Below the pieces are notes generated by a model. The model had not been told where the DNA came from and searched no databases. It was given only the letters and a program-made list of their open reading frames with translations. A stretch of 51,310 nucleotides of DNA, taken from Candidatus Nanoarchaeia archaeon. Its GTDB lineage: Archaea; Nanobdellota; Nanobdellia; SCGC-AAA011-G17; DATDVL01. The stretch is taken from positions 1 to 51,310 of the forward strand of contig DATDVL010000017.1 in assembly GCA_035290025.1 (NCBI GenBank), given 5' to 3'. Below, one piece after another: positions 1 to 51,310 of this stretch. The first letter of the stretch is position 1. Each line of letters begins with the position of its first letter. A program made the position numbers and the translations under genes.

Positions 1-1
1 T

Positions 2-499
2 GTTGTTGGTGGTTCTGATTCTGCCGCTAAGGAAGCGTTGTTATTGTCTGAGCATGCGAAAAAGGTTTATATCTTGGCTCGTTCGTCGTTGCATCCTGAG
101 CCTATTAATATGTTGCGTGTTCAGGAATTGGTGAAGCAAGGTAAGGTTGAAGTTATTGAGAATGTGCAAGTAGAGAAGATTAGTGGCAAGCAAATGTTGT
201 CTTCGGTGACGTTGTCGAAATTGTTCAAGGGTTCTAAAGAATTAGCTGTTGAGGGTTTGTTCATTGAAGTCGGCCACATTGTTGAGAATGAGCTTGCTGT
301 TAAGGTGGGTGTGAAAGTTGATGAGAAGGGTGAGATTGTTATTGATAAGTATTCTCGTACGAATGTCCCTGGCTTTTTTGCTGCGGGTGATGTTACAGAT
401 CGTTCTTTTAAGCAGGCAATTACGGGTGTTGCTGAAGCATGCGTCGCTGCTGATCAGGCCTATAATTTTATTGCTGCGTTGAAGGCTGCGAAGAAATAG
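2..499 (+). CDS. trxB: thioredoxin-disulfide reductase, C-terminal part (5' end lies outside the window)
   Basis: The frame is open from nt 2. [13 protein letters not shown] is a dinucleotide-binding motif and [10 protein letters not shown] is the C-terminal FAD motif. TAG stop at 497-499. Confidence 0.8.
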
Positions 500-970
500 T
501 TATTCGGAAACTAAGAAGTAGCGATTGCCTTGTTTTGACCATCCGACCATTCTTTCATCGCGAATGTATAATTCTTTTTCTCCGTCAAAAACGAATTGAT
601 GGGATGGTTCATGTCTAGTAAGCAATGATATACTGTCGTTATCCATCCATAAAGTTATTTGTAAGTATGAGGGGTTAATTACCATGCCTCGTATAGTTTT
701 TTCTGGGTTGTCGCTACTATCTAATTGCCAGTTACCATCATAATTTATGTCTGTAAATGAGACAACACGTTTTCCCACTAAGAACAATTGTTGTACTCCA
801 CGCGCAAATTCTTCAAATGTACTTTCTGTTAATTTCTGTAAAGTTAATTGTCTCATGCGTGCTCGCAGCGCTGTTGGTTCTGGTAAGATAATGGGTGGCT
901 TGAGGGATAGTGGAATCATGATAACAATGCTTGAATTTTTGTTTAAAAGGGTTATGGCCTTAAGTTCCAT
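500..970 (-). CDS. hypothetical protein (156 aa)
   Basis: ATG at 970 and TAA stop. Amino-acid composition is normal. A TATA-like octamer lies about 22 nt upstream. No family recognised. Confidence 0.5.
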   Translation of the reverse strand: MELKAITLLNKNSSIVIMIPLSLKPPIILPEPTALRARMRQLTLQKLTESTFEEFARGVQQLFLVGKRVVSFTDINYDGNWQLDSSDNPEKTIRGMVINPSYLQITLWMDNDSISLLTRHEPSHQFVFDGEKELYIRDERMVGWSKQGNRYFLVSE

Positions 971-988
971 TCTCTCTCGTTGATAATC

Positions 989-996
989 TTTATATA
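989..996. promoter_or_regulatory. TATA-like box (tttatata) shared by divergent genes 500-970 and 1048-2148
   Basis: A/T octamer in the 77-nt divergent intergenic region. It lies about 22 nt from the minus-strand ATG. The plus-strand gene has an aaggagg Shine-Dalgarno (SD) site at 1033-1039. Confidence 0.4.
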
Positions 997-1047
997 CTTG
1001 TCCTCGTGGAAATTCTGATATTACATTAAGTAAAGGAGGAGATAGTC

Positions 1048-2148
1048 ATGGATGGTTTTGATGGTTTTGGTCCTGAAAAGGTTGTTGAAGTTTATAATCC
1101 TAAGTTGAATATGCATGGTGTGTGTGTTATTGACAATACCGCGTTAGGTCCGTCAAAGGGTGGTATTCGTATGACTCCTTCTGTTTCTATTGATGAAGTG
1201 AAAAGATTAGCTCGTGCCATGACCTGGAAGAATGCTTTGGCTGATTTGCCGTTTGGTGGTGGTAAGTCAGGTATTGTCGCTGATCCTCGTATGATGACAC
1301 CTAAGCAGAAGGATGGTTTGATTCGTGCGTTTGCTGATGCTATTAAGGTTGTTTGTCCTTCTGAGTATGTTGCTTGTCCTGATATGAATACTGCTGAGCA
1401 TGAGATGGGTGTTTTTGCTTCGGTGCTGGGTAAGAAGTCCGTTACGGGTAAGCCTGCCAAAATGGGTGGTTTGCCGCATGAGTTGGGTTCTACGGGTTTT
1501 GGTGTGTATCATGCTGCTTTGGTTGCTTTGCAGCATTTGGGTAAGGATCCTTCGAAGGTTTCTTTTGCTGTTGAGGGTTTCGGTAATGTTGGCTGGTTTG
1601 TTGCTAAGTTTTTGTCTGAGGCGGGTGCTAAACTGGTTGCTGTTTCTGATTCTAAGGGTGTGATCTATAATGAGAAGGGTATTGATTTTAAGAAGTTGGA
1701 TGTGGTGAAGAAGAAGGAAGGTTCTGTTACGAAGTATCCTGGTAAGGTTTTGCCGAGTCATGAGTTGTTAAGTGTGAAGGCTGATATGTTGGTGACTGCT
1801 GCTATTCCTGATTTGTTTGGTATTGGTGATGTTCATCGTATGAAGTTTTCTTCTATTGTTCAGGGTTCTAATATCCCTACGACTCCTGATGTTGAGGATG
1901 TGTTGTATCGTAAGGGTGTTTTGGTGGTTCCTGATGTTGTTGCTAATGCGGGTGGTGTTATTTCTTCATGGGTTGAGTATATCGGTAAGGATCAAAAGTT
2001 TATGTTTAAGTCTGTTCAAGAAAAGGTAAGTAAGAATACGCATGTGGTGTTGTCGCAGTCGGAGAAGAAGGGTATCAAGCCTCGTGATGCTGCTTTGGCT
2101 ATTGCTCAAGAGCGTGTGTTGAAGAAGTGTAAGACGTGTAGGGTTTGA
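1048..2148 (+). CDS. Glu/Leu/Phe/Val amino-acid dehydrogenase (short, ~366 aa form)
   Basis: LGPSKGGIRM and the catalytic-Lys motif PFGGGKSGI are present, as is the Rossmann motif VEGFGNVG. SD aaggagg lies upstream. TGA stop. Confidence 0.85.
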   Translation: MDGFDGFGPEKVVEVYNPKLNMHGVCVIDNTALGPSKGGIRMTPSVSIDEVKRLARAMTWKNALADLPFGGGKSGIVADPRMMTPKQKDGLIRAFADAIKVVCPSEYVACPDMNTAEHEMGVFASVLGKKSVTGKPAKMGGLPHELGSTGFGVYHAALVALQHLGKDPSKVSFAVEGFGNVGWFVAKFLSEAGAKLVAVSDSKGVIYNEKGIDFKKLDVVKKKEGSVTKYPGKVLPSHELLSVKADMLVTAAIPDLFGIGDVHRMKFSSIVQGSNIPTTPDVEDVLYRKGVLVVPDVVANAGGVISSWVEYIGKDQKFMFKSVQEKVSKNTHVVLSQSEKKGIKPRDAALAIAQERVLKKCKTCRV

Positions 2149-2170
2149 TATGGTTTGTTGTTGCAGAACC

Positions 2171-2180
2171 TTTTTATAAT
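2171..2180 (+). promoter_or_regulatory. TATA-like box for the 2201 gene
   Basis: tttttataat is centred about 26 nt upstream of the ATG at 2201, the spacing expected for a leaderless transcript. Confidence 0.45.
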
Positions 2181-2200
2181 TGTAGTGCTTCTCGTTCTGT

Positions 2201-2530
2201 ATGATTATTCGTTATGTTGGTTTTGATAAGTTGTCCTTGCCGGAGAAGAGTGATGTTATGACTTTGGCGGAGAAGTATGGTCAGAAGTTGGAGCGTTTCT
2301 TTCCACAGCCTGATGCTGAGTTGATGGTGCAGGTGAAGTTGTATGATGAGGCGGGTGCTCGTATTAAGTATTCTGTGCATACTGCTGTGGGTATTGTTCG
2401 TAGTGCTCGTGGTGATGCTGTTGCTTGGGATTTGCGTAAGGCTGTTCGTGCTGCGTTGATGAAGTTAATGCCTGAGTTGGAGAAGAAGGCAAGTAGACGA
2501 AAGGCTATTCCTCCTAAGCGTCGTTCGTAG
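2201..2530 (+). CDS. small basic protein, possibly HPF/RaiA (S30AE)-like ribosome-associated factor
   Basis: 109 aa. By eye it aligns with E. coli HPF: a beta-alpha-beta-beta-beta-alpha pattern, WDLRKAVRAALMKLMPELEKK versus DMYAAIDGLIDKLARQLTKHK, and a basic tail. The functional call is tentative. Confidence 0.45.
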   Translation: MIIRYVGFDKLSLPEKSDVMTLAEKYGQKLERFFPQPDAELMVQVKLYDEAGARIKYSVHTAVGIVRSARGDAVAWDLRKAVRAALMKLMPELEKKASRRKAIPPKRRS

Positions 2531-2547
2531 TTGTTGTGTTCTCGATA

Positions 2548-2558
2548 GGATTAAAAAC
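2548..2558 (+). promoter_or_regulatory. TATA-like box for pth2
   Basis: ggattaaaaac is centred about 27 nt upstream of the ATG at 2580. Confidence 0.45.
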
Positions 2559-2579
2559 TTGGTATAGTGGTAATATCTT

Positions 2580-2921
2580 ATGTTTAAGCAGGTTGTTTTG
2601 GTTCGTATGGATTTAAAATTGTCTCCAGGTAAGTTGGCTGCGCAGTGTGGTCATGGTTTTGTTGAGGCATTTGTGAAGGCTGATGATAAGGTTAAAAAGA
2701 AATGGCTGTCTGAGGGTGCTAAGAAGGTTGTTTTGAAGGTTCCTGATGAGCGTTCGTTGAAGATGTTTTTTTCTGAGGCGCAGGTGCAGGGTTTGCCGTG
2801 CTCGTTGATTTGTGATGCGGGTCATACAGAGTTGCCGCCGAATACGTTTACGGTAGTTGGTTTGGGTCCTGCTGAGGAAGAGCGTTTGGATAAATTGACA
2901 GGTCAATTAAAAATGTTGTAA
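2580..2921 (+). CDS. pth2: peptidyl-tRNA hydrolase, archaeal type
   Basis: 113 aa. VVRMDLKLSPGKLAAQCGH...DAGHTELPPNTFTVVGLGP is the typical Pth2 core. Confidence 0.9.
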   Translation: MFKQVVLVRMDLKLSPGKLAAQCGHGFVEAFVKADDKVKKKWLSEGAKKVVLKVPDERSLKMFFSEAQVQGLPCSLICDAGHTELPPNTFTVVGLGPAEEERLDKLTGQLKML

Positions 2922-2946
2922 TTATTTGGTGGTGACGAACGTAACG

Positions 2947-2954
2947 TTTATATA
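2947..2954 (+). promoter_or_regulatory. TATA box for the 2976 gene
   Basis: tttatata ends 22 nt before the ATG at 2976. Confidence 0.45.
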
Positions 2955-2975
2955 GGCTAGAAATCTTTTGGTAGT

Positions 2976-3443
2976 ATGCGTCAAATCTCCAGTCTGCACG
3001 TTTCTAGAAATATTGTTTTTCCTTTTTTTAGGAATATCCCTCCTTTTGTTGCGTGGATTGCTAAGGATTCTTCACGTAATGGTGGTCGTAATGGCCATTA
3101 TAAGGTTCTTGCTGATTATGCAAGTGCAGGTGTTTCTGCTGTTGATCAGACGTTTAGTACGTGTTATGTGTATGGTACTGTAGCTGATGATAATGCTTTT
3201 GCTATGCGTGCTGCCTTGCGTGTTGATGGCGTTCGTATTGATCATGGTGATACTGAAGGTATTCGTAGTGTTTTGAGTGCTGGTTTGACAGCGCTTATTC
3301 ATGAGTTTGATCGTTTTCCGCAAATGGTTGTGAGAAAGGATGAGTTGTCGTTAGTTGTGGAGAATCGTTTGAGTCAGATTGCTGGTCGTCCCCGTGATGC
3401 GCGAGTAGTAGACAAGCGGGTGTATTGGCGTTCTTTGTCCTAG
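2976..3443 (+). CDS. hypothetical protein (155 aa)
   Basis: ATG at correct TATA spacing. No strong competing ORF. No family recognised. Confidence 0.5.
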   Translation: MRQISSLHVSRNIVFPFFRNIPPFVAWIAKDSSRNGGRNGHYKVLADYASAGVSAVDQTFSTCYVYGTVADDNAFAMRAALRVDGVRIDHGDTEGIRSVLSAGLTALIHEFDRFPQMVVRKDELSLVVENRLSQIAGRPRDARVVDKRVYWRSLS

Positions 3444-3446
3444 AGC

Positions 3447-3462
3447 GTAAAGCTTTTAAATC
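3447..3462 (+). promoter_or_regulatory. BRE/TATA element (gtaaag cttttaaatc) of the 5S rRNA gene
   Basis: A purine-rich BRE-like hexamer is followed by a TATA box centred about 27 nt upstream of the predicted 5S 5' end at 3484. Confidence 0.5.
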
Positions 3463-3483
3463 GTCTTTTTCTTGGTTTTCTTT

Positions 3484-3599
3484 GGAACGGTCATAGCTGC
3501 CTGGTCCTACTGGATCTCGTTTCGATCTCCAAAGTCAAGCAGGCATACGTTCTTCGTTGTACTGTCCTCTGTGACGGGAAGCGGAGATAGCTGTTCCAC
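3484..3599 (+). rRNA. 5S: 5S ribosomal RNA (not linked to 16S/23S in this window)
   Basis: The termini pair (GGAACGG with CTGTTCC). Conserved blocks are present: GGTCATAGC, CTCGTTTCGATCTCCAAAGTCAAGC (compare CUCAUUUCGAACCCGGAAGUUAAGC), GTTGTACTG and GGGAAGC. It is followed by T9. Confidence 0.85.
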
Positions 3600-3600
3600 C

Positions 3601-3652
3601 TTTTTTTTTATTAAAAATTAATAACCCCTCAAGGTTAAAAATGTTTGAGGGT
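3601..3652. terminator. oligo-T terminator of 5S plus a 7-bp hairpin between convergent 5S and the Lrp gene
   Basis: T9 at 3601-3609. ccctcaa (3626-3632) pairs with ttgaggg (3645-3651). Confidence 0.4.
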
Positions 3653-4099
3653 TTGTTCATCATCGGTGAGGAACGCTTCTTCTTTGATGTTTTCTATGAT
3701 GTAGAACACTTTTTTGTCGGTTATCACCACGTTGTGTTCTAGTTCTTCTAGGAAGTGTTCTACTGCGGGTAAGTCTTTCAGTATGGCTTCAATGATGTAT
3801 TGGTAGCCATTGTTGATGCGGAAGGCGTTGTTTATTGATGGGTGTTTGCTGAAGTAGTCTTTGGCGTTTTCTCGGTGTTCTGCTGATATTTTGAGTAATG
3901 CTTGTATGCGTGCTTGGTAGCCGAGTTGTTCGTAGTTGATCAGCGTCGTGTTTTTTCGTATCAGATTGTTCAGGTTGTTTTGTATTCTGTCGAAAATAGT
4001 TGATACGGGTATGCCTGTTTTTCTGCTTATTTTGGTGAGTGCTTGTCTGCTGTTGCTGCGTAAGTGGTGCAGGATGAGGAGGTCTTTGTTAGTAGTCAT
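3635..4099 (-). CDS. Lrp/AsnC family transcriptional regulator
   Basis: An N-terminal HTH (LLILHHLRSNSRQALTKISRKTGIPVSTIFDRI) is followed by a C-terminal RAM/AsnC_trans_reg-like domain. Confidence 0.85.
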   Translation of the reverse strand: MTTNKDLLILHHLRSNSRQALTKISRKTGIPVSTIFDRIQNNLNNLIRKNTTLINYEQLGYQARIQALLKISAEHRENAKDYFSKHPSINNAFRINNGYQYIIEAILKDLPAVEHFLEELEHNVVITDKKVFYIIENIKEEAFLTDDEQTLKHF

Positions 4100-4358
4100 G
4101 GTTTCCTTCTCCGTTGTGTAGTAAGCGGTAGCCTACGATTCCTGTTGCGAGTGTTGCTGCTATGCCTGCGATGGTTATGCCGTAGCCGAAGGTTTTTGCC
4201 GTGCTTATGGCGAGGTTGCTAATGCTATCTGTTTCTGTGTAATGCATGGCTGTTAGTCGTTCTAGCGTTCTTCCTGCGCCTATGGCTACTAGTCCTACTT
4301 GTCCTAGAAATGCTCCTGCTGCTGTTGCAGTCAGTACTGTTTTGAGTGTGGTGTTCAT
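4089..4358 (-). CDS. small Gly/Ala-rich membrane protein (89 aa, 2 TM)
   Basis: Strong SD (ggaggtga) upstream of the ATG at 4358. Two hydrophobic segments. Overlaps the Lrp gene start by 11 nt, consistent with an operon. Confidence 0.55.
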   Translation of the reverse strand: MNTTLKTVLTATAAGAFLGQVGLVAIGAGRTLERLTAMHYTETDSISNLAISTAKTFGYGITIAGIAATLATGIVGYRLLHNGEGNHDY

Positions 4359-4426
4359 GCCAACTCACCTCCTTTGTTGTTACTAGGAATATTTCCGGGA
4401 AGATATTAGTATTTTTTCACTATATT

Positions 4427-4453
4427 ATTATAATGCATTAGAATATTATAATG
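4427..4453. repeat. two copies of attataatg (4427-4435, 4445-4453) flanking the perfect 10-bp palindrome taatgcatta (4431-4440)
   Basis: Read directly in the divergent intergenic region upstream of the membrane-protein/Lrp operon. Confidence 0.6.
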
Positions 4454-4467
4454 TCTAGTGTAGAAAG

Positions 4468-4479
4468 GTTTTTAATAAA
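4468..4479 (+). promoter_or_regulatory. TATA-like box for the 4500 gene
   Basis: gtttttaataaa is centred about 26 nt upstream of the ATG at 4500. Confidence 0.4.
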
Positions 4480-4499
4480 AACATCACTGTTTTACAAAC

Positions 4500-4943
4500 A
4501 TGATATATAATATAACTCATGAAAATTATGGCATGTTGTGTTCTACTGCTGCTGTTGAGTTAGACTTGTTTCGTCGTGAATTCTTGCCTCCTCGTGAGCG
4601 CACAGATAATGATTTACCCATGGATATTGTCTGCGCTTTTTCTCATGTACGTGAGTTGCATCGTCGTTTGGTTGCTCGTCCTTTGGTTACTGTTGATGAT
4701 TTCTTGGCTGTTCCTTTGTATCGTGCGTTCTGGGAGATAGTACGTTATGGCCCTCAGTATAGTAATACTCAGTCTATTGAGCAGTTGGGTTTGCAGACGC
4801 AATTATTTACAAATGATCTTGGTGCTGTAGTTGATGATGAGGTGACGCATCCTCGTGTGGAAGGAATGCGTGATGTACTTATAGACTTGTCTCGTCATCT
4901 TGATGTGTATGATAATGTTTTGTGCCGTGGCTTGGTAGCATGA
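4500..4943 (+). CDS. hypothetical protein (147 aa)
   Basis: ATG at TATA spacing. No family recognised. Confidence 0.45.
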   Translation: MIYNITHENYGMLCSTAAVELDLFRREFLPPRERTDNDLPMDIVCAFSHVRELHRRLVARPLVTVDDFLAVPLYRAFWEIVRYGPQYSNTQSIEQLGLQTQLFTNDLGAVVDDEVTHPRVEGMRDVLIDLSRHLDVYDNVLCRGLVA

Positions 4944-5239
4944 ATTCTTTTGCTGATAAGGTTTACGAGCTATGTAAGAACGTTCCTAGGGGTAAAGTAT
5001 CGACCTATAAGGAGATTGCTCGTGCCCTTAAGTGTAAGGGTTTTCAGGCTGTTGGTCAGGCGTTAAATAAAAACCCGTATGCTCCTGTTGTTCCTTGTCA
5101 TAGAATTGTAAATAGTCGTGGCGAACTTCATGGTTTTGCTTTTGGTTTAAAAAAGAAGAAGGAGTTGTTAGAGTCTGAGGGTGTTGTGGTTGTTAATAAT
5201 AAAGTCGATCTAGAAAAATTTGGTTTTTATTTTCCTTGA
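4940..5239 (+). CDS. ogt: methylated-DNA--protein-cysteine methyltransferase (active-site domain only)
   Basis: The PCHRIV active-site motif and GKVSTYKEIA HTH are present. I take the ATG at 4940 (MNSFADKVY) rather than the GTG at 4922. Confidence 0.8.
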   Translation: MNSFADKVYELCKNVPRGKVSTYKEIARALKCKGFQAVGQALNKNPYAPVVPCHRIVNSRGELHGFAFGLKKKKELLESEGVVVVNNKVDLEKFGFYFP

Positions 5240-6885
5240 GTGATTAGGTGATAGAGCATGTCTAGGTTGAGTTCTAGTGCTGCTGTGGGCATGGTAATGT
5301 TAAAATTGTGTAGTATTTCTGGGTGGAGTTCTCCGATGATGCCGAACATTTTTCCTTGGTGGTTGAGTGTTGCTTTTCTTCCTTTGATGAATACTTCGGA
5401 TGGTTGTTGTGGTTCTTCGTAGGTTATGGTCATGCCTAATTGTTGTGTTAGGTAATCGCTGAGTTGTTTTATTTTGGTGTAGTCTGCTCCTTCTCCGCAG
5501 AGTGTTATGGCTAAGTGTTCTGTTTCTTGTATGCCTGTTTCTGTGTTTCCAGGGTTGAAGATGGTTCCCATTTCGTAGAGGTTTTGGGGGTAGGTGTGGT
5601 GGGTGTTTTTTCCGAGGACTTCCAGTAAGTTTGCTAGGATGTTGTTTCTTAGGACGTTGTAGTCTTCGCTTTTGGTGTCTTCTAGGGGTATAGGTTGCTG
5701 GTTGCTGTTGATTTTGGTTGTTTGTGTTGCTTGGTTGCTGAGGTGGTAGGTGCTTGTTTCAAGGAGTTCTAGTCCTATGAGAAGTTCTGTTATTTTTTCT
5801 TTGAAGATGGTTTGTGGTGCTTCTTGTGCTGTTGTCGCAATGTTGGGTATGATAGTAGGGAAGTTTTCATAACCGTAGGCAATGGCGATGTCTTCAATGA
5901 TGTCTTGTTCGTGGATAATATCTGTTCTATAAGCAGGTACGTGTGCTTTGTGGTTGTTGTAGCCGTAGCCCATTTTTTCTAGTAGTTTTTTCATGTCTGT
6001 TTCTTTGAGGTGTAATCCTAAGAGTTTGTTGACACTAGTGATATTGATGTTCATGGTTGTTGGTGTGAGTTGTGGTGTGGTGAATGTTTTTCCAGGATAG
6101 TTCATGGTTACGTTGTAGAGTGTTCCTCCCATGTCTGCTAGTGTAGTGGTTAAGATGTTGAGTGCTTGTTGTACATTGTTCATGTCTGTTCCTGTGCATT
6201 CTATGAAAACGTCTTTTGTTGTGGTTGTTATTTTTCCTGTGTCTTCTGAGTTGGTGTAGGGGAGCATGGAGAGGACATTGTTTTTTGTATCAATGTAGAA
6301 TGGGTAGAGTTTCCAGTCCTTGGCGATGTGGCAGTATTGTTTTCCTGTTTTGTGTTGTTGTTCTACTTGGTCTGCTCGTATTGGTTTGTTCATGCCTAAG
6401 GGTTGGAAGGTAATAGTTTTCGGGTCTTTGGCGATGTAGCATATGGGGAAGTGTATATGTTCTAAGGGGTAGAGTCCGTAGCATGATTTTTTTCTGTTTC
6501 TTCCGTGTGTTAAGGCTAGTTTTTCTTGAAGTTGCATGATGTCTCGTATGCGTTCGTCCGTGAAGTGTATTCCTTTGACGACTGCGCAGACGCTGTAGGG
6601 TCGCATGGTAACGTTTTTGTCGACGATGACCTGGTAATTGCTTTTTTTTATTGTATAATTGCTGAGTCCTTTTTTTGTTCCAAGGAATGTTTTGAGCGCT
6701 CGTGCGAATCCTTGTTCGCTTAAGAGGTCTGGTCTGTTAGGGAATACTTCTACTTCTATTTCATTTTTAGTAATGCTTTCGACGTCGGTTCCGAGCATGG
6801 CCATGCGGTCTGCTAGTTGCTCGTCGCTAAGTTTTTTCCCTATATTTTTGAGGAGTGCTTGTTTGTTGAAGGTTATTTTTGGCAT
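5227..6885 (-). CDS. pheT: phenylalanine--tRNA ligase beta subunit (archaeal type)
   Basis: 552 aa with the archaeal B3/4-B5-catalytic-like architecture. It sits in an operon with pheS. Confidence 0.9.
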   Translation of the reverse strand: MPKITFNKQALLKNIGKKLSDEQLADRMAMLGTDVESITKNEIEVEVFPNRPDLLSEQGFARALKTFLGTKKGLSNYTIKKSNYQVIVDKNVTMRPYSVCAVVKGIHFTDERIRDIMQLQEKLALTHGRNRKKSCYGLYPLEHIHFPICYIAKDPKTITFQPLGMNKPIRADQVEQQHKTGKQYCHIAKDWKLYPFYIDTKNNVLSMLPYTNSEDTGKITTTTKDVFIECTGTDMNNVQQALNILTTTLADMGGTLYNVTMNYPGKTFTTPQLTPTTMNINITSVNKLLGLHLKETDMKKLLEKMGYGYNNHKAHVPAYRTDIIHEQDIIEDIAIAYGYENFPTIIPNIATTAQEAPQTIFKEKITELLIGLELLETSTYHLSNQATQTTKINSNQQPIPLEDTKSEDYNVLRNNILANLLEVLGKNTHHTYPQNLYEMGTIFNPGNTETGIQETEHLAITLCGEGADYTKIKQLSDYLTQQLGMTITYEEPQQPSEVFIKGRKATLNHQGKMFGIIGELHPEILHNFNITMPTAALELNLDMLYHLITQGK

Positions 6886-6888
6886 GGT

Positions 6889-7317
6889 TTAGAGGCTCTT
6901 CTTCATGAGTACAATTTCTTCTGGTTTATAGTTTCTTTTTTTGTAAATTTGGAATGCTAATGATTGTGGGTGGCTTGCTAGTCCTATAGCTTTTGCTTTC
7001 TTTTTTTTGAAATAGTTCTCTGTGAAGTTAAGTAATTGTCTTCCGTATCCTTGTCCTTGTGATAATTTCTCAATCACTAGTTCTTCTATGAATCCTTCTT
7101 TGCCATGGTCCCAAGTGCGTAGGTTAAGTATGAGAAATCCTTTGACGGTGTTGTTAATAGCAAGTACAAATGTTGTGCAGTTTTTGAAATCTTTTGTTAA
7201 GTGTTCATGTACTGTTTTTTCTGACCAATGTTCATTGTAAGGTTGTTTGGCGTATTCTGTACAGTAAATAGCTGTTATTTTCTTTAGGTCTTTTTTAGTA
7301 GCTTTTCTTATGTTCAT
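6889..7317 (-). CDS. GNAT family N-acetyltransferase
   Basis: The acetyl-CoA motif QGQGYGRQLL is present. 142 aa. Its start overlaps the pheS stop by 4 nt (ATGA). Confidence 0.8.
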   Translation of the reverse strand: MNIRKATKKDLKKITAIYCTEYAKQPYNEHWSEKTVHEHLTKDFKNCTTFVLAINNTVKGFLILNLRTWDHGKEGFIEELVIEKLSQGQGYGRQLLNFTENYFKKKKAKAIGLASHPQSLAFQIYKKRNYKPEEIVLMKKSL

Positions 7318-8825
7318 AGTATCCTCGTCTTCATGGTTCGTAATTGTTCTAGATCATTGCCGTACATGTCTCGTAAGTCTTTGATACCATAGTTCTCTAC
7401 GCTTATTCTGTCAACGCCTAGTCCCCAGGCGAGTACGGGTACGAATTTTCCGAGGAGTGGTTCTACGACTTCTGGTCTGAAGATGCCTGCTCCTCCGAAT
7501 TCTACCCATGTTTTCCTTGTGGGGTGCCAGATGTCTACTTCTACTGATGGTTCTGTGTAGGGGAATGGTCCTGGTCGGAATCGTACTTTGTCATGTCCCA
7601 TGGCGGTGAAGAATGTTTTCAAATAGCCGAGTAGGTGTTGTAGGTTTGCATGTTCATCGATGACAATGCCTTCTGTTTGGTAGAATTCAAATAAGTGTTT
7701 CCAGTCAAGTGTTTCGTTTCTGAATACTTTTCCTACGCTGAAGTATTTGCAGGGTAGTTTTATATTTTTGTCTTTGATGTTTCTGAGTGTTTGTGCAGAC
7801 AAGCAAGTAGTATGTGTTCGTAGCACGTTTCTTTGTGCTTCTTTCGGGTTCCAGTGTTCTCCCCACCCTTTGCTTCCGGTTGTTCCACCGTTTTTATGTA
7901 CTGCTGCTATGTCTTTCCAAAAACTGGGTAGTTTTCCTTGTGCTGGTTGTTTGATATAATAAGTGTCTTGTAGTTCTCGTGCGGGATGGTCTTGTGGCGT
8001 GAAGAGTGCGTCGAAGTTCCAGAAGCTTGTTTGTACTTTTGTTCCTGTCATTTCTTGGAATCCTAGGTTTTTCCAGATGTTTCTGATGTAGTGTAAAGTG
8101 TCGTTAGTGAAGTGTCTTTTTCCTCCCGTGATGGTTGGTACGGGTGCTTTGATGTCGTAGCTTCTGAAGTTTTTGTTTTTCCAGTTTTGTTGTTGGAGGA
8201 GTTGTGGTGTTACTGTTTCTAGGAGTTCAGTGTTGAGTTTGATGGTGGTGAGTTTTCTCCCTAGGGGTGTGAGCTGTATGGTAATAATGGTTTGTTCTTC
8301 TTCTTTGATGAGTTGTTTTCTTTGTTTGAGTTCTTTGAGGAGTTGGGTGTTAAGATTATTTGCGGGTGTTGGTAATTGTTCTAGTAATTGTTGTTCGGGT
8401 GTTTTCTTGGTGAGTAATTCTTCTCCTTTTTTGGTGAGGTCGAGTTTTCCGTTCGTTATGGTTATTGCTTGTTGTTTTTTGAGTGTTCCGAGTGCTATGG
8501 TGAATTCTTCGGGTGTGAGTTTGCTGTTTTCTTTGACGTCGATGATGCTTCGTGGTTTTTTTTCTAGTTCTTTGAGTAATTGTTGTTCTGGCAATCCTTC
8601 CTGTAAGTATTTTTTTCCGTTGTCTCCGAGGGTGATGATAATAGTTGTTATTTTGTTTCTGGTGAGTACGCCTTTGTTTTCTAGCCATTGTAGTGCTCGT
8701 GTTACTTCTACGGGTTGCATGTTGCTTTTCGTAGCAAGTGTTTCTTGGGTGCTATGGTCTTGTAAGTGGGGTAAGATTTTTCTTTCTAGGGGGTGTAATT
8801 GATTAGCCACCTCTTGGATATCCAT
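7314..8825 (-). CDS. pheS: phenylalanine--tRNA ligase alpha subunit (archaeal type)
   Basis: 503 aa. N-terminal winged-helix repeats are followed by class-II motifs (FRPGPFPYTEPSVEVD, GAGIFRPEV). TGA stop. Confidence 0.92.
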   Translation of the reverse strand: MDIQEVANQLHPLERKILPHLQDHSTQETLATKSNMQPVEVTRALQWLENKGVLTRNKITTIIITLGDNGKKYLQEGLPEQQLLKELEKKPRSIIDVKENSKLTPEEFTIALGTLKKQQAITITNGKLDLTKKGEELLTKKTPEQQLLEQLPTPANNLNTQLLKELKQRKQLIKEEEQTIITIQLTPLGRKLTTIKLNTELLETVTPQLLQQQNWKNKNFRSYDIKAPVPTITGGKRHFTNDTLHYIRNIWKNLGFQEMTGTKVQTSFWNFDALFTPQDHPARELQDTYYIKQPAQGKLPSFWKDIAAVHKNGGTTGSKGWGEHWNPKEAQRNVLRTHTTCLSAQTLRNIKDKNIKLPCKYFSVGKVFRNETLDWKHLFEFYQTEGIVIDEHANLQHLLGYLKTFFTAMGHDKVRFRPGPFPYTEPSVEVDIWHPTRKTWVEFGGAGIFRPEVVEPLLGKFVPVLAWGLGVDRISVENYGIKDLRDMYGNDLEQLRTMKTRIL

Positions 8826-8847
8826 AAGGAATGGAATACTAGGTGAT

Positions 8848-8858
8848 GTTTATAAATT
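8848..8858 (-). promoter_or_regulatory. TATA box for pheS
   Basis: The minus strand reads aatttataaac, centred about 27 nt upstream of the ATG at 8825. Confidence 0.45.
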
Positions 8859-8874
8859 CTGCTGTCACATATTT

Positions 8875-9363
8875 CTAGTCTGTTGTGGCTGTTAGGGTAA
8901 CAGTGTGTTTTTCTGCTATTGCATGGAGTTTTCTTCTTCGTAATTGTTCTGATCCTATCATGACGAGTAGTCCTAGTCCCATGATACCCATGCCTTGGAG
9001 TCTCTTTTCAATAGTTTCTTGGTCGTAGGCTATGCAGGTGCTATTTGTGGCATAAGTTTGCGTTTCCGTTTTTGCTTCTTTTATGAGTTCGGAAAGAGGT
9101 AGTTCTTTTTGGTCTGCTCTGGTGATAATAGCATAATTTGTAGTGAATCCTGTTTGTTCTAACTGGGTAAGTGCGGTAAGTCGTTGTTGTGCTTGTGTTC
9201 TTTGTTGTACATCTGTGGGTGCGGGTAACGGTTTTACGAGGTGGATCATTCCCATAATACTTACGGCTATGCCTCCGAGTGTTATTGCACCCCATATTCT
9301 TTTAGGTGTTGTTGTTTCTTGAAGATAGGCAGGGTAATGGTCTGAGGGTATTATTCTAGTCAC
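8875..9363 (-). CDS. TM-helical-TM hairpin membrane protein (162 aa)
   Basis: GTG start. TM segments are IWGAITLGGIAVSIMGMI and GMGIMGLGLLVMIG, with a Q/T-rich helical middle. Confidence 0.55.
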   Translation of the reverse strand: MTRIIPSDHYPAYLQETTTPKRIWGAITLGGIAVSIMGMIHLVKPLPAPTDVQQRTQAQQRLTALTQLEQTGFTTNYAIITRADQKELPLSELIKEAKTETQTYATNSTCIAYDQETIEKRLQGMGIMGLGLLVMIGSEQLRRRKLHAIAEKHTVTLTATTD

Positions 9364-9399
9364 GGTGTTGCAGATTTTTTTATATTTATAAACTTTTGT

Positions 9400-10161
9400 T
9401 TAGTGGCTGTAACATTTTCCGTCAGTTGCTAGGTAGGCTTGCATGCCGCGGAGTTCTTTATGGAGTCTGAGGGCTACTGCTTGGAAGTCTATGAGTGTAT
9501 GGATGCCGCCTCCTTTTCTAAAGATGTCTGTAACAGTTACAGGTAGGTTATGGGCGTGAACAAAAGGTTGGTGTATTCTTGTTACTAATTCTGGGTTGCT
9601 GAGGATGGCGAGTCTTTGGATTGCTATTAGGGGTGATAATGGTGTTCCTTCCCATGCATTTGCTAGTTGTAGAACTCCTGGTCGGTATTGTTCTAGTGTG
9701 ACAAGGATGTGGATGAGTCGTTCGTGGTCTAGGGTATCGATAATGACGGGTTTTGTGCCGTTGGTCCATGATCGTTCTTCTGCTTCTTTAGCGCATAGTT
9801 CTGAAAAGCCTGGTCCTAGTTCTACATAAGTTCTTTCTCGGTTAGTTCTTAGTCGTTCGCTTACGCGTTCTGAGTCTGGTGGTGTCAGGAATTGGTCGTA
9901 GGTTGCTATGCTTCTTCCTGTGATAAGGAATCCGTTTAGTTGGCTGAAGGGTTGTGGTGATGGTTTGAACATGCCTCGTATTTCAAAAAGTCCTGCCGTG
10001 CGTAGCAGGATAATATCTCCTATGGTGTCTGTGATGATGACTTGTTCTAGTGTTCTTGTTAATGTTCTTGTGAGTGCTTCTTCTAGGGTTATTTCTATGC
10101 GTTGAGCTTTTTCGCCATGTTGTGTAGAATCAATGTCGCGGTAGGCTTTGAGTGGTGTCAT
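9400..10161 (-). CDS. hypothetical soluble protein (253 aa)
   Basis: Good ATG with a 4-nt overlap onto the upstream gene. YVELGPGFSE is only weakly reminiscent of SAM-MTase motif I and is not enough for a call. Confidence 0.55.
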   Translation of the reverse strand: MTPLKAYRDIDSTQHGEKAQRIEITLEEALTRTLTRTLEQVIITDTIGDIILLRTAGLFEIRGMFKPSPQPFSQLNGFLITGRSIATYDQFLTPPDSERVSERLRTNRERTYVELGPGFSELCAKEAEERSWTNGTKPVIIDTLDHERLIHILVTLEQYRPGVLQLANAWEGTPLSPLIAIQRLAILSNPELVTRIHQPFVHAHNLPVTVTDIFRKGGGIHTLIDFQAVALRLHKELRGMQAYLATDGKCYSH

Positions 10162-10556
10162 GAGAATTTTCTTTTGTCAGGTTCGGTTTCTAATAAATCA
10201 AGAAGTGTTGTATAAGATTCTTTCGTGAAGGGGAATTCTCGTTGGCAGTCGTTGCAAATAACTGTTAAAGGTTCTCCATGATTGCGTGTCATGTGGTTTT
10301 CAATGTCGGCCTCGAAAAGTATACCGCTTTGATAGAATGTATGGTCTTTTTCAGGGTTTATTCTTCTTCTTTGATGGTCTTTTTTTTGTCGTTCTAAATT
10401 TTGTTGTGCCAATGGCGTTGGTTTTTTGTATCTACTGCCATGATAGGTTCCTTCTTTTCCTTTGCATCCGCAGTCAATGGCGAAGTGTTTTGTGGGATTG
10501 CAGATAAGTCTGTAGGTTGCTTCTAGTTTTTCTATAATAAATTCTGCTGATGGCAT
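10158..10556 (-). CDS. hypothetical Cys-containing protein (132 aa)
   Basis: Possible metal site from ICN..DCGC and ICNDC. The middle is basic. Confidence 0.5.
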   Translation of the reverse strand: MPSAEFIIEKLEATYRLICNPTKHFAIDCGCKGKEGTYHGSRYKKPTPLAQQNLERQKKDHQRRRINPEKDHTFYQSGILFEADIENHMTRNHGEPLTVICNDCQREFPFTKESYTTLLDLLETEPDKRKFS

Positions 10557-10565
10557 GTTTATGAT

Positions 10566-10949
10566 CTAAGAACTATCCTTTTTGAATTCTAAATAACCCA
10601 CCAGAGAAGTCAAAGAAAGTATAAATGTTATATAGCCTGCAATTTGAGCCTTTTCAACAGTTTTTCGTGCTTGGACGTCAGATGTTTGTGTGAGTGTTTC
10701 TAGGTTGTCTCGTGTTGTTTCTAGTGTTTGGTCTATAATGTGTAGCATGGTTTCTTGGTAGGGTTGTGGTTGTAGTGTTGGCTCTTTTGAGATGTTGAGT
10801 CTTATGCTTTCAAGTCTTTGGAGTGAACTTTTTGTTGTATCATAGGCTTTGGTAGTACTTGTTTCTTTTTTTAACAATGTTTCTCCAATAACAATAGTAG
10901 CTATGCCTAGTACTCCTGTTCCAATTATTATTTTGGTAATCCTATTCAT
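10566..10949 (-). CDS. TM-helical-TM hairpin membrane protein (127 aa)
   Basis: TM segments are KIIIGTGVLGIATIVIG and IAGYITFILSLTSLVGYL. There is an ATGA overlap with the upstream gene. Confidence 0.55.
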   Translation of the reverse strand: MNRITKIIIGTGVLGIATIVIGETLLKKETSTTKAYDTTKSSLQRLESIRLNISKEPTLQPQPYQETMLHIIDQTLETTRDNLETLTQTSDVQARKTVEKAQIAGYITFILSLTSLVGYLEFKKDSS

Positions 10950-11503
10950 GTTGTTCCTGCGGTGAGTGCTGCTCGTTCTTCCACGTACTTTTTCTGTGCT
11001 CTTCTTAAGTTGTATATGGCTATGCCTGCTCCGAGAACTATGCCTGCAAGGCTTTTAAAGAAGTACATGTGCCATGTGTTTCTAGTTCTGTTGTCATAGT
11101 CTGCAACTGCTGGAGTTGTATTGATAGTTGTTATTTCTTGTTCGTAGCGGGTAATGACCCTGTCGAATACTTGTAAACGGTCGTCAATGGTACTTGTTGT
11201 TTTTTGTGGGAAAAGTTGTTCTAGTTCTTGTTCTAAGCCTGTGGGTGTGTAAGTTATGGGTACAGGTGTTGCTGATAGTTTTGCTCTTTCTTGTCGGATA
11301 TAGTTGAGTGTTACTTGTGCGTTTCTTCGTGTGGTTAGCTGTTCAGTAATTGCTTCTGGTGGTGTATGTTTTTTGTGTTCATCTAGTATTCCCCAAAGAA
11401 CTCCACTTAATCCGATTCCTGCGAAGAGAAAGACATTTGTGGTGACTCTATTTCGGTAGCGTTGTTCTATTGTTTCTGCGGGTGTTTGTTGGTTGGTAAT
11501 CAT
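10946..11503 (-). CDS. TM-helical-TM hairpin membrane protein (185 aa)
   Basis: TM segments are NVFLFAGIGLSGVLWGIL and MYFFKSLAGIVLGAGIAIY. Confidence 0.55.
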   Translation of the reverse strand: MITNQQTPAETIEQRYRNRVTTNVFLFAGIGLSGVLWGILDEHKKHTPPEAITEQLTTRRNAQVTLNYIRQERAKLSATPVPITYTPTGLEQELEQLFPQKTTSTIDDRLQVFDRVITRYEQEITTINTTPAVADYDNRTRNTWHMYFFKSLAGIVLGAGIAIYNLRRAQKKYVEERAALTAGTT

Positions 11504-11507
11504 AGTC

Positions 11508-12164
11508 TTATTGTCTTCCGTATTTTTTTCTTAATGTTTCGTACCAGGGTGCGATTGCATCTGCTTCTTTTCCTATGGGTATATCTAAGTCGGCGTTTAG
11601 TCTTTTTCCTTTGAAGGTAGGTCTTATTCTTCCAGTTGTTAAGGTTCCTTCAAAAGTTCTGTCTGATGGTATTTTTATCCTTGTAGATGTGTATACTGCA
11701 TGGTATCCTTGCCTGATCATTTCGTCAAGAACAGGTGATCGTCCAATTGCCCAGGGTTCATTAAGATTTTTATCACAACTTCTTTTTGTGTTTAATCGTA
11801 CATGAGAAAACATGCGTTTTTCAAAGAGTCTTGCTATAGTAGCTGTCTCTTCTGAAGCTTGGTGTATGAGCATGGTTACCATGCTGCTATGGGGGTAAGG
11901 GGTATAGTGATTGTCATCGACGAAAGCATCAATAGCGAGAAAACTTCCAGGTACGATCCCTTGTCTGGTCAATGCTTGTTTTACTTCTGCTTCGTCAGTA
12001 ACTTCTGTTATGATTGCTGGTTCAAATAATATTTCTGTACTGTGAGTAGTAATGTTGTCACCTTCACCTGATTTTTCAGGGAATGTTTTGTAGGCTTCAA
12101 GAATCAGGTCATTGAGTTGGCTTGGTGCTACAGAAAATGATTGTTCAAAAGTTTTAGGTGTCAT
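11508..12164 (-). CDS. hypothetical soluble protein (218 aa)
   Basis: ATG lies 5 nt after the upstream stop. No family recognised. Confidence 0.55.
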   Translation of the reverse strand: MTPKTFEQSFSVAPSQLNDLILEAYKTFPEKSGEGDNITTHSTEILFEPAIITEVTDEAEVKQALTRQGIVPGSFLAIDAFVDDNHYTPYPHSSMVTMLIHQASEETATIARLFEKRMFSHVRLNTKRSCDKNLNEPWAIGRSPVLDEMIRQGYHAVYTSTRIKIPSDRTFEGTLTTGRIRPTFKGKRLNADLDIPIGKEADAIAPWYETLRKKYGRQ

Positions 12165-12169
12165 GGTTA

Positions 12170-12601
12170 TTAGTCATGAGTTATGTGTATTCTTGGTGGC
12201 TTATTCATTTCATTACATGCATAGGTAAAGGAACCTAATGCTGTGAGGGCCATGATGATACTTCCGAAAATAGTTGCTGATCTATGATTATCAGTTGCTT
12301 GTCGGTACTGGAGATAATCAGGGTGTTCTCGTTCGTAGGCACTTATTCTTTGTAATTCCTGGGTTGTTGTTTGTAGGTGTTGTGAGACTCCTTCAAGTTG
12401 TTGTCCTTTCATGGTCCATGGTTTTATGGTGTTAAGTTCTTCTTGTATCCTGTTAAGCTGGTAAATCTGTTCTGTATAGGTTTGTGCGAGATTGACGAGG
12501 GTTGTTCTTTCTGGTGTTGGTGCTATGATTTTTTCTAGTATAAGGTCTGCTCCAATAGAAAGTGCTAGTGCAATAGTAATGTTGCGAAGGGGTTTTGTCA
12601 T
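12170..12601 (-). CDS. TM-helical-TM hairpin membrane protein (143 aa)
   Basis: TM segments are ITIALALSIGADLIL and ATIFGSIIMALTALGSFTYA. The start lies 2 nt after the trmB-family stop. Confidence 0.55.
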   Translation of the reverse strand: MTKPLRNITIALALSIGADLILEKIIAPTPERTTLVNLAQTYTEQIYQLNRIQEELNTIKPWTMKGQQLEGVSQHLQTTTQELQRISAYEREHPDYLQYRQATDNHRSATIFGSIIMALTALGSFTYACNEMNKPPRIHITHD

Positions 12602-12603
12602 GA

Positions 12604-13419
12604 CTATTTCCCGTTTTTAGTATCTTTTAAGTTTTCCCATGCTGTGTGGAACATGTTGTTCATGGCTTGCACGAAGTACGGGCTTTTTACCCATACGCCT
12701 GTGTCGTAGTCTTCGTGGGTTGTTTTGTCGTCTGCCATCATGAAGAGCATTTCTTTGCCGTCGATTATTACAAATCGTGCGTTGATGTTTTCTAAGTGTT
12801 TTACAATGCTGGTGTCTTGGAGGAGTTGTTGTGCTTTGGTTGTTTCTTTGCTGAGGGGTGCTGCTATTTTTATTTTTACTCCTTTGCTTTTTAAGTGTTT
12901 GAATGTGTTTTTGAATCGTTCTGCTTTTCTTGCGAGTCCTTGTTCTGAAGTCATGATAAGTATTTCTTTTTGTGCGTTGTCGAGCATCGTGCTGAGTTGG
13001 CTGTAGAGTGCTGTTCTTCCTTTGATGCTTCCTGCTAGGCTTGTGGGGTCGATGTGTTCTATGCCTTGTTTGTAGAGGAGTTCTAGTTCTCCGAAGAGGT
13101 CTTCTTTGCGTACTTTTTCTAGCATGTCTGATCGTGTTTCTGCTTCTTCGTGGATGATGTTTTTCATGCGTTTGACGATTTCTTCAGGTGGTACGGCGAT
13201 GTAGCGTATGGGTTTGCCGAGTTTCATGATAATGAATCCTTTTTTTTCTAGGCTTTCGAGGACGTCGTAGCTTCTGCTTCGTGGTACGTTGCTCATGTCG
13301 GAGAGTTCTCCTGCGGCTGCTACGCCTCTGCTTAACAGTGCTGTCCAAATTTTGACTTCGTAAATATTTAGGTCGAAGGCTGCTCGTGCTTTTTTGAGAA
13401 ATGATTCGTTGACAATCAT
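12604..13419 (-). CDS. TrmB family transcriptional regulator
   Basis: N-terminal winged HTH: LNIYEVKIWTALLSRGVAAAGELSDMSNVPRSRSYDVLESLEKKGF. I take the ATG at 13419, preceded by SD aaggag, rather than the GTG at 13437. Confidence 0.8.
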   Translation of the reverse strand: MIVNESFLKKARAAFDLNIYEVKIWTALLSRGVAAAGELSDMSNVPRSRSYDVLESLEKKGFIIMKLGKPIRYIAVPPEEIVKRMKNIIHEEAETRSDMLEKVRKEDLFGELELLYKQGIEHIDPTSLAGSIKGRTALYSQLSTMLDNAQKEILIMTSEQGLARKAERFKNTFKHLKSKGVKIKIAAPLSKETTKAQQLLQDTSIVKHLENINARFVIIDGKEMLFMMADDKTTHEDYDTGVWVKSPYFVQAMNNMFHTAWENLKDTKNGK

Positions 13420-13469
13420 GGTATGCTGCTCCTTCACCCCAATCTTTGTTACTCGTGGGTAGAGAAAGG

Positions 13470-13477
13470 TATATAAA
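13470..13477. promoter_or_regulatory. near-palindromic TATA box (tatataaa) between divergent trmB-family gene and 13515 gene
   Basis: It is the only A/T box in the ~95-nt divergent region. Spacing suits transcription starts near 13445 (minus) and 13500 (plus). Confidence 0.45.
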
Positions 13478-13514
13478 GCTTTCGTTAATGTAACTACTAT
13501 TGAGGAATAAGCAA

Positions 13515-14096
13515 ATGCCTGCGTTACAACATTCTAATCAGCAACGTTCGAGAAGTGTGTTGCGTCAAGAAATTGAGGAATTAGCTTCTTTATCTCAAGC
13601 TGTAAACGATGAACTGGTTCGTTTGCGTGAAGCAGAGTCTCGTAGTGCGCATGGTCTAGTAGTCTATTTAGTAGATGGGGAAGGAAAAGTGCGAGATTTT
13701 GACCATGTGCATACTGATGCTTTGCGTGGCTATTTGCAAATAAGTAGGGGTAATAAATTTAAGGCTGCTCAAATGGCAGGTATGAATTATAACACTTTTT
13801 GCCTTCAGTTGAAGCGTTTTGGTGTAATCTATGACCCTAGTTCTGTTATGGGTAATCCTGCTCGTGAGTTGGAAGTATTACTAAAAGAGGTTGGTTCTTG
13901 GAGTGGTGGGGAATTACCTACGTTGGATGAACTACAAGATAGGTATATTGCATTTGTGTTTGCAAGAAACAATGGTCATGTGACGAATACTGCTAATGAC
14001 TTAGGTATTAGTCGCGGTGCTCTTTTTAATTGTCGTAGAAGGTTAGGCTTGGATACTACTGCATATCGTCGTCGTGGTTCTACGGTGAGTAAATAA
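13515..14096 (+). CDS. protein with two Fis-type (HTH_8-like) helix-turn-helix motifs
   Basis: GNKFKAAQMAGMNYNTFCLQLKRFGV and NNGHVTNTANDLGISRGALFNCRRRLGL both match the GN-x-x-x-AA-x-x-LGIsR-x-tL-x-x-kl-x-x-yG pattern of bacterial Fis/NtrC C-termini. ATG at 13515, with gagg 10 nt upstream. Confidence 0.5.
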   Translation: MPALQHSNQQRSRSVLRQEIEELASLSQAVNDELVRLREAESRSAHGLVVYLVDGEGKVRDFDHVHTDALRGYLQISRGNKFKAAQMAGMNYNTFCLQLKRFGVIYDPSSVMGNPARELEVLLKEVGSWSGGELPTLDELQDRYIAFVFARNNGHVTNTANDLGISRGALFNCRRRLGLDTTAYRRRGSTVSK

Positions 14097-15189
14097 ATTT
14101 ATGGAGCTGTTGTTCTGCTTTTTTTCTTCGTTTTTGGTGTTCTTGTAAGAACGTGTTTATTTTGTCAATGAGTAGTTGTTTTAATTCTCCTGATAATAGT
14201 TTTCCACTTTTGTAGTCATGGTAGGTATTTTCTAGTTTTTTGTCGTCTTCTTCCAAGAAAGTAAGCCATTGGTAGCTGATGTCTATGTCAGGATTTCCTC
14301 CATGTTTTCTGTGTTCTTCTAGGGTGTCTTTTCCTCCACTAAAAGCATATTTTTTTATTTTTTTTGCTACGTCTTCTGGTGTGTCGGTGAGGAAGATGGC
14401 TGTGTCAGGTTGTGATGAAGACATTTTGGTGTGTATTCCTTTGAGTCCTGGCATGAATTTTATGAATGTTGCTGAAGGTGGGATGAATTTATAGTCTTTC
14501 ATGCGTTGAGCAATGTCTCTGCTTAGATTGATATGGGGTACTTGATCTGCTCCTACTGGCACGATAACAGGTTTTGGTCCTCCATTTTCTGATAGTTGTG
14601 GGTAAAGGATATCTGCTACTTGGGTAAATGCGGAAATAATTTTTCCTGGTGTGAGTTCTCCGTAAATTCCTTGTAGTTCATTGAAAGTTACTTTGTTTGC
14701 TATTATTTTGCTTAGGTTCATGTATTCTTTTGATCCTTCGCTTTGGAAGTAGAATTTAGTTTTTTTTGGCTGTAGTCCAAGTGCTATATAATTGAGGAGG
14801 TATTCATTTAGGGCTACTTCTCGTGCTTGGGCTAGGGGTATATTTCTGGTGAGATAAGATTCTATATCCGCTACGCATATATGGCAGTCTGCTCCTAATT
14901 TTTGGAAGTAAATCATGAGGTCAGTTATTGCTTTATGTCCGAAATGAAATTTTCCTGAAGGCATTAATCCAGTAAGCATGGCAAATGGTTTTTTTCCATC
15001 TATTGCTTGTAATACTGTTTCGAAAGATTTATGACCGAATGCAATGTTTCTTGTAAAATAATAGTTTTTAGGTATTTTTTTAAGTAACGTTTTAGTAGAT
15101 TCTACACCGAGGTCGCGCATTAATTTTTCATAGTTTTTTACTTCACTTGCTTTCCAAGGGTCGAGAAAGTTTGTTTCCTCTTTTGCCAT
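14080..15189 (-). CDS. trpS: tryptophan--tRNA ligase (archaeal/eukaryotic type)
   Basis: The N-terminus reads DPWKASEVKNYEKLMRDLGVE. The HIGH-type motif is PSGKFHFGH and the KMSKS variant is KMSSS. 369 aa. TrpRS is preferred over TyrRS on length and N-terminal motif. Confidence 0.8.
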   Translation of the reverse strand: MAKEETNFLDPWKASEVKNYEKLMRDLGVESTKTLLKKIPKNYYFTRNIAFGHKSFETVLQAIDGKKPFAMLTGLMPSGKFHFGHKAITDLMIYFQKLGADCHICVADIESYLTRNIPLAQAREVALNEYLLNYIALGLQPKKTKFYFQSEGSKEYMNLSKIIANKVTFNELQGIYGELTPGKIISAFTQVADILYPQLSENGGPKPVIVPVGADQVPHINLSRDIAQRMKDYKFIPPSATFIKFMPGLKGIHTKMSSSQPDTAIFLTDTPEDVAKKIKKYAFSGGKDTLEEHRKHGGNPDIDISYQWLTFLEEDDKKLENTYHDYKSGKLLSGELKQLLIDKINTFLQEHQKRRKKAEQQLHKFIYSP

Positions 15190-15211
15190 GATGGTTATTT
15201 GTAGTCAGTTG

Positions 15212-15222
15212 CTATTTAAATC
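15212..15222 (-). promoter_or_regulatory. TATA box for trpS
   Basis: The minus strand reads gatttaaatag, centred about 27 nt upstream of the ATG at 15189. Confidence 0.45.
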
Positions 15223-15265
15223 TTGCTTTAACATTGTTGACAGTAAGTCTTTTTTTGTTATCCAT

Positions 15266-15279
15266 AAAGTTTTTATAGG
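15266..15279 (+). promoter_or_regulatory. BRE/TATA (aaag tttttatagg) for the 15299 gene
   Basis: Centred about 26 nt upstream of the ATG at 15299. Confidence 0.45.
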
Positions 15280-15298
15280 CATATTTTTTTAGTGGATT

Positions 15299-15607
15299 AT
15301 GAGTTTTCATACACAGCATGATTTTGAGGAATCTTTAAAGTATCATGGTATTTATGTGACTCACGAAACTGGTCCTGCTGCACGTTATGCGGATCCTGTT
15401 GGTTATGTTGGGGTAAAGAACAGTGTTGTGCCTTCTGATAGGGCGGGTAAGTCTTTAGCTAAGTTTCTTGAGCTTGATGGTTCTTTACCTGATGCTGCGG
15501 AACGTCAATTAGATCGAGCTTTGGTTGCTGCTTTGCGTAGACAACTTGCGGGTCGTGCTGCGCATCGTGATGGTCGTGTTGCTACTCGTCTTTTTCATCG
15601 TCGATAA
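15299..15607 (+). CDS. hypothetical protein (102 aa)
   Basis: ATG at TATA spacing. No family recognised. Confidence 0.45.
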   Translation: MSFHTQHDFEESLKYHGIYVTHETGPAARYADPVGYVGVKNSVVPSDRAGKSLAKFLELDGSLPDAAERQLDRALVAALRRQLAGRAAHRDGRVATRLFHRR

Positions 15608-15638
15608 GGTTAAATAGGATTATTCTTGAGTATTGTTT

Positions 15639-16427
15639 ATGAAGCATTCCTTGTCTGTTTCCTTGTTGTTGGTGGGTTTATTTGTACTTGCGCAGGTTGT
15701 TGGTTTGTTCGTTGTTCAGGGGTATGCTAGTCAGTCGTTGCCCTTGGGTTTGCAGCCTCCTGCGTTGGATCCTGATACATCGTTTATTTCTTTGTTAGGC
15801 ACGGTTATTGTTCTTTCCTTGGTGGTTTGGTTGTTGATGCGTTTTCGTTTTGGTTTTTTGTGGAAGTTTTGGTTTTTCATTTCTTTAACGTTGGTGTTAA
15901 CCGTTGCGTTGGCTGCTTTTCTTCCGGAATTGTGGGCGTTGGGTGTTGCTGTTGTCTTGGCATTGTTGAAGTTGTATCGTCATTCTGTTTTTTGGCATAA
16001 TCTTCCGGAGATGTTGTTGTATGGTGGTTTGGCTGCTGTTTTTGCTCCCGTGTTTTCTTTGTTGTCCTTAGTATTCTTGTTGATATTGATTGCTGTGTAT
16101 GATGCTGTTGCTGTGTGGAAGACGAAGCATATGGTTTCTTTGGCGAAGATGCAGTTGAAGGAGCGTTTGTTTGCAGGTTTGTTGATTCCGTATGGTAAGA
16201 AGAAGTCTGCGTTGTTGGGTGGTGGTGATATTGCTTTTCCGTTGTTGGCGAATGCTGTTTTGTTGCGTGAGTTTGGTGGTGTTGCTGCAGTGATAGGTGT
16301 TGTTTTTGCTGCGGGTGCTTTGTGGTTATTGTTGTGGTTGTCGGAGAAGAATAAGTTTTATCCTGCCATGGTCTTTTTGTCGGTGGGTTCGTTGTTGGCT
16401 ATTGGTCTTAGTTGGTTGTTCGTATAG
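15639..16427 (+). CDS. presenilin/signal-peptide-peptidase homologue (A22 intramembrane aspartyl protease)
   Basis: Polytopic membrane protein with the YD motif (LIAVYDAVAVW), the GxGD motif (LLGGGDIAFP) and a PAL-like motif (FYPAM). ATG at 15639, 25 nt downstream of ggttaaatagg. Confidence 0.75.
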   Translation: MKHSLSVSLLLVGLFVLAQVVGLFVVQGYASQSLPLGLQPPALDPDTSFISLLGTVIVLSLVVWLLMRFRFGFLWKFWFFISLTLVLTVALAAFLPELWALGVAVVLALLKLYRHSVFWHNLPEMLLYGGLAAVFAPVFSLLSLVFLLILIAVYDAVAVWKTKHMVSLAKMQLKERLFAGLLIPYGKKKSALLGGGDIAFPLLANAVLLREFGGVAAVIGVVFAAGALWLLLWLSEKNKFYPAMVFLSVGSLLAIGLSWLFV

Positions 16428-16956
16428 CTGGTTCTGGTCGTATGCGTTCTTGGTAATCTGCAACGAGTTGTTGTAATTTTTCTACGTCTTGTTCAAAGCG
16501 TGTTTTTCGTGGTCTGTTGCCTAGCGTTGCCGCTGTGAACGCTCCTAGGGATTCTATGCTAAGACTAAGAATTCGTGGAGTATGCCATGCTATTTCGTGT
16601 GCGTCTTGATTGTTAGGGCTGATTATCTCTTTGATGGCCGCAGCGGCAGCGAAGTAACCTAAAAATCCAAAATAGGTAGTGATAATGCCTGGTAGTATTC
16701 CGAAGTCTTTCTTTTTCAGAGAGGGTAGTACTTCTATTATTCCTAATACTACTCCTAATGAAAACATGTTCAATGCCCCGTTAAAGTAATCAGGTGGTGT
16801 TTCGTTTAATCCGTTGGCTGTATGACTGAGTATGCTTATGCTAAAACATGTTTGTGCTAGTCCTACTGGGGTTCTTCCTGTGGTTTTGTTCCAGAAATAG
16901 TTTACTACTCCTACTCCTTCCATGACATAATTATCAATAGTTTTGAAGGGGTTCAT
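16408..16956 (-). CDS. membrane protein, paralogue of 26812-27375
   Basis: The N-terminus MNPFKTIDNYVMEGVGVVNYFWNKTTGRT aligns with MKNPFFTIDDYIMQSVNTINQYWNWTTGRT. Both have several TM segments and a C-terminal ..PRK.. tail. Confidence 0.55.
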   Translation of the reverse strand: MNPFKTIDNYVMEGVGVVNYFWNKTTGRTPVGLAQTCFSISILSHTANGLNETPPDYFNGALNMFSLGVVLGIIEVLPSLKKKDFGILPGIITTYFGFLGYFAAAAAIKEIISPNNQDAHEIAWHTPRILSLSIESLGAFTAATLGNRPRKTRFEQDVEKLQQLVADYQERIRPEPAIRTTN

Positions 16957-16957
16957 G

Positions 16958-17413
16958 TTAGTAGAGTATGCCTATGAGTATTCCTTTTATGTTTTTATCA
17001 GTGATAGTGTGACTGGTGTTGCTGTTGTCTCCTTGGAGTGTTAGGGTGTTTCCGTTGATGGTTTGTATTCTGTGGACAAGTCGTTGTCCTTCGTAGTCAT
17101 AGCTGATGATGTCTCCTTCGTGGAGTTGTTGGTTGGTGTAGGGTAGTTCTATGCCTATGCTGTTCTCATCTAGGGTAGGGTCCATACTGTTGGTGTTGGT
17201 GTAGTGTACAAGTAGGGTTGCTGGTTTATGGATCGTAAGGTCGTTGGTGGTTTGGGTGATATCTTCAAGGGTGATGCGTTGTTGGGGTGATGGTTGTTCG
17301 GGTAGTCCGGGTGTTGGTTGTTCAAGAATGAGTGTTGGGTTGGTAAGTAGGTCGTTAGTTATATAGCCGAGACAGAGTCCTATGATAAGTATGCCTATGA
17401 ATAATTTGTACAT
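16958..17413 (-). CDS. signal peptidase I, Sec11/S26B type
   Basis: N-terminal TM segment. The Ser box is NSMDPTL, followed by GDIISY...LVHRI (His box) and LQGDNSNTSHTITD (GDN box). Confidence 0.75.
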   Translation of the reverse strand: MYKLFIGILIIGLCLGYITNDLLTNPTLILEQPTPGLPEQPSPQQRITLEDITQTTNDLTIHKPATLLVHYTNTNSMDPTLDENSIGIELPYTNQQLHEGDIISYDYEGQRLVHRIQTINGNTLTLQGDNSNTSHTITDKNIKGILIGILY

Positions 17414-17482
17414 ACATGCCCCCGTAATAGTGTGGCAAGAAATCAGTTATAAATGTTACTATTTTAGAATGGTAGTAATTAC

Positions 17483-19381
17483 TTAGCGTATTCTTATCGT
17501 TTCGAGATTTTTTGGTGCTTCTGTTTCTATTCTGTTCACTTTGTGGATGCTGGATGCTAGGTCTAAGCATCTGCTTTGTTCTCCGTGGTTGACGATGACT
17601 TTCTTGGGGCGTGGTTGTAAGTTTTGGATGTAACGCATGAGTTCTGTTCTTCCTGCGTGTCCTGATAGACTGCTTTCGATATGGATGCGCATTTTGATGT
17701 TGAGTTCTTCTGGTCGTTCACCGTCGGTTAATACGATGCGTCGTTCTCCTTCTTGTATTCTTCTGCCGAGTGTTCCTTCGCCGACGTAGCTGACGAAGAG
17801 GAGGGTGTTTTTCGGGTCGTCGCACATTTGTTTGAAGTATTCTACGCTGGGTCCTCCGGTGAGCATGCCTGAGGTTGCGATGATAATGCAGGGACTGTCT
17901 TGTTTTATGATTTCGTCTTGTTCTTTTCTGCTGCCGACGCGTCGTAGGTTGGGGCTTAAGAATGGGTTCTTATCGTTGTGGAATATGCTTTTTCGTAAGT
18001 CTCTTCCTAAGAAGTCAGGATAGGCAGTGTGGATAGCGGTGACGTCCCATACCATGCCTTGTGCGTAGATGGGGCAGTGGGGTACTTTTCCTGTTTCCAT
18101 GGCTTCATTCATGATAAGGATGAGTTCTTGTGCTCTTCCTACACCAAGGACAGGGATGAGTACTTTTCCTCCAGCTTCTAATGTTTCTCTTGCTGCTTGG
18201 ATGACGGTTGCTTCTGCTTCTAATCGTGGTTTGAGGATGTTATCTTTTCCTCCGTACGTGCTTTCTATCATAAGCGTTTCTAGTCGTGGGAATCGTGTAT
18301 CTGCGGGGTCTAAGAGTCGTGTGGCAATACATTTCAAGTCCCCCGTGTAAACTAAGTTGTGTAATCCGTTGCCGACATGTAAGTGTACTAAGCTGCTTCC
18401 TAGGATATGTCCTGCGTTGTAGAATGTTATTCGAATGTCAGGGGTGATATCAGTAACTTCACCATAATCAAGGCAGATAGTATGTTTGACCATTTCTTTT
18501 ACATCATTCACGTCGAAGATGCCGCTTTTTGCTTGTTTGAATGCTACACCAATATAATCAAGTGCTAGTAATGCTGCAATGTCTCGTGTGGGTGCAGTCA
18601 TGTAGACAGGTCCTCGGTAGCCCATTTTGAAAAGGAAGGGTACGATGCCGCAATGGTCGAGGTGTGCGTGACTAATAATAATGGCGTCTAAGTCTTCTAT
18701 TTTGAATTCTGGTGCGTCGAGGTAGGGGTAAGCGTTTTGGTCTGATGCTGCTACGTTGACGCCGCAGTCGAGAAGTATTCTGCTTTCGGGTGTTTGTAAG
18801 AATAGGCAGCTTCTTCCTACTTGTCGTGCTCCTCCAAGGTAGGTGAGTCGTATCCATTCTTCTTTTTTTGTGCGCATCCATCCGTCATAGACGCGGTGTC
18901 CTACTTTGTCTAAGAATTTTCTTCGTTCGTCTGAGTGTTGGTAGAGTACTGCTCGTATGTTTTCTATGATCTTGCTGCGGAGTGCGGGTAGTCTTCTGAT
19001 GACCGGTACCCATAGGCATTGTTTGCGTATTTCTCGTAATAATTCTCCGTCTTTTCCTATAGCTACGCCAGGTTTTTCTACTTCGATGATGACTCTGCTT
19101 CGTTGCGGGTCAAAGAGTATGTTGCCAATGCCTGATTCTTTTGGGAGTATTTCGTTTATTTTCTTTTCTGCTTTTTCTACGTCCATGGTTATGGCAGGGT
19201 CGGGTCGTAGTTCTATGCGTTTTTTGATGGTATCAACGATACCTTTGATCATGCTTTGGTTGTTGAGGAAGAAGTCTTTGTCTTTAGTATAAAGAATGAT
19301 GTTTGCCCCTTCAAAACTCGTGTCACTAATCTTATCTTTCTGAGGTATCAGTTTTAATATTTCTTCTATAATGTTTGCCAT
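17483..19381 (-). CDS. aCPSF1/FttA: KH-domain beta-CASP metallo-beta-lactamase ribonuclease (transcription termination factor)
   Basis: 632 aa. Two N-terminal KH-like domains are followed by the MBL motif HAHLDHCG and beta-CASP motifs. Confidence 0.9.
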   Translation of the reverse strand: MANIIEEILKLIPQKDKISDTSFEGANIILYTKDKDFFLNNQSMIKGIVDTIKKRIELRPDPAITMDVEKAEKKINEILPKESGIGNILFDPQRSRVIIEVEKPGVAIGKDGELLREIRKQCLWVPVIRRLPALRSKIIENIRAVLYQHSDERRKFLDKVGHRVYDGWMRTKKEEWIRLTYLGGARQVGRSCLFLQTPESRILLDCGVNVAASDQNAYPYLDAPEFKIEDLDAIIISHAHLDHCGIVPFLFKMGYRGPVYMTAPTRDIAALLALDYIGVAFKQAKSGIFDVNDVKEMVKHTICLDYGEVTDITPDIRITFYNAGHILGSSLVHLHVGNGLHNLVYTGDLKCIATRLLDPADTRFPRLETLMIESTYGGKDNILKPRLEAEATVIQAARETLEAGGKVLIPVLGVGRAQELILIMNEAMETGKVPHCPIYAQGMVWDVTAIHTAYPDFLGRDLRKSIFHNDKNPFLSPNLRRVGSRKEQDEIIKQDSPCIIIATSGMLTGGPSVEYFKQMCDDPKNTLLFVSYVGEGTLGRRIQEGERRIVLTDGERPEELNIKMRIHIESSLSGHAGRTELMRYIQNLQPRPKKVIVNHGEQSRCLDLASSIHKVNRIETEAPKNLETIRIR

Positions 19382-19415
19382 AATGCTTGAGATGTCAAAT
19401 AGTTGACAATGATGT

Positions 19416-20081
19416 TTATGCTGTCTGTAATGTTGTTGTAATCTTTTTTTGTAGTACTAATTGTATGCCATCTTTGGTGATGCTGTAAACGTCTGCTCCT
19501 TCTCCTGATCCGGTGTCTCGTTGGATGCTGGCGTCGATACATTTGATGGCGAGCTTTACTCCTTCGTTGACGGTGATTGTTTTTTGGTAGGTGCTGTCAA
19601 GTACTGCCATGGCTATTTCTCCTCCAGATCCGTCGGTTGCGTAGTCTTTTATTTCCATGACGCAGCCGTCAGGTGTTAATTCGTAGAGATGGTAGCCTGC
19701 TCTGTCTCTTCCTCCGAGGAGGAATGCTGTTACTGCTATGATTGTGCTGAAGTTTCTGATGTTTTGGTAAAGTATGGTTCCAAGTAGGTTTGCTACTTCT
19801 TTGACGGTTAGTTCTTTCATGCTGCGCATTTTTTTTATCATGATTTCTGCTTTGATGAGTTTGATGACCATTTGGATGTCTGATACGTTTCCTGCGATGG
19901 TAACGGCCATGTTTTCTGCTATGGGTAATACTTTGACAACGTCTTTGTTCATGACGCGGAGTGGCATGCCTCCTCCGGTTGCTCGTTTGTCTGCTGCGAG
20001 TATAATACCGTCTTTGCAGACAATACCTAATGTTGTTGTTCCCGTTTTAATTGATGCTTCTACCATGTTTGAGGTTATCAC
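19416..20081 (-). CDS. psmB: proteasome subunit beta
   Basis: A propeptide precedes the active-site TTTLGIVCKDGIILAADKRAT. The start is either the GTG at 20081 or the ATG at 20066. Confidence 0.9.
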   Translation of the reverse strand: MITSNMVEASIKTGTTTLGIVCKDGIILAADKRATGGGMPLRVMNKDVVKVLPIAENMAVTIAGNVSDIQMVIKLIKAEIMIKKMRSMKELTVKEVANLLGTILYQNIRNFSTIIAVTAFLLGGRDRAGYHLYELTPDGCVMEIKDYATDGSGGEIAMAVLDSTYQKTITVNEGVKLAIKCIDASIQRDTGSGEGADVYSITKDGIQLVLQKKITTTLQTA

Positions 20082-20140
20082 CAGAATATCTTATGATGAG
20101 CTTACAAGTTTGATTATTTATAAATGTTTCTGTTGGTTGT

Positions 20141-20368
20141 TTACAAGAGTTTGATGTCATTTATGGTGACGAGTGTTTTTTTGTCCCCGTTTTGTAGGTA
20201 GCAGGTTTCTGTGGTTAAGTAGTAGAGGAGGTTGTGGTTTTGGTCAAGTTGGATATTGAGGTATCCTTGTTTTGTTTCTTTGTCGTGTTCTTCCGTAATG
20301 TCAAGTACTTCAAAGGTTTTTTCTTGGATGCTTATGGTGTCTCCTATTTGGAGGTTGTTCGGTTCCAT
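20141..20368 (-). CDS. hypothetical small protein (75 aa)
   Basis: ATG at 20368, overlapping the cca 3' end by 25 nt. No family recognised. Confidence 0.4.
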   Translation of the reverse strand: MEPNNLQIGDTISIQEKTFEVLDITEEHDKETKQGYLNIQLDQNHNLLYYLTTETCYLQNGDKKTLVTINDIKLL

Positions 20369-21525
20369 AGTGTAATTCCTTTAAGTGATAATTTGCTTAT
20401 TAAGTCTTTTGGTGTTATTATCGTTCTTTTTTCGGTGCTGTAGATTTTTCCTTGTTTATTGAATGTTTTTTTGTGGTATTTTTTGAATTGTTGTACTGCT
20501 GTTGTCATGGTTAGGGGTGGTCCTGCTCGTTCCTTGATTGCTGGCAAGGTTGTTTCTTTGAGGTTGTAGTAGTAGTACACATTGTGGTGGGGTTGGTCCC
20601 AGTGCCATCCGTGTTTTTTTATGATGAAGTCTTCTTGTTGAAGTGCATAGCGTAGTTTTTCTTCTGTTTTTCTGAGTGCTGCCCCGATAATGTCTGTTTT
20701 TCCTAGTGGTGTTTTCATGGTGAAGACAGTGTTATGACTCTTTTTTACAGTTTCTAGGTTGAAGGTTGGTGTAATAAAATATTTTTCTTTGTTTTTTGTT
20801 GTTAGGTAGTTTTTGCAGGCTTTTATGAGCTGTTTATATTTTTCTTTGTTGAGTGCTGCTGCTGCGTTTCTGGTGTTGTCGGTGGGGTCGATGACGATGA
20901 GGGGTGATGTTTTCTTTGCTTCGTTGAGGTTGTTGATGTCTTCTTTCTTTCCTAGAGTGGTTACTTCTTTCCAAGTGCTTACTTTTTTTATGAAGTTATT
21001 GAATCCTTGGTAATGGATGATGAGGAGTTCTACTAAGTAACCAGAGAATCCTTGGATGTAGCTTTCTGCTCCGTAGACGTCTGCTGCTTTGCAGAATGCT
21101 TTTGCTTTGCGTATGTCATAGGAATACTTTTGGTGGTGATTAACATAATTGACGTGGAGTTGTGAGATGTCAGTGATGTTTTTTGCTGCTGATGCTTTTT
21201 TTATGTTAAGGATAGGTATAAATTCTATCGTATAGTTGTTGTAATTTGTTTGGAAGTAGTCTCTGCTGCCATGGAGTCGTGTGAGTTTGAATTGTTTTTT
21301 GAGGTGTTGTTCAGTGATGTCTGCTAGTTTTTCTGATTGGTGCTGGAACGTTTTATAGTCATAAACAATGTAGATGTCGATGTCATGTGTTCCTGTAAGC
21401 CAAGTGTTTTTTGCTCCGCTCCCGCCGAGTTTTGCTTGTGCTTTGGGGATGCGTATTTTTTTTATGATATCTTTGACAGTTTGTTGTAGTTGTTGTTCCT
21501 CTTCTTTGCTGGGTATGAATTCCAT
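20344..21525 (-). CDS. cca: CCA-adding enzyme, archaeal class I tRNA nucleotidyltransferase
   Basis: The class-I NTase signature GGSGAKNTWLTGTHDIDIY is present. 393 aa. Confidence 0.85.
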   Translation of the reverse strand: MEFIPSKEEEQQLQQTVKDIIKKIRIPKAQAKLGGSGAKNTWLTGTHDIDIYIVYDYKTFQHQSEKLADITEQHLKKQFKLTRLHGSRDYFQTNYNNYTIEFIPILNIKKASAAKNITDISQLHVNYVNHHQKYSYDIRKAKAFCKAADVYGAESYIQGFSGYLVELLIIHYQGFNNFIKKVSTWKEVTTLGKKEDINNLNEAKKTSPLIVIDPTDNTRNAAAALNKEKYKQLIKACKNYLTTKNKEKYFITPTFNLETVKKSHNTVFTMKTPLGKTDIIGAALRKTEEKLRYALQQEDFIIKKHGWHWDQPHHNVYYYYNLKETTLPAIKERAGPPLTMTTAVQQFKKYHKKTFNKQGKIYSTEKRTIITPKDLISKLSLKGITLWNRTTSK

Positions 21526-21617
21526 TGGTTTTTAGGGGTTTTTCTCTTTTAAGAGTGTTTCGTCCCTGGTCTCGGATGAGAAAGCTTTTTATGGTAGTAG
21601 TCGTGCTAAAATGTTTT

Positions 21618-22130
21618 ATGGTTAGTTATAATCCTCAGACTATTGATCATGACTTACAGTATTGTTTTTTAAGTCCTCGTTCGTTGTTGGCTACTGTTGG
21701 CAGTGCTATTCTTCCAGGTGAGGTGGAATTGAAGTGTTTTTTGGATAATCCTGCTTCTCCTACGCGTGTGCATACAAGTTTTTTCTCACCTTTATTCAGT
21801 GTTAATACGGAGAGAAAGGTAGGGTGGGTGCGTGGTTGTGTTGCTCTATATCGTGAAAACAGTTCTGCTCCTGTTTCTTTTTTGGAGGAATCATTAGACG
21901 TGCGTGTTGTTCCTAATCATGTTCTACAAGTAGGAGTGGCTGGTCAGGCTATTCCTTTCTTTAATTCTCGATCAGTCGTGACGGTTTCTTTACAAAAGAA
22001 GGGTGATAGTGTTCGTCCTTCTTATCGTCGTGTTAATAATTCTGGTCATGTTTGGCCTTTGCATTATGTTATGTTCGCTGGTTCTTGTTTGCCGTCAAGT
22101 GTTTTTTTATCTGATAGGGGTTTAGTATAG
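21618..22130 (+). CDS. hypothetical protein (170 aa)
   Basis: The ATG at 21618 lies about 26 nt downstream of aaagctttttatgg. The longer ORF-track start overlaps cca. Confidence 0.4.
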   Translation: MVSYNPQTIDHDLQYCFLSPRSLLATVGSAILPGEVELKCFLDNPASPTRVHTSFFSPLFSVNTERKVGWVRGCVALYRENSSAPVSFLEESLDVRVVPNHVLQVGVAGQAIPFFNSRSVVTVSLQKKGDSVRPSYRRVNNSGHVWPLHYVMFAGSCLPSSVFLSDRGLV

Positions 22131-22224
22131 TTTGGTGATTTGATGGATATTGATGTTATGCGTCGTCTAGGTCGTGGTGGGCAATTTGATAATTCATGGG
22201 ATGTTGTAGATATAGGTGTGTCAC

Positions 22225-22797
22225 ATGAGTGATAATTCTGAACTAGAATTAGTGTATCCTTATTTTTGTGTTATCAATCCTCGTCGTGTGGTAAGTTTGT
22301 TTTCTGGCTGTCTTGGTGATTCTATTATTACTCGTGCTGATCGTGCTATCAGTGTGGGTATTCCTTTGGTTCGTCGTGTTTCTCGTAATTCTCTTTTTGA
22401 TGTGTTATGCACATTTGTTGGTGGCTCTTTTGAGCCTGATAGTGATGATCTTCGTGATGATGTTTTTGGGACAATATCATTTGATCATCGTTATCGTGAA
22501 GTCGTTGATGACCCAGAGAGTTTGGATGACCCTGAAAGTTGTGAAGTTGTTGAGTCTTTACGTGTGAGCCTTGATAGTCCTATACAACTAGATGGTTATA
22601 GGCTATTACCAGGTACATTGTCGCTGCGTTGTGATTTTTATACAGGGGTAAGTAGTTCTGTTAATCATTTTCATCGTCGTGATGCTCGTTTTGGTATTCA
22701 TGTAGCAAATCGTGGTTTGCCAACATATGAATTATTGTCTGATAGTGGTCGTTCCGCGTGTGCAAACTATTTAGCAAAGAATACGCGTGCTGCTTAA
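22225..22797 (+). CDS. hypothetical acidic protein (190 aa)
   Basis: First ATG of the ORF. No competing minus-strand ORF. No family recognised. Confidence 0.4.
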   Translation: MSDNSELELVYPYFCVINPRRVVSLFSGCLGDSIITRADRAISVGIPLVRRVSRNSLFDVLCTFVGGSFEPDSDDLRDDVFGTISFDHRYREVVDDPESLDDPESCEVVESLRVSLDSPIQLDGYRLLPGTLSLRCDFYTGVSSSVNHFHRRDARFGIHVANRGLPTYELLSDSGRSACANYLAKNTRAA

Positions 22798-22863
22798 CTT
22801 GTGAGTAGTTAGATTATCGTTCCTAAATCTTAAATAGCCTTGTTTGTTATATTTTCTTTTGCT

Positions 22864-23316
22864 ATGGGAAATTCTCCAGTGACCTTTCAGTTACCAGAAT
22901 TTGTTTTGCGTCGGGCATTAGTAAAAGGTCATTATGAGGCGTGGCCTGCTTCTGCTCAGGATGTTGTGGATCCTTATTTGCAGTTGTTGGATGTGGTGCA
23001 TCGTCCGAATCCTGATCATAGCGTAACTCTTGGCCGTTTGGGGTTGTCGTTTGTTAATAACAGTTTATCACGTGTGTTTGTGTATTACCAACCTGGTTGT
23101 CGTTCTCGTGTTGCTCCTGTAGTAAGCATTCTTGATGTTGCCTTGGCGGCTTATAGTATTCCTATTGCTGAGGTGAGTATTCCGTTTGAGCGGGTTTTCC
23201 CTTCAACAGTTGCTCGTTTGGGAAAGAGATTTGATGTTGTTACGACAAGTGTTGATATTTTGCCTTTGGAGATGCGCCGTTTGATATTAACAGGTGAGTA
23301 TAGCGGCGAGGATTGA
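22864..23316 (+). CDS. hypothetical protein (150 aa)
   Basis: The ATG at 22864 lies 26 nt downstream of tcttaaatagcc. Confidence 0.4.
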   Translation: MGNSPVTFQLPEFVLRRALVKGHYEAWPASAQDVVDPYLQLLDVVHRPNPDHSVTLGRLGLSFVNNSLSRVFVYYQPGCRSRVAPVVSILDVALAAYSIPIAEVSIPFERVFPSTVARLGKRFDVVTTSVDILPLEMRRLILTGEYSGED

Positions 23317-23317
23317 T

Positions 23318-23905
23318 ATGAAATATAATGTTGTTCTTACCGTCCCTGATGATGTACAAGCTTCTTTGGATATTTTAGTGAATCGTTTTCGTGTTGATTG
23401 CAGTTCTGTATCTGCTCCTGGTCATCGTCACCTTACATTGTACCGTTTTTATGCTCCTGATGCTGACGATATTTATGTTACTCGTCTTCGTTCGTTAGAG
23501 TTTAGTCCTGTTTCTTTGGTGAGTGGACGTTTTTTGCGTCTATTTAATGATGAACATGCAGATGGTTTTTCGTTAGTTGTTCCTTTTATTTCTGATCAAG
23601 CTATTTGTGGTTTGCATGCGTTGGTTGCTGATACATTAAATAGTGTTCGTGAACCTCATTTGTGTAGTCATGCAGTGTGTAGTGATCCTCGACGTAAGCA
23701 GTTGTGTGACCTGTTAGGTTCTCCATTTTATGGTCCTCAGTATCGTCCGCATGTTACGTTGGCTGTTTTAAATCCTGGAGTTATAGTACCTTATGTTCCT
23801 GTTGAGTGTGCTTGGGTTGCTGGCAGTTTTTCTTTGTGGAAGAAGTCGGGTTGTTTAGAGAATGATGGTTGGGAGTCTGTACAGACGTTTCCTTTGGTTT
23901 CTTGA
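23318..23905 (+). CDS. 2H phosphoesterase superfamily protein (LigT / 2'-5' RNA ligase-like)
   Basis: Two H-x-T-x motifs, HRHLTLYRF and RPHVTLAVL, lie about 95 residues apart. ATG at 23318. Confidence 0.6.
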   Translation: MKYNVVLTVPDDVQASLDILVNRFRVDCSSVSAPGHRHLTLYRFYAPDADDIYVTRLRSLEFSPVSLVSGRFLRLFNDEHADGFSLVVPFISDQAICGLHALVADTLNSVREPHLCSHAVCSDPRRKQLCDLLGSPFYGPQYRPHVTLAVLNPGVIVPYVPVECAWVAGSFSLWKKSGCLENDGWESVQTFPLVS

Positions 23906-23908
23906 GTT

Positions 23909-24790
23909 TTATGCTTTTTTGGTGATGCTGCTAATGAAGAATCCTTCTGTTTGGTTGTAGTGTGGCCATATTTTTATGCCATTGTTCCAGTCTGCTTTAA
24001 TACGAAGTTCTATTTTTTCTAGTTTCGCTGTGGGTTCGTGTTCTAAAAGGTGTTGTATGATTTGTTCATCTTCTTCTGGTTCTAGGGTACAAGTGCTGTA
24101 GACAAGTCTTCCTTCTGGTTTGAGGAGTTGGTAGGCGTGGCTGATGAGTTTTCTTTGGAGTTTTGCTAGTCTGTTGACAGTGTTTTGGTTCCAGGCGAGG
24201 AGTGTTTTTTTGCTTTCTTTGGTGTTGCCGTGGATGGTTCCTGACGCTGAGCAGGGTGTGTCTAAGAGTATTTTGTCGTAGCTTCCGGGTAGTTTTTCTG
24301 CGCTGTGGTTAGTAATGACCGTGTTTTTTATGTGTAGTCGTTGTAAGTTGTCGATCATGATAGTGATGCGTTTGCTGTCTGCTTCATTGGCAATGATGAC
24401 TCCTTCATTGTTCATGAGTTGTGCGAGATGGGTTGTTTTTCCTCCGGGTGCTGCGCAGCAGTCTAAGACTACTTCTCCTGGTTGTGGGTTGAGGATGATG
24501 GGTGGGATCATGCTGGTGCTTGCTTGGATGTAATAATACCCTTTTTTGTGTTCTTGTAAGTTACCCAGTGCTTCTGGTCCTTTGCCAATGTAGAATCCTT
24601 CTTTACACCAGGGTAGGGGTTCTAGGGTGTAGCCTTGTTGTTCTAGTGTTTGTCGTAGTTGTTGGGGTGTGGTAAGGAGAGTGTTGGTTCTGATGCTTTT
24701 TCTTTCTGGTGGGTTATTGATGGCTTTCCAGTAGTCATTAAAGTTAGTAAGTTGTTCATATTTTTTTTGGAATGCTTCTTTGTACTGCAT
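23909..24790 (-). CDS. NOL1/NOP2/Sun family RNA cytosine-C5 methyltransferase
   Basis: The SAM motif DCCAAPGGKTTHLA is present, with catalytic Cys motifs DTPCSASGT and YSTCT. ATG at 24790 at TATA spacing. Confidence 0.85.
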   Translation of the reverse strand: MQYKEAFQKKYEQLTNFNDYWKAINNPPERKSIRTNTLLTTPQQLRQTLEQQGYTLEPLPWCKEGFYIGKGPEALGNLQEHKKGYYYIQASTSMIPPIILNPQPGEVVLDCCAAPGGKTTHLAQLMNNEGVIIANEADSKRITIMIDNLQRLHIKNTVITNHSAEKLPGSYDKILLDTPCSASGTIHGNTKESKKTLLAWNQNTVNRLAKLQRKLISHAYQLLKPEGRLVYSTCTLEPEEDEQIIQHLLEHEPTAKLEKIELRIKADWNNGIKIWPHYNQTEGFFISSITKKA

Positions 24791-24813
24791 GGTTGTTGTC
24801 AAGAAAATAAATG

Positions 24814-24821
24814 TTTATATA
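24814..24821 (-). promoter_or_regulatory. TATA box for the NOL1/NOP2/Sun methyltransferase
   Basis: tttatata/tatataaa is centred about 27 nt upstream of the ATG at 24790. Confidence 0.45.
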
Positions 24822-24896
24822 CTTGTTCTTCGTCGGTTAATCGTAGAAATTCTTTGTTGAAGTCATATGCTGGCTGGGGTTGAAGTGGTGGGGTTG

Positions 24897-25235
24897 TTAT
24901 AATCGTTCGTGCGGTATTTCTAGGGTGAGTGTTCCTCGCTGGAATGTTTTCTTCGTTTTTTGTATGTCTAGTCCTGCGGGTAGGGGTATTTTTCTGTAGA
25001 ATATGGTATAGTTTAGTGTCTTTTCTTTTCCTCGTGTTGCTTTGATAATAACAAGGTCATTATTAATAATGATGGTGAGGTCTTTGTCTTGTACATGGGG
25101 TAGTTCTACAATGATAGTACTTTTTTTGATGTTTTGGCTGATGTTGCTGAAGGGTTTTTCGAATGTGCCAACGAATGATTGGAATTTATCAGTAATGCTT
25201 TGTAAGAATTTGTTCTCCTCTTTTCTGCTCACCAT
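24897..25235 (-). CDS. hsp20: small heat-shock protein, Hsp20/alpha-crystallin family
   Basis: VELPHVQDKDLTIIINNDLVIIKA...YRKIPLPAGLDIQKTKKTFQRGTLTLEIP matches the alpha-crystallin domain pattern. Confidence 0.8.
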   Translation of the reverse strand: MVSRKEENKFLQSITDKFQSFVGTFEKPFSNISQNIKKSTIIVELPHVQDKDLTIIINNDLVIIKATRGKEKTLNYTIFYRKIPLPAGLDIQKTKKTFQRGTLTLEIPHERL

Positions 25236-25268
25236 GGGTTTTTGTTGGTGAAATGGTCTTTAAAAAGA

Positions 25269-25859
25269 TTATTGCGGTGCGTGATAAGCAGAAATAAAGT
25301 TTTGATGGTCTTCTTCAGTGTCAAGTCCTGTGTGAAAGAATGGTTGTTGGAGGAGGTAGTGGAAGAATGTTGAGTTTAAGGGTACGTTTCCTGCGCAGAC
25401 GAGGAGTTGTGTGACTGCTGGTAGCTTGAATGCTTCTTGTAAAATTTTGAGTGCGGGGTTTTCGCCAGGTTGGTAGGTGAAAATACGAATGACACCTTGT
25501 AGCCCAAATGTTCTTTTTTCTTGTTCGTTGAGGAATAGGACTTCTGATGGTCTTCGTGGTGGTTCTATGCTGATGTAACATTCTTTGTCCCATAGTCTAT
25601 GGGCTGGTTTTCTGCATTGTCTGTCGTGTTCTGGGTGTCCGAGAAAGGTGAGTATGTCTTGAAGAGATAGGGGTGTGAATAAGCTTTCGTTGTCCCACCA
25701 GCGAAAGGTGTGTCCACTTCTTTGCAGGACGGTGTAGTCTGCTACACTGCAAGGTTCTCTGAAAATGGAATGTTTTCTTCGTTCTGGTAGTAGGTGGTTT
25801 CCTACAGCGGATGTTAGTTTAGCAGTTAGTGTTGTATCAATGAGTGAAGTAAATGTCAT
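25269..25859 (-). CDS. hypothetical protein (196 aa)
   Basis: ATG at 25859, normal composition. No family recognised. Confidence 0.5.
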   Translation of the reverse strand: MTFTSLIDTTLTAKLTSAVGNHLLPERRKHSIFREPCSVADYTVLQRSGHTFRWWDNESLFTPLSLQDILTFLGHPEHDRQCRKPAHRLWDKECYISIEPPRRPSEVLFLNEQEKRTFGLQGVIRIFTYQPGENPALKILQEAFKLPAVTQLLVCAGNVPLNSTFFHYLLQQPFFHTGLDTEEDHQNFISAYHAPQ

Positions 25860-25872
25860 GATTTATGGAGAA

Positions 25873-26055
25873 TTATGCTTTTTTTACTGTGCCTTTTTCG
25901 TAGCGTGTTGTCCATTTCGTGCGCAGGGGTTTTCTTCCCATGTTAGTATTTTTTTCGCATTTGGAGCTGCAGAAGAAAGATATTCTTCCGTCGTCTTTGA
26001 TGAACATTTTTCCTGTTCCTGGTTCTAGTTCGTTACCACAGAAGGAGCATTTCAT
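25873..26055 (-). CDS. rpl24e: 50S ribosomal protein L24e
   Basis: [36 protein letters not shown] is a zinc-ribbon L24e. ATGA overlap with rps28e. Confidence 0.9.
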
Positions 26056-26399
26056 GATCGTCCTCCGCTGCTACTGCTCGATCCTGTTTTTCCACCTTGG
26101 GTGAGTTTGCGTGCTTCTATTTCTGTTTCTCTGAGCATGAGCGTGTCTTTTTCTCTGACAGGTCCTTTGACGTTTCTTCTGATGACTTTTCCTTTGTCAG
26201 GTCCGTCGAGTATTTTGCAGCGTACTTGGATGATGCCTCCGCGTGTTCCTGTTCTTCCGACGATTTCTTCAACAGTTGCAGGGAATGCGGTGGTAAATTT
26301 GATAGTTTGTGTTCCTCTTTCTTCTGTTGCGGGCTTTCCAGCAACTGCAGGTGGTTTTCCTGCGGGTTTTTTCTGGGGTAATTCTTTGGTGGGTTCCAT
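26052..26399 (-). CDS. rps28e: 30S ribosomal protein S28e with N- and C-terminal low-complexity extensions
   Basis: The core is [60 protein letters not shown]. It is preceded by about 39 aa rich in K/P/A and followed by a [13 protein letters not shown] tail. Confidence 0.85.
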
Positions 26400-26400
26400 G

Positions 26401-26739
26401 TTATGCTTTTATTTTTTTTGTGAGTTCATCAAGAAGTGCTTTTGCATCTCCTTCTTTGGTGATGGCTACTGCTGCTGTTGCGACGGTTAGTCCTGCTGCT
26501 GCTCCTAATTCTTCTTTGCTGGGTACGGCAATGCAGGGAATATTTTTTTCTTTGCAGAGTAAGGGCAGGTGCATGATGACTTCTTTAGGATTGACGTCTT
26601 CTGCATACAGGACGAGTTTTGCTGTTCCTCGTTCAGCAACTTTGGTAACTTCGTTGCTTCCTTTCTTAATTTTTCCAGATTTCTTTGCTATTTCTATTGC
26701 CTCGTAGGCCTTATCGATGAGTTCTTTAGATTGTGCCAT
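26401..26739 (-). CDS. rpl7ae: 50S ribosomal protein L7Ae
   Basis: [57 protein letters not shown] is present. ATG at 26739 with a GGAGG SD. The ORF-track GTG at 26754 is probably not used. Confidence 0.9.
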
Positions 26740-26811
26740 TGTATTTCCCTCCACAGGTCATAGGTTTACTTATTTTCTTTTGAAGATGCTTTAAAAAGGT
26801 ATCGGTGGTTT

Positions 26812-27375
26812 TTAGGTAGTTGCATGGCTGGTTTGGTAGTAGTTGGCTATATGTTCTATGCCTCGTATTAGACAGTTTTTCCGTGGTGGTAGGTTATCGG
26901 CTGTACTGACAAGGAATCCTAGTGTAAAACTTGCAGCGGATAATATTGCATGATCTCCTCGTAATGTACTCCAAGTATCCTGAGGTAATGCTGGCTGTGT
27001 GTGGATTACTATTTGTGCTAAAGCTCCTGGTATTCCTAAAGTATAGGCAAGCATTTTGTTCCTTCTTTTAATTATTTCTGCTTTCAGGTTCAGTGTGTTT
27101 TCCTTTCTTCTTTCTTCAAGTTGGTGGAGTAGATGGTTTCCTTTGCAAAATACACCAGCAGAAAATAAAGGAATTAGCGCCAGTAGGGTTCCTCCTAAAT
27201 CTGGCTTAAAGTCTGGTCCAAGTGTCATCATATATGCTCCTTCTATTCCATAAGTTAGAAAACAAAGGTCTGCTAGTTCTGTTTTTGTTCTTCCTGTTGT
27301 CCAGTTCCAGTATTGGTTGATAGTGTTGACGCTTTGCATGATATAGTCGTCAATGGTAAAGAAAGGGTTTTTCAT
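26812..27375 (-). CDS. membrane protein, paralogue of 16408-16956
   Basis: See 16408-16956; the two share the conserved N-terminal NPF-TID-Y-M...W-N-TTGRT block. Confidence 0.55.
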   Translation of the reverse strand: MKNPFFTIDDYIMQSVNTINQYWNWTTGRTKTELADLCFLTYGIEGAYMMTLGPDFKPDLGGTLLALIPLFSAGVFCKGNHLLHQLEERRKENTLNLKAEIIKRRNKMLAYTLGIPGALAQIVIHTQPALPQDTWSTLRGDHAILSAASFTLGFLVSTADNLPPRKNCLIRGIEHIANYYQTSHATT

Positions 27376-27424
27376 AGATTTTTGGTGTTTTCCAGTTTTA
27401 TTTAAGGGTTGTGAACTTGTTTTT

Positions 27425-27922
27425 TTATGCTGCAGGTTTGTAATGTTCTAGTTCTTGAATGCTTATGCCTTGTTGTGGTATGCCAAGTGTTTGTAGGTAA
27501 TGGTTGATAGCATATATTTCTTTGCCAAATCCTCGTCGTAGTGCTTCTCGGTCGATACGTCGTTCGTAGCGTTTTGTGTAGGCTAGATCATGGTCATATC
27601 GTTGTAGGAATAGCTGTTCGCTGCTGGGTCTTTTTTTTCGTCGTCGCGTGTCTCTTACGATGTGGCTCATTTCGTGTGCTAGTCCTCCGTGGAGAACTGT
27701 TGGTGGTGCTTGTTTGAATAGTCTTCTGAAGGTTATGAGGTAGTCTCCGTCTTCGTAGGCTTCTACTTGTATGGATCCGTCGTCATCGTCTTTGAGGTCT
27801 AGGTAGATGGTTGTTGTTGTGAGTTCTGGGAATCCTTGGGTGATGACTTCGTCGCAGAGGGTGACGAGTTCTTCCAGGAATGCTTCGTCTGTTTTATCGG
27901 TGGAGGTACCAGAGGGTGACAT
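27425..27922 (-). CDS. small putative zinc metallopeptidase (HExxH)
   Basis: GGLAHEMSHIV contains HExxH. 165 aa, acidic N-terminal half. Overlaps the gltX 3' end by 29 nt. Confidence 0.5.
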   Translation of the reverse strand: MSPSGTSTDKTDEAFLEELVTLCDEVITQGFPELTTTTIYLDLKDDDDGSIQVEAYEDGDYLITFRRLFKQAPPTVLHGGLAHEMSHIVRDTRRRKKRPSSEQLFLQRYDHDLAYTKRYERRIDREALRRGFGKEIYAINHYLQTLGIPQQGISIQELEHYKPAA

Positions 27923-29552
27923 GGTCTTTTTCTTTTTTGTCTATGCTGCAGAAGTATTTTCTTTCGAATTGTATAATATCTCCTTCTTCTTGTTGCATGA
28001 TTCCAGGTTCGGTGAATCCGTGCCTGATGCTGCCGTCGTCCATGACGATGGTTACTTTGATGAGGTGTTCTTCTACAGGTAGCCAGTGTATCATGGTTGC
28101 TTTGAGTTGTTGGTCGACGTCAGTGCTGATATAATTACTGTCTTTGAAGTTGAATCCGTGCATGAGTCGGTAAGTTTTTCCTGGTTGGATGTCATCGTCA
28201 ACGTAGTATTCTTTTCCTAGGTTGAGTGTTCTTGTTCCTCGTTGTTTGTCTTCGGGGTGGAGTGGTGCGTGTGTTTGCTTTCCAGGTACACTATTGATTA
28301 TTACTTTTTTCATGGTTTCTACAAGGAAGTATCTGTTGGCTTCGTTATTGATGGCTTTTCTGTTTTCGCTGTAGAGTGCATCTATAGGTACTGTTATTTC
28401 TGTTTGGTTCATGCCGAAGTTGAGGATGAATGTTCTTATGCTTGCGGGTTTGAATCCTCGTCGTTGGAGGCTTTGGAGGCTCCAGGTTCGTGGGTCGTCC
28501 CATCCTGTGTATGTTCCGCTTTTGACTTCTTGTTTGCTTTTGCTTTTGCTGAGTTTTACTCCTTCGAATTGTAGTAGCCCTGCGTGGAGGAGTTCTGGTC
28601 CTTGCCATCCGTAGATGTTCCAGATAAATCGTTCCATGTCGCTTTCTATCATGAGTTCTTTTCCTCTGATGACATGGGTGATGCCGAGGAGGTAGTCGTC
28701 AATTGCCCAGCTGAATTCTAGCATGGGCCATACGCGGTATTTTTTCCCTACTTTGGGGTGTTCTCGTTCGCAGATGCGGAAGAGTACTCTATCTCTGAAT
28801 GCGGGGTTGGGGTGTTGTATGTCTGTTTTTATGCGTAGTGCTGCTGTTCCTTCGGGTTGGGTGAACATGGCTTGCCATGCTTTTTTGGTGATGTCTAGAG
28901 TTTGGCTTCTACAGCCGCAGGCTATTCCTGCTGCTCGTTTTTCTCGTAGTTGTTCTGATGGGCAAGTGCATACATAGGCTGCTCCTTTGTCGATGAGTTG
29001 TTCTGCGTATTGGTAGTAAATGTCGAGTCTGTCTGATTTGTAGATTATGTTGTTGTCGTAGTTGACGCCTAGCCATTGTAGTCCTTCGGGTATGAGGTTG
29101 TAGGCGTCGGGTTCGATGTTTTTCTCTTCGCTGCCGATGGTGTCGTCAATAACTAAAAGTAATTTTCCTTTGTGTTTTTTTACGTATTCGTCGTTGAGTA
29201 ATGCTGGTCGTGCGTTGCCGATGTGGAGTGGTCCTGATGGGTAGGGTGCGAATCTCATGACAACATTTTTTTTAACGTTGGGAAGTGCAGGGAGTACGCG
29301 TTCTTCTTCAATATGTTCTTTTTTTTCGAAGAGTTCTGGGAATTCTTTTTGTGCTAACTTTATTTGTTCCGCGAGTGTTTTGCTGTTGATGTCGTTGATG
29401 ATAGTTTGTACGTTTTTGATGAGTTGTTGTTTATTTTCTTTAGGGTATTCTGCAATAATTTTTCCTATGACTGATCCCCGGTTTGCTTTTCCTTCGTATT
29501 TTATGGCGTTGTCTAGGGTGTGTTTTCTTATGGCTGTTTCTAGCTTGGTCAT
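27894..29552 (-). CDS. gltX: glutamate--tRNA ligase (archaeal type)
   Basis: HIGH motif RFAPYPSGPLHIGNARPAL and KMSKS-type motif KLSKS. I take the ATG at 29552 (MTKLETAIRKHTLDNAIKYEGKAN), which lies 25-30 nt downstream of gcatttaaaag, rather than the TTG at 29612. Confidence 0.9.
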   Translation of the reverse strand: MTKLETAIRKHTLDNAIKYEGKANRGSVIGKIIAEYPKENKQQLIKNVQTIINDINSKTLAEQIKLAQKEFPELFEKKEHIEEERVLPALPNVKKNVVMRFAPYPSGPLHIGNARPALLNDEYVKKHKGKLLLVIDDTIGSEEKNIEPDAYNLIPEGLQWLGVNYDNNIIYKSDRLDIYYQYAEQLIDKGAAYVCTCPSEQLREKRAAGIACGCRSQTLDITKKAWQAMFTQPEGTAALRIKTDIQHPNPAFRDRVLFRICEREHPKVGKKYRVWPMLEFSWAIDDYLLGITHVIRGKELMIESDMERFIWNIYGWQGPELLHAGLLQFEGVKLSKSKSKQEVKSGTYTGWDDPRTWSLQSLQRRGFKPASIRTFILNFGMNQTEITVPIDALYSENRKAINNEANRYFLVETMKKVIINSVPGKQTHAPLHPEDKQRGTRTLNLGKEYYVDDDIQPGKTYRLMHGFNFKDSNYISTDVDQQLKATMIHWLPVEEHLIKVTIVMDDGSIRHGFTEPGIMQQEEGDIIQFERKYFCSIDKKEKDHVTLWYLHR

Positions 29553-29623
29553 TTTGTAGGGGTAGTGCTTTTCTTCTTTTAAATGCGTCGGTAGATTGTT
29601 CGTAGTTACCAATAGGTAGTACT

Positions 29624-30115
29624 ATGACAGAAAACTTTATTAAGCAGTTTGTCTATAGTAAGGGTATGTCTCGAAGAGTAGCACTTATAGGTACGGAGCA
29701 GGATATACTTCCTTTAGTAAGGGCTCGTTTAGAAGAAGCAGGACATCAGGTAGTTTATGGTCTTGAACGCCCAGGCAGAATCGTAAGACCTGATGGGTCG
29801 TATACGAAGCGTGCTTTTGAGGTTGGTCCTGAAGTAAATGATATGTTGGTTGGTCTAGTCTTAGGTGCACAACCAGATGTTACTGTGCTTTGTAACGGTC
29901 AGGGTTTTCTTGGTTTTTGTGCTGCGTATGAGCGCCGTGGGCAAGTTCCTCCTTTAGTTGCAATGACGGGTGGTGGCCAAGATATGGTTGATGCTTTGCT
30001 GCGATTTACTCCGCAGGTGTTGCGCATCCCTCAACAATTAGGTTGTTTATCTAGTACGGTTGAGCGTGTAGTTATGAATGCTGCTTATAGAACTGCTGCT
30101 TCTAGTGCTGCGTAG
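29624..30115 (+). CDS. hypothetical protein (163 aa; alternative start ATG 29666)
   Basis: Open frame with no competitor. RRVALIGTEQD...VVY suggests a Rossmann/flavodoxin-like beta-alpha start, but there is not enough for a call. Confidence 0.4.
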   Translation: MTENFIKQFVYSKGMSRRVALIGTEQDILPLVRARLEEAGHQVVYGLERPGRIVRPDGSYTKRAFEVGPEVNDMLVGLVLGAQPDVTVLCNGQGFLGFCAAYERRGQVPPLVAMTGGGQDMVDALLRFTPQVLRIPQQLGCLSSTVERVVMNAAYRTAASSAA

Positions 30116-30826
30116 TTATTGTCCGAATCTTCGTTGTCGTTGGCTGTAGTCTTCTAGGCATTGTACGAAGTGTTGTTTGTCGAATTCTGGCCACATGACG
30201 TCTAAGAATATGAGTTCGCTGTAACTATTTTGCCAGAGGAGGAAGTTGCTTAATCGTTTTTCTCCACCTGTTCTGATGATAAGGTCTGGTTCGTCTTGCA
30301 TGTAGAGGTGGTTAGTGATGCTTTGTTCGTTGATTTCCTCGGGTTGTACTTTTCCTGTTTGTACTTCTTTTGCTAGTTTTTGTACGGCGTCGACGACTTC
30401 TGCTCGTCCTCCGTAGGCGATGGCGAAGTTGATGATGTAGTGGGTGTGATTTTTTGTGCGTGCCGTTATCTTTTTCATTTGTTCTTGGAGGTCTTCTGGC
30501 AGGAGGTTTGTTCTTCCTATGAATCGGAGTTTGATGTCGTGTTCTTCTATGCGTGTGTCTGTTTCTAATTTTTTGAATGTTTTTCTGAAGACGTCCATCA
30601 AGTAGTCAAATTCTTTTTTTGGTCGGTTGAAGTTTTCTAGTGATAGGACGTAGAGGGTGAGTTCTGGGATGTGGTATTCTCTGCACCATTCGAGGACATG
30701 TTCTATTTTGTCTGCTCCCCATTCGTGTCCTTTCCATGGTTTTGCCATGAGTTTCTTTGCGAAGCGGCGGTTGCCGTCGAGAATAATGCCGATGTGTTTT
30801 GGGACGTTACTAATGGTTGGTTCCAT
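30116..30826 (-). CDS. uppS: di-trans,poly-cis-(undeca)prenyl-diphosphate synthase
   Basis: HIGIILDGNRRFAKK and FLLWQNSYSELIF...WPEF motifs are present. The ATG at 30826 (MEPTISNVPKHIG) is preferred over the long ORF-track start. Confidence 0.85.
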   Translation of the reverse strand: MEPTISNVPKHIGIILDGNRRFAKKLMAKPWKGHEWGADKIEHVLEWCREYHIPELTLYVLSLENFNRPKKEFDYLMDVFRKTFKKLETDTRIEEHDIKLRFIGRTNLLPEDLQEQMKKITARTKNHTHYIINFAIAYGGRAEVVDAVQKLAKEVQTGKVQPEEINEQSITNHLYMQDEPDLIIRTGGEKRLSNFLLWQNSYSELIFLDVMWPEFDKQHFVQCLEDYSQRQRRFGQ

Positions 30827-30901
30827 GTTCTGTTTTTTTCCGAGATAGGTTCTTTTTGTGCTTTTCTGGACCTTTTTAAGTGTTATGGATGTGGTGGTAA
30901 T

Positions 30902-30909
30902 CTTTATAT
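30902..30909 (+). promoter_or_regulatory. TATA box (ctttatat) for small ORF 30932-31114
   Basis: Centred about 26 nt upstream of the ATG at 30932. Confidence 0.35.
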
Positions 30910-30931
30910 GTTCTTGCCTGTTCCTGGGTGT

Positions 30932-31114
30932 ATGCATTTTTTGAGTCGTCGTGATGCGCGGAAATGGTTGGATGATGAGGGTATAGTGATAGACCTGGAT
31001 AAATTTTCTTTGGTTGAGGATCGTAATAAGATGTTTGTGGTCTGTTCTGATTTGCGTAAGGTTGATTTCTTTGATGAGTTGCGTGTTGTTCGTGTGGGTT
31101 ACAAGTTGTGTTAG
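30932..31114 (+). CDS. small hypothetical protein (60 aa)
   Basis: This is the in-frame distal part of ORF 30671-31114, which otherwise overlaps uppS antisense. The ATG is at correct TATA spacing. Sequence begins MHFLSRRDARKWLDDEGIVIDLDKF... Confidence 0.35.
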   Translation: MHFLSRRDARKWLDDEGIVIDLDKFSLVEDRNKMFVVCSDLRKVDFFDELRVVRVGYKLC

Positions 31115-31524
31115 TGGTAACGTTCGGTAGTGGCTGCTGCTTCAAGGATTTCTAAGTCTTGTACGATATTGTCTGTGTCTATGGTGAATCGTATTTTGTC
31201 GCCAGTTGCTAGTTTTTCTCGGGTGAATATGCGTAGGTCTTTGTTGTAGGTTGTTCGTACGCGGTAGCTTGATTCTCCGGTTGCTTTTCCTAGGACGGTT
31301 GCTTCATAGGTATACAATGTTGCTTCGGGTACTTCTTCTGTGGGTACTTCTTCTAGGGCTGTTTCTGGTTGTGGTTCTTCGAGAACGGGTGGTATTGGTG
31401 GTAATGGTTGTTCTATAGGTTGCTCTTCTTGTGATGCTATAATGGGGTCAATGGTAATGACTTCTGCGTTGTAGGCGCAGCTTGCTAAGAAAAGTAAGAG
31501 TATTAACCAAAGGAGTGGTTTCAT
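31111..31524 (-). CDS. putative secreted lipoprotein (137 aa)
   Basis: Signal peptide with lipobox: MKPLLWLILLLFLASC. A Pro/Glu-rich linker is followed by a small beta-rich domain. Confidence 0.55.
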   Translation of the reverse strand: MKPLLWLILLLFLASCAYNAEVITIDPIIASQEEQPIEQPLPPIPPVLEEPQPETALEEVPTEEVPEATLYTYEATVLGKATGESSYRVRTTYNKDLRIFTREKLATGDKIRFTIDTDNIVQDLEILEAAATTERYH

Positions 31525-31566
31525 GATTTTAGAGTAGTGATTACTATTTATTAAGGTTTGTTTTTA

Positions 31567-32214
31567 TCAAGAAAGTTCCATAAATCTAAAGTCTAAGGTG
31601 GGGATGTTTGTACCTTTAGGCATTTCGTAGACATCAAAATGGTGAATGGGGTCGCCGTCGATTATGGGTTCTATTCTTCCTAAACGTTTTCCTGTATGAA
31701 GTGCGTGTGTTTCATGTAATATTATGGCTAACGTTTTTTCTTCGAGGCGTGGGTGCATGCTTACTGCTTCATAAATTATAGTTCCTACACGGTAAACTCC
31801 TTGGACGACATAAACTCCTGACCCTGTGCCTCGGTCTTTTTCTTTGAGGAGTTCCTTTCCATCATGCTCTCCAAGATTGAGTACTTCATTAACAAGAGAA
31901 GCAACACGATCTCTCAATGCGTGACGCATAGCCTGCGCAAGCTTAAAATTAGGTTCTTCGAATGTTCTTGAAGTCAAGTTTAGTGTTGCGACAAATTGGA
32001 AAGGTGTTATGACTTGTCCTTTTGCTTTGAAGTCAGTTAAGGGAATTGTTGTAGTATCTTTTTTATAAGAAGGAACTTCTTGGATATTACCATAGTGTAC
32101 CACTGTAAGTGTAGGGTTTTCTCCTGTAGTTATTCCTGAAACAATGCCTATAGAGTTACCACGATTTTTGTCTAAGCGTACATATGTCCCTTCAGTGAGT
32201 GTTCCAATGTCCAT
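31567..32214 (-). CDS. hypothetical protein (215 aa)
   Basis: The ATG at 32214 (MDIGTLTEG) lies about 28 nt downstream of gatttaaaaag. The ORF-track TTG at 32289 is probably not used. The local skew is weaker than in neighbouring genes. Confidence 0.5.
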   Translation of the reverse strand: MDIGTLTEGTYVRLDKNRGNSIGIVSGITTGENPTLTVVHYGNIQEVPSYKKDTTTIPLTDFKAKGQVITPFQFVATLNLTSRTFEEPNFKLAQAMRHALRDRVASLVNEVLNLGEHDGKELLKEKDRGTGSGVYVVQGVYRVGTIIYEAVSMHPRLEEKTLAIILHETHALHTGKRLGRIEPIIDGDPIHHFDVYEMPKGTNIPTLDFRFMELS

Positions 32215-32333
32215 ATTCCTTAAGTAGATAGTGGTCTTTTTAAATCTTTTTATTGCAACTACTAAAGAATAGTTATCTGGAAGTTGCAAAGGTATTTATA
32301 ATCCTTTTAAATGATGATGGTTGAAGAGGTGTT

Positions 32334-32834
32334 ATGGCAAAGAAGTTTATTGTTGAGGGTTTTAAAGTAAAAGCTGATGCTGCTACGTTAGACTTAAAAG
32401 AGCTGTATAAACGTATGTGGCGTTGGTTTGAGGCTATGGGCTACTCGGCGAAAGAGACAGAGTATCGCGAGATGTCTGATGCTTCTGGTTCGCAGTCGTT
32501 GGAGATTCGTTGGGAATGTTCACGTGATGAGGATTCGTATGCGAAGCATGTTATCCAAATTGATTTTTTCTTGTTGGGTATAAAGGAAGTTGAAGTGGAG
32601 AAGAATGGTGTGCAGACCAAGTTGATGAAGGGTACGTTTGAGATTCAGATTTTTGCATTTATGGATCGTGCAAGAGGGTATGATAGTTCTTTTTTGGGGT
32701 ATGTTAAGAAGTGGTTTGAGGATTATCTTTTGAAGGATCGTTTGGATCGTCAGGAGAAGAATTTTCGTGGTGAGGTTGAGGCCTTAGTTGCGGAGATTAA
32801 GGTGTTTTTTGGGTTGTATGGTGCGTTGGTATAA
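32334..32834 (+). CDS. hypothetical protein (166 aa)
   Basis: ATG with gaagaggtg SD and a TATA-like box at 32303-32313. The 3' end overlaps convergent lspA by 51 nt. Confidence 0.5.
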   Translation: MAKKFIVEGFKVKADAATLDLKELYKRMWRWFEAMGYSAKETEYREMSDASGSQSLEIRWECSRDEDSYAKHVIQIDFFLLGIKEVEVEKNGVQTKLMKGTFEIQIFAFMDRARGYDSSFLGYVKKWFEDYLLKDRLDRQEKNFRGEVEALVAEIKVFFGLYGALV

Positions 32835-33209
32835 TTCTTTTCCCAGGCTGTAGAGTAATAATATGCCGCCGATGGTTGTTGCAGTGTCTGCGATGTTGAA
32901 ATAGGGGAAGGTAATGTAGGGTAGTTTGATAAAATCTATGACATGGCCATAAAGTATTCTGTCGGTTAAGTTGCCAAGTAGTCCTCCCATAATGAACGGG
33001 TAGGCGAAGTGGGGTTCTTGTTCTTGGTAGTAAATAAGTGCAAGCATGATAATAATGGCAAGTATGCTAAGCAAGGTGTTGTTGCCGTACAATATGCCGA
33101 AGCTTGCTCCGGTGTTGGTTACATAGGCTAGAGTGTTTTGTGCGATGTATTTAGTAATCTGATCAATGAAGAGTATAATAATACTGATAATCCAGAATTT
33201 GTTTACCAT
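32784..33209 (-). CDS. lspA: lipoprotein signal peptidase (signal peptidase II)
   Basis: LspA blocks are present: NTGASFGIL, GGLLGNLTDRILYGHVIDFI and FPYFNIADTATTIGGILLL (both catalytic Asp contexts). 141 aa with 4 TM segments. Confidence 0.75.
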   Translation of the reverse strand: MVNKFWIISIIILFIDQITKYIAQNTLAYVTNTGASFGILYGNNTLLSILAIIIMLALIYYQEQEPHFAYPFIMGGLLGNLTDRILYGHVIDFIKLPYITFPYFNIADTATTIGGILLLYSLGKELYQRTIQPKKHLNLRN

Positions 33210-33427
33210 TGTTTTCGTTGTTGGTCGTAGGTAGTTTTTTCTAGGCTTGCTAGTCGTTGGTGTAAATTTTCTAGTCGTGCGTTGATCAGGTCGAGTTTGG
33301 TATTAAGGAGGCTGAATTCTTTTGCTAAGTCTAGGATGGGTGGTGTCAGTAAAGGGTGGAGTTGTTGCTCGGGTGTTTTCAGTTCTGGTACTAATCGTTC
33401 CTCTTTTTTCTTGCCGAATATGCCCAT
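33203..33427 (-). CDS. small coiled-coil protein (74 aa), upstream of lspA
   Basis: ATG at 33427. Heptad-like LNTKLDLINARLENLHQRLASLEK. Overlaps the lspA start by 7 nt. Confidence 0.4.
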   Translation of the reverse strand: MGIFGKKKEERLVPELKTPEQQLHPLLTPPILDLAKEFSLLNTKLDLINARLENLHQRLASLEKTTYDQQRKQW

Positions 33428-33451
33428 GCAAAGGCTTATAACTGGGTTTTA

Positions 33452-33462
33452 CTATTTAAATC
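33452..33462. promoter_or_regulatory. TATA box (ctatttaaatc) between divergent 33427 and 33489 genes
   Basis: Centred about 30 nt from the ATG at 33427 (minus) and about 32 nt from the ATG at 33489 (plus). Confidence 0.45.
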
Positions 33463-33488
33463 TTGTCTATGAAGAGGTGCTCGGACAG

Positions 33489-34958
33489 ATGAGTTTTTTG
33501 CAAAAGTTGTTTCCTGTTGAAGAGAAGAAGGATGAGAAGCCTGTTGTTAAGCCTGATGTTCCAGGTAAACCTGCGGGTGATACGTTTCGTTTGATGATTG
33601 ATGCTCCCACATCGGGTGTTGAGCGTTATTATTTTTGGATGATTCGTTTGTTGGAGAAGTCTGGTCCGTATGGTATGAATTTTTATCCGCCGTTGGGTGA
33701 GATTATTAAGGTTCGTGATGTGTATTCTTCTGCAGAGACATCTTCGTATTGGGGTAATGTTGAGCAGAAGAAGGCTGCGCAGCAGGATCGTGTTTCCACG
33801 TACATGGCAAATATTGGTAAGTTCATTAAGGATTTATTTCAGATTGTTCGTGAGTTGCGTATTTTGGATGAGCGCTTGGGGTATTATGATGGTATCCTTA
33901 AGGATGATAAGAATGCGAAGGGTGCTGATGTTGCGTTGAAGGGTATCTGGGTCGATTTGGTTGAGGGTGGTGGTAAGAATCCTGGTTCGGTTTATGGTTT
34001 GGCTTCTCAGGTGGGTTTTGTTACGCTTCCTGATTTGTTTTTTGATACGTTTGTTCGTAAGCGTGAGGATATGGCTGCTGCTGTTGCGGGGTATGAAGGC
34101 ATGGGTATTAATCGTAAGGTTCGTGAGGTGTTGATGCGTAAGTTGGAGCAGTATTTGTTGTGGCGTGATGCTACGGATAAGGAGCTTCGTCAGCGTCGTC
34201 GTTTCGTCTTGTCGTATTTGGCGCAAGAATTTAATGTTATTAAGATGTATGCTGCTTGGTTGAAGCCGTATTTGCAGAATGTTCGTAAGTTGCAGCAGTC
34301 TGCTGATTTGAATAAGTATGATATTGTTACTGCTTTTGATACGTCCAAGATCGAGTTGGAATTGTTGGCGGTTCGTAAGAAGGATCAAAAGTTGGAGAAG
34401 GATTTTGTTGAGAATATTCCTGTGTTGCGTGTTCGTTTGTCGCATGTTGCTATTCCGCAGATGGCGTTTCAGCAGGAGTTTCAGCGTGGTGCTATTCATA
34501 CGGGTCATACGAAGATTATTATTGATGCTTTTGTTGCTTCTAAGGATTCCTTAAAAAAATATCAGCAGGTTCAGGATGGTGATGTTTTTGATGTGTTGAC
34601 AGCTATTGATGAGACAGTGGGTGCGTTGAAGGATGATTTGGAGAAGTATTTGACGGAGGCTGCTACGTTGTATAATTTGAAGGAGTTGAAGACGTTGTTT
34701 CCGGAGAAGCCGAAGGAGGCTAAGAAGCGTGGTGAGTCTGTTTTTGATCCGTTTAAGGCTATTTTTTCTGGTTTTGCTGAGATTGGTAAGGCTCCTTTTT
34801 CTTGGTCGTCTGATGATAGGAAGGAAGAGAAGGAGAAGCCAAAGTTAACGAATGTGCAGGAGCTGGAAGAGGCTGCTTTGGCGAAGGATGCTGCTAAGAC
34901 TGATGCTAAGGTGTTGTATACGGTGTTTAAGAAGGCGCATCGGATGATGACGCCATGA
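33489..34958 (+). CDS. large conserved-looking hypothetical protein (489 aa)
   Basis: ATG at 33489 (MSFLQKLFPVEEKK). The portion of the ORF-track ORF upstream of this overlaps the divergent gene and promoter. No NTP-binding or catalytic motif recognised. Mostly helical, with a K/E-rich C-terminal tail. Confidence 0.6.
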   Translation: MSFLQKLFPVEEKKDEKPVVKPDVPGKPAGDTFRLMIDAPTSGVERYYFWMIRLLEKSGPYGMNFYPPLGEIIKVRDVYSSAETSSYWGNVEQKKAAQQDRVSTYMANIGKFIKDLFQIVRELRILDERLGYYDGILKDDKNAKGADVALKGIWVDLVEGGGKNPGSVYGLASQVGFVTLPDLFFDTFVRKREDMAAAVAGYEGMGINRKVREVLMRKLEQYLLWRDATDKELRQRRRFVLSYLAQEFNVIKMYAAWLKPYLQNVRKLQQSADLNKYDIVTAFDTSKIELELLAVRKKDQKLEKDFVENIPVLRVRLSHVAIPQMAFQQEFQRGAIHTGHTKIIIDAFVASKDSLKKYQQVQDGDVFDVLTAIDETVGALKDDLEKYLTEAATLYNLKELKTLFPEKPKEAKKRGESVFDPFKAIFSGFAEIGKAPFSWSSDDRKEEKEKPKLTNVQELEEAALAKDAAKTDAKVLYTVFKKAHRMMTP

Positions 34959-34967
34959 GGGTGATGT

Positions 34968-36941
34968 ATGGCTGGTTTTGAGTCTGATTATGTTAATGCG
35001 AATGATCGTGGTATTTTTGATGAGTCTACGAAGGATGGTTTGCGCCGTTTGGGTGTTTCTCATGGTGTTGGTGATGTTTCTGAGGGTTTGAAGGCGAACA
35101 TTTTTGCTGGTGCTTCGTTGGTGGAGTTGGGTTTTACAGGTACAGGTAAGTCTCAAGGTAAACAAGCCCCTTCTCCAGAAACGTTTGGTCGTGATGAGCG
35201 TGAGGAGATGCGTTTGCTTGCGAAAATTAATGAGGTAGAAATTTCTGTGCATGCTGCTCCTAACATTGGTCCGTTGTCAGGTTTTGATGGTCGTGGTCGT
35301 TTTGATCCTGCGTTGGCGCAGTCGCGCGTGAATGAGGTCAAGAAGGCTATTGATTTTGCTGCTGATGTTGCTAGTGGTGGTGCTGTTGTTGTCCATACGG
35401 ATGAGTTTCCTCGTCCCGTGTTTGATGTTGATCGTCCTGGCGAGTATAAGCATATTGAGGCTGAGGCTGATGGTAAGAAGAATAAGTTTCAGCAGTTTGC
35501 GGAAGAGGGTGATAAGTCGGTTATTTATTTGGTTGATGAGAGGTCTGGCCAGATTATTGATCAGGTGAAGCGTGATGAGAAAATTTTTACTCCTGAGTAT
35601 GATCGTTATGTAGAGATGAAGGATAATAAGGGTAAAGTGTTAATAAATGATTTGACGGGTGAGAAGCGTTATCTTCCTTTGTATAAGGTTGATGAGCGTG
35701 GTGAGATTCAGTTTAAGACGCAGACGTTTGCTGGTTATTTAGAGAGTGAACAAGAGAAGGCTAGGGCTGAAGGTAGAGAACTTTCTGAAGAAAGTGTTGC
35801 TAAACAGTTTTTCCGTGAGCAGAAGGCTAAGGAATTGGAGCGTGCTCGTGGTCAGGCTGATGAGTATGAAATCCAGTTTCAGCAGGCTAAGGAAGTTCGT
35901 GAGAAGATTGAGAAGTCTTTGGGTTTTTATCAGAAGTTAAAGGCGGAGACGTACAAGAATTTTGATAAGGTTACTGCTGATGAGAAGTGGGAGGAGATGA
36001 AGCGTGAGGTTAAGACGGGTAATTTTATTCCTCCTGATACGGTTGATCCTATTGATTTTTTGGAGAAGGAGAAGAATCGTGTTGAGAAGCAGATGTCGTA
36101 TGGTGCTGAGGTTGCTAATGCTGCTCGTCAGCAGTTGAAGGAGGCTGAGGATTTGATTAAGAATCGTGTTGTTTCTTTGGGTGAGTTTGGTGTGAAGCAG
36201 GCTGCGAAGTCGTATGCTGATGCTGCGTTGTATGCGTATCAGGTTGAGCAGAAGCGTAAAGATGAGGGTCGTCCTTTGGATCGTAATTTGTTTGTTGCTC
36301 CTGAGGGTTGGCAGACAGAGTCGTATGGTTCTCATCCTAAGGAGATGCGTGAGTTGATTCAAGAGTCTCGTCAGCAGATGGCGGAGAAGTTGCGTGAGAA
36401 GGAAGGTAAAGATGATTATGGTAATTGGAAGCTTTCGGAAAAGAAGGCTTTGGATATTGCTCAGGATCATATTCAAGGCACATTAGATGTTGGTCATATT
36501 AATAATTGGCGTAAGCACTTTCAGGGTTCTGATGATCAGTTTAACAAGTGGTTAGTAGATAATGTTAAGGAGATGGTGAAGGATAAGGTTATTGGTAATA
36601 TTCATATTTCTGATAATTTTGGTTATCATGATGAGCATTTGCGTGTGGGTGAGGGTAATGCTCCTATTAAGGAGTTGTTGCAGCAGTTGGAGAAGGGTGG
36701 TTATAAGGGTCATTATGTTGCTGAGCCTGGCGGTCAGAAGCAGGGGCAGTTTCATACTGCTTGGACGTCTGCTTTGGCATTGTCAGGTTCTCCTATCTAT
36801 CGTACAGATCGTTCGTCTCGTTCCTGGACGGATATTCAGGGTTCGTACTTTGGTGGTACGCCAGGTCCTAATTATCTGGTGGGTGAGGGTGTTGTTCCTT
36901 CCAAAGAATTTACGTTGTGGTCGCAGGTTCCTTTAGAATAA
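34968..36941 (+). CDS. xylose-isomerase-like TIM-barrel (AP_endonuc_2 superfamily) protein interrupted by a ~285-aa coiled-coil insertion
   Basis: N-terminal barrel blocks are EISVHAAPN and GGAVVVHTDEF. C-terminal blocks are FVAPEG, GTLDVGHINNW, IGNIHISDNFGYHDEHLRVGEGNAPIKELL and GHYVAEPG. Residues ~150-435 are E/K/Q-rich and helical. SD gaggtga lies before the ATG, 9 nt after the upstream stop. Confidence 0.6.
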   Translation: MAGFESDYVNANDRGIFDESTKDGLRRLGVSHGVGDVSEGLKANIFAGASLVELGFTGTGKSQGKQAPSPETFGRDEREEMRLLAKINEVEISVHAAPNIGPLSGFDGRGRFDPALAQSRVNEVKKAIDFAADVASGGAVVVHTDEFPRPVFDVDRPGEYKHIEAEADGKKNKFQQFAEEGDKSVIYLVDERSGQIIDQVKRDEKIFTPEYDRYVEMKDNKGKVLINDLTGEKRYLPLYKVDERGEIQFKTQTFAGYLESEQEKARAEGRELSEESVAKQFFREQKAKELERARGQADEYEIQFQQAKEVREKIEKSLGFYQKLKAETYKNFDKVTADEKWEEMKREVKTGNFIPPDTVDPIDFLEKEKNRVEKQMSYGAEVANAARQQLKEAEDLIKNRVVSLGEFGVKQAAKSYADAALYAYQVEQKRKDEGRPLDRNLFVAPEGWQTESYGSHPKEMRELIQESRQQMAEKLREKEGKDDYGNWKLSEKKALDIAQDHIQGTLDVGHINNWRKHFQGSDDQFNKWLVDNVKEMVKDKVIGNIHISDNFGYHDEHLRVGEGNAPIKELLQQLEKGGYKGHYVAEPGGQKQGQFHTAWTSALALSGSPIYRTDRSSRSWTDIQGSYFGGTPGPNYLVGEGVVPSKEFTLWSQVPLE

Positions 36942-37022
36942 ATTTGTTGGTAAGTGTGCATTATAGTTTGTAGAATAACCTTTATATAGCTTGTTTTCTT
37001 AGTATTTTTGGGTTAAAAGAGG

Positions 37023-37847
37023 ATGAAGTTTGATATTCCTAAGGGTGATAAGAAGAATAGTTCTCGTTATTTAGGTGAGGATTTGGATGTTGTTCGTAAG
37101 TTTGCTCGTATTCTCTATAAAGAGTTTGGTTCTTTTTTGCGTTGTGTTGTCTTGTTTGGTTCTTCGGTGAAAAATCCTGGTCAGAAGCATCGTGATTTGG
37201 ATGTGTTAGTGGTGGTTGATGATGTTCGTTATCCTTTTGCTCAGGAGGTTGTTGAGGCGTATCGTCTGATTCTTGCTCGTGCTGTTAAGGATGTTGATCC
37301 GCAGCGTTTACATATACAGAGTATGAAGTTGTCTGCGTGGTGGGAGTATGTTCGTGCGGGTGATCCTGTTGCGATTAATGTTTTGCGGTATGGTGTTGCT
37401 GTTATTGATACAGGCTTTTTTGATCCGTTGCAGGCCTTGTTGGAGCAGGGTCGTATTCGTCCTACAGGTGAGGCTATTTGGACGTATTTCACGTTGGCTC
37501 CTGCTTCGTTGGCGCGGTCTCGTGAGAACTTGTTGACGGCTGTTGTTGATTTGTATTGGGCTGCTGTTGATGCGGGTCATGCTGCGTTGATGGTTATTGG
37601 TGAAATCCCTCCTAATCCTTCGGGTGTTGCTGAGTTGGTTGATGCTAAGTTGGCGGGTCATGGTCATATTAAGCCGAAGCATGCTCGTATGATGGCTGAG
37701 TTGTTTCGGGTGTTTAAGGGTATTGTGCATCGTGAAATTAAGGAAGTTTCTGGTAAGTATTATGATGAGTTACGTGCAAAGTCTGAGGAGTTTGTTCGTG
37801 TGATGAAAGAGTTTATTGAGAAGCAGAAGCGTGATGGTAAGTTTTAG
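37023..37847 (+). CDS. nucleotidyltransferase-domain protein with C-terminal helical domain
   Basis: VVLFGSSVKNPGQKHRDLDVLVVVDD is a Pol-beta-type NTase GS...DxD motif. The C-terminal ~150 aa are homologous to the corresponding part of 45130-46971. Confidence 0.65.
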   Translation: MKFDIPKGDKKNSSRYLGEDLDVVRKFARILYKEFGSFLRCVVLFGSSVKNPGQKHRDLDVLVVVDDVRYPFAQEVVEAYRLILARAVKDVDPQRLHIQSMKLSAWWEYVRAGDPVAINVLRYGVAVIDTGFFDPLQALLEQGRIRPTGEAIWTYFTLAPASLARSRENLLTAVVDLYWAAVDAGHAALMVIGEIPPNPSGVAELVDAKLAGHGHIKPKHARMMAELFRVFKGIVHREIKEVSGKYYDELRAKSEEFVRVMKEFIEKQKRDGKF

Positions 37848-37849
37848 TA

Positions 37850-38218
37850 TTATGGCTTTTTAGGTGTGGTCGCAAGTGTTGCTGTGACTGCTGCGTAGAG
37901 TGCTTCTGGTGTTGTTCCTAAAAATGTTTGGTCGTAGTAGAATCCTATACATCTGAATGCAGGGTAGGTTACTTCTTTAAGAGTAGTTATCCAATGGAAT
38001 AAGTATTGTTGTGTGCTTTCCCAGTCAGGTGGTAGTTCGTGTTTGAATGCCCAAGTTGTTGCTCCAGAGAATACTTCTCCTGGCCAGAATCCTGATGCTC
38101 GTCGTAAATGCTTGCTTTCTTCTGTTTCGTCGAATGTGCCGTCAGCTCTTCGTAAGAGGAGTGGTTCTATAAGTGTATTAAGTCTTTGAGTAATGGTTTC
38201 GAGAGTTACGCTAGTCAT
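37850..38218 (-). CDS. hypothetical protein (122 aa)
   Basis: ATG at 38218. Last gene of a three-gene minus-strand unit. Confidence 0.45.
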   Translation of the reverse strand: MTSVTLETITQRLNTLIEPLLLRRADGTFDETEESKHLRRASGFWPGEVFSGATTWAFKHELPPDWESTQQYLFHWITTLKEVTYPAFRCIGFYYDQTFLGTTPEALYAAVTATLATTPKKP

Positions 38219-38231
38219 GTTCTCTCGTGGT

Positions 38232-38840
38232 TTAGTTTTCGCTTTCTACGATTCTTTCTAAGTCTCTGGTGAAGTCCACGTTGCCGGTTACATCATCGGC
38301 GAAGGTTACTGCTTTAGCGAATGCTCTTCCCATGCGTGCTGGATCATTTTTGTATTGGTCTACTTGTGTAGTAAGTCCGCTTCTTCGTTTGAAGTCTGTT
38401 ATGGCTGTTGCTTTTTCTGCTTCGTCTATGCCATTCCATCGTGCTACGCTTACATTTTCTGCTCTTCGGTTTGCGAGTGGTGTGTAGACGTTAGCGAATA
38501 GTTCTGCAATGGTTCTTTCTTTGACGACGCGTTCTATGATTTTTTTACTAATGCCTAGGTATTGTTCCATGGCTAGGTCCATTTCTCCTTCAAACTCGGG
38601 TGTTACCGTGAATGTATCTGTTCCTGCTATTTGTTTAAATAACCATGTTCGTAATTGTAAGTAGAGTTTTTCTGCAACTTTTTTTTGGTCTGCTGCGGGT
38701 ATACGGCTGTTAATATCGAGTGCTCCTGTTGCAGGTTTTAATGCTGCTTTGAGAGCGAGATAATTTTCGTGTATAGACGTGTCTAAGATATCAACTGCGC
38801 TTTTGTATCTTGCTGTTCATTCTTTGAGTGTGTATGCCAT
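38232..38840 (-). pseudogene. ~202-codon reading frame interrupted by an in-frame TGA at codon 8 (38817-38819)
   Basis: The ATG at 38840 lies 1 nt after the stop of the upstream zinc-ribbon ORF. The frame reads MAYTLKE*TARYKSAVDILDTSIHENYLALKAALKPATGALDINSR... and continues without further stops into the ORF-track ORF 38232-38582. There is no ATG, GTG or TTG between the TGA and 38582. Confidence 0.45.
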
Positions 38841-38841
38841 G

Positions 38842-38961
38842 TTATTGTTTGATCTCCATCGTTATTGCTTTTCCGAAGTCTAGTCTTGTTTTGCATCGGG
38901 GGCAGCTTTTTGGTTGTTCTGTTCTGCTGGTCCATTCGTAAGTGCATTTGAAACATTCCAT
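38842..38961 (-). CDS. small 4-Cys zinc-ribbon protein (39 aa; below the ORF-track length cut-off)
   Basis: My own translation gives MECFKCTYEWTSRTEQPKSCPRCKTRLDFGKAITMEIKQ*. The two CxxC pairs are spaced as in a zinc ribbon. Confidence 0.5.
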   Translation of the reverse strand: MECFKCTYEWTSRTEQPKSCPRCKTRLDFGKAITMEIKQ

Positions 38962-39122
38962 GATTAGTATACCTCTTGATTTGTCATAGTAGGAGTAATA
39001 GTCGTAACTGGTATATAAACCTTATGATTCTGTAGTCACATAAGAGTAACAACAATAGAAAGATTTAAATAGGTAGCGCGTGTAGATATACTATTATTAT
39101 CACTGAAGAGTGGAGGAAAAAA

Positions 39123-39836
39123 ATGGTAAACTGCATAAATTGTGGAAATGATCCGTGTGATCAGAGTAATTATAACTGTCCAGGTTATGTAAACCCTTTT
39201 AGTACTTTAAATTTTAGTTGTCCGACTTGCAATAACGATCCGTGTGACAATAGTCAACCCGGTTGTCCTGGTTATGTAAATCCAAGTCCAGCACCTTCAA
39301 GTGGTGTAAGTACACAATCAAATACTGGTTCGCCCAGTACAGGAGGAAATAACATGTCTATGGCAAAGATTATTGGTGGAGCTGTTGCTGCCATTGGGTT
39401 AGCTAGTTTAGGAGCTTATGCTGGCTGTTCAAGTGGTAAAGCAAGTGGCTTAGAAGAAGGTAAACAAGCAGGTATTGTAGAAGGTACAAAGGTGGGAGAT
39501 ACAACAGGGTATGCACGTGGTCTTGCTGAAATGCAGGCAAAGTATAGTGCTACAGGTCGTTTCGATGTCATGACACAGGATAGATTATTTGATCCTATGA
39601 CTGGACGAGAATTGCCTATTACTCAGTTGGATACGACTGTGGGTAAGTTGAGATTGCACCCTGTACCTGTTACTGCACCAGGTGGACGTATGTCTGTTAA
39701 AGGTGTAGATGTTGGCGCAGTTGTTTGGGAAGCTGAAATTATTGATAGCTTGAAAGTACCGCAAGGTCCTGATGCTACCACTGTGCAGTATGGTAATGAC
39801 AATCGTCGTGTACGATTAGTCTATAAGGATCGATAA
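39123..39836 (+). CDS. single-pass membrane protein with duplicated N-terminal Cys-rich module
   Basis: SD ggagg. The motif C-x2-C-x-NDPCD-x5-C-PGYVNP occurs twice. It is followed by an S/P/G linker, a TM segment (IIGGAVAAIGLASLGAYAG) and a ~130-aa C-terminal domain. Base composition is not G+T skewed. Confidence 0.55.
   Translation: MVNCINCGNDPCDQSNYNCPGYVNPFSTLNFSCPTCNNDPCDNSQPGCPGYVNPSPAPSSGVSTQSNTGSPSTGGNNMSMAKIIGGAVAAIGLASLGAYAGCSSGKASGLEEGKQAGIVEGTKVGDTTGYARGLAEMQAKYSATGRFDVMTQDRLFDPMTGRELPITQLDTTVGKLRLHPVPVTAPGGRMSVKGVDVGAVVWEAEIIDSLKVPQGPDATTVQYGNDNRRVRLVYKDR
39132..39284 (+). repeat. tandem duplication of a 22-codon Cys-rich module (39132-39197 and 39219-39284)
   Basis: CINCGNDPCDQSNYNCPGYVNP versus CPTCNNDPCDNSQPGCPGYVNP. 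The nucleotide similarity is visible (gatccgtgtga../..ggttatgtaaa). Confidence 0.7.
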
Positions 39837-39848
39837 GGAGGAACAAAA

Positions 39849-40151
39849 ATGATAGGAAAGAAAACATTAACAAGTTTAGTTTTGGCTACAGGATTGACGG
39901 GTTGTACCATTTCACCGTTGCCTATAAAGATGACAATAGTTGGTGGAGCACCAAATACTGCACCCGCAACCTACAATGACAATCGTCACATCGTAAATGT
40001 TGATGCACCTGATGCAAAAACAATTTATGTTGGTAGTGATATTAGTGGTGATGTTAGTACTGTTGACCCTTGGTTAACTCCTGCTATACAACCACAGCCT
40101 GTGCAGAACAATACGAGAAATAAGTATCAGTATCAGCCTTTCGTCAGATAA
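39849..40151 (+). CDS. small putative lipoprotein (100 aa)
   Basis: SD aaggagg. Signal peptide with lipobox: LVLATGLTGC. Confidence 0.5.
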   Translation: MIGKKTLTSLVLATGLTGCTISPLPIKMTIVGGAPNTAPATYNDNRHIVNVDAPDAKTIYVGSDISGDVSTVDPWLTPAIQPQPVQNNTRNKYQYQPFVR

Positions 40152-40155
40152 AGGC

Positions 40156-40171
40156 TTTTTTTCTTTTTTTT
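40156..40171 (+). terminator. oligo-T tract after the 39123-40151 pair
   Basis: tttttttcttttttttt lies immediately after the stop codon. Archaeal terminators are oligo-T tracts. Confidence 0.35.
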
Positions 40172-41792
40172 ATAATTCTTTTATGTCTTTTCTTGCCACA
40201 CTTAAGAGGAGTCTTTTTTCGCTTCGTGCAACGTTTTTTCTTGTTTCTTCGAGGTGTTCTGGTGGTACAATAATGGTGTCAAATCCTATTTTTATCAAGA
40301 AGTCTAATAATTCATCGTCGAAGTTTCCTGCGATGCTTATTTCTATGTTGCGTATTTTGCATTCTTTGACGAGGTGGTGTAAGAGTTTGAGGTAGCCTTT
40401 GTGTTTGTAGTCGGGTTGTTCTGTTCCTTGGCTGTTGCGTGCGAGTTGTTGGTGGTTGACGATGATGAAGTCTATGCCTTCTCGTTCGATGTCGTCTAAG
40501 AGGTAGATCGTGCTGGGTGCTTCTACGGTGATGCCGAGTTCTATTTCTTCTAGGGGTTCTAGTCCTTCTTTTTTGAGTGCTTTTTTTGTTTGTTTGATGA
40601 TTTCTGTGCTGGGGGGGTTGGTGATGCTGATGCCGAGGTTGTTGTAGCCTTGGTCATGGAGTTGTCGTATGTGGGGTATGTCTGCTAGGTTAGTAAGTGC
40701 GTACCAGAGGTATTTTTGTTGGTAGTCTTGGATAATATTAGCTAGGTTATCAATGGAAAGTGTAGTATAGGCTCCGTCGCAGGTTTGGTATGCTGCAGGT
40801 GTTTGCAGGTAAGCGCTTATTTCGGTGATGGTCGTGGTGTCTTCTTTGGTTGTCTTTTGGTGTTCGTGGTGGTTGTTTGCTTGGGTGAGTGCTTGTTCTA
40901 TGAATGGTGGTTGCAGGTGGAATGGTTTGATGGTAAGGATAGTTAATTGGCTATTAGTAATGCCGAGTTCTATAGTTACAGGTTCTGGATTATAGTGTTT
41001 GATAGTTTTGTAGAGCTGTAGTATAATCTGTAATTCTTGGTCAGTGAGTTTTTGGTATGTTCCTTGGTAATAGATTGGTTTTTTGTTGAGTGTGCCGGTT
41101 ATGTGGTCTCTGCTGAGGAGGAAGTCTTGTCGGTTGATGGTTTTGGTGATGCCTTCAGGTGTTAGGGTATAAATGTCGGGTTGTATGAGCTTGGTTGTTA
41201 TTGCTTCGGGGTTGCCGAGTGCTGCTTCTATGATAGGTTGTTCTTCGTCGTGGATGATGCAGCTTTTTTCTAGGGTGACCATTTTTTGTATTAATAATTC
41301 TGGTGCTGTGTTGGGGAGTGTTGATAGCCATGCTTTTTTTATGGCTTCTAGGAGGTGTTCTTTTCCTTTGATGTGGTATTGTGTTGTTCCTTCTCCATTG
41401 ATAGTGCTTGTTCTGATGATGACGCGTGGTAGTTCTCTGCCTGTTTTTATGATATTGAGTGCTTCTTTGCTTAAGTGGTTGTAGATGTCTTGGTCGATGA
41501 ATAGTTGGTCGTATGCTTCGTAGAGTGCTTGTTGTAATGCTTCAGGGTAGGTTGCTTGTTGGTAGTGTTGGTGGTAGTTTTGGATGGTTTTGCTTATTGC
41601 TTCTTCATCGTCGGGGTTTATCGTTGCTGAGTCAGGAAGGTCTATAGTATTGTGCTGCAAGAATGCTTGGTAGGCTTCGGGTGTGATGACAAATCCTTGG
41701 GGTACGGGTAGTTTTTGTTCTGCAAGTTTGTTAAGAAGTTGTAGCTTTTCTGTGGTGAAATTGTTGGGTTGGTGGAGCCAGGCGATGTGCAT
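40170..41792 (-). CDS. PEP synthase/PPDK-like protein with ATP-grasp (PPDK_N) and PEP-utilizer TIM-barrel parts but no recognisable phospho-histidine swivel domain
   Basis: N-terminal blocks are LPVPQGFVITPEAYQAFL, VIIRTSTINGEG...LLEAIKKAWLS and LLIQKMV...EAALGNPEAI. The C-terminal block is ITVEAPS...DFIIVNHQQLARNSQG. 540 aa, and I find no GG-x-TSHAAI-type motif. Confidence 0.65.
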   Translation of the reverse strand: MHIAWLHQPNNFTTEKLQLLNKLAEQKLPVPQGFVITPEAYQAFLQHNTIDLPDSATINPDDEEAISKTIQNYHQHYQQATYPEALQQALYEAYDQLFIDQDIYNHLSKEALNIIKTGRELPRVIIRTSTINGEGTTQYHIKGKEHLLEAIKKAWLSTLPNTAPELLIQKMVTLEKSCIIHDEEQPIIEAALGNPEAITTKLIQPDIYTLTPEGITKTINRQDFLLSRDHITGTLNKKPIYYQGTYQKLTDQELQIILQLYKTIKHYNPEPVTIELGITNSQLTILTIKPFHLQPPFIEQALTQANNHHEHQKTTKEDTTTITEISAYLQTPAAYQTCDGAYTTLSIDNLANIIQDYQQKYLWYALTNLADIPHIRQLHDQGYNNLGISITNPPSTEIIKQTKKALKKEGLEPLEEIELGITVEAPSTIYLLDDIEREGIDFIIVNHQQLARNSQGTEQPDYKHKGYLKLLHHLVKECKIRNIEISIAGNFDDELLDFLIKIGFDTIIVPPEHLEETRKNVARSEKRLLLSVARKDIKEL

Positions 41793-41832
41793 AGGCTTTT
41801 GTTGAGTAGGGGGACTTATAAAAAGTTATTTG

Positions 41833-42474
41833 TTAGATGCTGCTTATGAGTTCTGGTGTTACGTCTTGTATGGTTCCTAGGATTATGGTTGCTAGTGAGA
41901 AGTCGTGGTATTGTGTTCTCGTAGTAGGTATGGCTATGCTTTTCATGCCTGCTGCGTGTGCTGCTTGTATACCTTTTTGTGCGTCGTCAATAACGACGAG
42001 TTGTGTTGGTGCTAGGTGTAATCGTTGGGCTGCAAGGTGTAATGCTTCAGGGTCGGGTTTGCTTTTGGTCACGTCGTCTTTGGTGATGATTGTTCTAAAG
42101 TAGTGTTCTATACCCATGAGTTGGAGTGATAGTCTGACGTCTGCACTGAATGATCCGCTGGCGACTGCTAGGGGGTAATGGGCATGAAGTGTTTGTACGA
42201 CAATGTCTGATTGGTTGAAGGGTACAAGGTGTTTTCGTAAGAGTTCGTGGTAAAGTGTTCTTCGTTCTCTACGCAGTTGGGTAATGTCTACAGTTGCTCC
42301 TTGTTGTTTGACAAAATCTGCTAAGTCTCCCCCATTCTTTACCCAGAATTCATAATAGTATTTTTCTGTTAGGGGTATGCCGTGGTGTGCTAACATTTCT
42401 ATGGTGCTGCTGCAGTGATGAGGTTCTGTTTCTGCAAGAAGGTCGTCATGATCAAAGATTATTCCTCGTGCCAT
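41833..42474 (-). CDS. HAD-superfamily hydrolase (subfamily IA, beta-phosphoglucomutase-like)
   Basis: Motif I is GIIFDHDDLL. VASGS is motif II-like. Motif III/IV is KSKPDPEALHLAAQRL...VVIDDAQKGIQAAHAAGM. Confidence 0.75.
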   Translation of the reverse strand: MARGIIFDHDDLLAETEPHHCSSTIEMLAHHGIPLTEKYYYEFWVKNGGDLADFVKQQGATVDITQLRRERRTLYHELLRKHLVPFNQSDIVVQTLHAHYPLAVASGSFSADVRLSLQLMGIEHYFRTIITKDDVTKSKPDPEALHLAAQRLHLAPTQLVVIDDAQKGIQAAHAAGMKSIAIPTTRTQYHDFSLATIILGTIQDVTPELISSI

Positions 42475-43175
42475 TAGGGTGTTATACCCATAGAGTAACG
42501 GAAGAAGACACGTTGTCCTGGTTGGAGTACTGCTGGTTGTTCTTCTACAGGCGTTGGGTATTCTATTCTGCAGACAATGCCTCTATGAGTTTTTGATTCG
42601 TCTACAAATTTTTTAGTGAGTTCTGGTTTGCCATGGGTATCAGCTATGAGTTTTCCTGTAACGCCGCATCCTTCTTGTTGTGCGTGGCGTACGAGTACGG
42701 CGATGGGTGGTTTTGGTTGTTGTGATATTCCGGGTGGTGCTATGACGAAATAGGTTTCTTGGGGTGCTGCTGTTAGTGAGTAGTCTTGACCATCGTCTCG
42801 TTCAATGACGATGTTTGCTCCTAATAATTCTGGTGTTATTGCTACGCCAAGTCGTTCTGATAAAACTCTGCAGTCATATCCTGATACTGCAAAAATATGT
42901 CTATGTTCTCTAATGCTTGTTCCTTTGTGGTAGAGTTCTCGTTCTCTTCCTGTTGATAGAGTAAATGATCGGTGGTGGCGGTCTGCAAGTATTCCTAAGC
43001 AATCAATGCTTAGTCGGTCTACTTCTTGTGTTAAGGAGTAAGCATTGCCTGAGGTTTGACCAGCTGCTAGTACGCGGGTAATAACTCCTTGTTCTGGCAA
43101 GTTTGCTGTTGCTAATATTGCTAGTCTTGCTTGTTGTCCTGTGATGTAGTCATTGAGTGTCGGGTAAAACTTCAT
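42474..43175 (-). CDS. hypothetical protein, possibly MOSC-domain-like
   Basis: GILADRHH...LGANIVIE...EGCGVTG loosely follows the MOSC pattern. Weak call. Confidence 0.4.
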   Translation of the reverse strand: MKFYPTLNDYITGQQARLAILATANLPEQGVITRVLAAGQTSGNAYSLTQEVDRLSIDCLGILADRHHRSFTLSTGRERELYHKGTSIREHRHIFAVSGYDCRVLSERLGVAITPELLGANIVIERDDGQDYSLTAAPQETYFVIAPPGISQQPKPPIAVLVRHAQQEGCGVTGKLIADTHGKPELTKKFVDESKTHRGIVCRIEYPTPVEEQPAVLQPGQRVFFRYSMGITP

Positions 43176-43215
43176 GATCAGTCGAGGATTAGTTTCTTTT
43201 TAAGAATTGTGAATC

Positions 43216-43758
43216 TTATTGTCTTCCTGTTACAGGTTTTGGTCCTTCGCTGACGGCTATCTGCCAGTGTCCGGGTAGTCGTGAGTTTGCTTTTTGTAGT
43301 ACTGCTCGTGCTTTGTCAATGTCGTTTTTGTCGACGTGGATGCTGAAAAGTATTTTTCCTCGGTGTGCTTGTACGGCTACTCCTTCGGGTTTTCCAAAGG
43401 CGTGTGCCATACCCTGGCTCATACGGTCTGCTCCTGCGCCGGTGAGTGCTTTGTGTTCTCGTACGACATGGTGGGGGTAGCCTCTGATGAGCAGGATGAA
43501 GTTTTTCCCTAGGTTTGCTTCTAAGTGTCTGGTGAGTATTTGACGTGCGCTTTCGAGTGCGTTGTGGCGTACTTGGATGTCGTCTTTTGAGATGTAGTCT
43601 AGTTGGTGGGTGAATGTTCTGGTAATGTCTCCGAAGATGAATCGTACGATTTTGCTGTGGGGTACTGCTTTGACATAACCTTTGCTTTTGAACTTACTTT
43701 TTCTGGTGTAGGCTCGTTTTATCTTTCTGATTGTGTGTCCGGGTCGTAGTCCTGCCAT
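43216..43758 (-). CDS. rpl10e: 50S ribosomal protein L10e (uL16)
   Basis: MAGLRPGHTIRKIKRAYTRKSKF...VRFIFGD and GMAHAFGKPEG blocks are present. Confidence 0.9.
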   Translation of the reverse strand: MAGLRPGHTIRKIKRAYTRKSKFKSKGYVKAVPHSKIVRFIFGDITRTFTHQLDYISKDDIQVRHNALESARQILTRHLEANLGKNFILLIRGYPHHVVREHKALTGAGADRMSQGMAHAFGKPEGVAVQAHRGKILFSIHVDKNDIDKARAVLQKANSRLPGHWQIAVSEGPKPVTGRQ

Positions 43759-44021
43759 TATTGTACCTCAACGATGGTGCCTATGGCTTGGCCTGGCATG
43801 CCTCGTTCAAAGATGACGCTCATGGCTCCGTTGTTGCCGTGAACTCTGCTGATATGTCCATTAATGCTTTTGTCTTTTCCGCCAGGTGTTTTCCAGGTGA
43901 CTTTTTTCCCAAGGTAGGTTGCTGCTTTTTTCTTGTCAACCCCAGGTATTTTGATGATCATTTGTCGTTCTTGCTGGGTTGTTTTTCCTCTGCGGAAGTT
44001 AGTAATAAGTGCTTGGACCAT
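43758..44021 (-). CDS. rpl35ae: 50S ribosomal protein L35Ae
   Basis: Only the last 87 codons of ORF 43758-44498 are used: MVQALITNFRRGKTTQQERQMIIKIPGVD...GHISRVHGNNGAMSVIFERGMPGQAIG. TATA tttataaa lies about 30 nt upstream of the ATG at 44021. Confidence 0.85.
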   Translation of the reverse strand: MVQALITNFRRGKTTQQERQMIIKIPGVDKKKAATYLGKKVTWKTPGGKDKSINGHISRVHGNNGAMSVIFERGMPGQAIGTIVEVQ

Positions 44022-44139
44022 GGTACCTTTGTTCCTGAAAATTTGCTTTATAAACATTGCGATGAGTATGCTGGACTGTAGAACCGACATCTTTTTAAAG
44101 AAGAAAGAATACAATGTAACCATTATTAAGGAGTAAAGA

Positions 44140-45129
44140 ATGAACAAAAAAGTACTTACTGTTGCAACGCTTGCTTCTGTCGTAGGCGCTTTTGCATTAA
44201 CGGAAATGAATGATAGTCTTAGAGATAATGCTCCTATGCCTGTGGTTCTAGAAGCAGAAGATGTTGTGCCTGAGCAAGTGCCTGAAGATATTCCTAGTGT
44301 TATTGTGCCAGTTGTTGAGCCAGTCCCTGAGGCTCTACCTGTAGTCCCTCCTGTCAGTCCTGTTCCTGTTGTGCCCATCGTGCCTCCGCAAGAAACATAC
44401 GCACAAATGGTTGCAAGATTAACAAATGAGTTTGATGTTATTGAAAAGTGTGAGCCCGTGAATAATAATGTGTATACATTGCGTTTTAGAAAAGTCATTG
44501 GCGTTGATACCCAGGGTGTTGCTGAGGCTGATGTCTATGAGTTCTTATCTGGTGTAAGGAAAAGTAAGAAGCTACGTGTTACGTATGAAACTGTTGAAGA
44601 AGATTTTACAGGTGTTTTGGTTGCGCCAGGTGATTTGGAATTAACAACTGATGTACTTGCTTCTGGTAATGATTACTTGTTTAGTGGTGTGCATTTGAAA
44701 AATGGTGTGTTCTGTCTTAATGATGGTAGGCCTATTGATTTTGAAGAGACTATTGATATCTTGCTGGGACAGGCTGCTTATAAAGAAGCTTTAAAAAATC
44801 CTCCGCAAAAGGTTGTAGTCACAGATAGCCCTGTAATTAAAGACGTAGTCCAGCCAGTAGCTGTGCAGCCAAAAGTACAACGAGAAAAAAGTTCTTTGGA
44901 GAGGGTTATCGATTCTATTCCTTTCATTTCATTGCTAGGCAATAAAAAAGATGATAAGCCTGCTGATCCCGCGCCTACACAGGATGTTCAAATGGTACCT
45001 CCCTGTCCACAGGTGTACTTGCCCGTTCCTCAAAGTAATATTCATGATGTTGCAAAGTATTCTTCAAGTGCTAGCAGGTATGGCATTCAATGGGTGAAGA
45101 AGCCTTTCCCTGATAGTAGTAAGAAATAG
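44140..45129 (+). CDS. secreted protein with Pro/Val-rich linker (329 aa)
   Basis: SD aaggag. Signal peptide MNKKVLTVATLASVVGAFA, then PVVPEQVPEDIPSVIVPVVEPVPEALPVVPPVSPVPVVPIVPP. Composition departs from the window-wide skew. Confidence 0.5.
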   Translation: MNKKVLTVATLASVVGAFALTEMNDSLRDNAPMPVVLEAEDVVPEQVPEDIPSVIVPVVEPVPEALPVVPPVSPVPVVPIVPPQETYAQMVARLTNEFDVIEKCEPVNNNVYTLRFRKVIGVDTQGVAEADVYEFLSGVRKSKKLRVTYETVEEDFTGVLVAPGDLELTTDVLASGNDYLFSGVHLKNGVFCLNDGRPIDFEETIDILLGQAAYKEALKNPPQKVVVTDSPVIKDVVQPVAVQPKVQREKSSLERVIDSIPFISLLGNKKDDKPADPAPTQDVQMVPPCPQVYLPVPQSNIHDVAKYSSSASRYGIQWVKKPFPDSSKK

Positions 45130-46971
45130 TTATTTTCCTAGTTGTATTTCTAAGTCGTTGCCGTAGAGTTTTTTGAGGTCTTCGAAGAGTTGTTCTTTGA
45201 TGAATGTTCTTGTTGGTATTTTCATGTTGGCGAGTGCGTGTTCTAGTGCTTGGAAGTTGCTTTCTTGTATGGGTGTGATGCCTCCTTCGGCGGTAATGGT
45301 TGCTTTGTTGACTTTCTTTTCTCCTTCTAGGCTTTCTTCTACAAGGAAGGCTTCTTGTTCTAGGAGGTAAATGTCTGCGTATTTTTCTCCGTATTTTATT
45401 CTTATGCGTGCTCGTTCTAGTTCTACTGCTTTTTTTCTTTGGATGTGTTCTGCGAGTATGCGTACTAAAAACATGTTTTCTCTGATGATCTTGTTTTGTT
45501 CAAAGCGTGTGATACTTTTTCCTAGTCGTTGGATATTGGCAAGGTTTTTCTTGAAGGTTTCTGGTACGATATGTTGTTTGATAACACTGGCATAGTCTTT
45601 TTCTAGGTTGCCTGTTGCTTTTATTTTTTCTTCTTTGAGGACGTCTTGGAGTGCTGTTTCGAAACTTTTTTTGAATTCTTGTACTGCTTGTTTGTCTGCT
45701 CGTTTTTCTATTTGTTTGAATAATTGGTCGATGCGTTTCAAGTAAGCTTCAGTGTCTGCGAGTAGTTTGTCGAGTTCTTTGCCGCTGATTTCGGTGACGG
45801 TACCATGTTCTATGTCTTTGTAGTATTTGCGTATTCTTTCTAGGGTGTCAACGTATTTTTGTTCTAGGATTTTTTCTTTTTTGACGAAGAGTTCTTCTAA
45901 GAGTTTGACGGTTTCTTTCGGTGTGGGTGGTGGTATCCCGTACATCATGAGTGCTGCTTGGCTGGGGTTGAGTACGGCGTAGTAGATGTCTTCTGCGACG
46001 ATGCTGATGACTCTTCCTTTTGCTCTGTTGACGAGTCGTGTTCCCATATCCATGAACATGTCAATAGCTTCGGGGCTTGGTTTGATGCGTCCCATTTCTA
46101 GGAGGAGTTTCCAGGGCATGAATGTTCCTCGGTCGTAGAGTGGCACACCATCGCGGAGGAAGGTGAAGATGACAGGGTTTGCTTCTTTGATGCTTTCCCA
46201 GTAGTCAGTGAGGATATAGACTTGTATGTGGAAACTTTTTTTGACGCCGGTGATTGCTGATGCTTCATAACCCATGCTTCTGATAATGGCGCCGAGTTTG
46301 TCGCGGAGTTCTGCTCTGCTCATGCGTTTGACGTCGGTATCATCAATGATGACTGCTACATCAATGTCATTGCTTTTTGCGTCTCCGCGGAATAAACTTC
46401 CTACGGCTACGTAACTGACGACATATTTTTCGAACTTTTTTATAACCATACTTTTGTGTACTTCGCTGATGCGTAGTGCTGCTAGGAGGTCTTTGGGATC
46501 GTAGATGGGTGCTGACATACCGATGAGTTTCATGACTTCGTATTTTGCGTCGAACAAGCTTTCTCGTAGTTCTGTTAAGAGCATGACTTCTGGTTTGATG
46601 TTTTTGTCAATTTCTAGTGCTATTTTATCCATGATGACTAAGAGTTTGTCGCGGAGTTCGTACTTGTTCATCTTGTCGCTTTCAGAATCGTCAATAAGGA
46701 CGAAGACACTGATATCATTGGGGTTCGGTACGGGTGTTCCAGGTGGTGTTTGGTAGCCTTGTTCAAAAGGTTGTTTCTCTGGTGGTAGTAAAGAAATGCC
46801 TAAGATGTACTTGTCGAATTTTTCTAGTATTTTTGTTTTGAAGGTTTCTAGTTTTGTTTTTATGACGTCGTATTTTTGTTTCATATCATCAGTTATGGGT
46901 GGTAGTTTTGCACTGAGGTCATCGGCGGGTGTTGGAGAAGGTGGTGTCTCTATTTTCTTCTTAGACGTCAT
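45130..46971 (-). CDS. large nucleotidyltransferase-domain protein (degenerate + intact NTase modules, helical C-terminus)
   Basis: The intact NTase motif is VAVGSLFRGDAKSNDIDVAVIIDD. An upstream degenerate copy reads ISVFVLIDDSESD. The segment PWKLLLEMGRIKPSPEAIDMF...NPSQAALMMYGIPPPTPKE parallels 37023-37847. Confidence 0.6.
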   Translation of the reverse strand: MTSKKKIETPPSPTPADDLSAKLPPITDDMKQKYDVIKTKLETFKTKILEKFDKYILGISLLPPEKQPFEQGYQTPPGTPVPNPNDISVFVLIDDSESDKMNKYELRDKLLVIMDKIALEIDKNIKPEVMLLTELRESLFDAKYEVMKLIGMSAPIYDPKDLLAALRISEVHKSMVIKKFEKYVVSYVAVGSLFRGDAKSNDIDVAVIIDDTDVKRMSRAELRDKLGAIIRSMGYEASAITGVKKSFHIQVYILTDYWESIKEANPVIFTFLRDGVPLYDRGTFMPWKLLLEMGRIKPSPEAIDMFMDMGTRLVNRAKGRVISIVAEDIYYAVLNPSQAALMMYGIPPPTPKETVKLLEELFVKKEKILEQKYVDTLERIRKYYKDIEHGTVTEISGKELDKLLADTEAYLKRIDQLFKQIEKRADKQAVQEFKKSFETALQDVLKEEKIKATGNLEKDYASVIKQHIVPETFKKNLANIQRLGKSITRFEQNKIIRENMFLVRILAEHIQRKKAVELERARIRIKYGEKYADIYLLEQEAFLVEESLEGEKKVNKATITAEGGITPIQESNFQALEHALANMKIPTRTFIKEQLFEDLKKLYGNDLEIQLGK

Positions 46972-47046
46972 GATTGAAGGTCTGCTAAGGGTTTATTTAA
47001 ACGTTTCGGCAAAAGCTTTTTGTAGACAAGCCTCTTCTTTTTAGGT

Positions 47047-48639
47047 ATGGATAGTGCTCAAATAGAGAAAGAGTTTCTCGCTGCTCGTCGTTCGCATAAC
47101 CGTTGGTTTTGGGCTTCTCGCCTTGCGGGTGTTGGTTTAGGTGTGCATTATGGGGGTCTGGTACATGATGCTCCTGATAAAGCATTACTTGCCAGTGGTT
47201 TGGGGTATTTGTTGGCTGATTCCTTGTGGGCTATGTGTCTGCGTTCGTGGAATCCTTTTGATGTTATTCGCCGTTTCCATGTTGCTTATCAGATGATGCA
47301 GCAGCGTGATGGTGAAGAAATGCATATGTCCTTGCGAGAGGCAGTGAAGAATAGTAAAGACCCTTTTAAGGTGTTGGAGGAGCGTGCAGAGCATGCAATA
47401 ATTGATGGTGATCTTGATGAGTCTTTTTTGTTGGCTCGTGAGGGGTATCGTTTGCGTGCTAAGTATCCTTTGCGTCGTGGTTTTTTTGATCGGGTACTAC
47501 CCCTATTAAGTTGGGGTTTAGTGTATGGTCTGTCTTATCATATGCCAAATCGTTTAGCTAATGATCTTTCGTTGATTCGTTCTGCAACAAAGCAGTCTCT
47601 TTTGCACCCTTTTATTAGTCATTGTTTTGATCGTGCGCTTGAGCATAGTCCACAATACAGTCCTGAATTGGATTTGTTGCGTGCGTTGTGGTTTGAGTCA
47701 GTACATGATGATCGTTCAACTGTTTTTCTTCGTCGTAGTCTTGATGGTTTAATGCAGCGTGACAATCTTTCTTTTGTAAGTGACTTTTCTCATCGTAATG
47801 AGACGTTATTGTTTCAGGGTAGTTCTTTGTTGGGTGATGCTTATTTTTTTAAGCGTGCGCAGGATGCTGGTCGTTTGCAGAATGAGTTTGTTATTGCCAA
47901 GGGTTTGTGTGAACAGGTACAACATGATAATTATGATACTCATGCGGTATGTGAAGAACCGTTAGGGCTGTTTGATGTTGGTGGTACAGTTCTGGTGACT
48001 CGTCGTGTTAATCGTCCTTCCTTGGATGAATTATTAGTTGATGGTCAGAATATTGATAATGAGTATGTTTCTGCGGTACAAAATAGTCTGGTTATTGCTG
48101 CTGCGGGTGAGTCATTGAAGGATGGTTTGTCTGTTCATGATTATCATGAGGAGTTTTCTCGTCGTGTTGTTCGTCGTTGGCATGTTGACCCTTTAGAGTA
48201 TGATCCTTTTTTGTCTCGTTTAGAAAGTTTATCTAATGCTCTACCTAAAGTGTTTGCGCATCGTGATGCTGCGTTGAGTAATGTTTTGCAGGGTGGTGTG
48301 TGGGTTGATTTTGAGACTGCAGGTAGTGCTGATCCCTTATTGGATGTTGCTTCTTTGTCAGTGATGGCTGTTGATGGTGCTCGTTTCTTTGAGCGTGTTT
48401 GGCCGTTGCTTGCTTCGCAGTATCCGTCGTTGCCGCGGAGTTCTGCTGAGGAGTTGTTTTATCGTGTTCGTGTGCATAATGGTTTGTGTCAGATTGCTGC
48501 TGCTTCTGAGCGTCGTGCTCCTCATGACGATTTTCGTATGCAGTGGTGTTCTTTGAGTGTTCGTGCTTCTGCTCGGCAGATAAGTAGTGGGTTGCTTGAT
48601 ATGGTTGAGAAGTATGTTACTCCTGTTCTTGTAAGTTGA
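47047..48639 (+). CDS. protein-kinase-like (APH/choline-kinase-type) fold protein with N-terminal hydrophobic/helical region
   Basis: The C-terminal half carries YFFKR (Lys), FAHRDAALSNVL (catalytic-loop HRD..N) and VWVDFETAG (DFG-like). aaagcttttt lies 25 nt upstream of the ATG. Confidence 0.5.
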   Translation: MDSAQIEKEFLAARRSHNRWFWASRLAGVGLGVHYGGLVHDAPDKALLASGLGYLLADSLWAMCLRSWNPFDVIRRFHVAYQMMQQRDGEEMHMSLREAVKNSKDPFKVLEERAEHAIIDGDLDESFLLAREGYRLRAKYPLRRGFFDRVLPLLSWGLVYGLSYHMPNRLANDLSLIRSATKQSLLHPFISHCFDRALEHSPQYSPELDLLRALWFESVHDDRSTVFLRRSLDGLMQRDNLSFVSDFSHRNETLLFQGSSLLGDAYFFKRAQDAGRLQNEFVIAKGLCEQVQHDNYDTHAVCEEPLGLFDVGGTVLVTRRVNRPSLDELLVDGQNIDNEYVSAVQNSLVIAAAGESLKDGLSVHDYHEEFSRRVVRRWHVDPLEYDPFLSRLESLSNALPKVFAHRDAALSNVLQGGVWVDFETAGSADPLLDVASLSVMAVDGARFFERVWPLLASQYPSLPRSSAEELFYRVRVHNGLCQIAAASERRAPHDDFRMQWCSLSVRASARQISSGLLDMVEKYVTPVLVS

Positions 48640-49528
48640 TGATTGCTTCTGTTCCGTTCGTGTCGAAAATATTTTCTATGAGCATGGCGAAGTAGTTGAG
48701 GTGGTGTGTTTCTTGTTTGTTTGCTTTTTCTTGTGTTGTTTGTAGTTGTGTTAGTAGTTTTTTTCTTGTGGTGCCGAAGTGCTCATAATTGGTGTGGTTG
48801 AATTTGTTGTGTAAGTGGTACAGTTCTTGGAGGTAGCTGTTGATGACTTGGTAGAGTGCTAAGTGTTCCTTGTTCATTGCTGTTTTGTTGGTGCTTAAGT
48901 GTTTGCTGAGGTCTCGGTAAATATCTCCTAGTCGTTCGAGTTGTTCTACAATGTAGTAGTGTGCATTGCTGTTGTTGATATGGTTCGTGTTGAGTATTCT
49001 TCTGCAGATGTCACAATACTTGTTTTGTGTTTTGTCTCGTTGGGTGATGTGGTAAAGGTTTTCTTGGTCGTTGTTTTTTGCTGCTTCGTAGGCTTCTTGG
49101 CTTGTTGCTATGAGGAAGAGGAATGTTCTGTTAAGGACGCTTTCGTAGGTTTCTTCTTGTAAGGGGCTTATTTGTCGGAGGGTAATTGTAGTGGGTGTTT
49201 GTTCAAGTACTTCCATGCCCGTCCATGATTGGGTGATAGAGTCGTAATGTTTGATGAGGTGTGCGTGGTCAGGGAAGAGTATTTTTATGGTGGTGTAGCC
49301 TTTTTTGTAGCATGCTCCTATGGTTCTGTTGAGCATGGTGTCGAGGTTTTCTGCGTTGATGATAATCGTTTTTTCTTTTTTCTTGTCTTCAAGGTTAATG
49401 GTGAGTGTTTTTCCTTCTGTGGTGATGTTGACAGCATCTCCTTTTTTTAGTTGGTGTTCTTTTGCCCAAGCGCTGGGTATGCTGATCATTAAAGTGCTTG
49501 GTCCTATCTTTGCTAGTTTACGTTGCAT
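48617..49528 (-). CDS. AbrB/SpoVT-domain plus PhoU-domain regulator (archaeal phosphate uptake regulator type)
   Basis: The N-terminal AbrB-like swapped hairpin is MQRKLAKIGPSTLMISIPSAWAKEHQLKKGDAV. It is followed by two PhoU-like helical repeats. Confidence 0.75.
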   Translation of the reverse strand: MQRKLAKIGPSTLMISIPSAWAKEHQLKKGDAVNITTEGKTLTINLEDKKKEKTIIINAENLDTMLNRTIGACYKKGYTTIKILFPDHAHLIKHYDSITQSWTGMEVLEQTPTTITLRQISPLQEETYESVLNRTFLFLIATSQEAYEAAKNNDQENLYHITQRDKTQNKYCDICRRILNTNHINNSNAHYYIVEQLERLGDIYRDLSKHLSTNKTAMNKEHLALYQVINSYLQELYHLHNKFNHTNYEHFGTTRKKLLTQLQTTQEKANKQETHHLNYFAMLIENIFDTNGTEAIINLQEQE

Positions 49529-49580
49529 TATAATTTTAGGGTTATTGTATATATTTATAGTTTCTGTTTATAGAATTATT

Positions 49581-50096
49581 TTAAAGTACGCGTGCTTTGA
49601 TAATTTTTATTTCTTTGACAGGTCTATCACTGCTGTCTGTTGGTGTTCTTGCTATGGCATCGACGATGTCCATGCCGCTGGTTACGGTTCCAAAGACAGG
49701 GTGTTTGCTGTCTAAGAAGTTGTTGTTGACTAAGTTGATGAAGAATTGGCTTCCTCCGGTGTTGGGTCCTGCGTTTGCCATGGCTATGGTCCCTCTAGTG
49801 TTTTGGTTGTGGTTAGTAAACTCATCAAGTATGGTGTAACCGGGTCCTCCTCTTCCTGTTCCTGTGGGGTCTCCTCCTTGTATCATAAATCCATTGATGA
49901 CACGGTGGAATAGTATATTATCATAGTAGCCTTTGTTGACTAAGTCTACGAAGTTTTTCGTAGTGATGGGCATGTCTGCTGCTAGTGTTAGGGTTATGGT
50001 TCCTTCTGTTGTTTGTAGTTCTACTTGTGTCATGGTGGTGGTGCAGCTGCTGAGGAGTGTTATAAATATTCCTATGATAAGGTAGGGTTTGTTCAT
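49581..50096 (-). CDS. cyclophilin-type peptidyl-prolyl cis-trans isomerase with lipoprotein signal
   Basis: FHRVINGFMIQGGDPTGTGRGGPGY is present. The N-terminal signal has a lipobox: IFITLLSSC. Confidence 0.85.
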   Translation of the reverse strand: MNKPYLIIGIFITLLSSCTTTMTQVELQTTEGTITLTLAADMPITTKNFVDLVNKGYYDNILFHRVINGFMIQGGDPTGTGRGGPGYTILDEFTNHNQNTRGTIAMANAGPNTGGSQFFINLVNNNFLDSKHPVFGTVTSGMDIVDAIARTPTDSSDRPVKEIKIIKARVL

Positions 50097-50135
50097 GCAG
50101 TAAATTTATAAGAGGTTATTTATGAAGGTTATGGT

Positions 50136-50420
50136 ATGTTGCCGCCAAAAGTTCCTGGGTATAATCTGGAGTTGGAGAAGTTGGTGCAGTATATTAAGCG
50201 TGAGAAATGTAAGACTATATGTTTGCAGTGTGCTGATGGTTTGAAGCCGTACGCGTTGCCGTTGGTAGAATATTTGGAGTCGGAGACGGATGCTAAGGTT
50301 GTTATTTGGTTGGATACGAATTGGGGTTCGTGTGATTATCCTGCTTTTGTGAAGGGTATTGATTTGTTGGTGAATATTGGTCATACATCTCCTGTTGATT
50401 TGATGCCTAATCCCGAATAG
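50136..50420 (+). pseudogene. dph2: N-terminal ~94-codon fragment of diphthamide synthase Dph2
   Basis: LELEKLVQYIKREKCKTICLQCADGLKPYALPLVEYLESETDAKVVIWLDTNWGSCDYPAFVKGIDLLVNIGHTS aligns with the Dph2 N-terminus (..LIQSPEGL...YGACD...LIHLGHS). Full-length Dph2 is about 330-340 aa. No continuation in any frame. Confidence 0.55.
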
Positions 50421-50483
50421 TTTTCAGAAGTTAGTTAGATTCTTTGCAGTCTATGATTAAGGTGTGCACTGTAGTTGCTAAGA

Positions 50484-50885
50484 TTATGCTACTTCTTGTT
50501 GTGGCTTTTGAAGTGTTGCAAGAATGGTAGGTAAGTATTTTTTCTCATCATCACGAAGTATGTTCCATGGTTCGTTGGTTTGTGGTTGCATGCGTTCGTC
50601 AAGTTTTCTTTCTGCGGCAATGACCAGTCCTCCAAGTCTTGTTACGATAAGGTGTTCTAGTCCTTCTTCTTTGAGGAGGTTTCCTTGTGCCACTTTTCTT
50701 TGTTGTTGGTGTATACGTCGGTAGCAGATGTGTATTTCTTCTGTATCACCGACATAACCGTGGGTGAATGATGTGTTTACGACGCCGAAGGCTTCTGTTA
50801 CTTCAGGGGTGGAATCAAAAACAGAAAGATGTGTTTGTGCGTAATCACTAAGAGTGTTCAGTTGTTGTGTTAACACACGAATCAT
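50484..50885 (-). CDS. hypothetical protein (133 aa)
   Basis: ATG at 50885. No family recognised. Confidence 0.45.
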   Translation of the reverse strand: MIRVLTQQLNTLSDYAQTHLSVFDSTPEVTEAFGVVNTSFTHGYVGDTEEIHICYRRIHQQQRKVAQGNLLKEEGLEHLIVTRLGGLVIAAERKLDERMQPQTNEPWNILRDDEKKYLPTILATLQKPQQEVA

Positions 50886-51002
50886 GAATAAGATTTTATC
50901 ATGTTCTGTTTTTAATGCTTTCGATAGTTAGTTTTCGTCAATGAAGAGGGGTGAAAATGTTTATAGTAACAGTTTTATAGTTCTTAGATTAATAAAACAC
51001 TA

Positions 51003-51203
51003 ATGTCTAACTTCGATTTTGAAAAAAATGGTGATCGTCCGCCGTTGAAGGTTTTAGAGCATCTTTTGGAGACGGCAAGGACTATGGGCAGTTCTGATTT
51101 GCATTTAGCGGCAGGTACTGTTCCTAAGTTTCGTATGGGTGAGGAATTAGTTGATCATCCTTCTGTTATATTAGTTTACGACAAAAGAAACGCATATAAA
51201 TAA
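51003..51203 (+). pseudogene. N-terminal fragment (66 codons) of a PilT/PilB-like secretion ATPase
   Basis: LLETARTMGSSDLHLAAGTVPKFRMGEEL matches the PilT N-terminal block (..GASDLHLSAGLPPMIRVDG..). It stops long before any Walker A motif. Base composition changes at about 51170. Confidence 0.5.
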
Positions 51204-51221
51204 GTTCTACTTCTTATTTGT

Positions 51222-51310
51222 ATGATAACCATAAAAGAGCGTGGATTAATCATCCAATGGGATGAAAAAGGAAAAGCTCAGCAAGAAATTGCTGAATTGT
51301 TAAACTGCCA
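51222..51310 (+). CDS. 5' end of an HTH-containing ORF (possibly an IS-type transposase or resolvase); runs off the window
   Basis: MITIKERGLIIQWDEKGKAQQEIAELLNC resembles the N-terminal HTH of IS630-like transposases (R-x-R-I...G-x-S-x-x-EIA-x-x-L). The region is A-rich and unskewed. Only 29 codons are visible. Confidence 0.3.
   Translation, partial: MITIKERGLIIQWDEKGKAQQEIAELLNC

Follow-up and report, generated by a model that had tools for sequence, protein, structure and literature searches.

Strand composition of the window

The 51,310-nt contig analysed here (hereafter, the window) raises the question of why one strand of a cellular chromosome should be strongly enriched in G and T irrespective of the orientation of its genes. 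The host is an uncultivated Woesearchaeales-type DPANN archaeon whose habitat is the groundwater of the Rifle aquifer, and the same sequence was also assembled independently from several samples (ENA, JGI, and Logan assemblies). The window is a segment of the cellular chromosome, with gyrase, aminoacyl-tRNA synthetase (aaRS), and ribosomal genes. Conserved genes are intact on both strands, with strong Pfam and PDB matches; those backed by Pfam include GDH, presenilin/SPP, and a TIM-barrel protein on the + strand, and PheS, PheT, Tyr/TrpRS, GluRS, aCPSF1/FttA, CCA enzyme, RsmB, UPP synthase, TrmB, L10e, and L35Ae on the - strand.

The + strand consists of T 19738, G 13485, A 10154, and C 7933, that is, 64.75% G+T (66.8 SD away from 50%), at a GC content of 41.7%. 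The GC skew was +0.26 and the TA skew +0.32, with an excess of 108 G and 187 T per kb. G exceeded C in 51 of the 51 one-kb bins and T exceeded A in 50, and intergenic DNA was skewed in the same direction as the genes (GC skew +0.30, TA skew +0.22). The first-pass annotation had based its claim of G+T enrichment on hand counts of five 60-nt lines of the + strand; all five were exact on recount, and the window-wide value lies far from 50%. On ENA scaffold_1334 the skew extends at least 18 kb further to the left of the window, and the left extensions L089 and L110 carry the same sign. No switch of the skew sign was found over the ~69 kb of this species (window plus left extension).

Silent sites in genes of both orientations

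Fourfold degenerate sites were compared between the Pfam-confirmed genes of the two strands. These sites were T70 G19 A6 C5 in the + genes (+ strand G+T of 0.90) and, on the coding strand, A51 C35 T11 G4 in the - genes (+ strand G+T of 0.86), and the per-gene value of + strand G+T was between 0.72 and 0.94 for nearly all genes. Decomposition of the 4-fold sites gave an orientation-independent component of 0.65 for GC and 0.64 for TA (combined 0.91), with a coding-strand component of approximately zero. On the + strand, the glutamate dehydrogenase gene (1048..2148; Pfam 2.3e-50) is written in the keto dialect, with 4-fold sites of T74 G19 A3 C4, and three consecutive genes for a 558-aa protein, a 657-aa TIM-barrel protein, and a nucleotidyltransferase-like protein (33282..37847) have 90-94% G+T at these sites. 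On the - strand, pheT, an acetyltransferase gene, and pheS (5227..8825; Pfam for pheT and pheS) are written in the amino dialect; 4-fold + strand G+T was 87-88% in the two phe genes, and the acetyltransferase gene, which is short, had 76%.

The transition-only 2-fold sites gave the same result. The + strand T/C ratio was 10.8 in the + genes and 14.3 in the - genes, and the G/A ratio was 3.4 and 3.1, respectively. In L116, an unskewed syntenic relative with a GC content of 41%, as in the window, the ratios were 1.9 for T/C and 0.55 for G/A in both orientations; each is thus shifted ~6-fold in the window, equally for both gene orientations. This direction fits the excess of C>T and A>G changes on the + strand that had been proposed from the sequence.

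The skew is therefore a property of the strand, and neither a transcription nor a codon effect, because the 4-fold + strand G+T is 86-90% in genes of both strands. The annotation had made the same claim; both types of silent site agree with it in both gene classes, and no flip of the 4-fold skew with gene orientation was seen. The 4-fold sites are too saturated against the unskewed relatives, and the sites that the skewed species have in common too few (711 + 239), for the substitution spectrum to be read directly.

Distribution among relatives

The trait is common to two sister species, GCA_030649875.1 (two contigs) and GCA_030648755.1, which are separate NCBI MAGs. Their 4-fold strand component was up to 0.74/0.81 (GC/TA), and the orientation-independent component reaches 1.09 combined within the skewed clade; no sign switch was found in the contigs of either species. 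The trait was missing in the syntenic relatives GCA_964365915.1 and GCA_053530935.1 and in most of ~60 other Woesearchaeales loci. Among 58 other Woesearchaeales loci, five had weaker orientation-independent skews (0.53-0.77), and in four of these most genes lie on the strand rich in G+T (or in T), which is also the bacterial pattern. The markers for relatives were aCPSF1/FttA (17483..19381, - strand; Pfam) and GluRS (27894..29612, - strand; Pfam, amino dialect). Quartets, with a support of 54-90%, favour a single origin of the trait.

Weakly skewed inserts and constrained sequence

Several parts of the window are skewed weakly. The ORF at 31567..32289 (- strand) has a 4-fold G+T of 0.59 and no counterpart in one of the sister species (sister species 2), and it is probably a recent insertion that is still unameliorated. 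Two nearly unskewed ORFs at 39123..40151 (+ strand; 4-fold G+T of 0.55-0.57), which mark the sole 1-kb bin with a TA skew of zero or below, are probably recently acquired DNA, and the ORF at 44140..45129 (+ strand; 4-fold G+T of 0.65), which has no Pfam match, was probably acquired recently as well. A LAGLIDADG gene within skewed contig sequence is unskewed (GC 0.31; 4-fold A40 T38) and is missing from relatives. The un- or weakly skewed state of recent inserts inside the skewed contig indicates that the bias is mutational and time-dependent.

Strong constraint resists the bias: the 5S rRNA gene (3483..3599, + strand) is essentially unskewed (T33 G31 C30 A23) and the amino-acid composition of FttA is unchanged even though its synonymous sites are fully skewed.

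Codon usage and protein composition

The codon frequencies of the + and - genes were anti-correlated (r = -0.34), which bears out the description of two codon dialects in the first-pass annotation. GGT accounted for 82% of Gly codons in the + genes versus 8% in the - genes, and TTG for 61% versus 2% of Leu codons; Lys was encoded by AAG in 84% of cases in the + genes and by AAA in 91% in the - genes, and AGC usage was 1% in the + genes versus 50% in the - genes. It was the strand, and not expression, that separated the genes in their synonymous codon choice.

The related claim of two proteome compositions was right in direction and too strong in size. The proteins of the + genes were enriched in V, G, A, F, S, and R and those of the - genes in I, T, N, K, and Q, and the replacements between orthologues flipped with the strand; the effect was moderate, with differences in L, C, P, and H that were marginal or absent, and with FttA unshifted. 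Relative to an unskewed syntenic relative, 345 replacements lowered and 178 raised the keto content at codon positions 1-2 where the coding strand is A+C-rich, whereas 120 raised and 64 lowered it where the coding strand is G+T-rich. The ratio of I>V to V>I was 1.74 in one + strand gene family and 0.54 in one - strand family. The presenilin/signal-peptide-peptidase homologue (15633..16427, + strand; Pfam 1.5e-12) is another gene in the keto dialect; against its unskewed orthologues, I>V and V>I replacements stood at 11 to 1.

Gene orientation, replication and repair genes

The - (A+C-rich) strand encodes ~64% of the coding sequence and 16 of the 18 informational genes, which comprise ribosomal proteins, aaRS, RNA polymerase subunit E', Spt4, and aCPSF1; only 5S rRNA and PTH2 are on the + strand. 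The bacterial pattern, in which the G-rich strand is gene-rich and carries the highly expressed genes, was not observed in the window region, and this pattern is typical rather than strictly defining. If genes in this region point the way the fork moves, the lagging strand would be the G+T-rich one, and the classical model of deamination on a single-stranded template would consequently fail. The ~69 kb yielded no origin, no orc1/cdc6 gene, and no ORB-like repeat, and since there is no sign switch in this length either, the tie to bidirectional replication is unproven.

None of udg, nfi, and the polymerase genes was present in the ~86 kb of viewed sequence, nor was any other repair gene seen there that might cause the bias; the genes for Nth, Ogg, and MGMT-like proteins nearby appear intact. 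An asymmetry of polymerases or of mismatch correction would yield the same G+T enrichment as deamination.

Comparison with bacterial and archaeal skews

The pattern resembles the leading/lagging asymmetry of Borrelia burgdorferi and of the reduced endosymbionts Blochmannia and Ehrlichia, in which the silent sites of one strand have more G than C and more T than A whatever the gene orientation. As in the Borrelia-type bacteria, codon usage and, less so, amino-acid usage are split by strand. Bacterial strand asymmetry is strongest in reduced genomes; the 4-fold strand component is 0.23/0.30 in Borrelia, and the highest value in a set of 352 bacterial chromosomes, 0.43/0.11 or 0.446 combined, is that of Blochmannia (PMC2099444). 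In contrast, the window has a component of 0.65/0.64; its combined value of 0.91 is more than twice that of the strongest of the 352 chromosomes, which is in line with the earlier statement that its magnitude is above ordinary prokaryotic skew. It also differs from these bacteria in that its host is archaeal, that its ~69 kb have so far shown no sign switch centred on an origin, and that most genes here are on the A+C-rich strand.

Such a skew is unexpected, as the prevailing view denies archaea a mutation bias that is specific to one strand. In a survey of 874 replicons, G equals C within each strand (r2 = 1.00), the excess of G is ~7-8 per kb in archaea and 23-25 per kb in bacteria, some archaea show single-origin, bacteria-like cumulative skews, and strand-specific mutation or repair bias was concluded to be largely missing from archaea (PMC12999951). 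With its 108 excess G per kb against the ~7-8 of typical archaea, the window is opposite to this conclusion: a familiar type of asymmetry reaches record strength here, although the domain was believed to be almost free of it.

Possible origin of the bias

On balance, we favour a very strong strand-specific mutational bias with the window at equilibrium, in which the leading/lagging asymmetry of replication has probably been amplified by a lineage-specific change. C>T and A>G changes on the + strand (or, on the nascent strand, the equivalent G:dTTP and T:dGTP mispairs) would outrun the complementary changes by a combined factor of ~40, i.e., roughly 6-fold per transition pair. Weakly constrained positions would be pushed to T and G whatever the direction of transcription, which would lead to two opposite codon usages and to opposed amino-acid replacements on the two strands. 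The origin would be the ordinary asymmetry between leading and lagging strands, with the visible ~69 kb inside one replichore, and the amplification would have occurred in the common ancestor of the three skewed sister species. Its probable cause is that a function normally erasing the asymmetry was lost or altered; candidates are the repair of deaminated bases, mismatch correction, and proofreading by one of two strand-specific polymerases. The strong skews of bacterial endosymbionts with reduced genomes would be a parallel.

A one-directional asymmetry throughout the chromosome, caused by unidirectional replication, or by a strand-displacement or rolling-circle-like mode in which one strand stays single-stranded for long, and leaving the same strand G+T-rich all round, is conceivable but unlikely. 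The sign is uniform over ~69 kb and over all contigs seen in three species, but a normal replichore predicts the same, as 69 kb is less than 10% of a typical DPANN genome. The gene orientation is a misfit with a G-rich, gene-rich leading strand, which favours the one-directional model, whereas the moderately skewed Woesearchaeales relatives resemble ordinary leading-strand skew. The heavy strand of vertebrate mtDNA has likewise lost C and A, and the 64.7% G+T of the window is similar to or greater than the ~62% of the human H strand. The mtDNA is a 16-kb circle replicated by strand displacement, and its skew grades with the single-stranded time of each region. The window, which is part of a cellular chromosome, showed no such gradient (Spearman -0.03, p = 0.81, for per-gene 4-fold G+T versus position along 51 kb), although it is perhaps too short, or its sites too saturated, for one to be visible. 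In mtDNA, strand asymmetry is described as affecting codon and amino-acid usage (PMC2779903).

A precedent for one-directional asymmetry is the CPR bacterium Ca. Chazhemtobacterium aquaticus Ch65, which is also an ultra-small uncultivated organism of a subsurface aquifer and for which a one-directional mode (rolling-circle or unidirectional theta replication) was proposed; one strand of its chromosome has C 29.8%, G 15.0%, A 27.9%, and T 27.3%, and whole-chromosome G/C disparity is also found in Collierbacteria and Beckwithbacteria (PMC7143001). Like that of the window, its skew is very large (GC skew 0.33) and unrelated to gene distribution; the C-rich strand bears the rRNA genes and slightly more than half of all genes (PMC7143001). 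However, Ch65 has no AT skew, whereas the TA skew of the window (0.32) is as large as its GC skew, and the A+C-rich strand has ~58% A+C in Ch65 and 65% in the window. Moreover, Ch65 is a closed genome with continuous skew from a different domain of life, compared with ~69 kb known here.

A process that targets one strand independently of the fork is distinctly improbable, be it enzymatic or chemical (for example, a DNA deaminase or a modification of bases) or selection for strand composition itself, for instance to avoid secondary structure. Deaminases do produce such losses of C and A, but the C depletion was free of neighbour context (C/(C+T) of 0.04-0.13 in all 5' and 3' contexts), unlike that left by motif-specific deaminases. 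Inverted repeats are nearly absent (3 pairs versus 51 direct-repeat families), but a scarcity of hairpins follows automatically from the skew. Apart from replication, we know of no mechanism that marks one strand over tens of kilobases.

A transcription or codon-selection effect, with the skew tracking gene direction and gene-strand bias, is refuted. The 2026 survey (PMC12999951) explains the GC skews of archaea for the most part by gene-strand bias and selection on translation, and gene-strand bias exists in the window, but the silent-site skew keeps its sign and size in both orientations and the intergenic DNA is skewed likewise. A technical artefact (damaged or converted template, chimeric assembly, or strand-specific sequencing error) has nothing except the odd composition in its favour and is likewise refuted by the identical sequence in independent assemblies of several samples and pipelines, the intact conserved genes on both strands, the recurrence of the trait in two other species, and the unskewed inserts inside the same contig.

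The right end of the window coincides with a recurrent assembly break, which bounds the sequence on that side and where a truncated PilT-like ORF is followed by the start of a putative transposase (51003..51310, + strand; identities judged by eye).

Composition of the Window

The + strand of the window contains 19738 T, 13485 G, 10154 A, and 7933 C, giving a G+T content of 64.75% (66.8 SD off parity) at a GC content of 41.7%. Over the whole window, the GC skew was +0.26 and the TA skew was +0.32, with excesses of 108 G and 187 T per kb. In one-kb bins, G outnumbered C in 51 of 51 and T outnumbered A in 50 of 51. Recounting reproduced all five hand counts of the first-pass annotation exactly, and the skew is large, robust, and real. 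With 64.7% G+T, the window is comparable with animal mtDNA; the heavy strand of human mtDNA has approximately 62%.

According to Pfam and gene tables, the + strand encodes glutamate dehydrogenase (GDH), PTH2, 5S rRNA, a presenilin/SPP homologue, and a 657-aa TIM-barrel protein, among others. The - strand encodes PheS, PheT, Tyr/TrpRS, GluRS, aCPSF1/FttA, a proteasome subunit, the CCA-adding enzyme, RsmB, UPP synthase, and TrmB, together with the ribosomal proteins L7Ae, S28e, L24e, L10e, and L35Ae. Since the contig carries genes for aminoacyl-tRNA synthetases (aaRS), ribosomal proteins, RNA polymerase subunit E', Spt4, and gyrase, it is chromosomal. Only three inverted-repeat pairs of at least 18 nt were detected in 1-51310, versus 51 direct-repeat families; hairpin potential is almost nil owing to the skew, which raises the question of transcript termination.

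The same sequence was recovered in independent assemblies from several Rifle aquifer samples and different pipelines (ENA ERZ28563803, ERZ28563625, ERZ27254763, and ERZ4903055; Logan SRR3989344; JGI 3300002502), with an identity of 99.7-100% away from contig ends. These assemblies and the unskewed segments within the skewed contig rule out a technical artefact. The 56 differences between assemblies were rejected as population SNPs, being artefacts of assembly concentrated at the ends of contigs.

Skew at Silent Sites and in Intergenic DNA

The 4-fold degenerate sites of Pfam-confirmed + strand genes (+ genes) consisted of 70% T, 19% G, 6% A, and 5% C, whereas those of - strand genes (- genes), read on their own coding strand, consisted of 51% A, 35% C, 11% T, and 4% G; the + strand is accordingly 90% and 86% G+T, respectively. 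Gene by gene, the 4-fold G+T content of the + strand was 0.72-0.94 in nearly all genes of either orientation, and no gradient with position was found along the window. The estimator of Morton and Morton (2007), applied to one replication arm, separated the 4-fold skew into a component independent of gene orientation (strand part) and one that follows the coding strand (coding part). The strand part was 0.65 for GC and 0.64 for TA, versus -0.14 and 0.05 for the coding part. At 2-fold sites, where silent changes are transitions only, + genes had a + strand T/C of 10.8 and G/A of 3.4, versus 14.3 and 3.1, respectively, in - genes. Intergenic DNA was skewed in the same direction as the genes.

Because the skew is equal in both gene orientations and extends to intergenic DNA, transcription, codon selection, and gene-strand bias were excluded as its cause. 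The first-pass annotation had claimed a property of the strand independent of coding orientation, and this claim survived its own proposed refutation at 4-fold sites; 2-fold sites and intergenic DNA agree with it.

Comparison with Known Systems

Among 352 bacterial chromosomes, the replication-dependent 4-fold skew was highest in Blochmannia (0.43 for GC, 0.11 for TA, combined 0.446), and Borrelia reached 0.23, 0.30, and 0.378, respectively (PMC2099444). The corresponding values of the window were about 0.65, 0.64, and 0.91, the combined value being more than twice that of the strongest of these chromosomes, which bears out the earlier suggestion of a skew beyond the ordinary prokaryotic range. 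A 2026 survey of 874 archaeal replicons reported intra-strand parity with G = C within strands (r2 = 1.00) and an excess of ~7-8 G per kb in archaea and 23-25 in bacteria, and concluded that strand-specific bias in mutation or repair is slight in archaea (PMC12999951). With 108 excess G per kb, the window departs from typical archaea and contradicts this generalisation.

Of the systems described so far, the CPR bacterium Ch65 comes closest: likewise from a subsurface aquifer, it has 29.8% C and 15.0% G on one strand of its entire closed chromosome, and unidirectional replication was proposed for it (PMC7143001). Unlike the window, Ch65 has no AT skew (PMC7143001). The only strand skew that a literature search turned up for Woesearchaeota or DPANN was a cumulative skew of the normal type in a genome of Diapherotrites. 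The phenomenon is of a known kind, mutational strand asymmetry, but its strength here is a record, and it was thought to be nearly absent from this domain.

Distribution among Related Archaea

The homologues of aCPSF1 (FttA) and their record titles point to a Woesearchaeales-type DPANN archaeon (database labels 'Nanoarchaeota archaeon' and 'Candidatus Woesearchaeota'). Full-strength skew was present in two sister species, GCA_030649875.1 (FttA 95% identical; G+T at 4-fold sites of the complementary strand 0.10-0.13 in two contigs) and GCA_030648755.1 (FttA 86% identical). The next closest relatives, GCA_964365915.1 from Hainich groundwater (FttA 85% and Rpb7 80% identical) and GCA_053530935.1 (Rpb7 81% identical), are syntenic gene for gene and symmetric. 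The former has the same GC content as the window (0.41), with 4-fold frequencies of A.27-.33, C.21-.22, G.18-.24, and T.27-.28, and 2-fold ratios of 1.9 (T/C) and 0.55 (G/A) in both orientations.

In quartet analysis of FttA and GluRS, the three skewed species grouped together in 54-90% of bootstraps, and the simplest reading, with moderate support from these sequences, would be that the trait arose once. The 4-fold identity between skewed and unskewed relatives was 0.28-0.34, which is fully saturated, so that the onset of the trait is undatable. A metagenome scan for closer strains returned one identical fragment and unskewed relatives only.

The median strand component of 58 further Woesearchaeales loci was 0.12. 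Five of them (L080, L079, L015, L061, and L056) reached 0.53-0.77, and every one of the five exceeds the bacterial maximum of the 2007 survey; strong orientation-independent skew therefore recurs in Woesearchaeales. L080 combined a very strong TA skew (+0.73) with a weak opposite GC skew (-0.27). The clade of the window species is the extreme of the order, with strand components of 0.89-1.09.

The trait, present in three sister species and missing from gene-for-gene syntenic close relatives of the same GC content, constitutes a natural experiment, and the existence of unskewed syntenic sister genomes makes its cause directly testable. Comparison of gene content and catalytic motifs could show which archaeal functions normally hold leading/lagging mutational asymmetry in check; deaminated-base repair, NucS-type mismatch repair, and the PolB/PolD division of labour are candidates.

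Unskewed Segments and Constrained Sequences

A free-standing LAGLIDADG_3 homing-endonuclease ORF lies ~11-12 kb left of the window (6041-7141 of L110, the leftward extension on ENA scaffold_1334). It is unskewed (GC 0.31; 4-fold A 40%, T 38%), shares ~70 nt with the 3' end of the Nth gene, and is missing at this locus in all four relatives; it looks like a recent mobile insertion. Within the skewed background of the window, three weakly skewed or unskewed ORFs without an informative Pfam match (31567-32289, 39123-40151, and 44140-45129) look like recently acquired, un-ameliorated genes; the first, the only one compared, had no counterpart in skewed sister species 2. Such recent, un-ameliorated inserts fit the prediction of a time-dependent mutational process. 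Constraint resists the bias, as seen in the 5S rRNA gene (T33, G31, C30, A23) and in FttA, which is under strong constraint and has a normal amino acid composition despite the bias.

By eye, a short ORF at the right end (51003-51310) resembles the N-terminus of a PilT-type ATPase and ends prematurely, followed by an apparent helix-turn-helix start of an IS630-like transposase that is unskewed and A-rich. Four independent assemblies end within ~100 nt of this point, a recurrent assembly break. The interval of ~600 nt that separates the genes for HSP20 and L24e (25269-25859) has no counterpart in sister species 2, where these genes adjoin; a 196-aa ORF in this interval is doubtful, and Rfam detected no RNA gene there.

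Effects on Codon Usage and Protein Composition

The codon usages of + and - genes were anti-correlated (r = -0.34), in agreement with the two codon dialects of the first-pass annotation. The differences between + and - genes were pronounced for Gly (GGT 82% vs 8%; GGA 3% vs 66%), Arg (CGT 77% vs 5%), Leu (TTG 61% vs 2%), and Ser (AGC 1% vs 50%); Lys was encoded by AAG at 84% in + genes and by AAA at 91% in - genes, and the stop codon TAA terminated 6 of 20 + genes and 31 of 41 - genes.

Two proteome compositions had also been proposed. The contents of V (9.3% vs 3.8%), I (3.7% vs 8.7%), and T (2.5% vs 8.0%) differed between + and - genes, with G, A, F, S, and R higher in the former and N, K, and Q higher in the latter. 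Relative to unskewed syntenic orthologues, replacements at codon positions 1-2 lowered keto (G or T) content in 345 cases and raised it in 178 for genes with an A+C-rich coding strand, versus 64 and 120 for genes with a G+T-rich coding strand. In the same orthologue-controlled comparison, I>V and V>I numbered 12:32 on the A+C-rich and 13:4 on the G+T-rich coding strand. Family-wide, the I>V ratio was 1.74 on the + strand vs 0.54 on the - strand, and the T>A ratio was 2.8 vs 0.35. The proposed direction was thus upheld against orthologues, but the size of the shift was only moderate: L, C, P, and H differed little, and the most conserved protein, FttA, was unshifted.

When one genome has two opposite codon usages, binning by composition, gene calling, codon-adaptation indices, and the detection of horizontal transfer can go astray, and strand-dependent amino acid drift can bias DPANN phylogenies.

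Possible Origin of the Skew

Both T/C and G/A at equilibrium on the + strand were ~6-fold higher than in the symmetric sister genome, and the product of the two strand asymmetries was ~37-44 vs ~1, to the same extent in + and - genes. Such ratios would be expected if C>T and A>G were in excess on the + strand, as is the deamination-like direction noticed earlier. No deaminase-like sequence context was found, the shift being present in every neighbour context. The changes might stem from one strand being single-stranded more often and so undergoing hydrolytic deamination, or from G:T wobble mispairs made or left uncorrected mainly in the synthesis of one strand.

The most economical explanation would be a replication-strand asymmetry of the ordinary type, strongly amplified in one lineage through a lost or altered repair or fidelity function, in parallel with the endosymbionts of reduced genome size that rank highest among the bacteria. 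The cause proposed by the first-pass annotation, single-stranded exposure or missing deaminated-base repair, is a plausible candidate. It seems unlikely, if conceivable, that the whole chromosome breaks Chargaff's second rule through a recently arisen asymmetric replication, either unidirectional or with mitochondria-like long single-stranded exposure. Such a mode would have to be recent, given the perfect symmetry of the syntenic sisters with equal GC content; it would be without precedent among cellular archaeal chromosomes, and CPR bacteria of similar aquifers might share it.

The mutation spectrum of the three skewed species was analyzed by maximum likelihood (12-rate non-reversible and GTR models) and parsimony polarisation on 549 4-fold sites (513 from - genes, 36 from + genes), with raw difference counts on 711 + 239 sites. 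The fits were unstable, with C at only ~3% of sites, near saturation, and parsimony yielding mostly common-to-rare changes. The sole reproducible point of this underpowered analysis was an over-representation of A/G over C/T differences after allowing for base frequencies.

No candidate causal gene was found in the visible region. The neighbouring Nth, Ogg2-type, and MGMT-like repair genes all keep their catalytic residues and appear intact, and the 657-aa 'AP_endonuc_2' protein, a member of a TIM-barrel family resembling sugar-phosphate isomerases, was rejected as endonuclease IV. The Ogg2-type 8-oxoguanine glycosylase gene (L110 8289-8879) is present in the window species and the unskewed relatives, and skewed sister species 2 has a glyoxalase-family gene at its position (L118 7557-7967, L118 being the locus of that species). 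Ogg is therefore not the cause of the shared skew.

Replication Direction and Gene Orientation

No sign switch of the skew was found in ~69 kb (the window with two leftward extensions), in the second contig of sister species 2, or in the remaining contig parts of both sister species. The ~69 kb contained no orc1/cdc6 gene, and ORB-like repeats occurred at chance level only. Approximately 64% of the coding sequence in the region has an A+C-rich coding strand, as do 16 of 18 informational genes in the window and L110 (ribosomal proteins, aaRS, RpoE', Spt4, aCPSF1, proteasome, CCA enzyme, and RsmB); only 5S rRNA and PTH2 are on the G+T-rich strand. In four of five moderately skewed relatives, most genes are on the G+T-rich strand, as in bacteria.

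This leaves three possibilities: transcription of the region runs head-on to replication, the lagging strand here is the G+T-rich one, or replication of the chromosome is not bidirectional at all. If the G+T-rich strand is lagging, polymerase error would be favoured over template deamination. One selective idea is that the C/A-ending codons of - genes would pair Watson-Crick with GNN/UNN anticodons and + genes would rely on wobble, so that selection could place highly expressed genes on the - strand. The bias of informational genes may reflect such selection, or head-on versus co-directional organisation.

ARAGORN detected no tRNA gene in ~150 kb (the window and loci L110, L108, L109, L006, L087, and L114), which may be due to chance or to intron-containing or split tRNA genes that it missed. 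This DPANN archaeon carries gyrB and gyrA with a B3_4-domain gene between them left of the window (L110 12655-17657; L114 16428-20342 in a related genome). In GCA_053530935.1, inteins were observed in GyrA and in a Pyr_redox_2 protein.

Follow-up and report, generated by a model that had tools for sequence, protein, structure and literature searches.

Seven genes of probably native accessory cargo, four of them encoding membrane hairpins, between TrmB and pheS in a woesearchaeal genome

In the 51,310-nucleotide stretch of DNA analysed here (the window), seven genes separate a gene for a TrmBL2-like TrmB-family regulator from pheS, and in the reading that we favour and hold to be probable they are native, fast-evolving accessory cargo occupying a permissive slot between these two core, co-directional genes. 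The TrmB-to-pheS pairing is conserved across Woesearchaeota and the contents between are not; because the slot is empty or otherwise filled in relatives, its occupants look like fast-changing accessory cargo and not like a conserved envelope machine. Four of the seven genes encode proteins with two transmembrane (TM) segments enclosing a helical loop (hairpins H1 to H4), and the other three encode soluble proteins (S1 to S3; Table 1). The source organism is a tiny groundwater archaeon belonging to the Woesearchaeota.

Table 1. Genes and TATA-like boxes of the TrmB-pheS locus, in the direction of transcription (coordinates are those of the window).
Feature	Coordinates	Strand	Description	Basis
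TATA-like box, TrmB	13470..13477	-	aaagcTTTATATAcc, upstream of TrmB at position -58	motif scan
TrmB	12604..13419	-	TrmB-family regulator, short TrmBL2-like form, core gene	PF01978, PF11495
H1	12170..12601	-	143-aa TM/helical/TM hairpin	TM 8-26 and 110-129
S1	11508..12164	-	218-aa soluble ORFan	codon score 0.218
H2	10946..11503	-	185-aa hairpin, paralogue of H1	N- and C-terminal hydrophobic segments, Kyte-Doolittle
H3	10566..10949	-	127-aa hairpin, apparently this species only	TM 5-24 and 102-120
S2	10158..10556	-	132-aa soluble protein, CxC...CxxC	sporadic small family
S3	9400..10161	-	253-aa soluble ORFan	codon score 0.233
TATA-like box, H4	9385..9392	-	aaaagTTTATAAAtat, 29 nt 5' of H4 start, inside 36-nt gap	consensus match
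H4	8875..9363	-	162-aa hairpin, apparently this species only, GTG start	TM1 24-43, weaker TM2 124-141 (GMGIMGLGLLVMIGSEQL)
TATA-like box, pheS	8849..8856	-	agaaTTTATAAAca, 31 nt 5' of pheS	motif scan
pheS	7314..8825	-	PheRS alpha, conserved downstream border of the slot	80% identity to G001

The eight open reading frames (ORFs) from TrmB to H4 are co-directional, all on the minus strand, and recomputation bore out both the coordinates of the original prediction and its account of gaps between -4 and +9 nt with a single one of 36 nt, the spacers in TrmB-to-H4 order being 2, 5, 4, -4, 9, -4 and 36 nt. The seven ORFs packed tightly behind TrmB are real genes: their in-frame codon-usage scores lie between 0.13 and 0.23 (genome reference 0.20 +/- 0.10), both off-frames of all seven score negative, and gene prediction carried out independently on other assemblies arrives at these ORFs too. 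Searches of Pfam, NCBIfam, PHROGs and PADLOC returned no match for any of the seven, in keeping with the earlier failure to recognise a family outside TrmB, the only one of the eight proteins with a family match; an anti-phage defence system was discarded on the PADLOC result. Kyte-Doolittle scans agree with the four TM-helix-TM hairpins originally proposed, TM2 being the weaker in H4, and delimit helical loops of 77-105 residues in which T, Q, E and S together account for 36-44% of positions. Genome-wide, about 13 of 1071 ORFs have this layout, and 4 of those ~13 fall within this run of seven genes, a striking enrichment that exceeds chance.

The regulator has an N-terminal winged-helix DNA-binding domain (PF01978, residues 20-85; 66.1 bits, cut-off 25.6) and a C-terminal effector-domain region (PF11495; 37.3 bits, cut-off 22.2), the latter covered only at profile positions 5-134 of 233, which marks the protein as a short form. 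The NCBIfam TrmBL2 model (NF041141) aligns over 254 of its 264 positions (8-261), and the score of 88.7 bits lies below the equivalog cut-off of 530; the protein is therefore TrmBL2-like in form, and identity as a TrmBL2 equivalog was rejected. In Thermococcales, TrmBL2 is a global repressor and chromatin protein, which TrmB resembles in its winged-helix TrmB domain, in the N-terminal part of the effector domain and in its length of ~270 aa, and from which it differs in this sub-threshold score and in that control of the genes behind it is putative only. Translation probably starts at ATG 13419 (271 aa, MIVNE...) rather than at GTG 13437 (277 aa), the start first chosen, as orthologues begin MIV... 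and the ENA gene call is likewise of 271 aa. Identity to these orthologues amounts to 70-72% in the same genus and 51-60% in Woesearchaeota at large. Genomes throughout the order carry TrmB as a core gene in two copies, the second paralogue standing in a similar arrangement (Lig-TrmB-(0-2 ORFs)-ArgRS); with such a core two-copy gene, and with cargo in its 3' flank that differs between genomes, the proposal that the regulator is linked specifically to the seven genes falls. An extra gene of the Fis-type HTH class lies on the other side of TrmB.

Only three TATA-like motifs occur on the minus strand between 8700 and 13600, those of TrmB, H4 and pheS; over the genome as a whole, motifs of this kind are most frequent 26-35 nt before a start codon. 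Between the TrmB box and ATG 13419 there is a Shine-Dalgarno-like stretch, GGGGTGAAGGAG. As a consensus TATA box lies within the 36-nt gap, H4 probably has a promoter of its own. Runs of five T residues (T5) are absent from the spacers before the end of pheT, occurring only in coding sequence until just past the pheT stop. These signals suggest three transcription units, the first running from TrmB to S3, the second consisting of H4 and the third beginning with pheS. Of the genes in the single TrmB-headed operon first envisaged, those from H1 to S3 have neither a TATA box of their own nor a spacer T5 run, and H4, with its TATA box, is probably transcribed separately.

Comparison with relatives shows how variable this interval is. 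In 37 of 80 Woesearchaeota loci pheS adjoins TrmB downstream and co-directionally, and the pheS of the window is 57-59% identical to those of other genomes of its family. The distance between the two genes in the 37 related genomes ranges from 17 to 3040 bp (median 458), the slot being empty (<300 bp) in 17 and occupied in 20, mostly by unrelated small genes; the window's 3778 bp make the longest interval of the 38 (37 relatives and the window). Most slot ORFs run with TrmB (31 of 39) and are unrelated between genomes, with a few tandem paralogues among them, and none from the 37 loci matches the window's seven genes. Within the genus, the comparison covers two incomplete genomes (56% and 88%): sister species G001 has a single 85-aa soluble ORF in the slot, and sister species G002 has an H2-like gene, an H1-like gene and a 90-aa hairpin, in swapped order and with no soluble gene. 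Elsewhere in the family, G004 carries an 87-aa hairpin and three other ORFs. A conserved multi-gene system was rejected on these grounds, only the H1- and H2-like genes recurring, and those in one sister species. Yet a TM hairpin stands directly 3' of TrmB in three genomes of this family, f1 (G002, G004 and G000, the genome of the window), and given this repetition and the enrichment of four hairpins in seven genes, a functional tie among the hairpins, or of a hairpin with TrmB, may exist.

Sequence comparison identifies H1 and H2 as true paralogues, arisen by duplication, with orthologues in G002. H1 is 37% identical to the product of C30:3308-3766 of that genome (E 2e-25) and H2 29% identical to that of C30:2752-3318 (E 4e-19), and the H1-family and H2-family profiles match each other with a probability of 91-94% and a score of 44.7, against a maximum of 24 among 60 decoys and far lower values for shuffled controls. 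Both proteins maintain conserved motifs between species, those of H1 being PERTxLVNLAxTY and AYEREHPD. Searched against 5.8 billion proteins, the H1 profile retrieved the G002-type protein only, and among 240 genomes of the order H1 occurs in G000 and G002 alone. AF2 models H2 as helical throughout (pLDDT 70), with helices at 8-45, 50-78, 91-97, 106-128 and 131-181. In the same 240 genomes H3 has no credible homologue and H4 none. As single sequences without orthologues for profiles, these two score 12.5-16.7 against the H1/H2 profile, the level of reversed sequences and control proteins, and profile comparison detected no similarity of either to H1 or H2, or between the two. Membership in one hairpin family is supported for H1 and H2 and is a mere possibility for H3 and H4; of the three hairpins said to share a motif just after TM1, these two align there at low confidence in the global profile alignment, but H3 lacks statistical support. 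On gene order and hairpin similarity taken together, the original prediction fails for five of the seven genes and survives for H1 and H2. The absence of hairpin homologues may in part reflect detection limits for fast-evolving short helical proteins.

A positive-inside count made by hand gives 5-15 K+R in the tails against 2-5 on the membrane-adjacent side of the loop for H1, H2, H4 and the G002 orthologues, the count for H3 being ambiguous (4 versus 6). Such a distribution of charge agrees with a helical loop that faces outwards, and it makes an envelope location plausible; the hairpins probably expose their loops outside the cell. In chemoreceptors and sensor kinases, sensor modules of the 4HB/TarH type consist of a periplasmic four-helix bundle flanked by two TM helices. 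The likeness to the hairpins is an architectural analogy only, comprising a TM1, an extracytoplasmic all-helical domain of ~80-150 residues, a TM2 and a predicted N-in/C-in topology; unlike those modules, the hairpins have no cytoplasmic output domain, their tails being 7-25 residues long. Matches to 4HB/TarH in sequence or fold were sought and none was found, Pfam being empty and the best Foldseek hits (best E 0.06, TM-scores <=0.37) all being generic coiled coils.

By these searches S1, S3, H3 and H4 occur in this species alone. For S1, a HMMER search of 1.84 billion representatives returned the protein itself only, and viral contigs held no relative; for S3, 5.8 billion proteins yielded a self-match only, 60 relatives, the PDB and viral contigs yielded nothing, and the AF2 model has a pLDDT of 35. 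S2 is probably zinc-binding, to judge by four invariant cysteines (C29, C31, C101 and C104). The Cys-containing character originally ascribed to it therefore stands, but conservation does not extend to the first 'ICN' cysteine. Its homologues, at 39% identity, are restricted to G201 and G231, from two different families, where they stand in unrelated, housekeeping contexts, either alone or between EF-2 and EF-1alpha. Its profile hits 2 of 401 genomes in a phylum sample (G000 itself and G201), the G231 homologue having been found in the order-level search and not in that sample.

Several other readings of the locus have to be weighed. The first proposal, a coherent envelope or cell-contact module of an undescribed type, would combine a hairpin membrane assembly with three soluble servants and dedicated TrmB control. 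We consider it unlikely, despite the tight translational coupling of the genes, the rare architecture common to four of the seven, the H1/H2 paralogues kept beside TrmB in two species and the hairpin behind TrmB in G004. An envelope location (from charge) and H1/H2 paralogy survive from this proposal, but the set is not conserved: the H1- and H2-like genes of G002 lack a soluble partner and stand in the opposite order, G001 has neither, S1 and S3 have relatives nowhere, S2 homologues lie in contexts of another kind, the core TrmB has unrelated cargo in other genomes, and H4 probably has its own promoter. Nor do we give much credence to the view that these are mostly young proto-genes of little or no function, arisen or decayed in a spacer transcribed by read-through and aided by a T-poor, stop-poor strand. 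The coding strand has only ~19% T and 110-aa off-frame ORFs occur inside pheS, four of the proteins lack homologues in our searches, S3 is modelled at very low confidence, and constraint looks weak in a pair of G002 strains, where the H1- and H2-like genes show a pN/pS of ~0.9 on few differences (TrmB in the same pair has 0 nonsynonymous and 3 synonymous changes). There is also a parallel in lineage-specific archaeal proteins without predicted function, which have been described as short, rich in TM segments and in this resembling de novo candidates (PMC9258230). Against this, at ~0.054 stops per codon, composition arithmetic gives a probability of ~1e-6 to 1e-5 for a run of 253 or 218 codons without a stop; only the annotated frame has native codon usage; operons under selection typically show such ATGA overlaps and spacings of 2-9 nt; H1/H2 motifs are conserved across species and S2 has its 39% homologues; and TM segments need T-rich codons and so would not be favoured on this strand.

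That the block is what remains of a mobile element or provirus integrated between TrmB and pheS appears very unlikely. It forms a 3.7-kb insertion relative to G001, is composed, like many archaeal virus genomes, of small ORFans and membrane proteins, includes a gene (S2) patchily distributed over families, and has the Fis-type HTH gene beyond TrmB; but Pfam called no integrase or transposase within ~6 kb either side of S3, no att-like or other flanking direct repeats were found around the block, its composition equals that of the flanks and, like its codon usage, is indistinguishable from the host's, viral hallmark genes are absent, with no PHROG match and no relative in 2.9 million viral contigs, and the gene spacings are too short for recombination sites. 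An integron cassette array, which would share with the locus promoterless, co-directional, unrelated small genes behind one upstream promoter, was rejected because there is no integrase within ~6 kb and no repeat family, and gaps of 2-9 nt or overlaps (-4 nt) leave no room for attC sites. Some bacterial regulators are controlled by membrane sequestration, and a hairpin directly behind TrmB might by analogy tether or modulate it as its partner in the membrane; in G000, G002 and G004 it is a TM hairpin whose ORF is coupled to the stop codon of TrmB. This we regard as the most improbable reading, since G001 has its soluble ORF at that place, since 24 of 79 other Woesearchaeota TrmB loci have a coupled unassigned ORF, 15 of the 24 without a TM segment and none a hairpin, since eight of those 79 loci go straight into pheS, and since H1, the H2-like protein of G002 and the 87-aa protein of G004 are not mutually orthologous.

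If the seven genes are native accessory cargo, as we favour, the six from H1 to S3, without a promoter of their own, would be transcribed from the TrmB promoter, linked by gaps of 2-9 nt and by ATGA overlaps, and H4 and pheS would each be driven from their own TATA boxes. The predicted orientation of the hairpins would leave their two short basic tails on the cytoplasmic side and display a T/Q/E-rich helical hairpin or bundle of 77-105 residues on the cell surface, under the S-layer, where the hairpins may function as surface or contact proteins that diversify rapidly, and the soluble ORFans would be unrelated cytoplasmic passengers and not dedicated partners. A bolder extension, speculative and in our judgement rather doubtful, is that the 3' flank of TrmB in Woesearchaeota serves repeatedly, and without an integrase, as a landing pad or gene nursery, in which promoterless newcomers are inserted, duplicated and shuffled and are expressed from the TrmB promoter from the outset, and which in this genus has produced a young, diversifying, doubly anchored helical surface family (H1, H2, perhaps H3 and H4) for host-cell contact.

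The slot has its nearest likeness in integrase-free variable hotspots (genomic islets), with which it shares conserved core flanks, contents that change between close relatives, co-directional and tightly packed cargo without promoters of its own, and the absence of mobility genes; it differs from them in its defined downstream border, pheS, and in cargo dominated by one TM/helical/TM architecture with two paralogous members. For DPANN genomes the locus offers a caution, in that tight packing behind a regulator need not mean a dedicated system: the regulator in this case belongs to the core genes, and what is packed behind it is exchangeable cargo. The TrmB-to-pheS interval is a concrete, bounded locus in which the origin, duplication and loss of new genes can be followed in reduced symbiont genomes, and H1 and H2 form a candidate pair of surface proteins, small and tractable, in a group without known means of host contact.

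The gene set behind TrmB was predicted correctly at the outset in its coordinates, packing, hairpin layout and family matches (see table). From TrmB to H4 the successive intergenic gaps are 2, 5, 4, -4, 9, -4 and 36 nt, in a source genome (G000) of 0.89 Mb that is 88% complete in 73 contigs. TrmB, which is TrmBL2-like yet far under the TrmBL2 equivalog cut-off of NCBIfam, is the sole member of the eight with a known-family match; the hairpin proteins H1-H4 and the soluble proteins S1-S3 have none in Pfam, NCBIfam, PHROGs or PADLOC. The coding strand of the locus is T-poor, giving a stop frequency of about 0.054 per codon (by arithmetic from composition), and it carries off-frame ORFs that reach some 110 aa. 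Even at this frequency, stop-free runs of 218-253 codons would arise with a probability of only about 1e-6 to 1e-5. A codon model trained on 217 long genes of G000 (reference score 0.20 +/- 0.10) gives all seven cargo ORFs, those lying between TrmB and pheS, scores of 0.13-0.23 when they are read as annotated and negative scores in the two alternative frames; gene calling done independently on other assemblies yields the same ORFs. Five further DNA assemblies match the window at 100% identity and hence carry no polymorphism information, and the stretch was found in no RNA sequencing run. Nothing relevant came up in Rfam and tandem-repeat scans covering 7000-16000 and 8000-14500.

Features of the TrpRS-pheS region and its transcription signals
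Feature	Position	Strand	Remarks
TrpRS	14080-15189	-	upstream end of the listed gene order
HTH_8 ORF	13500-14096	+	198 aa; two Fis-type HTH_8 motifs
TATA-like motif	13477	-	upstream of TrmB; then Shine-Dalgarno-like GGGGTGAAGGAG, then ATG 13419
TrmB	12604-13437	-	PF01978 and PF11495 matches
H1	12170-12601	-	143 aa
S1	11508-12164	-	218 aa
H2	10946-11503	-	185 aa
H3	10566-10949	-	127 aa
S2	10158-10556	-	132 aa
S3	9400-10161	-	253 aa
TATA-like motif	29 nt upstream of H4	-	
H4	8875-9363	-	162 aa
TATA-like motif	31 nt upstream of pheS	-	
pheS	7314-8825	-	then GNAT gene, then pheT
GNAT acetyltransferase gene	6889-7317	-	between pheS and pheT

Genome-wide, TATA-like motifs are most frequent 26-35 nt ahead of start codons, an indication that mRNAs are mostly leaderless. 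From 8700 to 13600 the minus strand has just the three motifs tabulated, and no T5 run occurs in the spacers until just after pheT. These signals point to TrmB-H1-S1-H2-H3-S2-S3, H4, and pheS-GNAT-pheT as the likely transcription units, with read-through possible between them.

S3 has no relative in 60 related genomes and no match among PDB sequences, and in a search of 5.8 billion proteins it matched itself alone; S1 was likewise its own sole match in a complete HMMER search of 1.84 billion representatives, and nothing credible was found for H3 or H4 among 240 genomes of the order. S2 has homologues (39% identity) in just two genomes, both of other families, where one stands alone and the other lies between EF-2 and EF-1alpha. 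Four cysteines (C29, C31, C101 and C104) are invariant in this family, and its profile found no further homologue in 401 genomes sampled across the phylum and no match among PDB sequences. The EF-2 gene adjoining the S2 homologue (L130 6964-9378, from genome G231, contig C39) encodes an atypical, unusually long N-terminal region whose endings are Hint/intein-like ("...HNT" ahead of the G-domain), and may carry an intein or a fusion there. H1 and H2 each have one orthologue, both in G002, a species of the same genus, with identities of 37% and 29%, respectively (for comparison, 70% for TrmB and 59% for pheS between the two genomes). Searches of 5.8 billion proteins with H2 and with an H1 profile returned themselves and the G002-type H1 protein, nothing else; an H2-profile metagenome scan gave one locus, a 96.7%-identical strain of G002, the only addition from the wider H1/H2 searches. 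The set is lineage-specific, and the first reading of it as a conserved envelope module with dedicated partners is not supported: only H1- and H2-like genes recur, in G002, and no soluble genes with them, S1 and S3 have self-matches only, and the S2 homologues lie in unrelated settings.

What does recur is the interval between TrmB and pheS. In two genomes of the same genus it holds either a single 85-aa soluble ORF (G001) or H2-like, H1-like and 90-aa hairpin genes (G002), and in a member of the same family, f1, an 87-aa hairpin followed by ORFs of 135, 196 and 408 aa (G004). Scanning one genome per species yielded 80 Woesearchaeota TrmB loci with two conserved contexts. One, TrmB followed by pheS, comprises 37 loci with intervals of 17-3040 bp (median 458, below 300 bp in 17); that of the window, 3778 bp, is the longest seen. 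The 39 ORFs in these slots, 31 of them co-directional with TrmB, are mostly unrelated between genomes, with some tandem paralogues among them, and include no relative of the seven cargo genes of the window. The other context, Lig-TrmB-[0-2 ORFs]-ArgRS, belongs to a second TrmB paralogue. In genomes outside family f1, most ORFs coupled to the stop codon of TrmB are soluble and none is a hairpin, and the idea of a TM hairpin after TrmB as a general Woesearchaeota theme was discarded, there being no hairpin among 24 coupled unassigned ORFs at the 79 other loci. The variability of the slot and the soluble coupled ORFs elsewhere argue that TrmB is a core Woesearchaeota gene with replaceable cargo behind it rather than, as first read, a regulator dedicated to the seven genes.

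Among the few slot families common to different genomes are related pentapeptide-repeat-like proteins (ANLxGANL...) encoded by the first cargo gene after TrmB in two Woesearchaeota (L043 1473-2369 and L056 1384-2112). At the position that the GNAT gene occupies in the window, other Woesearchaeota have small ORFs of other kinds, in some cases with a TM segment; the pheS-pheT junction therefore also takes cargo. On the other side of TrmB, the HTH_8 ORF (in-frame codon score 0.171) sits in a TrpRS-TrmB spacer of 642 nt, which in G002, the sister species, measures just 152 nt; it is another lineage-specific insertion.

Hydropathy scans place a TM segment at either terminus of each of H1-H4 (TM2 of H4 being weaker), the two being separated by T/Q/E/S-rich loops of 77-105 residues. 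This layout occurs in about 13 of 1071 ORFs of G000, four of them among the seven cargo genes. BLAST of the eight proteins against one another gave no match, and single-sequence hhalign detected orthologous pairs alone. Two-sequence profiles of H1 and H2 match with 91-94% probability over their final 49 columns, spanning a juxtamembrane helix that carries xAYE(R/K/Q), followed by P(D/A)(V/Y)..(Y/F) and TM2. The score is 44.7; 60 block-shuffled decoys average 13.7 and reach 24 at most. Their global alignment is collinear and brings into register, at low confidence, the motif after TM1 that had been thought common to three hairpins; in H3 that motif has no statistical support. Against the H1/H2 profile, H3 and H4 do not outscore reversed sequences or control proteins, and the 90-aa (G002) and 87-aa (G004) hairpins are at the same level. 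Judged by these profiles, H1 and H2 are a genuine new two-member hairpin family, and tandem duplication contributes to the cargo.

A second ORFan island lies in contig C23 of G000, at about 2958-8983, downstream of a TM-anchored kinase-like 564-aa gene. In it, an AbrB/SpoVT-like regulator of 302 aa is divergent from the genes for a TM hairpin (149 aa), another membrane protein (163 aa) and seven soluble ORFans; most of these genes overlap by 4 nt, and two of the ORFans (213 and 220 aa) are paralogues. Its hairpin, with HPxxxxY before TM2 by eye, was considered as an H1 relative and dismissed on a profile score at noise.

The short tails of H1, H2, H4 and orthologues contain more K+R than the membrane-adjacent side of the loop; the topology predicted from this is N-in/C-in, with an external loop. 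An AF2 model of H2 (pLDDT 70) is all-helical, with TM1 and TM2 running on into ectodomain helices that are connected through shorter helices and a loop of low confidence; the Foldseek hits in PDB and BFVD were generic coiled coils, none of them at E <= 0.001. The S3 model (pLDDT 35) is unusable. Between the two G002 strains, the TrmB 3' end has three synonymous and no nonsynonymous differences, and pN/pS is near 0.9 in the H1- and H2-like genes, albeit from small counts. The strains (L021, from contig C30, and L040) are 96.7% identical over 1586 nt, and 23 of their 52 differences fall in a 53-nt patch (L021 2771-2823) covering codons 7-24, the predicted cytoplasmic N-tail, of the H2-like gene, which has 30 differences in total. 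A DGR-like origin of this patch was rejected, as the substitutions are not adenine-specific. In a second cluster (L021 3764-3789) the H1-like stop codon is removed, extending the protein (P0004) to 168 aa. The hairpins would most likely be doubly anchored, rapidly diversifying helical surface proteins.

As to where the cargo came from, its base composition and skews match those of the flanks, no direct repeats were found bracketing it, no integrase or transposase was called within about 6 kb either side of S3, and no relatives were found in viral contigs. Hence the block looks native, either old enough to have taken on host composition or arisen in place. Every G000 contig of at least 8 kb has an absolute GC skew of 0.14-0.36 across its whole length, with AT skew of opposite sign. 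This whole-contig strand asymmetry is independent of gene orientation (correlation -0.07) and unusually strong for a prokaryote; in the window, plus- and minus-strand genes alike lie within G+T-rich plus-strand DNA.

The genes behind TrmB are cargo specific to their lineage, in a slot that recurs across genomes with variable content, and the slot itself may matter more than the particular cargo that it holds in the window.

Follow-up and report, generated by a model that had tools for sequence, protein, structure and literature searches.

The 657-aa protein encoded at positions 34968–36941 of a contig from a DPANN archaeon is a member of the PF01261 superfamily, of the MJ1311-like branch, and its TIM barrel is split by a very large insertion. 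The reading that we favour, with a probability of roughly 0.45, is that of an intact multinuclear-metal barrel, most likely a phosphoesterase, whose insertion covers the active-site face and which works with the products of neighbouring genes. The stretch of DNA analysed (the window, 51,310 nt) comprises positions 1–51,310 of the forward strand of contig DATDVL010000017.1 (Candidatus Nanoarchaeia archaeon, GCA_035290025.1), from a small-celled DPANN source. A first-pass annotation of the sequence had placed two genes at 33489–34958 (489 aa; the product is called up489 below) and at 34968–36941 (657 aa, the barrel protein). Both are present, and neither ORF is a chance one because each has hundreds of full-length homologues. 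The features of the locus are as follows.

33453–33479, + strand: likely expression signals of the up489 gene, TATTTAAAT at 33453–33461 and GAGGTG at 33474–33479, the latter 9 nt 5' of the ATG (sequence reading)
33489–34958, + strand: up489 gene, 489-aa partner protein (ORF list, homologues)
34957–34965, + strand: GAGGGTGAT (GAGG/GGTGAT), Shine-Dalgarno-like, overlapping the up489 stop, 2–7 nt 5' of the barrel ATG (sequence reading)
34968–36941, + strand: split TIM-barrel gene, 657 aa, PF01261 (ORF, Pfam, homologues, AlphaFold, Foldseek)
35025–35414, + strand: N-terminal half of the barrel, residues 20–149, beta1–beta4 (AlphaFold secondary structure, invariant columns)
35415–36176, + strand: inserted module, residues 150–403, between beta4 and alpha4 (AlphaFold, 52 homologues)
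35520–35726, + strand: beta-rich subdomain of the insertion, residues 185–253, six strands (AlphaFold, conservation)
35727–36164, + strand: helical hairpin of the insertion, helices 254–267, 274–331, 334–347 and 361–399 (AlphaFold, conservation)
36177–36788, + strand: C-terminal half of the barrel, residues 404–607, alpha4 to beta8 (AlphaFold, conservation, alignments to MJ1311 and E. coli endonuclease IV)
36789–36938, + strand: conserved C-terminal tail, residues 608–657 (pLDDT < 50, conservation)
36988–37000, + strand: ACCTTTATATAG, TATA-like, in the 81-nt spacer between the barrel and NTase-like genes (sequence reading)
37023–37847, + strand: NTase-like gene, 274 aa, usually 3' of the barrel gene (Pfam, PDB profile search, conservation)

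The split barrel, its insertion and its metal site

Two separate stretches of the 657-aa protein matched PF01261 (57.6 bits, E = 2.1e-15; cut-off 31.1 bits). When residues 153–400 were excised, a check suggested by the first-pass annotation, the joined flanks of the window protein and of homologues still matched PF01261 at 54–65 bits, and the excised flanks of two homologues gave a single continuous match each (profile positions 6–229 of 249, E = 5e-17 and 8e-18). AlphaFold modelled the protein with eight beta-alpha units (pLDDT 84, pTM 0.81), and a Foldseek search with this predicted model returned the (beta/alpha)8 fold with probability 1.00 to many PF01261-family structures. Pfam, AlphaFold and Foldseek thus agree on a single PF01261 barrel that a very large insertion interrupts, as the first-pass annotation had proposed, and every barrel motif that it quoted was found in the translation of 34968–36941.

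By both sequence profile and fold, the nearest solved relative is MJ1311 of Methanocaldococcus jannaschii (3WQO, "D-tagatose 3-epimerase-like protein"), which ranked first in the PDB profile search (E = 6.6e-12, with YcjR second) and first among Foldseek PDB matches (TM 0.70 over the whole target); ketose 3-epimerases and UlaE came next in the Foldseek ranking. MJ1311 has motifs nearly identical to those of the barrel (FDIGH and HxHxxDNxGYxDEHLxxGEGN), and its aligned segments also carry the His residues of beta3 and beta4. MJ1311 is compact (293 aa). The window barrel differs from it by ~254 extra residues in the loop between beta4 and alpha4, by a conserved ~50-residue tail, and by its conserved surroundings of two or three further uncharacterised genes. 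The same loop in MJ1311 reportedly reaches over the active site of the neighbouring subunit, and MJ1311 is said to have nine conserved residues. The barrel geometry is also like that of ketose 3-epimerases and UlaE (8XIX, 3CQJ, 7X7W, 2OU4; TM 0.63–0.69 normalised to the target), which share its Glu-Asp-His-Glu core metal site but are single-metal enzymes of ~290 aa without the extra His/Asp set or the insertion. The protein thus departs from the compact ~290-aa single-domain form of the epimerase/MJ1311-like subgroup, being 657 aa long with an insertion found family-wide.

The insertion lies in the loop between beta4 (residues 138–144) and alpha4 (404–432), on the catalytic face of the AlphaFold model. 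It is indeed large, but measures about 254 residues (~150–403) rather than the ~285 first proposed, since helix 404–432 is alpha4 of the barrel. Nor is it a coiled coil throughout: residues 254–399 are helical and form a long antiparallel hairpin, but the first third is beta-rich, with six predicted strands at 185–253. E, K, Q and R make up 35% of the beta part, which contains a conserved YLVDxxTGxI motif with an invariant G194, and 46% of the helical part, which is poorly conserved in sequence; its helix 361–399 has a strong 3.5-residue hydrophobic periodicity. The separation between H143 and E446 ranged from 211 to 334 residues across 52 homologues, and the inserted segment had no Pfam match and no PDB match by sequence. 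An insertion of ~250 residues on the catalytic face of a TIM barrel is unusual in the PF01261-type superfamily. Given this position, it is probably used for substrate handling or oligomerisation, and its role may be more than that of a passive scaffold. The tail (residues 608–657) was disordered in the monomer model (pLDDT < 50), and homologues nevertheless keep its length (46–59 aa), its aromatic residues and its WSxVPLE end; it may bind a partner.

Across the 52 homologues, E53, R78, H95, E123, H143, E146 and R149 of the N-terminal half and E446, D507, H510, H546, D549, H557 and E586 of the C-terminal half were invariant, and D555 was Asp in 47 and His in the other five. The invariant residues include the core metal site on beta5, beta6, beta7 and beta8 (E446, D507, H546 and E586). 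We compared these positions with the zinc ligands of endonuclease IV (E. coli Nfo, 1QTW), which belongs to the same superfamily. Hhalign paired D507, H510, H546, D555, H557 and E586 with Nfo D179, H182, H216, D229, H231 and E261, at weak E values of 0.13–0.15. H95, H143 and E446, at the ends of beta3, beta4 and beta5 in the model, were set against Nfo H69, H109 and E145 by strand order, local motif and eye, in a region where hhalign was not confident. On this alignment, all nine zinc-ligand positions of endonuclease IV appear to be kept, invariant or nearly so, in the barrel family. The barrel looks catalytically competent because its metal ligands are conserved, and the invariance of ligands and further active-site residues down to ~30% identity indicates selection on catalysis. 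By contrast with this agreement in ligands, the barrel has no family-level sequence match to Nfo, Nfo is not among its top structural neighbours, and Nfo has no insertion.

At E ≤ 1e-30 the insertion-bearing family comprised 604 cluster representatives, of which the best 150 were 443–773 aa long and mostly aligned end to end. Relatives of the barrel were found in at least 495 species genomes, with source labels that were almost all Woese-, Pace- or Nanoarchaeota. The barrel belongs to an uncharacterised type of enzyme present in hundreds of related species, usually encoded beside up489 and an NTase-like gene.

A conserved neighbourhood of three to four genes

The product of the upstream gene, up489, had more than 888 homologues, which all come from DPANN archaea and carry no Pfam domain. 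Its AlphaFold model (pLDDT 77) has a five-strand sheet, long helices at residues 91–137 and 209–269, disorder at 400–454 and a C-terminal helix at 455–483. No fold match was found in the PDB (best E = 0.036) or among viral structures in BFVD (best E = 1.2e-3, TM 0.14), and no PDB match by sequence. The view that up489 has no recognisable family therefore stands (no Pfam, NCBIfam, PDB or BFVD match), which makes it a partner protein without a match to any known fold. Its GGGKNPGS is, as had been noted, not a Walker A motif; it is a conserved motif of the up489 family. The K/E-rich tail of up489, earlier likened to the barrel insertion, proved not to be homologous to it (hhalign probability 0.13%).

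The gene downstream of the barrel encodes a protein like kanamycin nucleotidyltransferase and MNT in its two-domain size (about 250–270 aa) and in its Pol-beta-type N-terminal domain with G-S and D-x-D motifs. In this minimal NTase domain G46 and both Asp residues of the D-x-D (D58 and D60) are invariant, and S47 is conserved to at least 90%. PDB profile matches were to an NTase-domain protein and kanamycin nucleotidyltransferase (E = 6e-4 to 0.016). Unlike those enzymes, however, it scored only marginally against Pfam NTP_transf_2 (22.1 bits, cut-off 21), and its C-terminal domain, although strongly conserved (WEYVRxGDPxAxNxLR, GRIRP and DLYWxxxDxxHAALM), had no PDB match by sequence.

The first-pass annotation had described a two-gene unit. 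Linkage of up489 and the barrel was borne out in many genomes, but the conserved unit is one of three to four genes. The usual order is up489, often a K/E-rich gene of ~180 aa with a disordered product (absent from the window), the barrel and the 274-aa NTase-like gene. Among 64 informative species loci, 47 had the up489 gene upstream of the barrel, no more than 1.1 kb away and in the same orientation; of 73 loci informative for the NTase-like gene, 65 carried it downstream, inside the 8-kb flank. The NTase-like gene was present at 72 of 85 loci, and 75 of its 76 copies were downstream and on the same strand. The linkage was still seen at ~31% barrel identity, where the outer flanks differ, and was recovered in two of three cases starting from up489 homologues; distant members of the barrel family lack the up489 and NTase-like neighbours. 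From gene order alone, the barrel protein may interact physically with the products of its neighbours.

Genes near the window barrel encode aminoacyl-tRNA synthetases, FttA, a CCA-adding enzyme and 5S rRNA. Searches for defence-system and phage protein families at the locus gave no match except the generic NTase domain, and no transmembrane segments were found. The neighbourhood is chromosomal and of housekeeping character, not a mobile element or defence island. Elsewhere, an HhH-GPD glycosylase gene (locus L002) and two RNase HII genes (locus L087) lie within a few kb of the barrel, each in a single locus.

Possible functions of the barrel

In the phosphoesterase reading, the barrel would bind two or three metal ions and would hydrolyse a phosphoester rather than epimerise a free sugar. 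Because the inserted module covers the active-site face, it probably handles the substrate or pairs subunits: it might close over or position a large substrate, bring two subunits together, or both. The barrel would work with the co-transcribed up489 protein and, in most relatives, also with the disordered ~180-aa K/E-rich protein and the kanamycin-nucleotidyltransferase-like enzyme, with its conserved tail as a candidate docking element. Against hydrolysis stands the fact that the barrel's closest structural relatives are sugar epimerases rather than hydrolases.

It is unlikely that the barrel is the endonuclease IV of this lineage, an AP endonuclease and 3'-end-cleaning enzyme of base excision repair whose arm and tail would recruit it to DNA or to factors of replication and repair. 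The apparent retention of all nine Nfo zinc-ligand positions is consistent with this, as is the near-universal presence of the family in a phylum-level lineage, which is expected of a housekeeping repair enzyme. MJ1311, moreover, is listed as a predicted EndoIV homologue of M. jannaschii (PMC2770678). The glycosylase and RNase HII genes near some barrel loci would also fit, but were seen in single loci only. An NCBIfam scan at E ≤ 0.1 found no endonuclease IV, only a weak fructoselysine 3-epimerase and one unrelated match; the top 50 Foldseek PDB matches were dominated by epimerases and contained no endonuclease IV, with UVDE at ranks 44–45 only. The barrel protein is mildly acidic in every segment, with no pointer to nucleic-acid binding, and the MJ1311 structure paper reportedly describes no DNA-binding groove. 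If the barrel were nevertheless the AP endonuclease of these archaea, a gap in their DNA repair would be filled; otherwise the barrel is probably a sign of a new pathway.

We also doubt that the barrel is an isomerase or epimerase acting on sugars or sugar phosphates, with a single Mn/Co-type site (E446, D507, H546 and E586) and an insertion that serves oligomerisation only. Among solved structures, D-allulose, D-tagatose and L-ketose 3-epimerases and UlaE rank closest to it after MJ1311, YcjR is its second PDB sequence match, and its homologues are named "sugar phosphate isomerase/epimerase" in databases; these names, however, were carried over automatically from the Pfam family. H95, H143, H510, D555 and H557 are invariant or nearly so, and are needed only by multinuclear-metal members. 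In an informal comparison by eye, the barrel appears to have a Gly where ketose 3-epimerases have an Arg, directly after the beta7 His. A near-universal ketose epimerase would also be odd here because Woesearchaeota-type genomes are metabolically minimal.

A more elaborate proposal, which we consider quite improbable, extends the phosphoesterase reading to an undescribed lineage-wide machine of barrel, up489, K/E-rich protein and kanamycin-nucleotidyltransferase-like enzyme, in which an EndoIV-like trinuclear metal centre, positioned by a coiled-coil arm, would remove a phosphoester-linked group. The group might be a nucleotidyl adduct or block the 3' end of a nucleic acid, and the nucleotidyltransferase would afterwards add to or regenerate the cleaned site. 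Were this true, Nanoarchaeota-type DPANN archaea would have a new system for end-healing or (de)nucleotidylation. Finally, a mainly structural role, in a cytoskeleton- or cage-like assembly with up489 and with catalysis secondary or lost, would accommodate the long helical hairpins and conserved disordered tails in the models of both proteins, the K/E-rich disordered protein often encoded between them and the lack of an enzyme-like signature in up489, but is very unlikely given the active-site conservation that points to selection on catalysis; the term "enzyme-scaffold system" used for the pair is a guess.

DPANN genomes are very small, so a long gene kept with its neighbours in hundreds of species is likely to be central. 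The barrel and the unexplained MJ1311 have in common the metal signature of endonuclease IV on an epimerase-like scaffold, and solving one may therefore explain the other. The locus offers a concrete gene set for the biochemistry of archaeal genomic "dark matter".

Expression signals and gene starts

The up489 gene ends with TGA at 34956–34958, and the barrel ATG at 34968 follows after a spacer of 9 nt. With the Shine-Dalgarno-like GAGGGTGAT overlapping the stop, the two genes are probably translationally coupled, as the first-pass annotation had suggested. Upstream of up489, TATTTAAAT is a likely promoter and GAGGTG a likely ribosome-binding site, and ACCTTTATATAG may function as a TATA-like element ahead of the NTase-like gene. 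A longer up489 ORF, starting from TTG at 33282, would overlap an opposite-strand ORF (33203–33427) and finds no support in homologues of ~450–530 aa; the ATG at 33489 is preferred.

The split barrel and its inserted module

Both open reading frames of the gene pair proposed by the first-pass annotation are present in the window on the same strand, followed by a third gene of the cluster.

Genes of the cluster in the window
33489-34958, + strand, ORF for the 489-aa protein
34968-36941, + strand, ORF for the 657-aa barrel protein
37023-37847, + strand, ORF for the 274-aa NTase-like protein, with an NTase domain

The barrel motifs quoted in that annotation were all found in the translation, and Pfam assigned the 657-aa protein to PF01261 (E 2.1e-15) in two stretches. 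An AlphaFold model was made with 52 homologues on P0001, a homologous protein that is one residue apart from the window protein (I226M), and it was confident (pLDDT 84, pTM 0.81).

Elements of the AlphaFold model of the barrel protein (residues)
28-31, barrel strand beta1
51-55, barrel strand beta2
91-95, barrel strand beta3
138-144, barrel strand beta4
185-253, insertion, beta-rich subdomain of six strands
274-331, 334-347 and 361-399, insertion, helices of a helical hairpin
404-432, barrel helix alpha4
441-447, barrel strand beta5
504-507, barrel strand beta6
542-547, barrel strand beta7
582-585, barrel strand beta8

From the strand order in this model, the foreign segment spans approximately residues 150-403, between beta4 and alpha4. 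The large split had been recognized correctly from the sequence, but the insertion, put there at ~285 residues, has ~254 in the model and is not a coiled coil throughout, being modeled as a beta-rich subdomain and then a helical hairpin. Since the beta-to-alpha loops of TIM barrels face the catalytic side, the module is predicted to lie over the active site of the barrel. Foldseek aligned compact barrels of the PDB whole, spanning the insertion; the best match was 3WQO, the uncharacterized M. jannaschii barrel MJ1311 (target-normalized TM 0.70), followed by D-allulose/D-tagatose 3-epimerases and UlaE. When the insertion was excised, the joined flanks of two homologues matched PF01261 as one stretch (profile positions 6-229 of 249), and those of the window protein matched at E 1.9e-14; this check, which had been proposed beforehand, was passed.

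In a full HMMER scan covering 1.84 billion cluster representatives, the barrel had 1453 matches with E <= 0.001, of which 604 reached E <= 1e-30. Because the best 150 of these 604 are 443-773 aa long and nearly all cover the profile end to end, the insertion is, as judged from these sequences, a family trait, and the insertion-bearing homologues that the first-pass annotation had thought worth seeking do exist. In homologues, H143 and E446 are 211-334 residues apart. Scanning one genome per GTDB species, we found barrel relatives in at least 495 species genomes; the 80 that were kept are labeled Woesearchaeota, Pacearchaeota, Nanoarchaeota/Nanoarchaeia or 'archaeon', with a few 'uncultured Methanosarcinales', and one barrel homologue is labeled Hadarchaeum. 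Modeling and homologue searches together show an insertion present throughout the family, a beta subdomain with a helical hairpin, that is predicted to lie on the catalytic side of the barrel.

Little of the insertion's sequence is conserved (mean top-residue fraction 0.2-0.35 vs 0.5-0.8 in the barrel), the exception being a YLVDxxTGxI motif in which G194 is invariant. The insertion matched no Pfam family, and its profile found nothing below E 0.46 among PDB sequences. An insertion-only profile (23 sequences) run against a 5.8-billion-protein index recovered a single partial family member and missed the known family itself; this search is probably uninformative on the module's presence elsewhere, the word index having been swamped by K/E-rich words. 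Every segment of the barrel protein is mildly acidic, and its conserved C-terminal tail is predicted to be disordered in the monomer model. A membrane location was rejected on hydropathy (highest 19-residue Kyte-Doolittle mean 1.42), and no transmembrane segments were seen in the barrel, 489-aa or NTase-like protein.

The active site and possible activities

Active-site conservation was assessed in 52 homologues that are 30-59% identical to the query. Among the positions that never vary are H95, H143, E146, R149, E446, D507, H510, H546, D549, H557 and E586, while D555 is Asp in 47 and His in five, so that the metal-ligand positions whose conservation had been singled out as decisive for catalytic competence are kept almost without exception. 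Profile-based comparison with E. coli endonuclease IV (Nfo), in which hhalign in local mode aligned the C-terminal half alone with any confidence, pairs D507, H510, H546, D555, H557 and E586 with D179, H182, H216, D229, H231 and E261 of Nfo; the Nfo sequence used was checked against 1QTW and differs by one residue. H95, H143 and E446 lie at the ends of beta3, beta4 and beta5, like H69, H109 and E145 of Nfo, a putative mapping made only from the order of the strands and the local motif. From the conserved residues and this mapping, the barrel would thus combine the superfamily's core E-D-H-E site with the five further ligand positions needed by multinuclear-metal members.

The same active-site motifs are seen in MJ1311, whose structure paper reportedly noted nine conserved residues and the absence of a DNA groove. 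Conserved motifs and fold together show a PF01261 member of the MJ1311 type that looks catalytically intact. We propose that a bi- or trinuclear metal centre hydrolyses a phosphoester, and that the inserted module may handle a large substrate, mediate oligomerization, or both. The resemblance to Nfo could also mean a true AP endonuclease, and a table in PMC2770678 lists MJ1311 as a predicted EndoIV homologue; against this, the barrel matched no NCBIfam nfo model and no EndoIV structure was among its 50 best PDB fold matches, and we regard this activity as unlikely. Equally improbable, in our judgment, is a sugar or sugar-phosphate epimerase, as the annotation of the protein has it and as the epimerases among its fold matches could suggest, set beside the ligand positions of multinuclear-metal members. 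A mainly structural role, to which the long helical hairpins of the barrel and 489-aa proteins might point, is very improbable for a barrel with so many invariant active-site residues.

Apart from that table, a literature search on MJ1311/3WQO and on the barrel family in DPANN archaea gave nothing usable, and no description of the barrel architecture or the gene cluster was found. The sequences are already public, with automatically assigned names that include 'TIM barrel protein' and 'sugar phosphate isomerase/epimerase'. The split barrel is a variation on a known enzyme superfamily, not a new kind of system; what is unusual is its architecture together with a fold-orphan 489-aa partner, in a family widespread in its lineage.

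A conserved neighbourhood and the partner proteins

All ORFs of 84 related loci and the window were clustered (n = 85).

Loci containing each protein family
Barrel, 85/85
274-aa NTase-like protein, 72/85
489-aa protein, 65/85
Signal peptidase II, 38/85
166-aa protein (window 32334-32834), 27/85

Of 76 copies of the NTase-like gene, 75 follow the barrel gene downstream on its strand (median distance 126 nt), and the NTase-like gene is tied to the barrel gene more consistently than is the upstream 489-aa gene. Of the 80 species-level loci, 64 were informative for the 489-aa gene, and 47 of these have it upstream of the barrel gene, no more than 1.1 kb away on the same strand: in 14 the two genes are immediate neighbours, the arrangement of the window, and in 33 a ~0.5-kb gap separates them. 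Hence the proposed linkage of the two genes, and with it their co-occurrence, is upheld, but the unit is not limited to two genes, given the NTase-like gene and a further, K/E-rich gene at ~40 loci. This gene occupies the ~0.5-kb gap, usually between the 489-aa and barrel genes, and encodes an apparently largely disordered protein of 140-210 aa with loosely conserved patches (N-terminal LxxLxPEERL, central PLEExV, C-terminal YKKK); the entire 51-kb window contains no copy.

Examples of the K/E-rich gene directly upstream of the barrel gene, at three homologous loci
L001:7411-8004
L089:7780-8331
L090:7452-8000

At L001 the arrangement is kept at ~31% barrel identity with differing outer flanks. 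Starting from 489-aa homologues, the same arrangement was recovered in two of three cases; more distant barrels are without these neighbours. The neighbourhood stands in a housekeeping chromosomal context, with aminoacyl-tRNA synthetases, FttA, a CCA-adding enzyme and 5S rRNA as neighbours. A defence or phage origin was rejected: PADLOC and PHROGs scans gave no mobile-element or defence signature past a generic NTase match.

For the 489-aa gene, ATG 33489 is favoured over TTG 33282 because the longer version overlaps an opposite-strand ORF (33203-33427) and homologues are ~450-530 aa long. Reading the sequence, we noted GAGGTG 9 nt 5' of this ATG and a TATTTAAAT element ~30 nt upstream of it. 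With GAGGGTGAT overlapping the stop codon (34956-34958) and a 9-nt spacer before the barrel ATG, co-transcription and translational coupling of the two genes are plausible. The 81 nt between the barrel and NTase-like genes contain a TATA-like ACCTTTATATAG, so a separate promoter may serve the latter.

More than 888 homologues of the 489-aa protein are indexed, exclusively from DPANN archaea, and a Pfam domain is recorded for none of them. That the protein has no placeable motif agrees with our searches: it matched nothing in Pfam or NCBIfam, its profile matched no PDB sequence, and Pfam scans of 60 members gave no consistent family. Its model (pLDDT 77, pTM 0.58) shows a five-strand sheet formed by N- and C-terminal strands and broken by long helices (91-137 and 209-269), then a disordered stretch and a C-terminal helix. 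No PDB or BFVD fold was significant; STAT, BabA, Cyt-toxin and levivirus maturation-protein matches were rejected at TM <= 0.3. GGGKNPGS, rightly denied Walker A status, falls within the block that the family conserves best (VEGGxKNPxSVxGLASQVGF). The suggested likeness of the K/E-rich tail to the barrel insertion does not extend to homology (hhalign probability 0.13%). One 535-aa member, P0142, alone has a HYPK-type UBA domain (Pfam E 3.6e-8), absent from the others.

The NTase domain of the 274-aa protein has conserved G46/S47 and D58-x-D60. A second, strongly conserved domain takes up the C-terminal 180 residues of the protein (WEYVRxGDPxAxNxLR, GRIRP, DLYWxxxDxxHAALM) and matched no PDB sequence. 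The barrel may cooperate with both the 489-aa and NTase-like proteins.

Other features of the window

Upstream of the cluster, signal peptidase II is often encoded. In the window its gene (32784-33209, - strand) is convergent with the 166-aa ORF (+ strand), their 3' ends overlapping by 51 nt; this ORF, placed in no family, has three tandem copies at L002, another homologous locus.

Over the whole window (1-51310), base composition differs to an extreme degree between the strands, and the skew never changes sign (overall GC skew +0.26, AT skew -0.32); in the 84 related loci, |GC skew| has a median of just 0.054. At third codon positions, + strand genes have 53% T, 33% G, 9.5% A and 3.8% C, and - strand genes, on their own coding strand, 47% A, 37% C, 10% T and 6% G; read on the + strand, ~85% of these positions are thus G or T regardless of gene orientation. 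Random damage is an unlikely source because the window proteins are intact and conserved; by analogy, it looks like deamination bias of the leading-strand or mitochondrial heavy-strand type in an extreme form.

A 5S rRNA gene lies at 3483-3599 (+ strand, 66 bits), and no tRNA genes were detected in the 51-kb window. An ORF at 39123-39836 (+ strand), with no significant Pfam family, has a Cys-rich motif (CxNDPCDxSxxxCPGYVNP) twice at its start; next come a Ser/Gly-rich linker and a hydrophobic segment. Lastly, a PPDK/PEP-synthase-like gene (40170-41792, - strand) encodes only 540 aa, matching PPDK_N and PEP-utilizers_C without the central PEP-utilizers domain; its syntenic counterpart at L002 encodes 778 aa with all three domains, and the median stop-to-stop ORF length in this family of ORFs is 752 aa.
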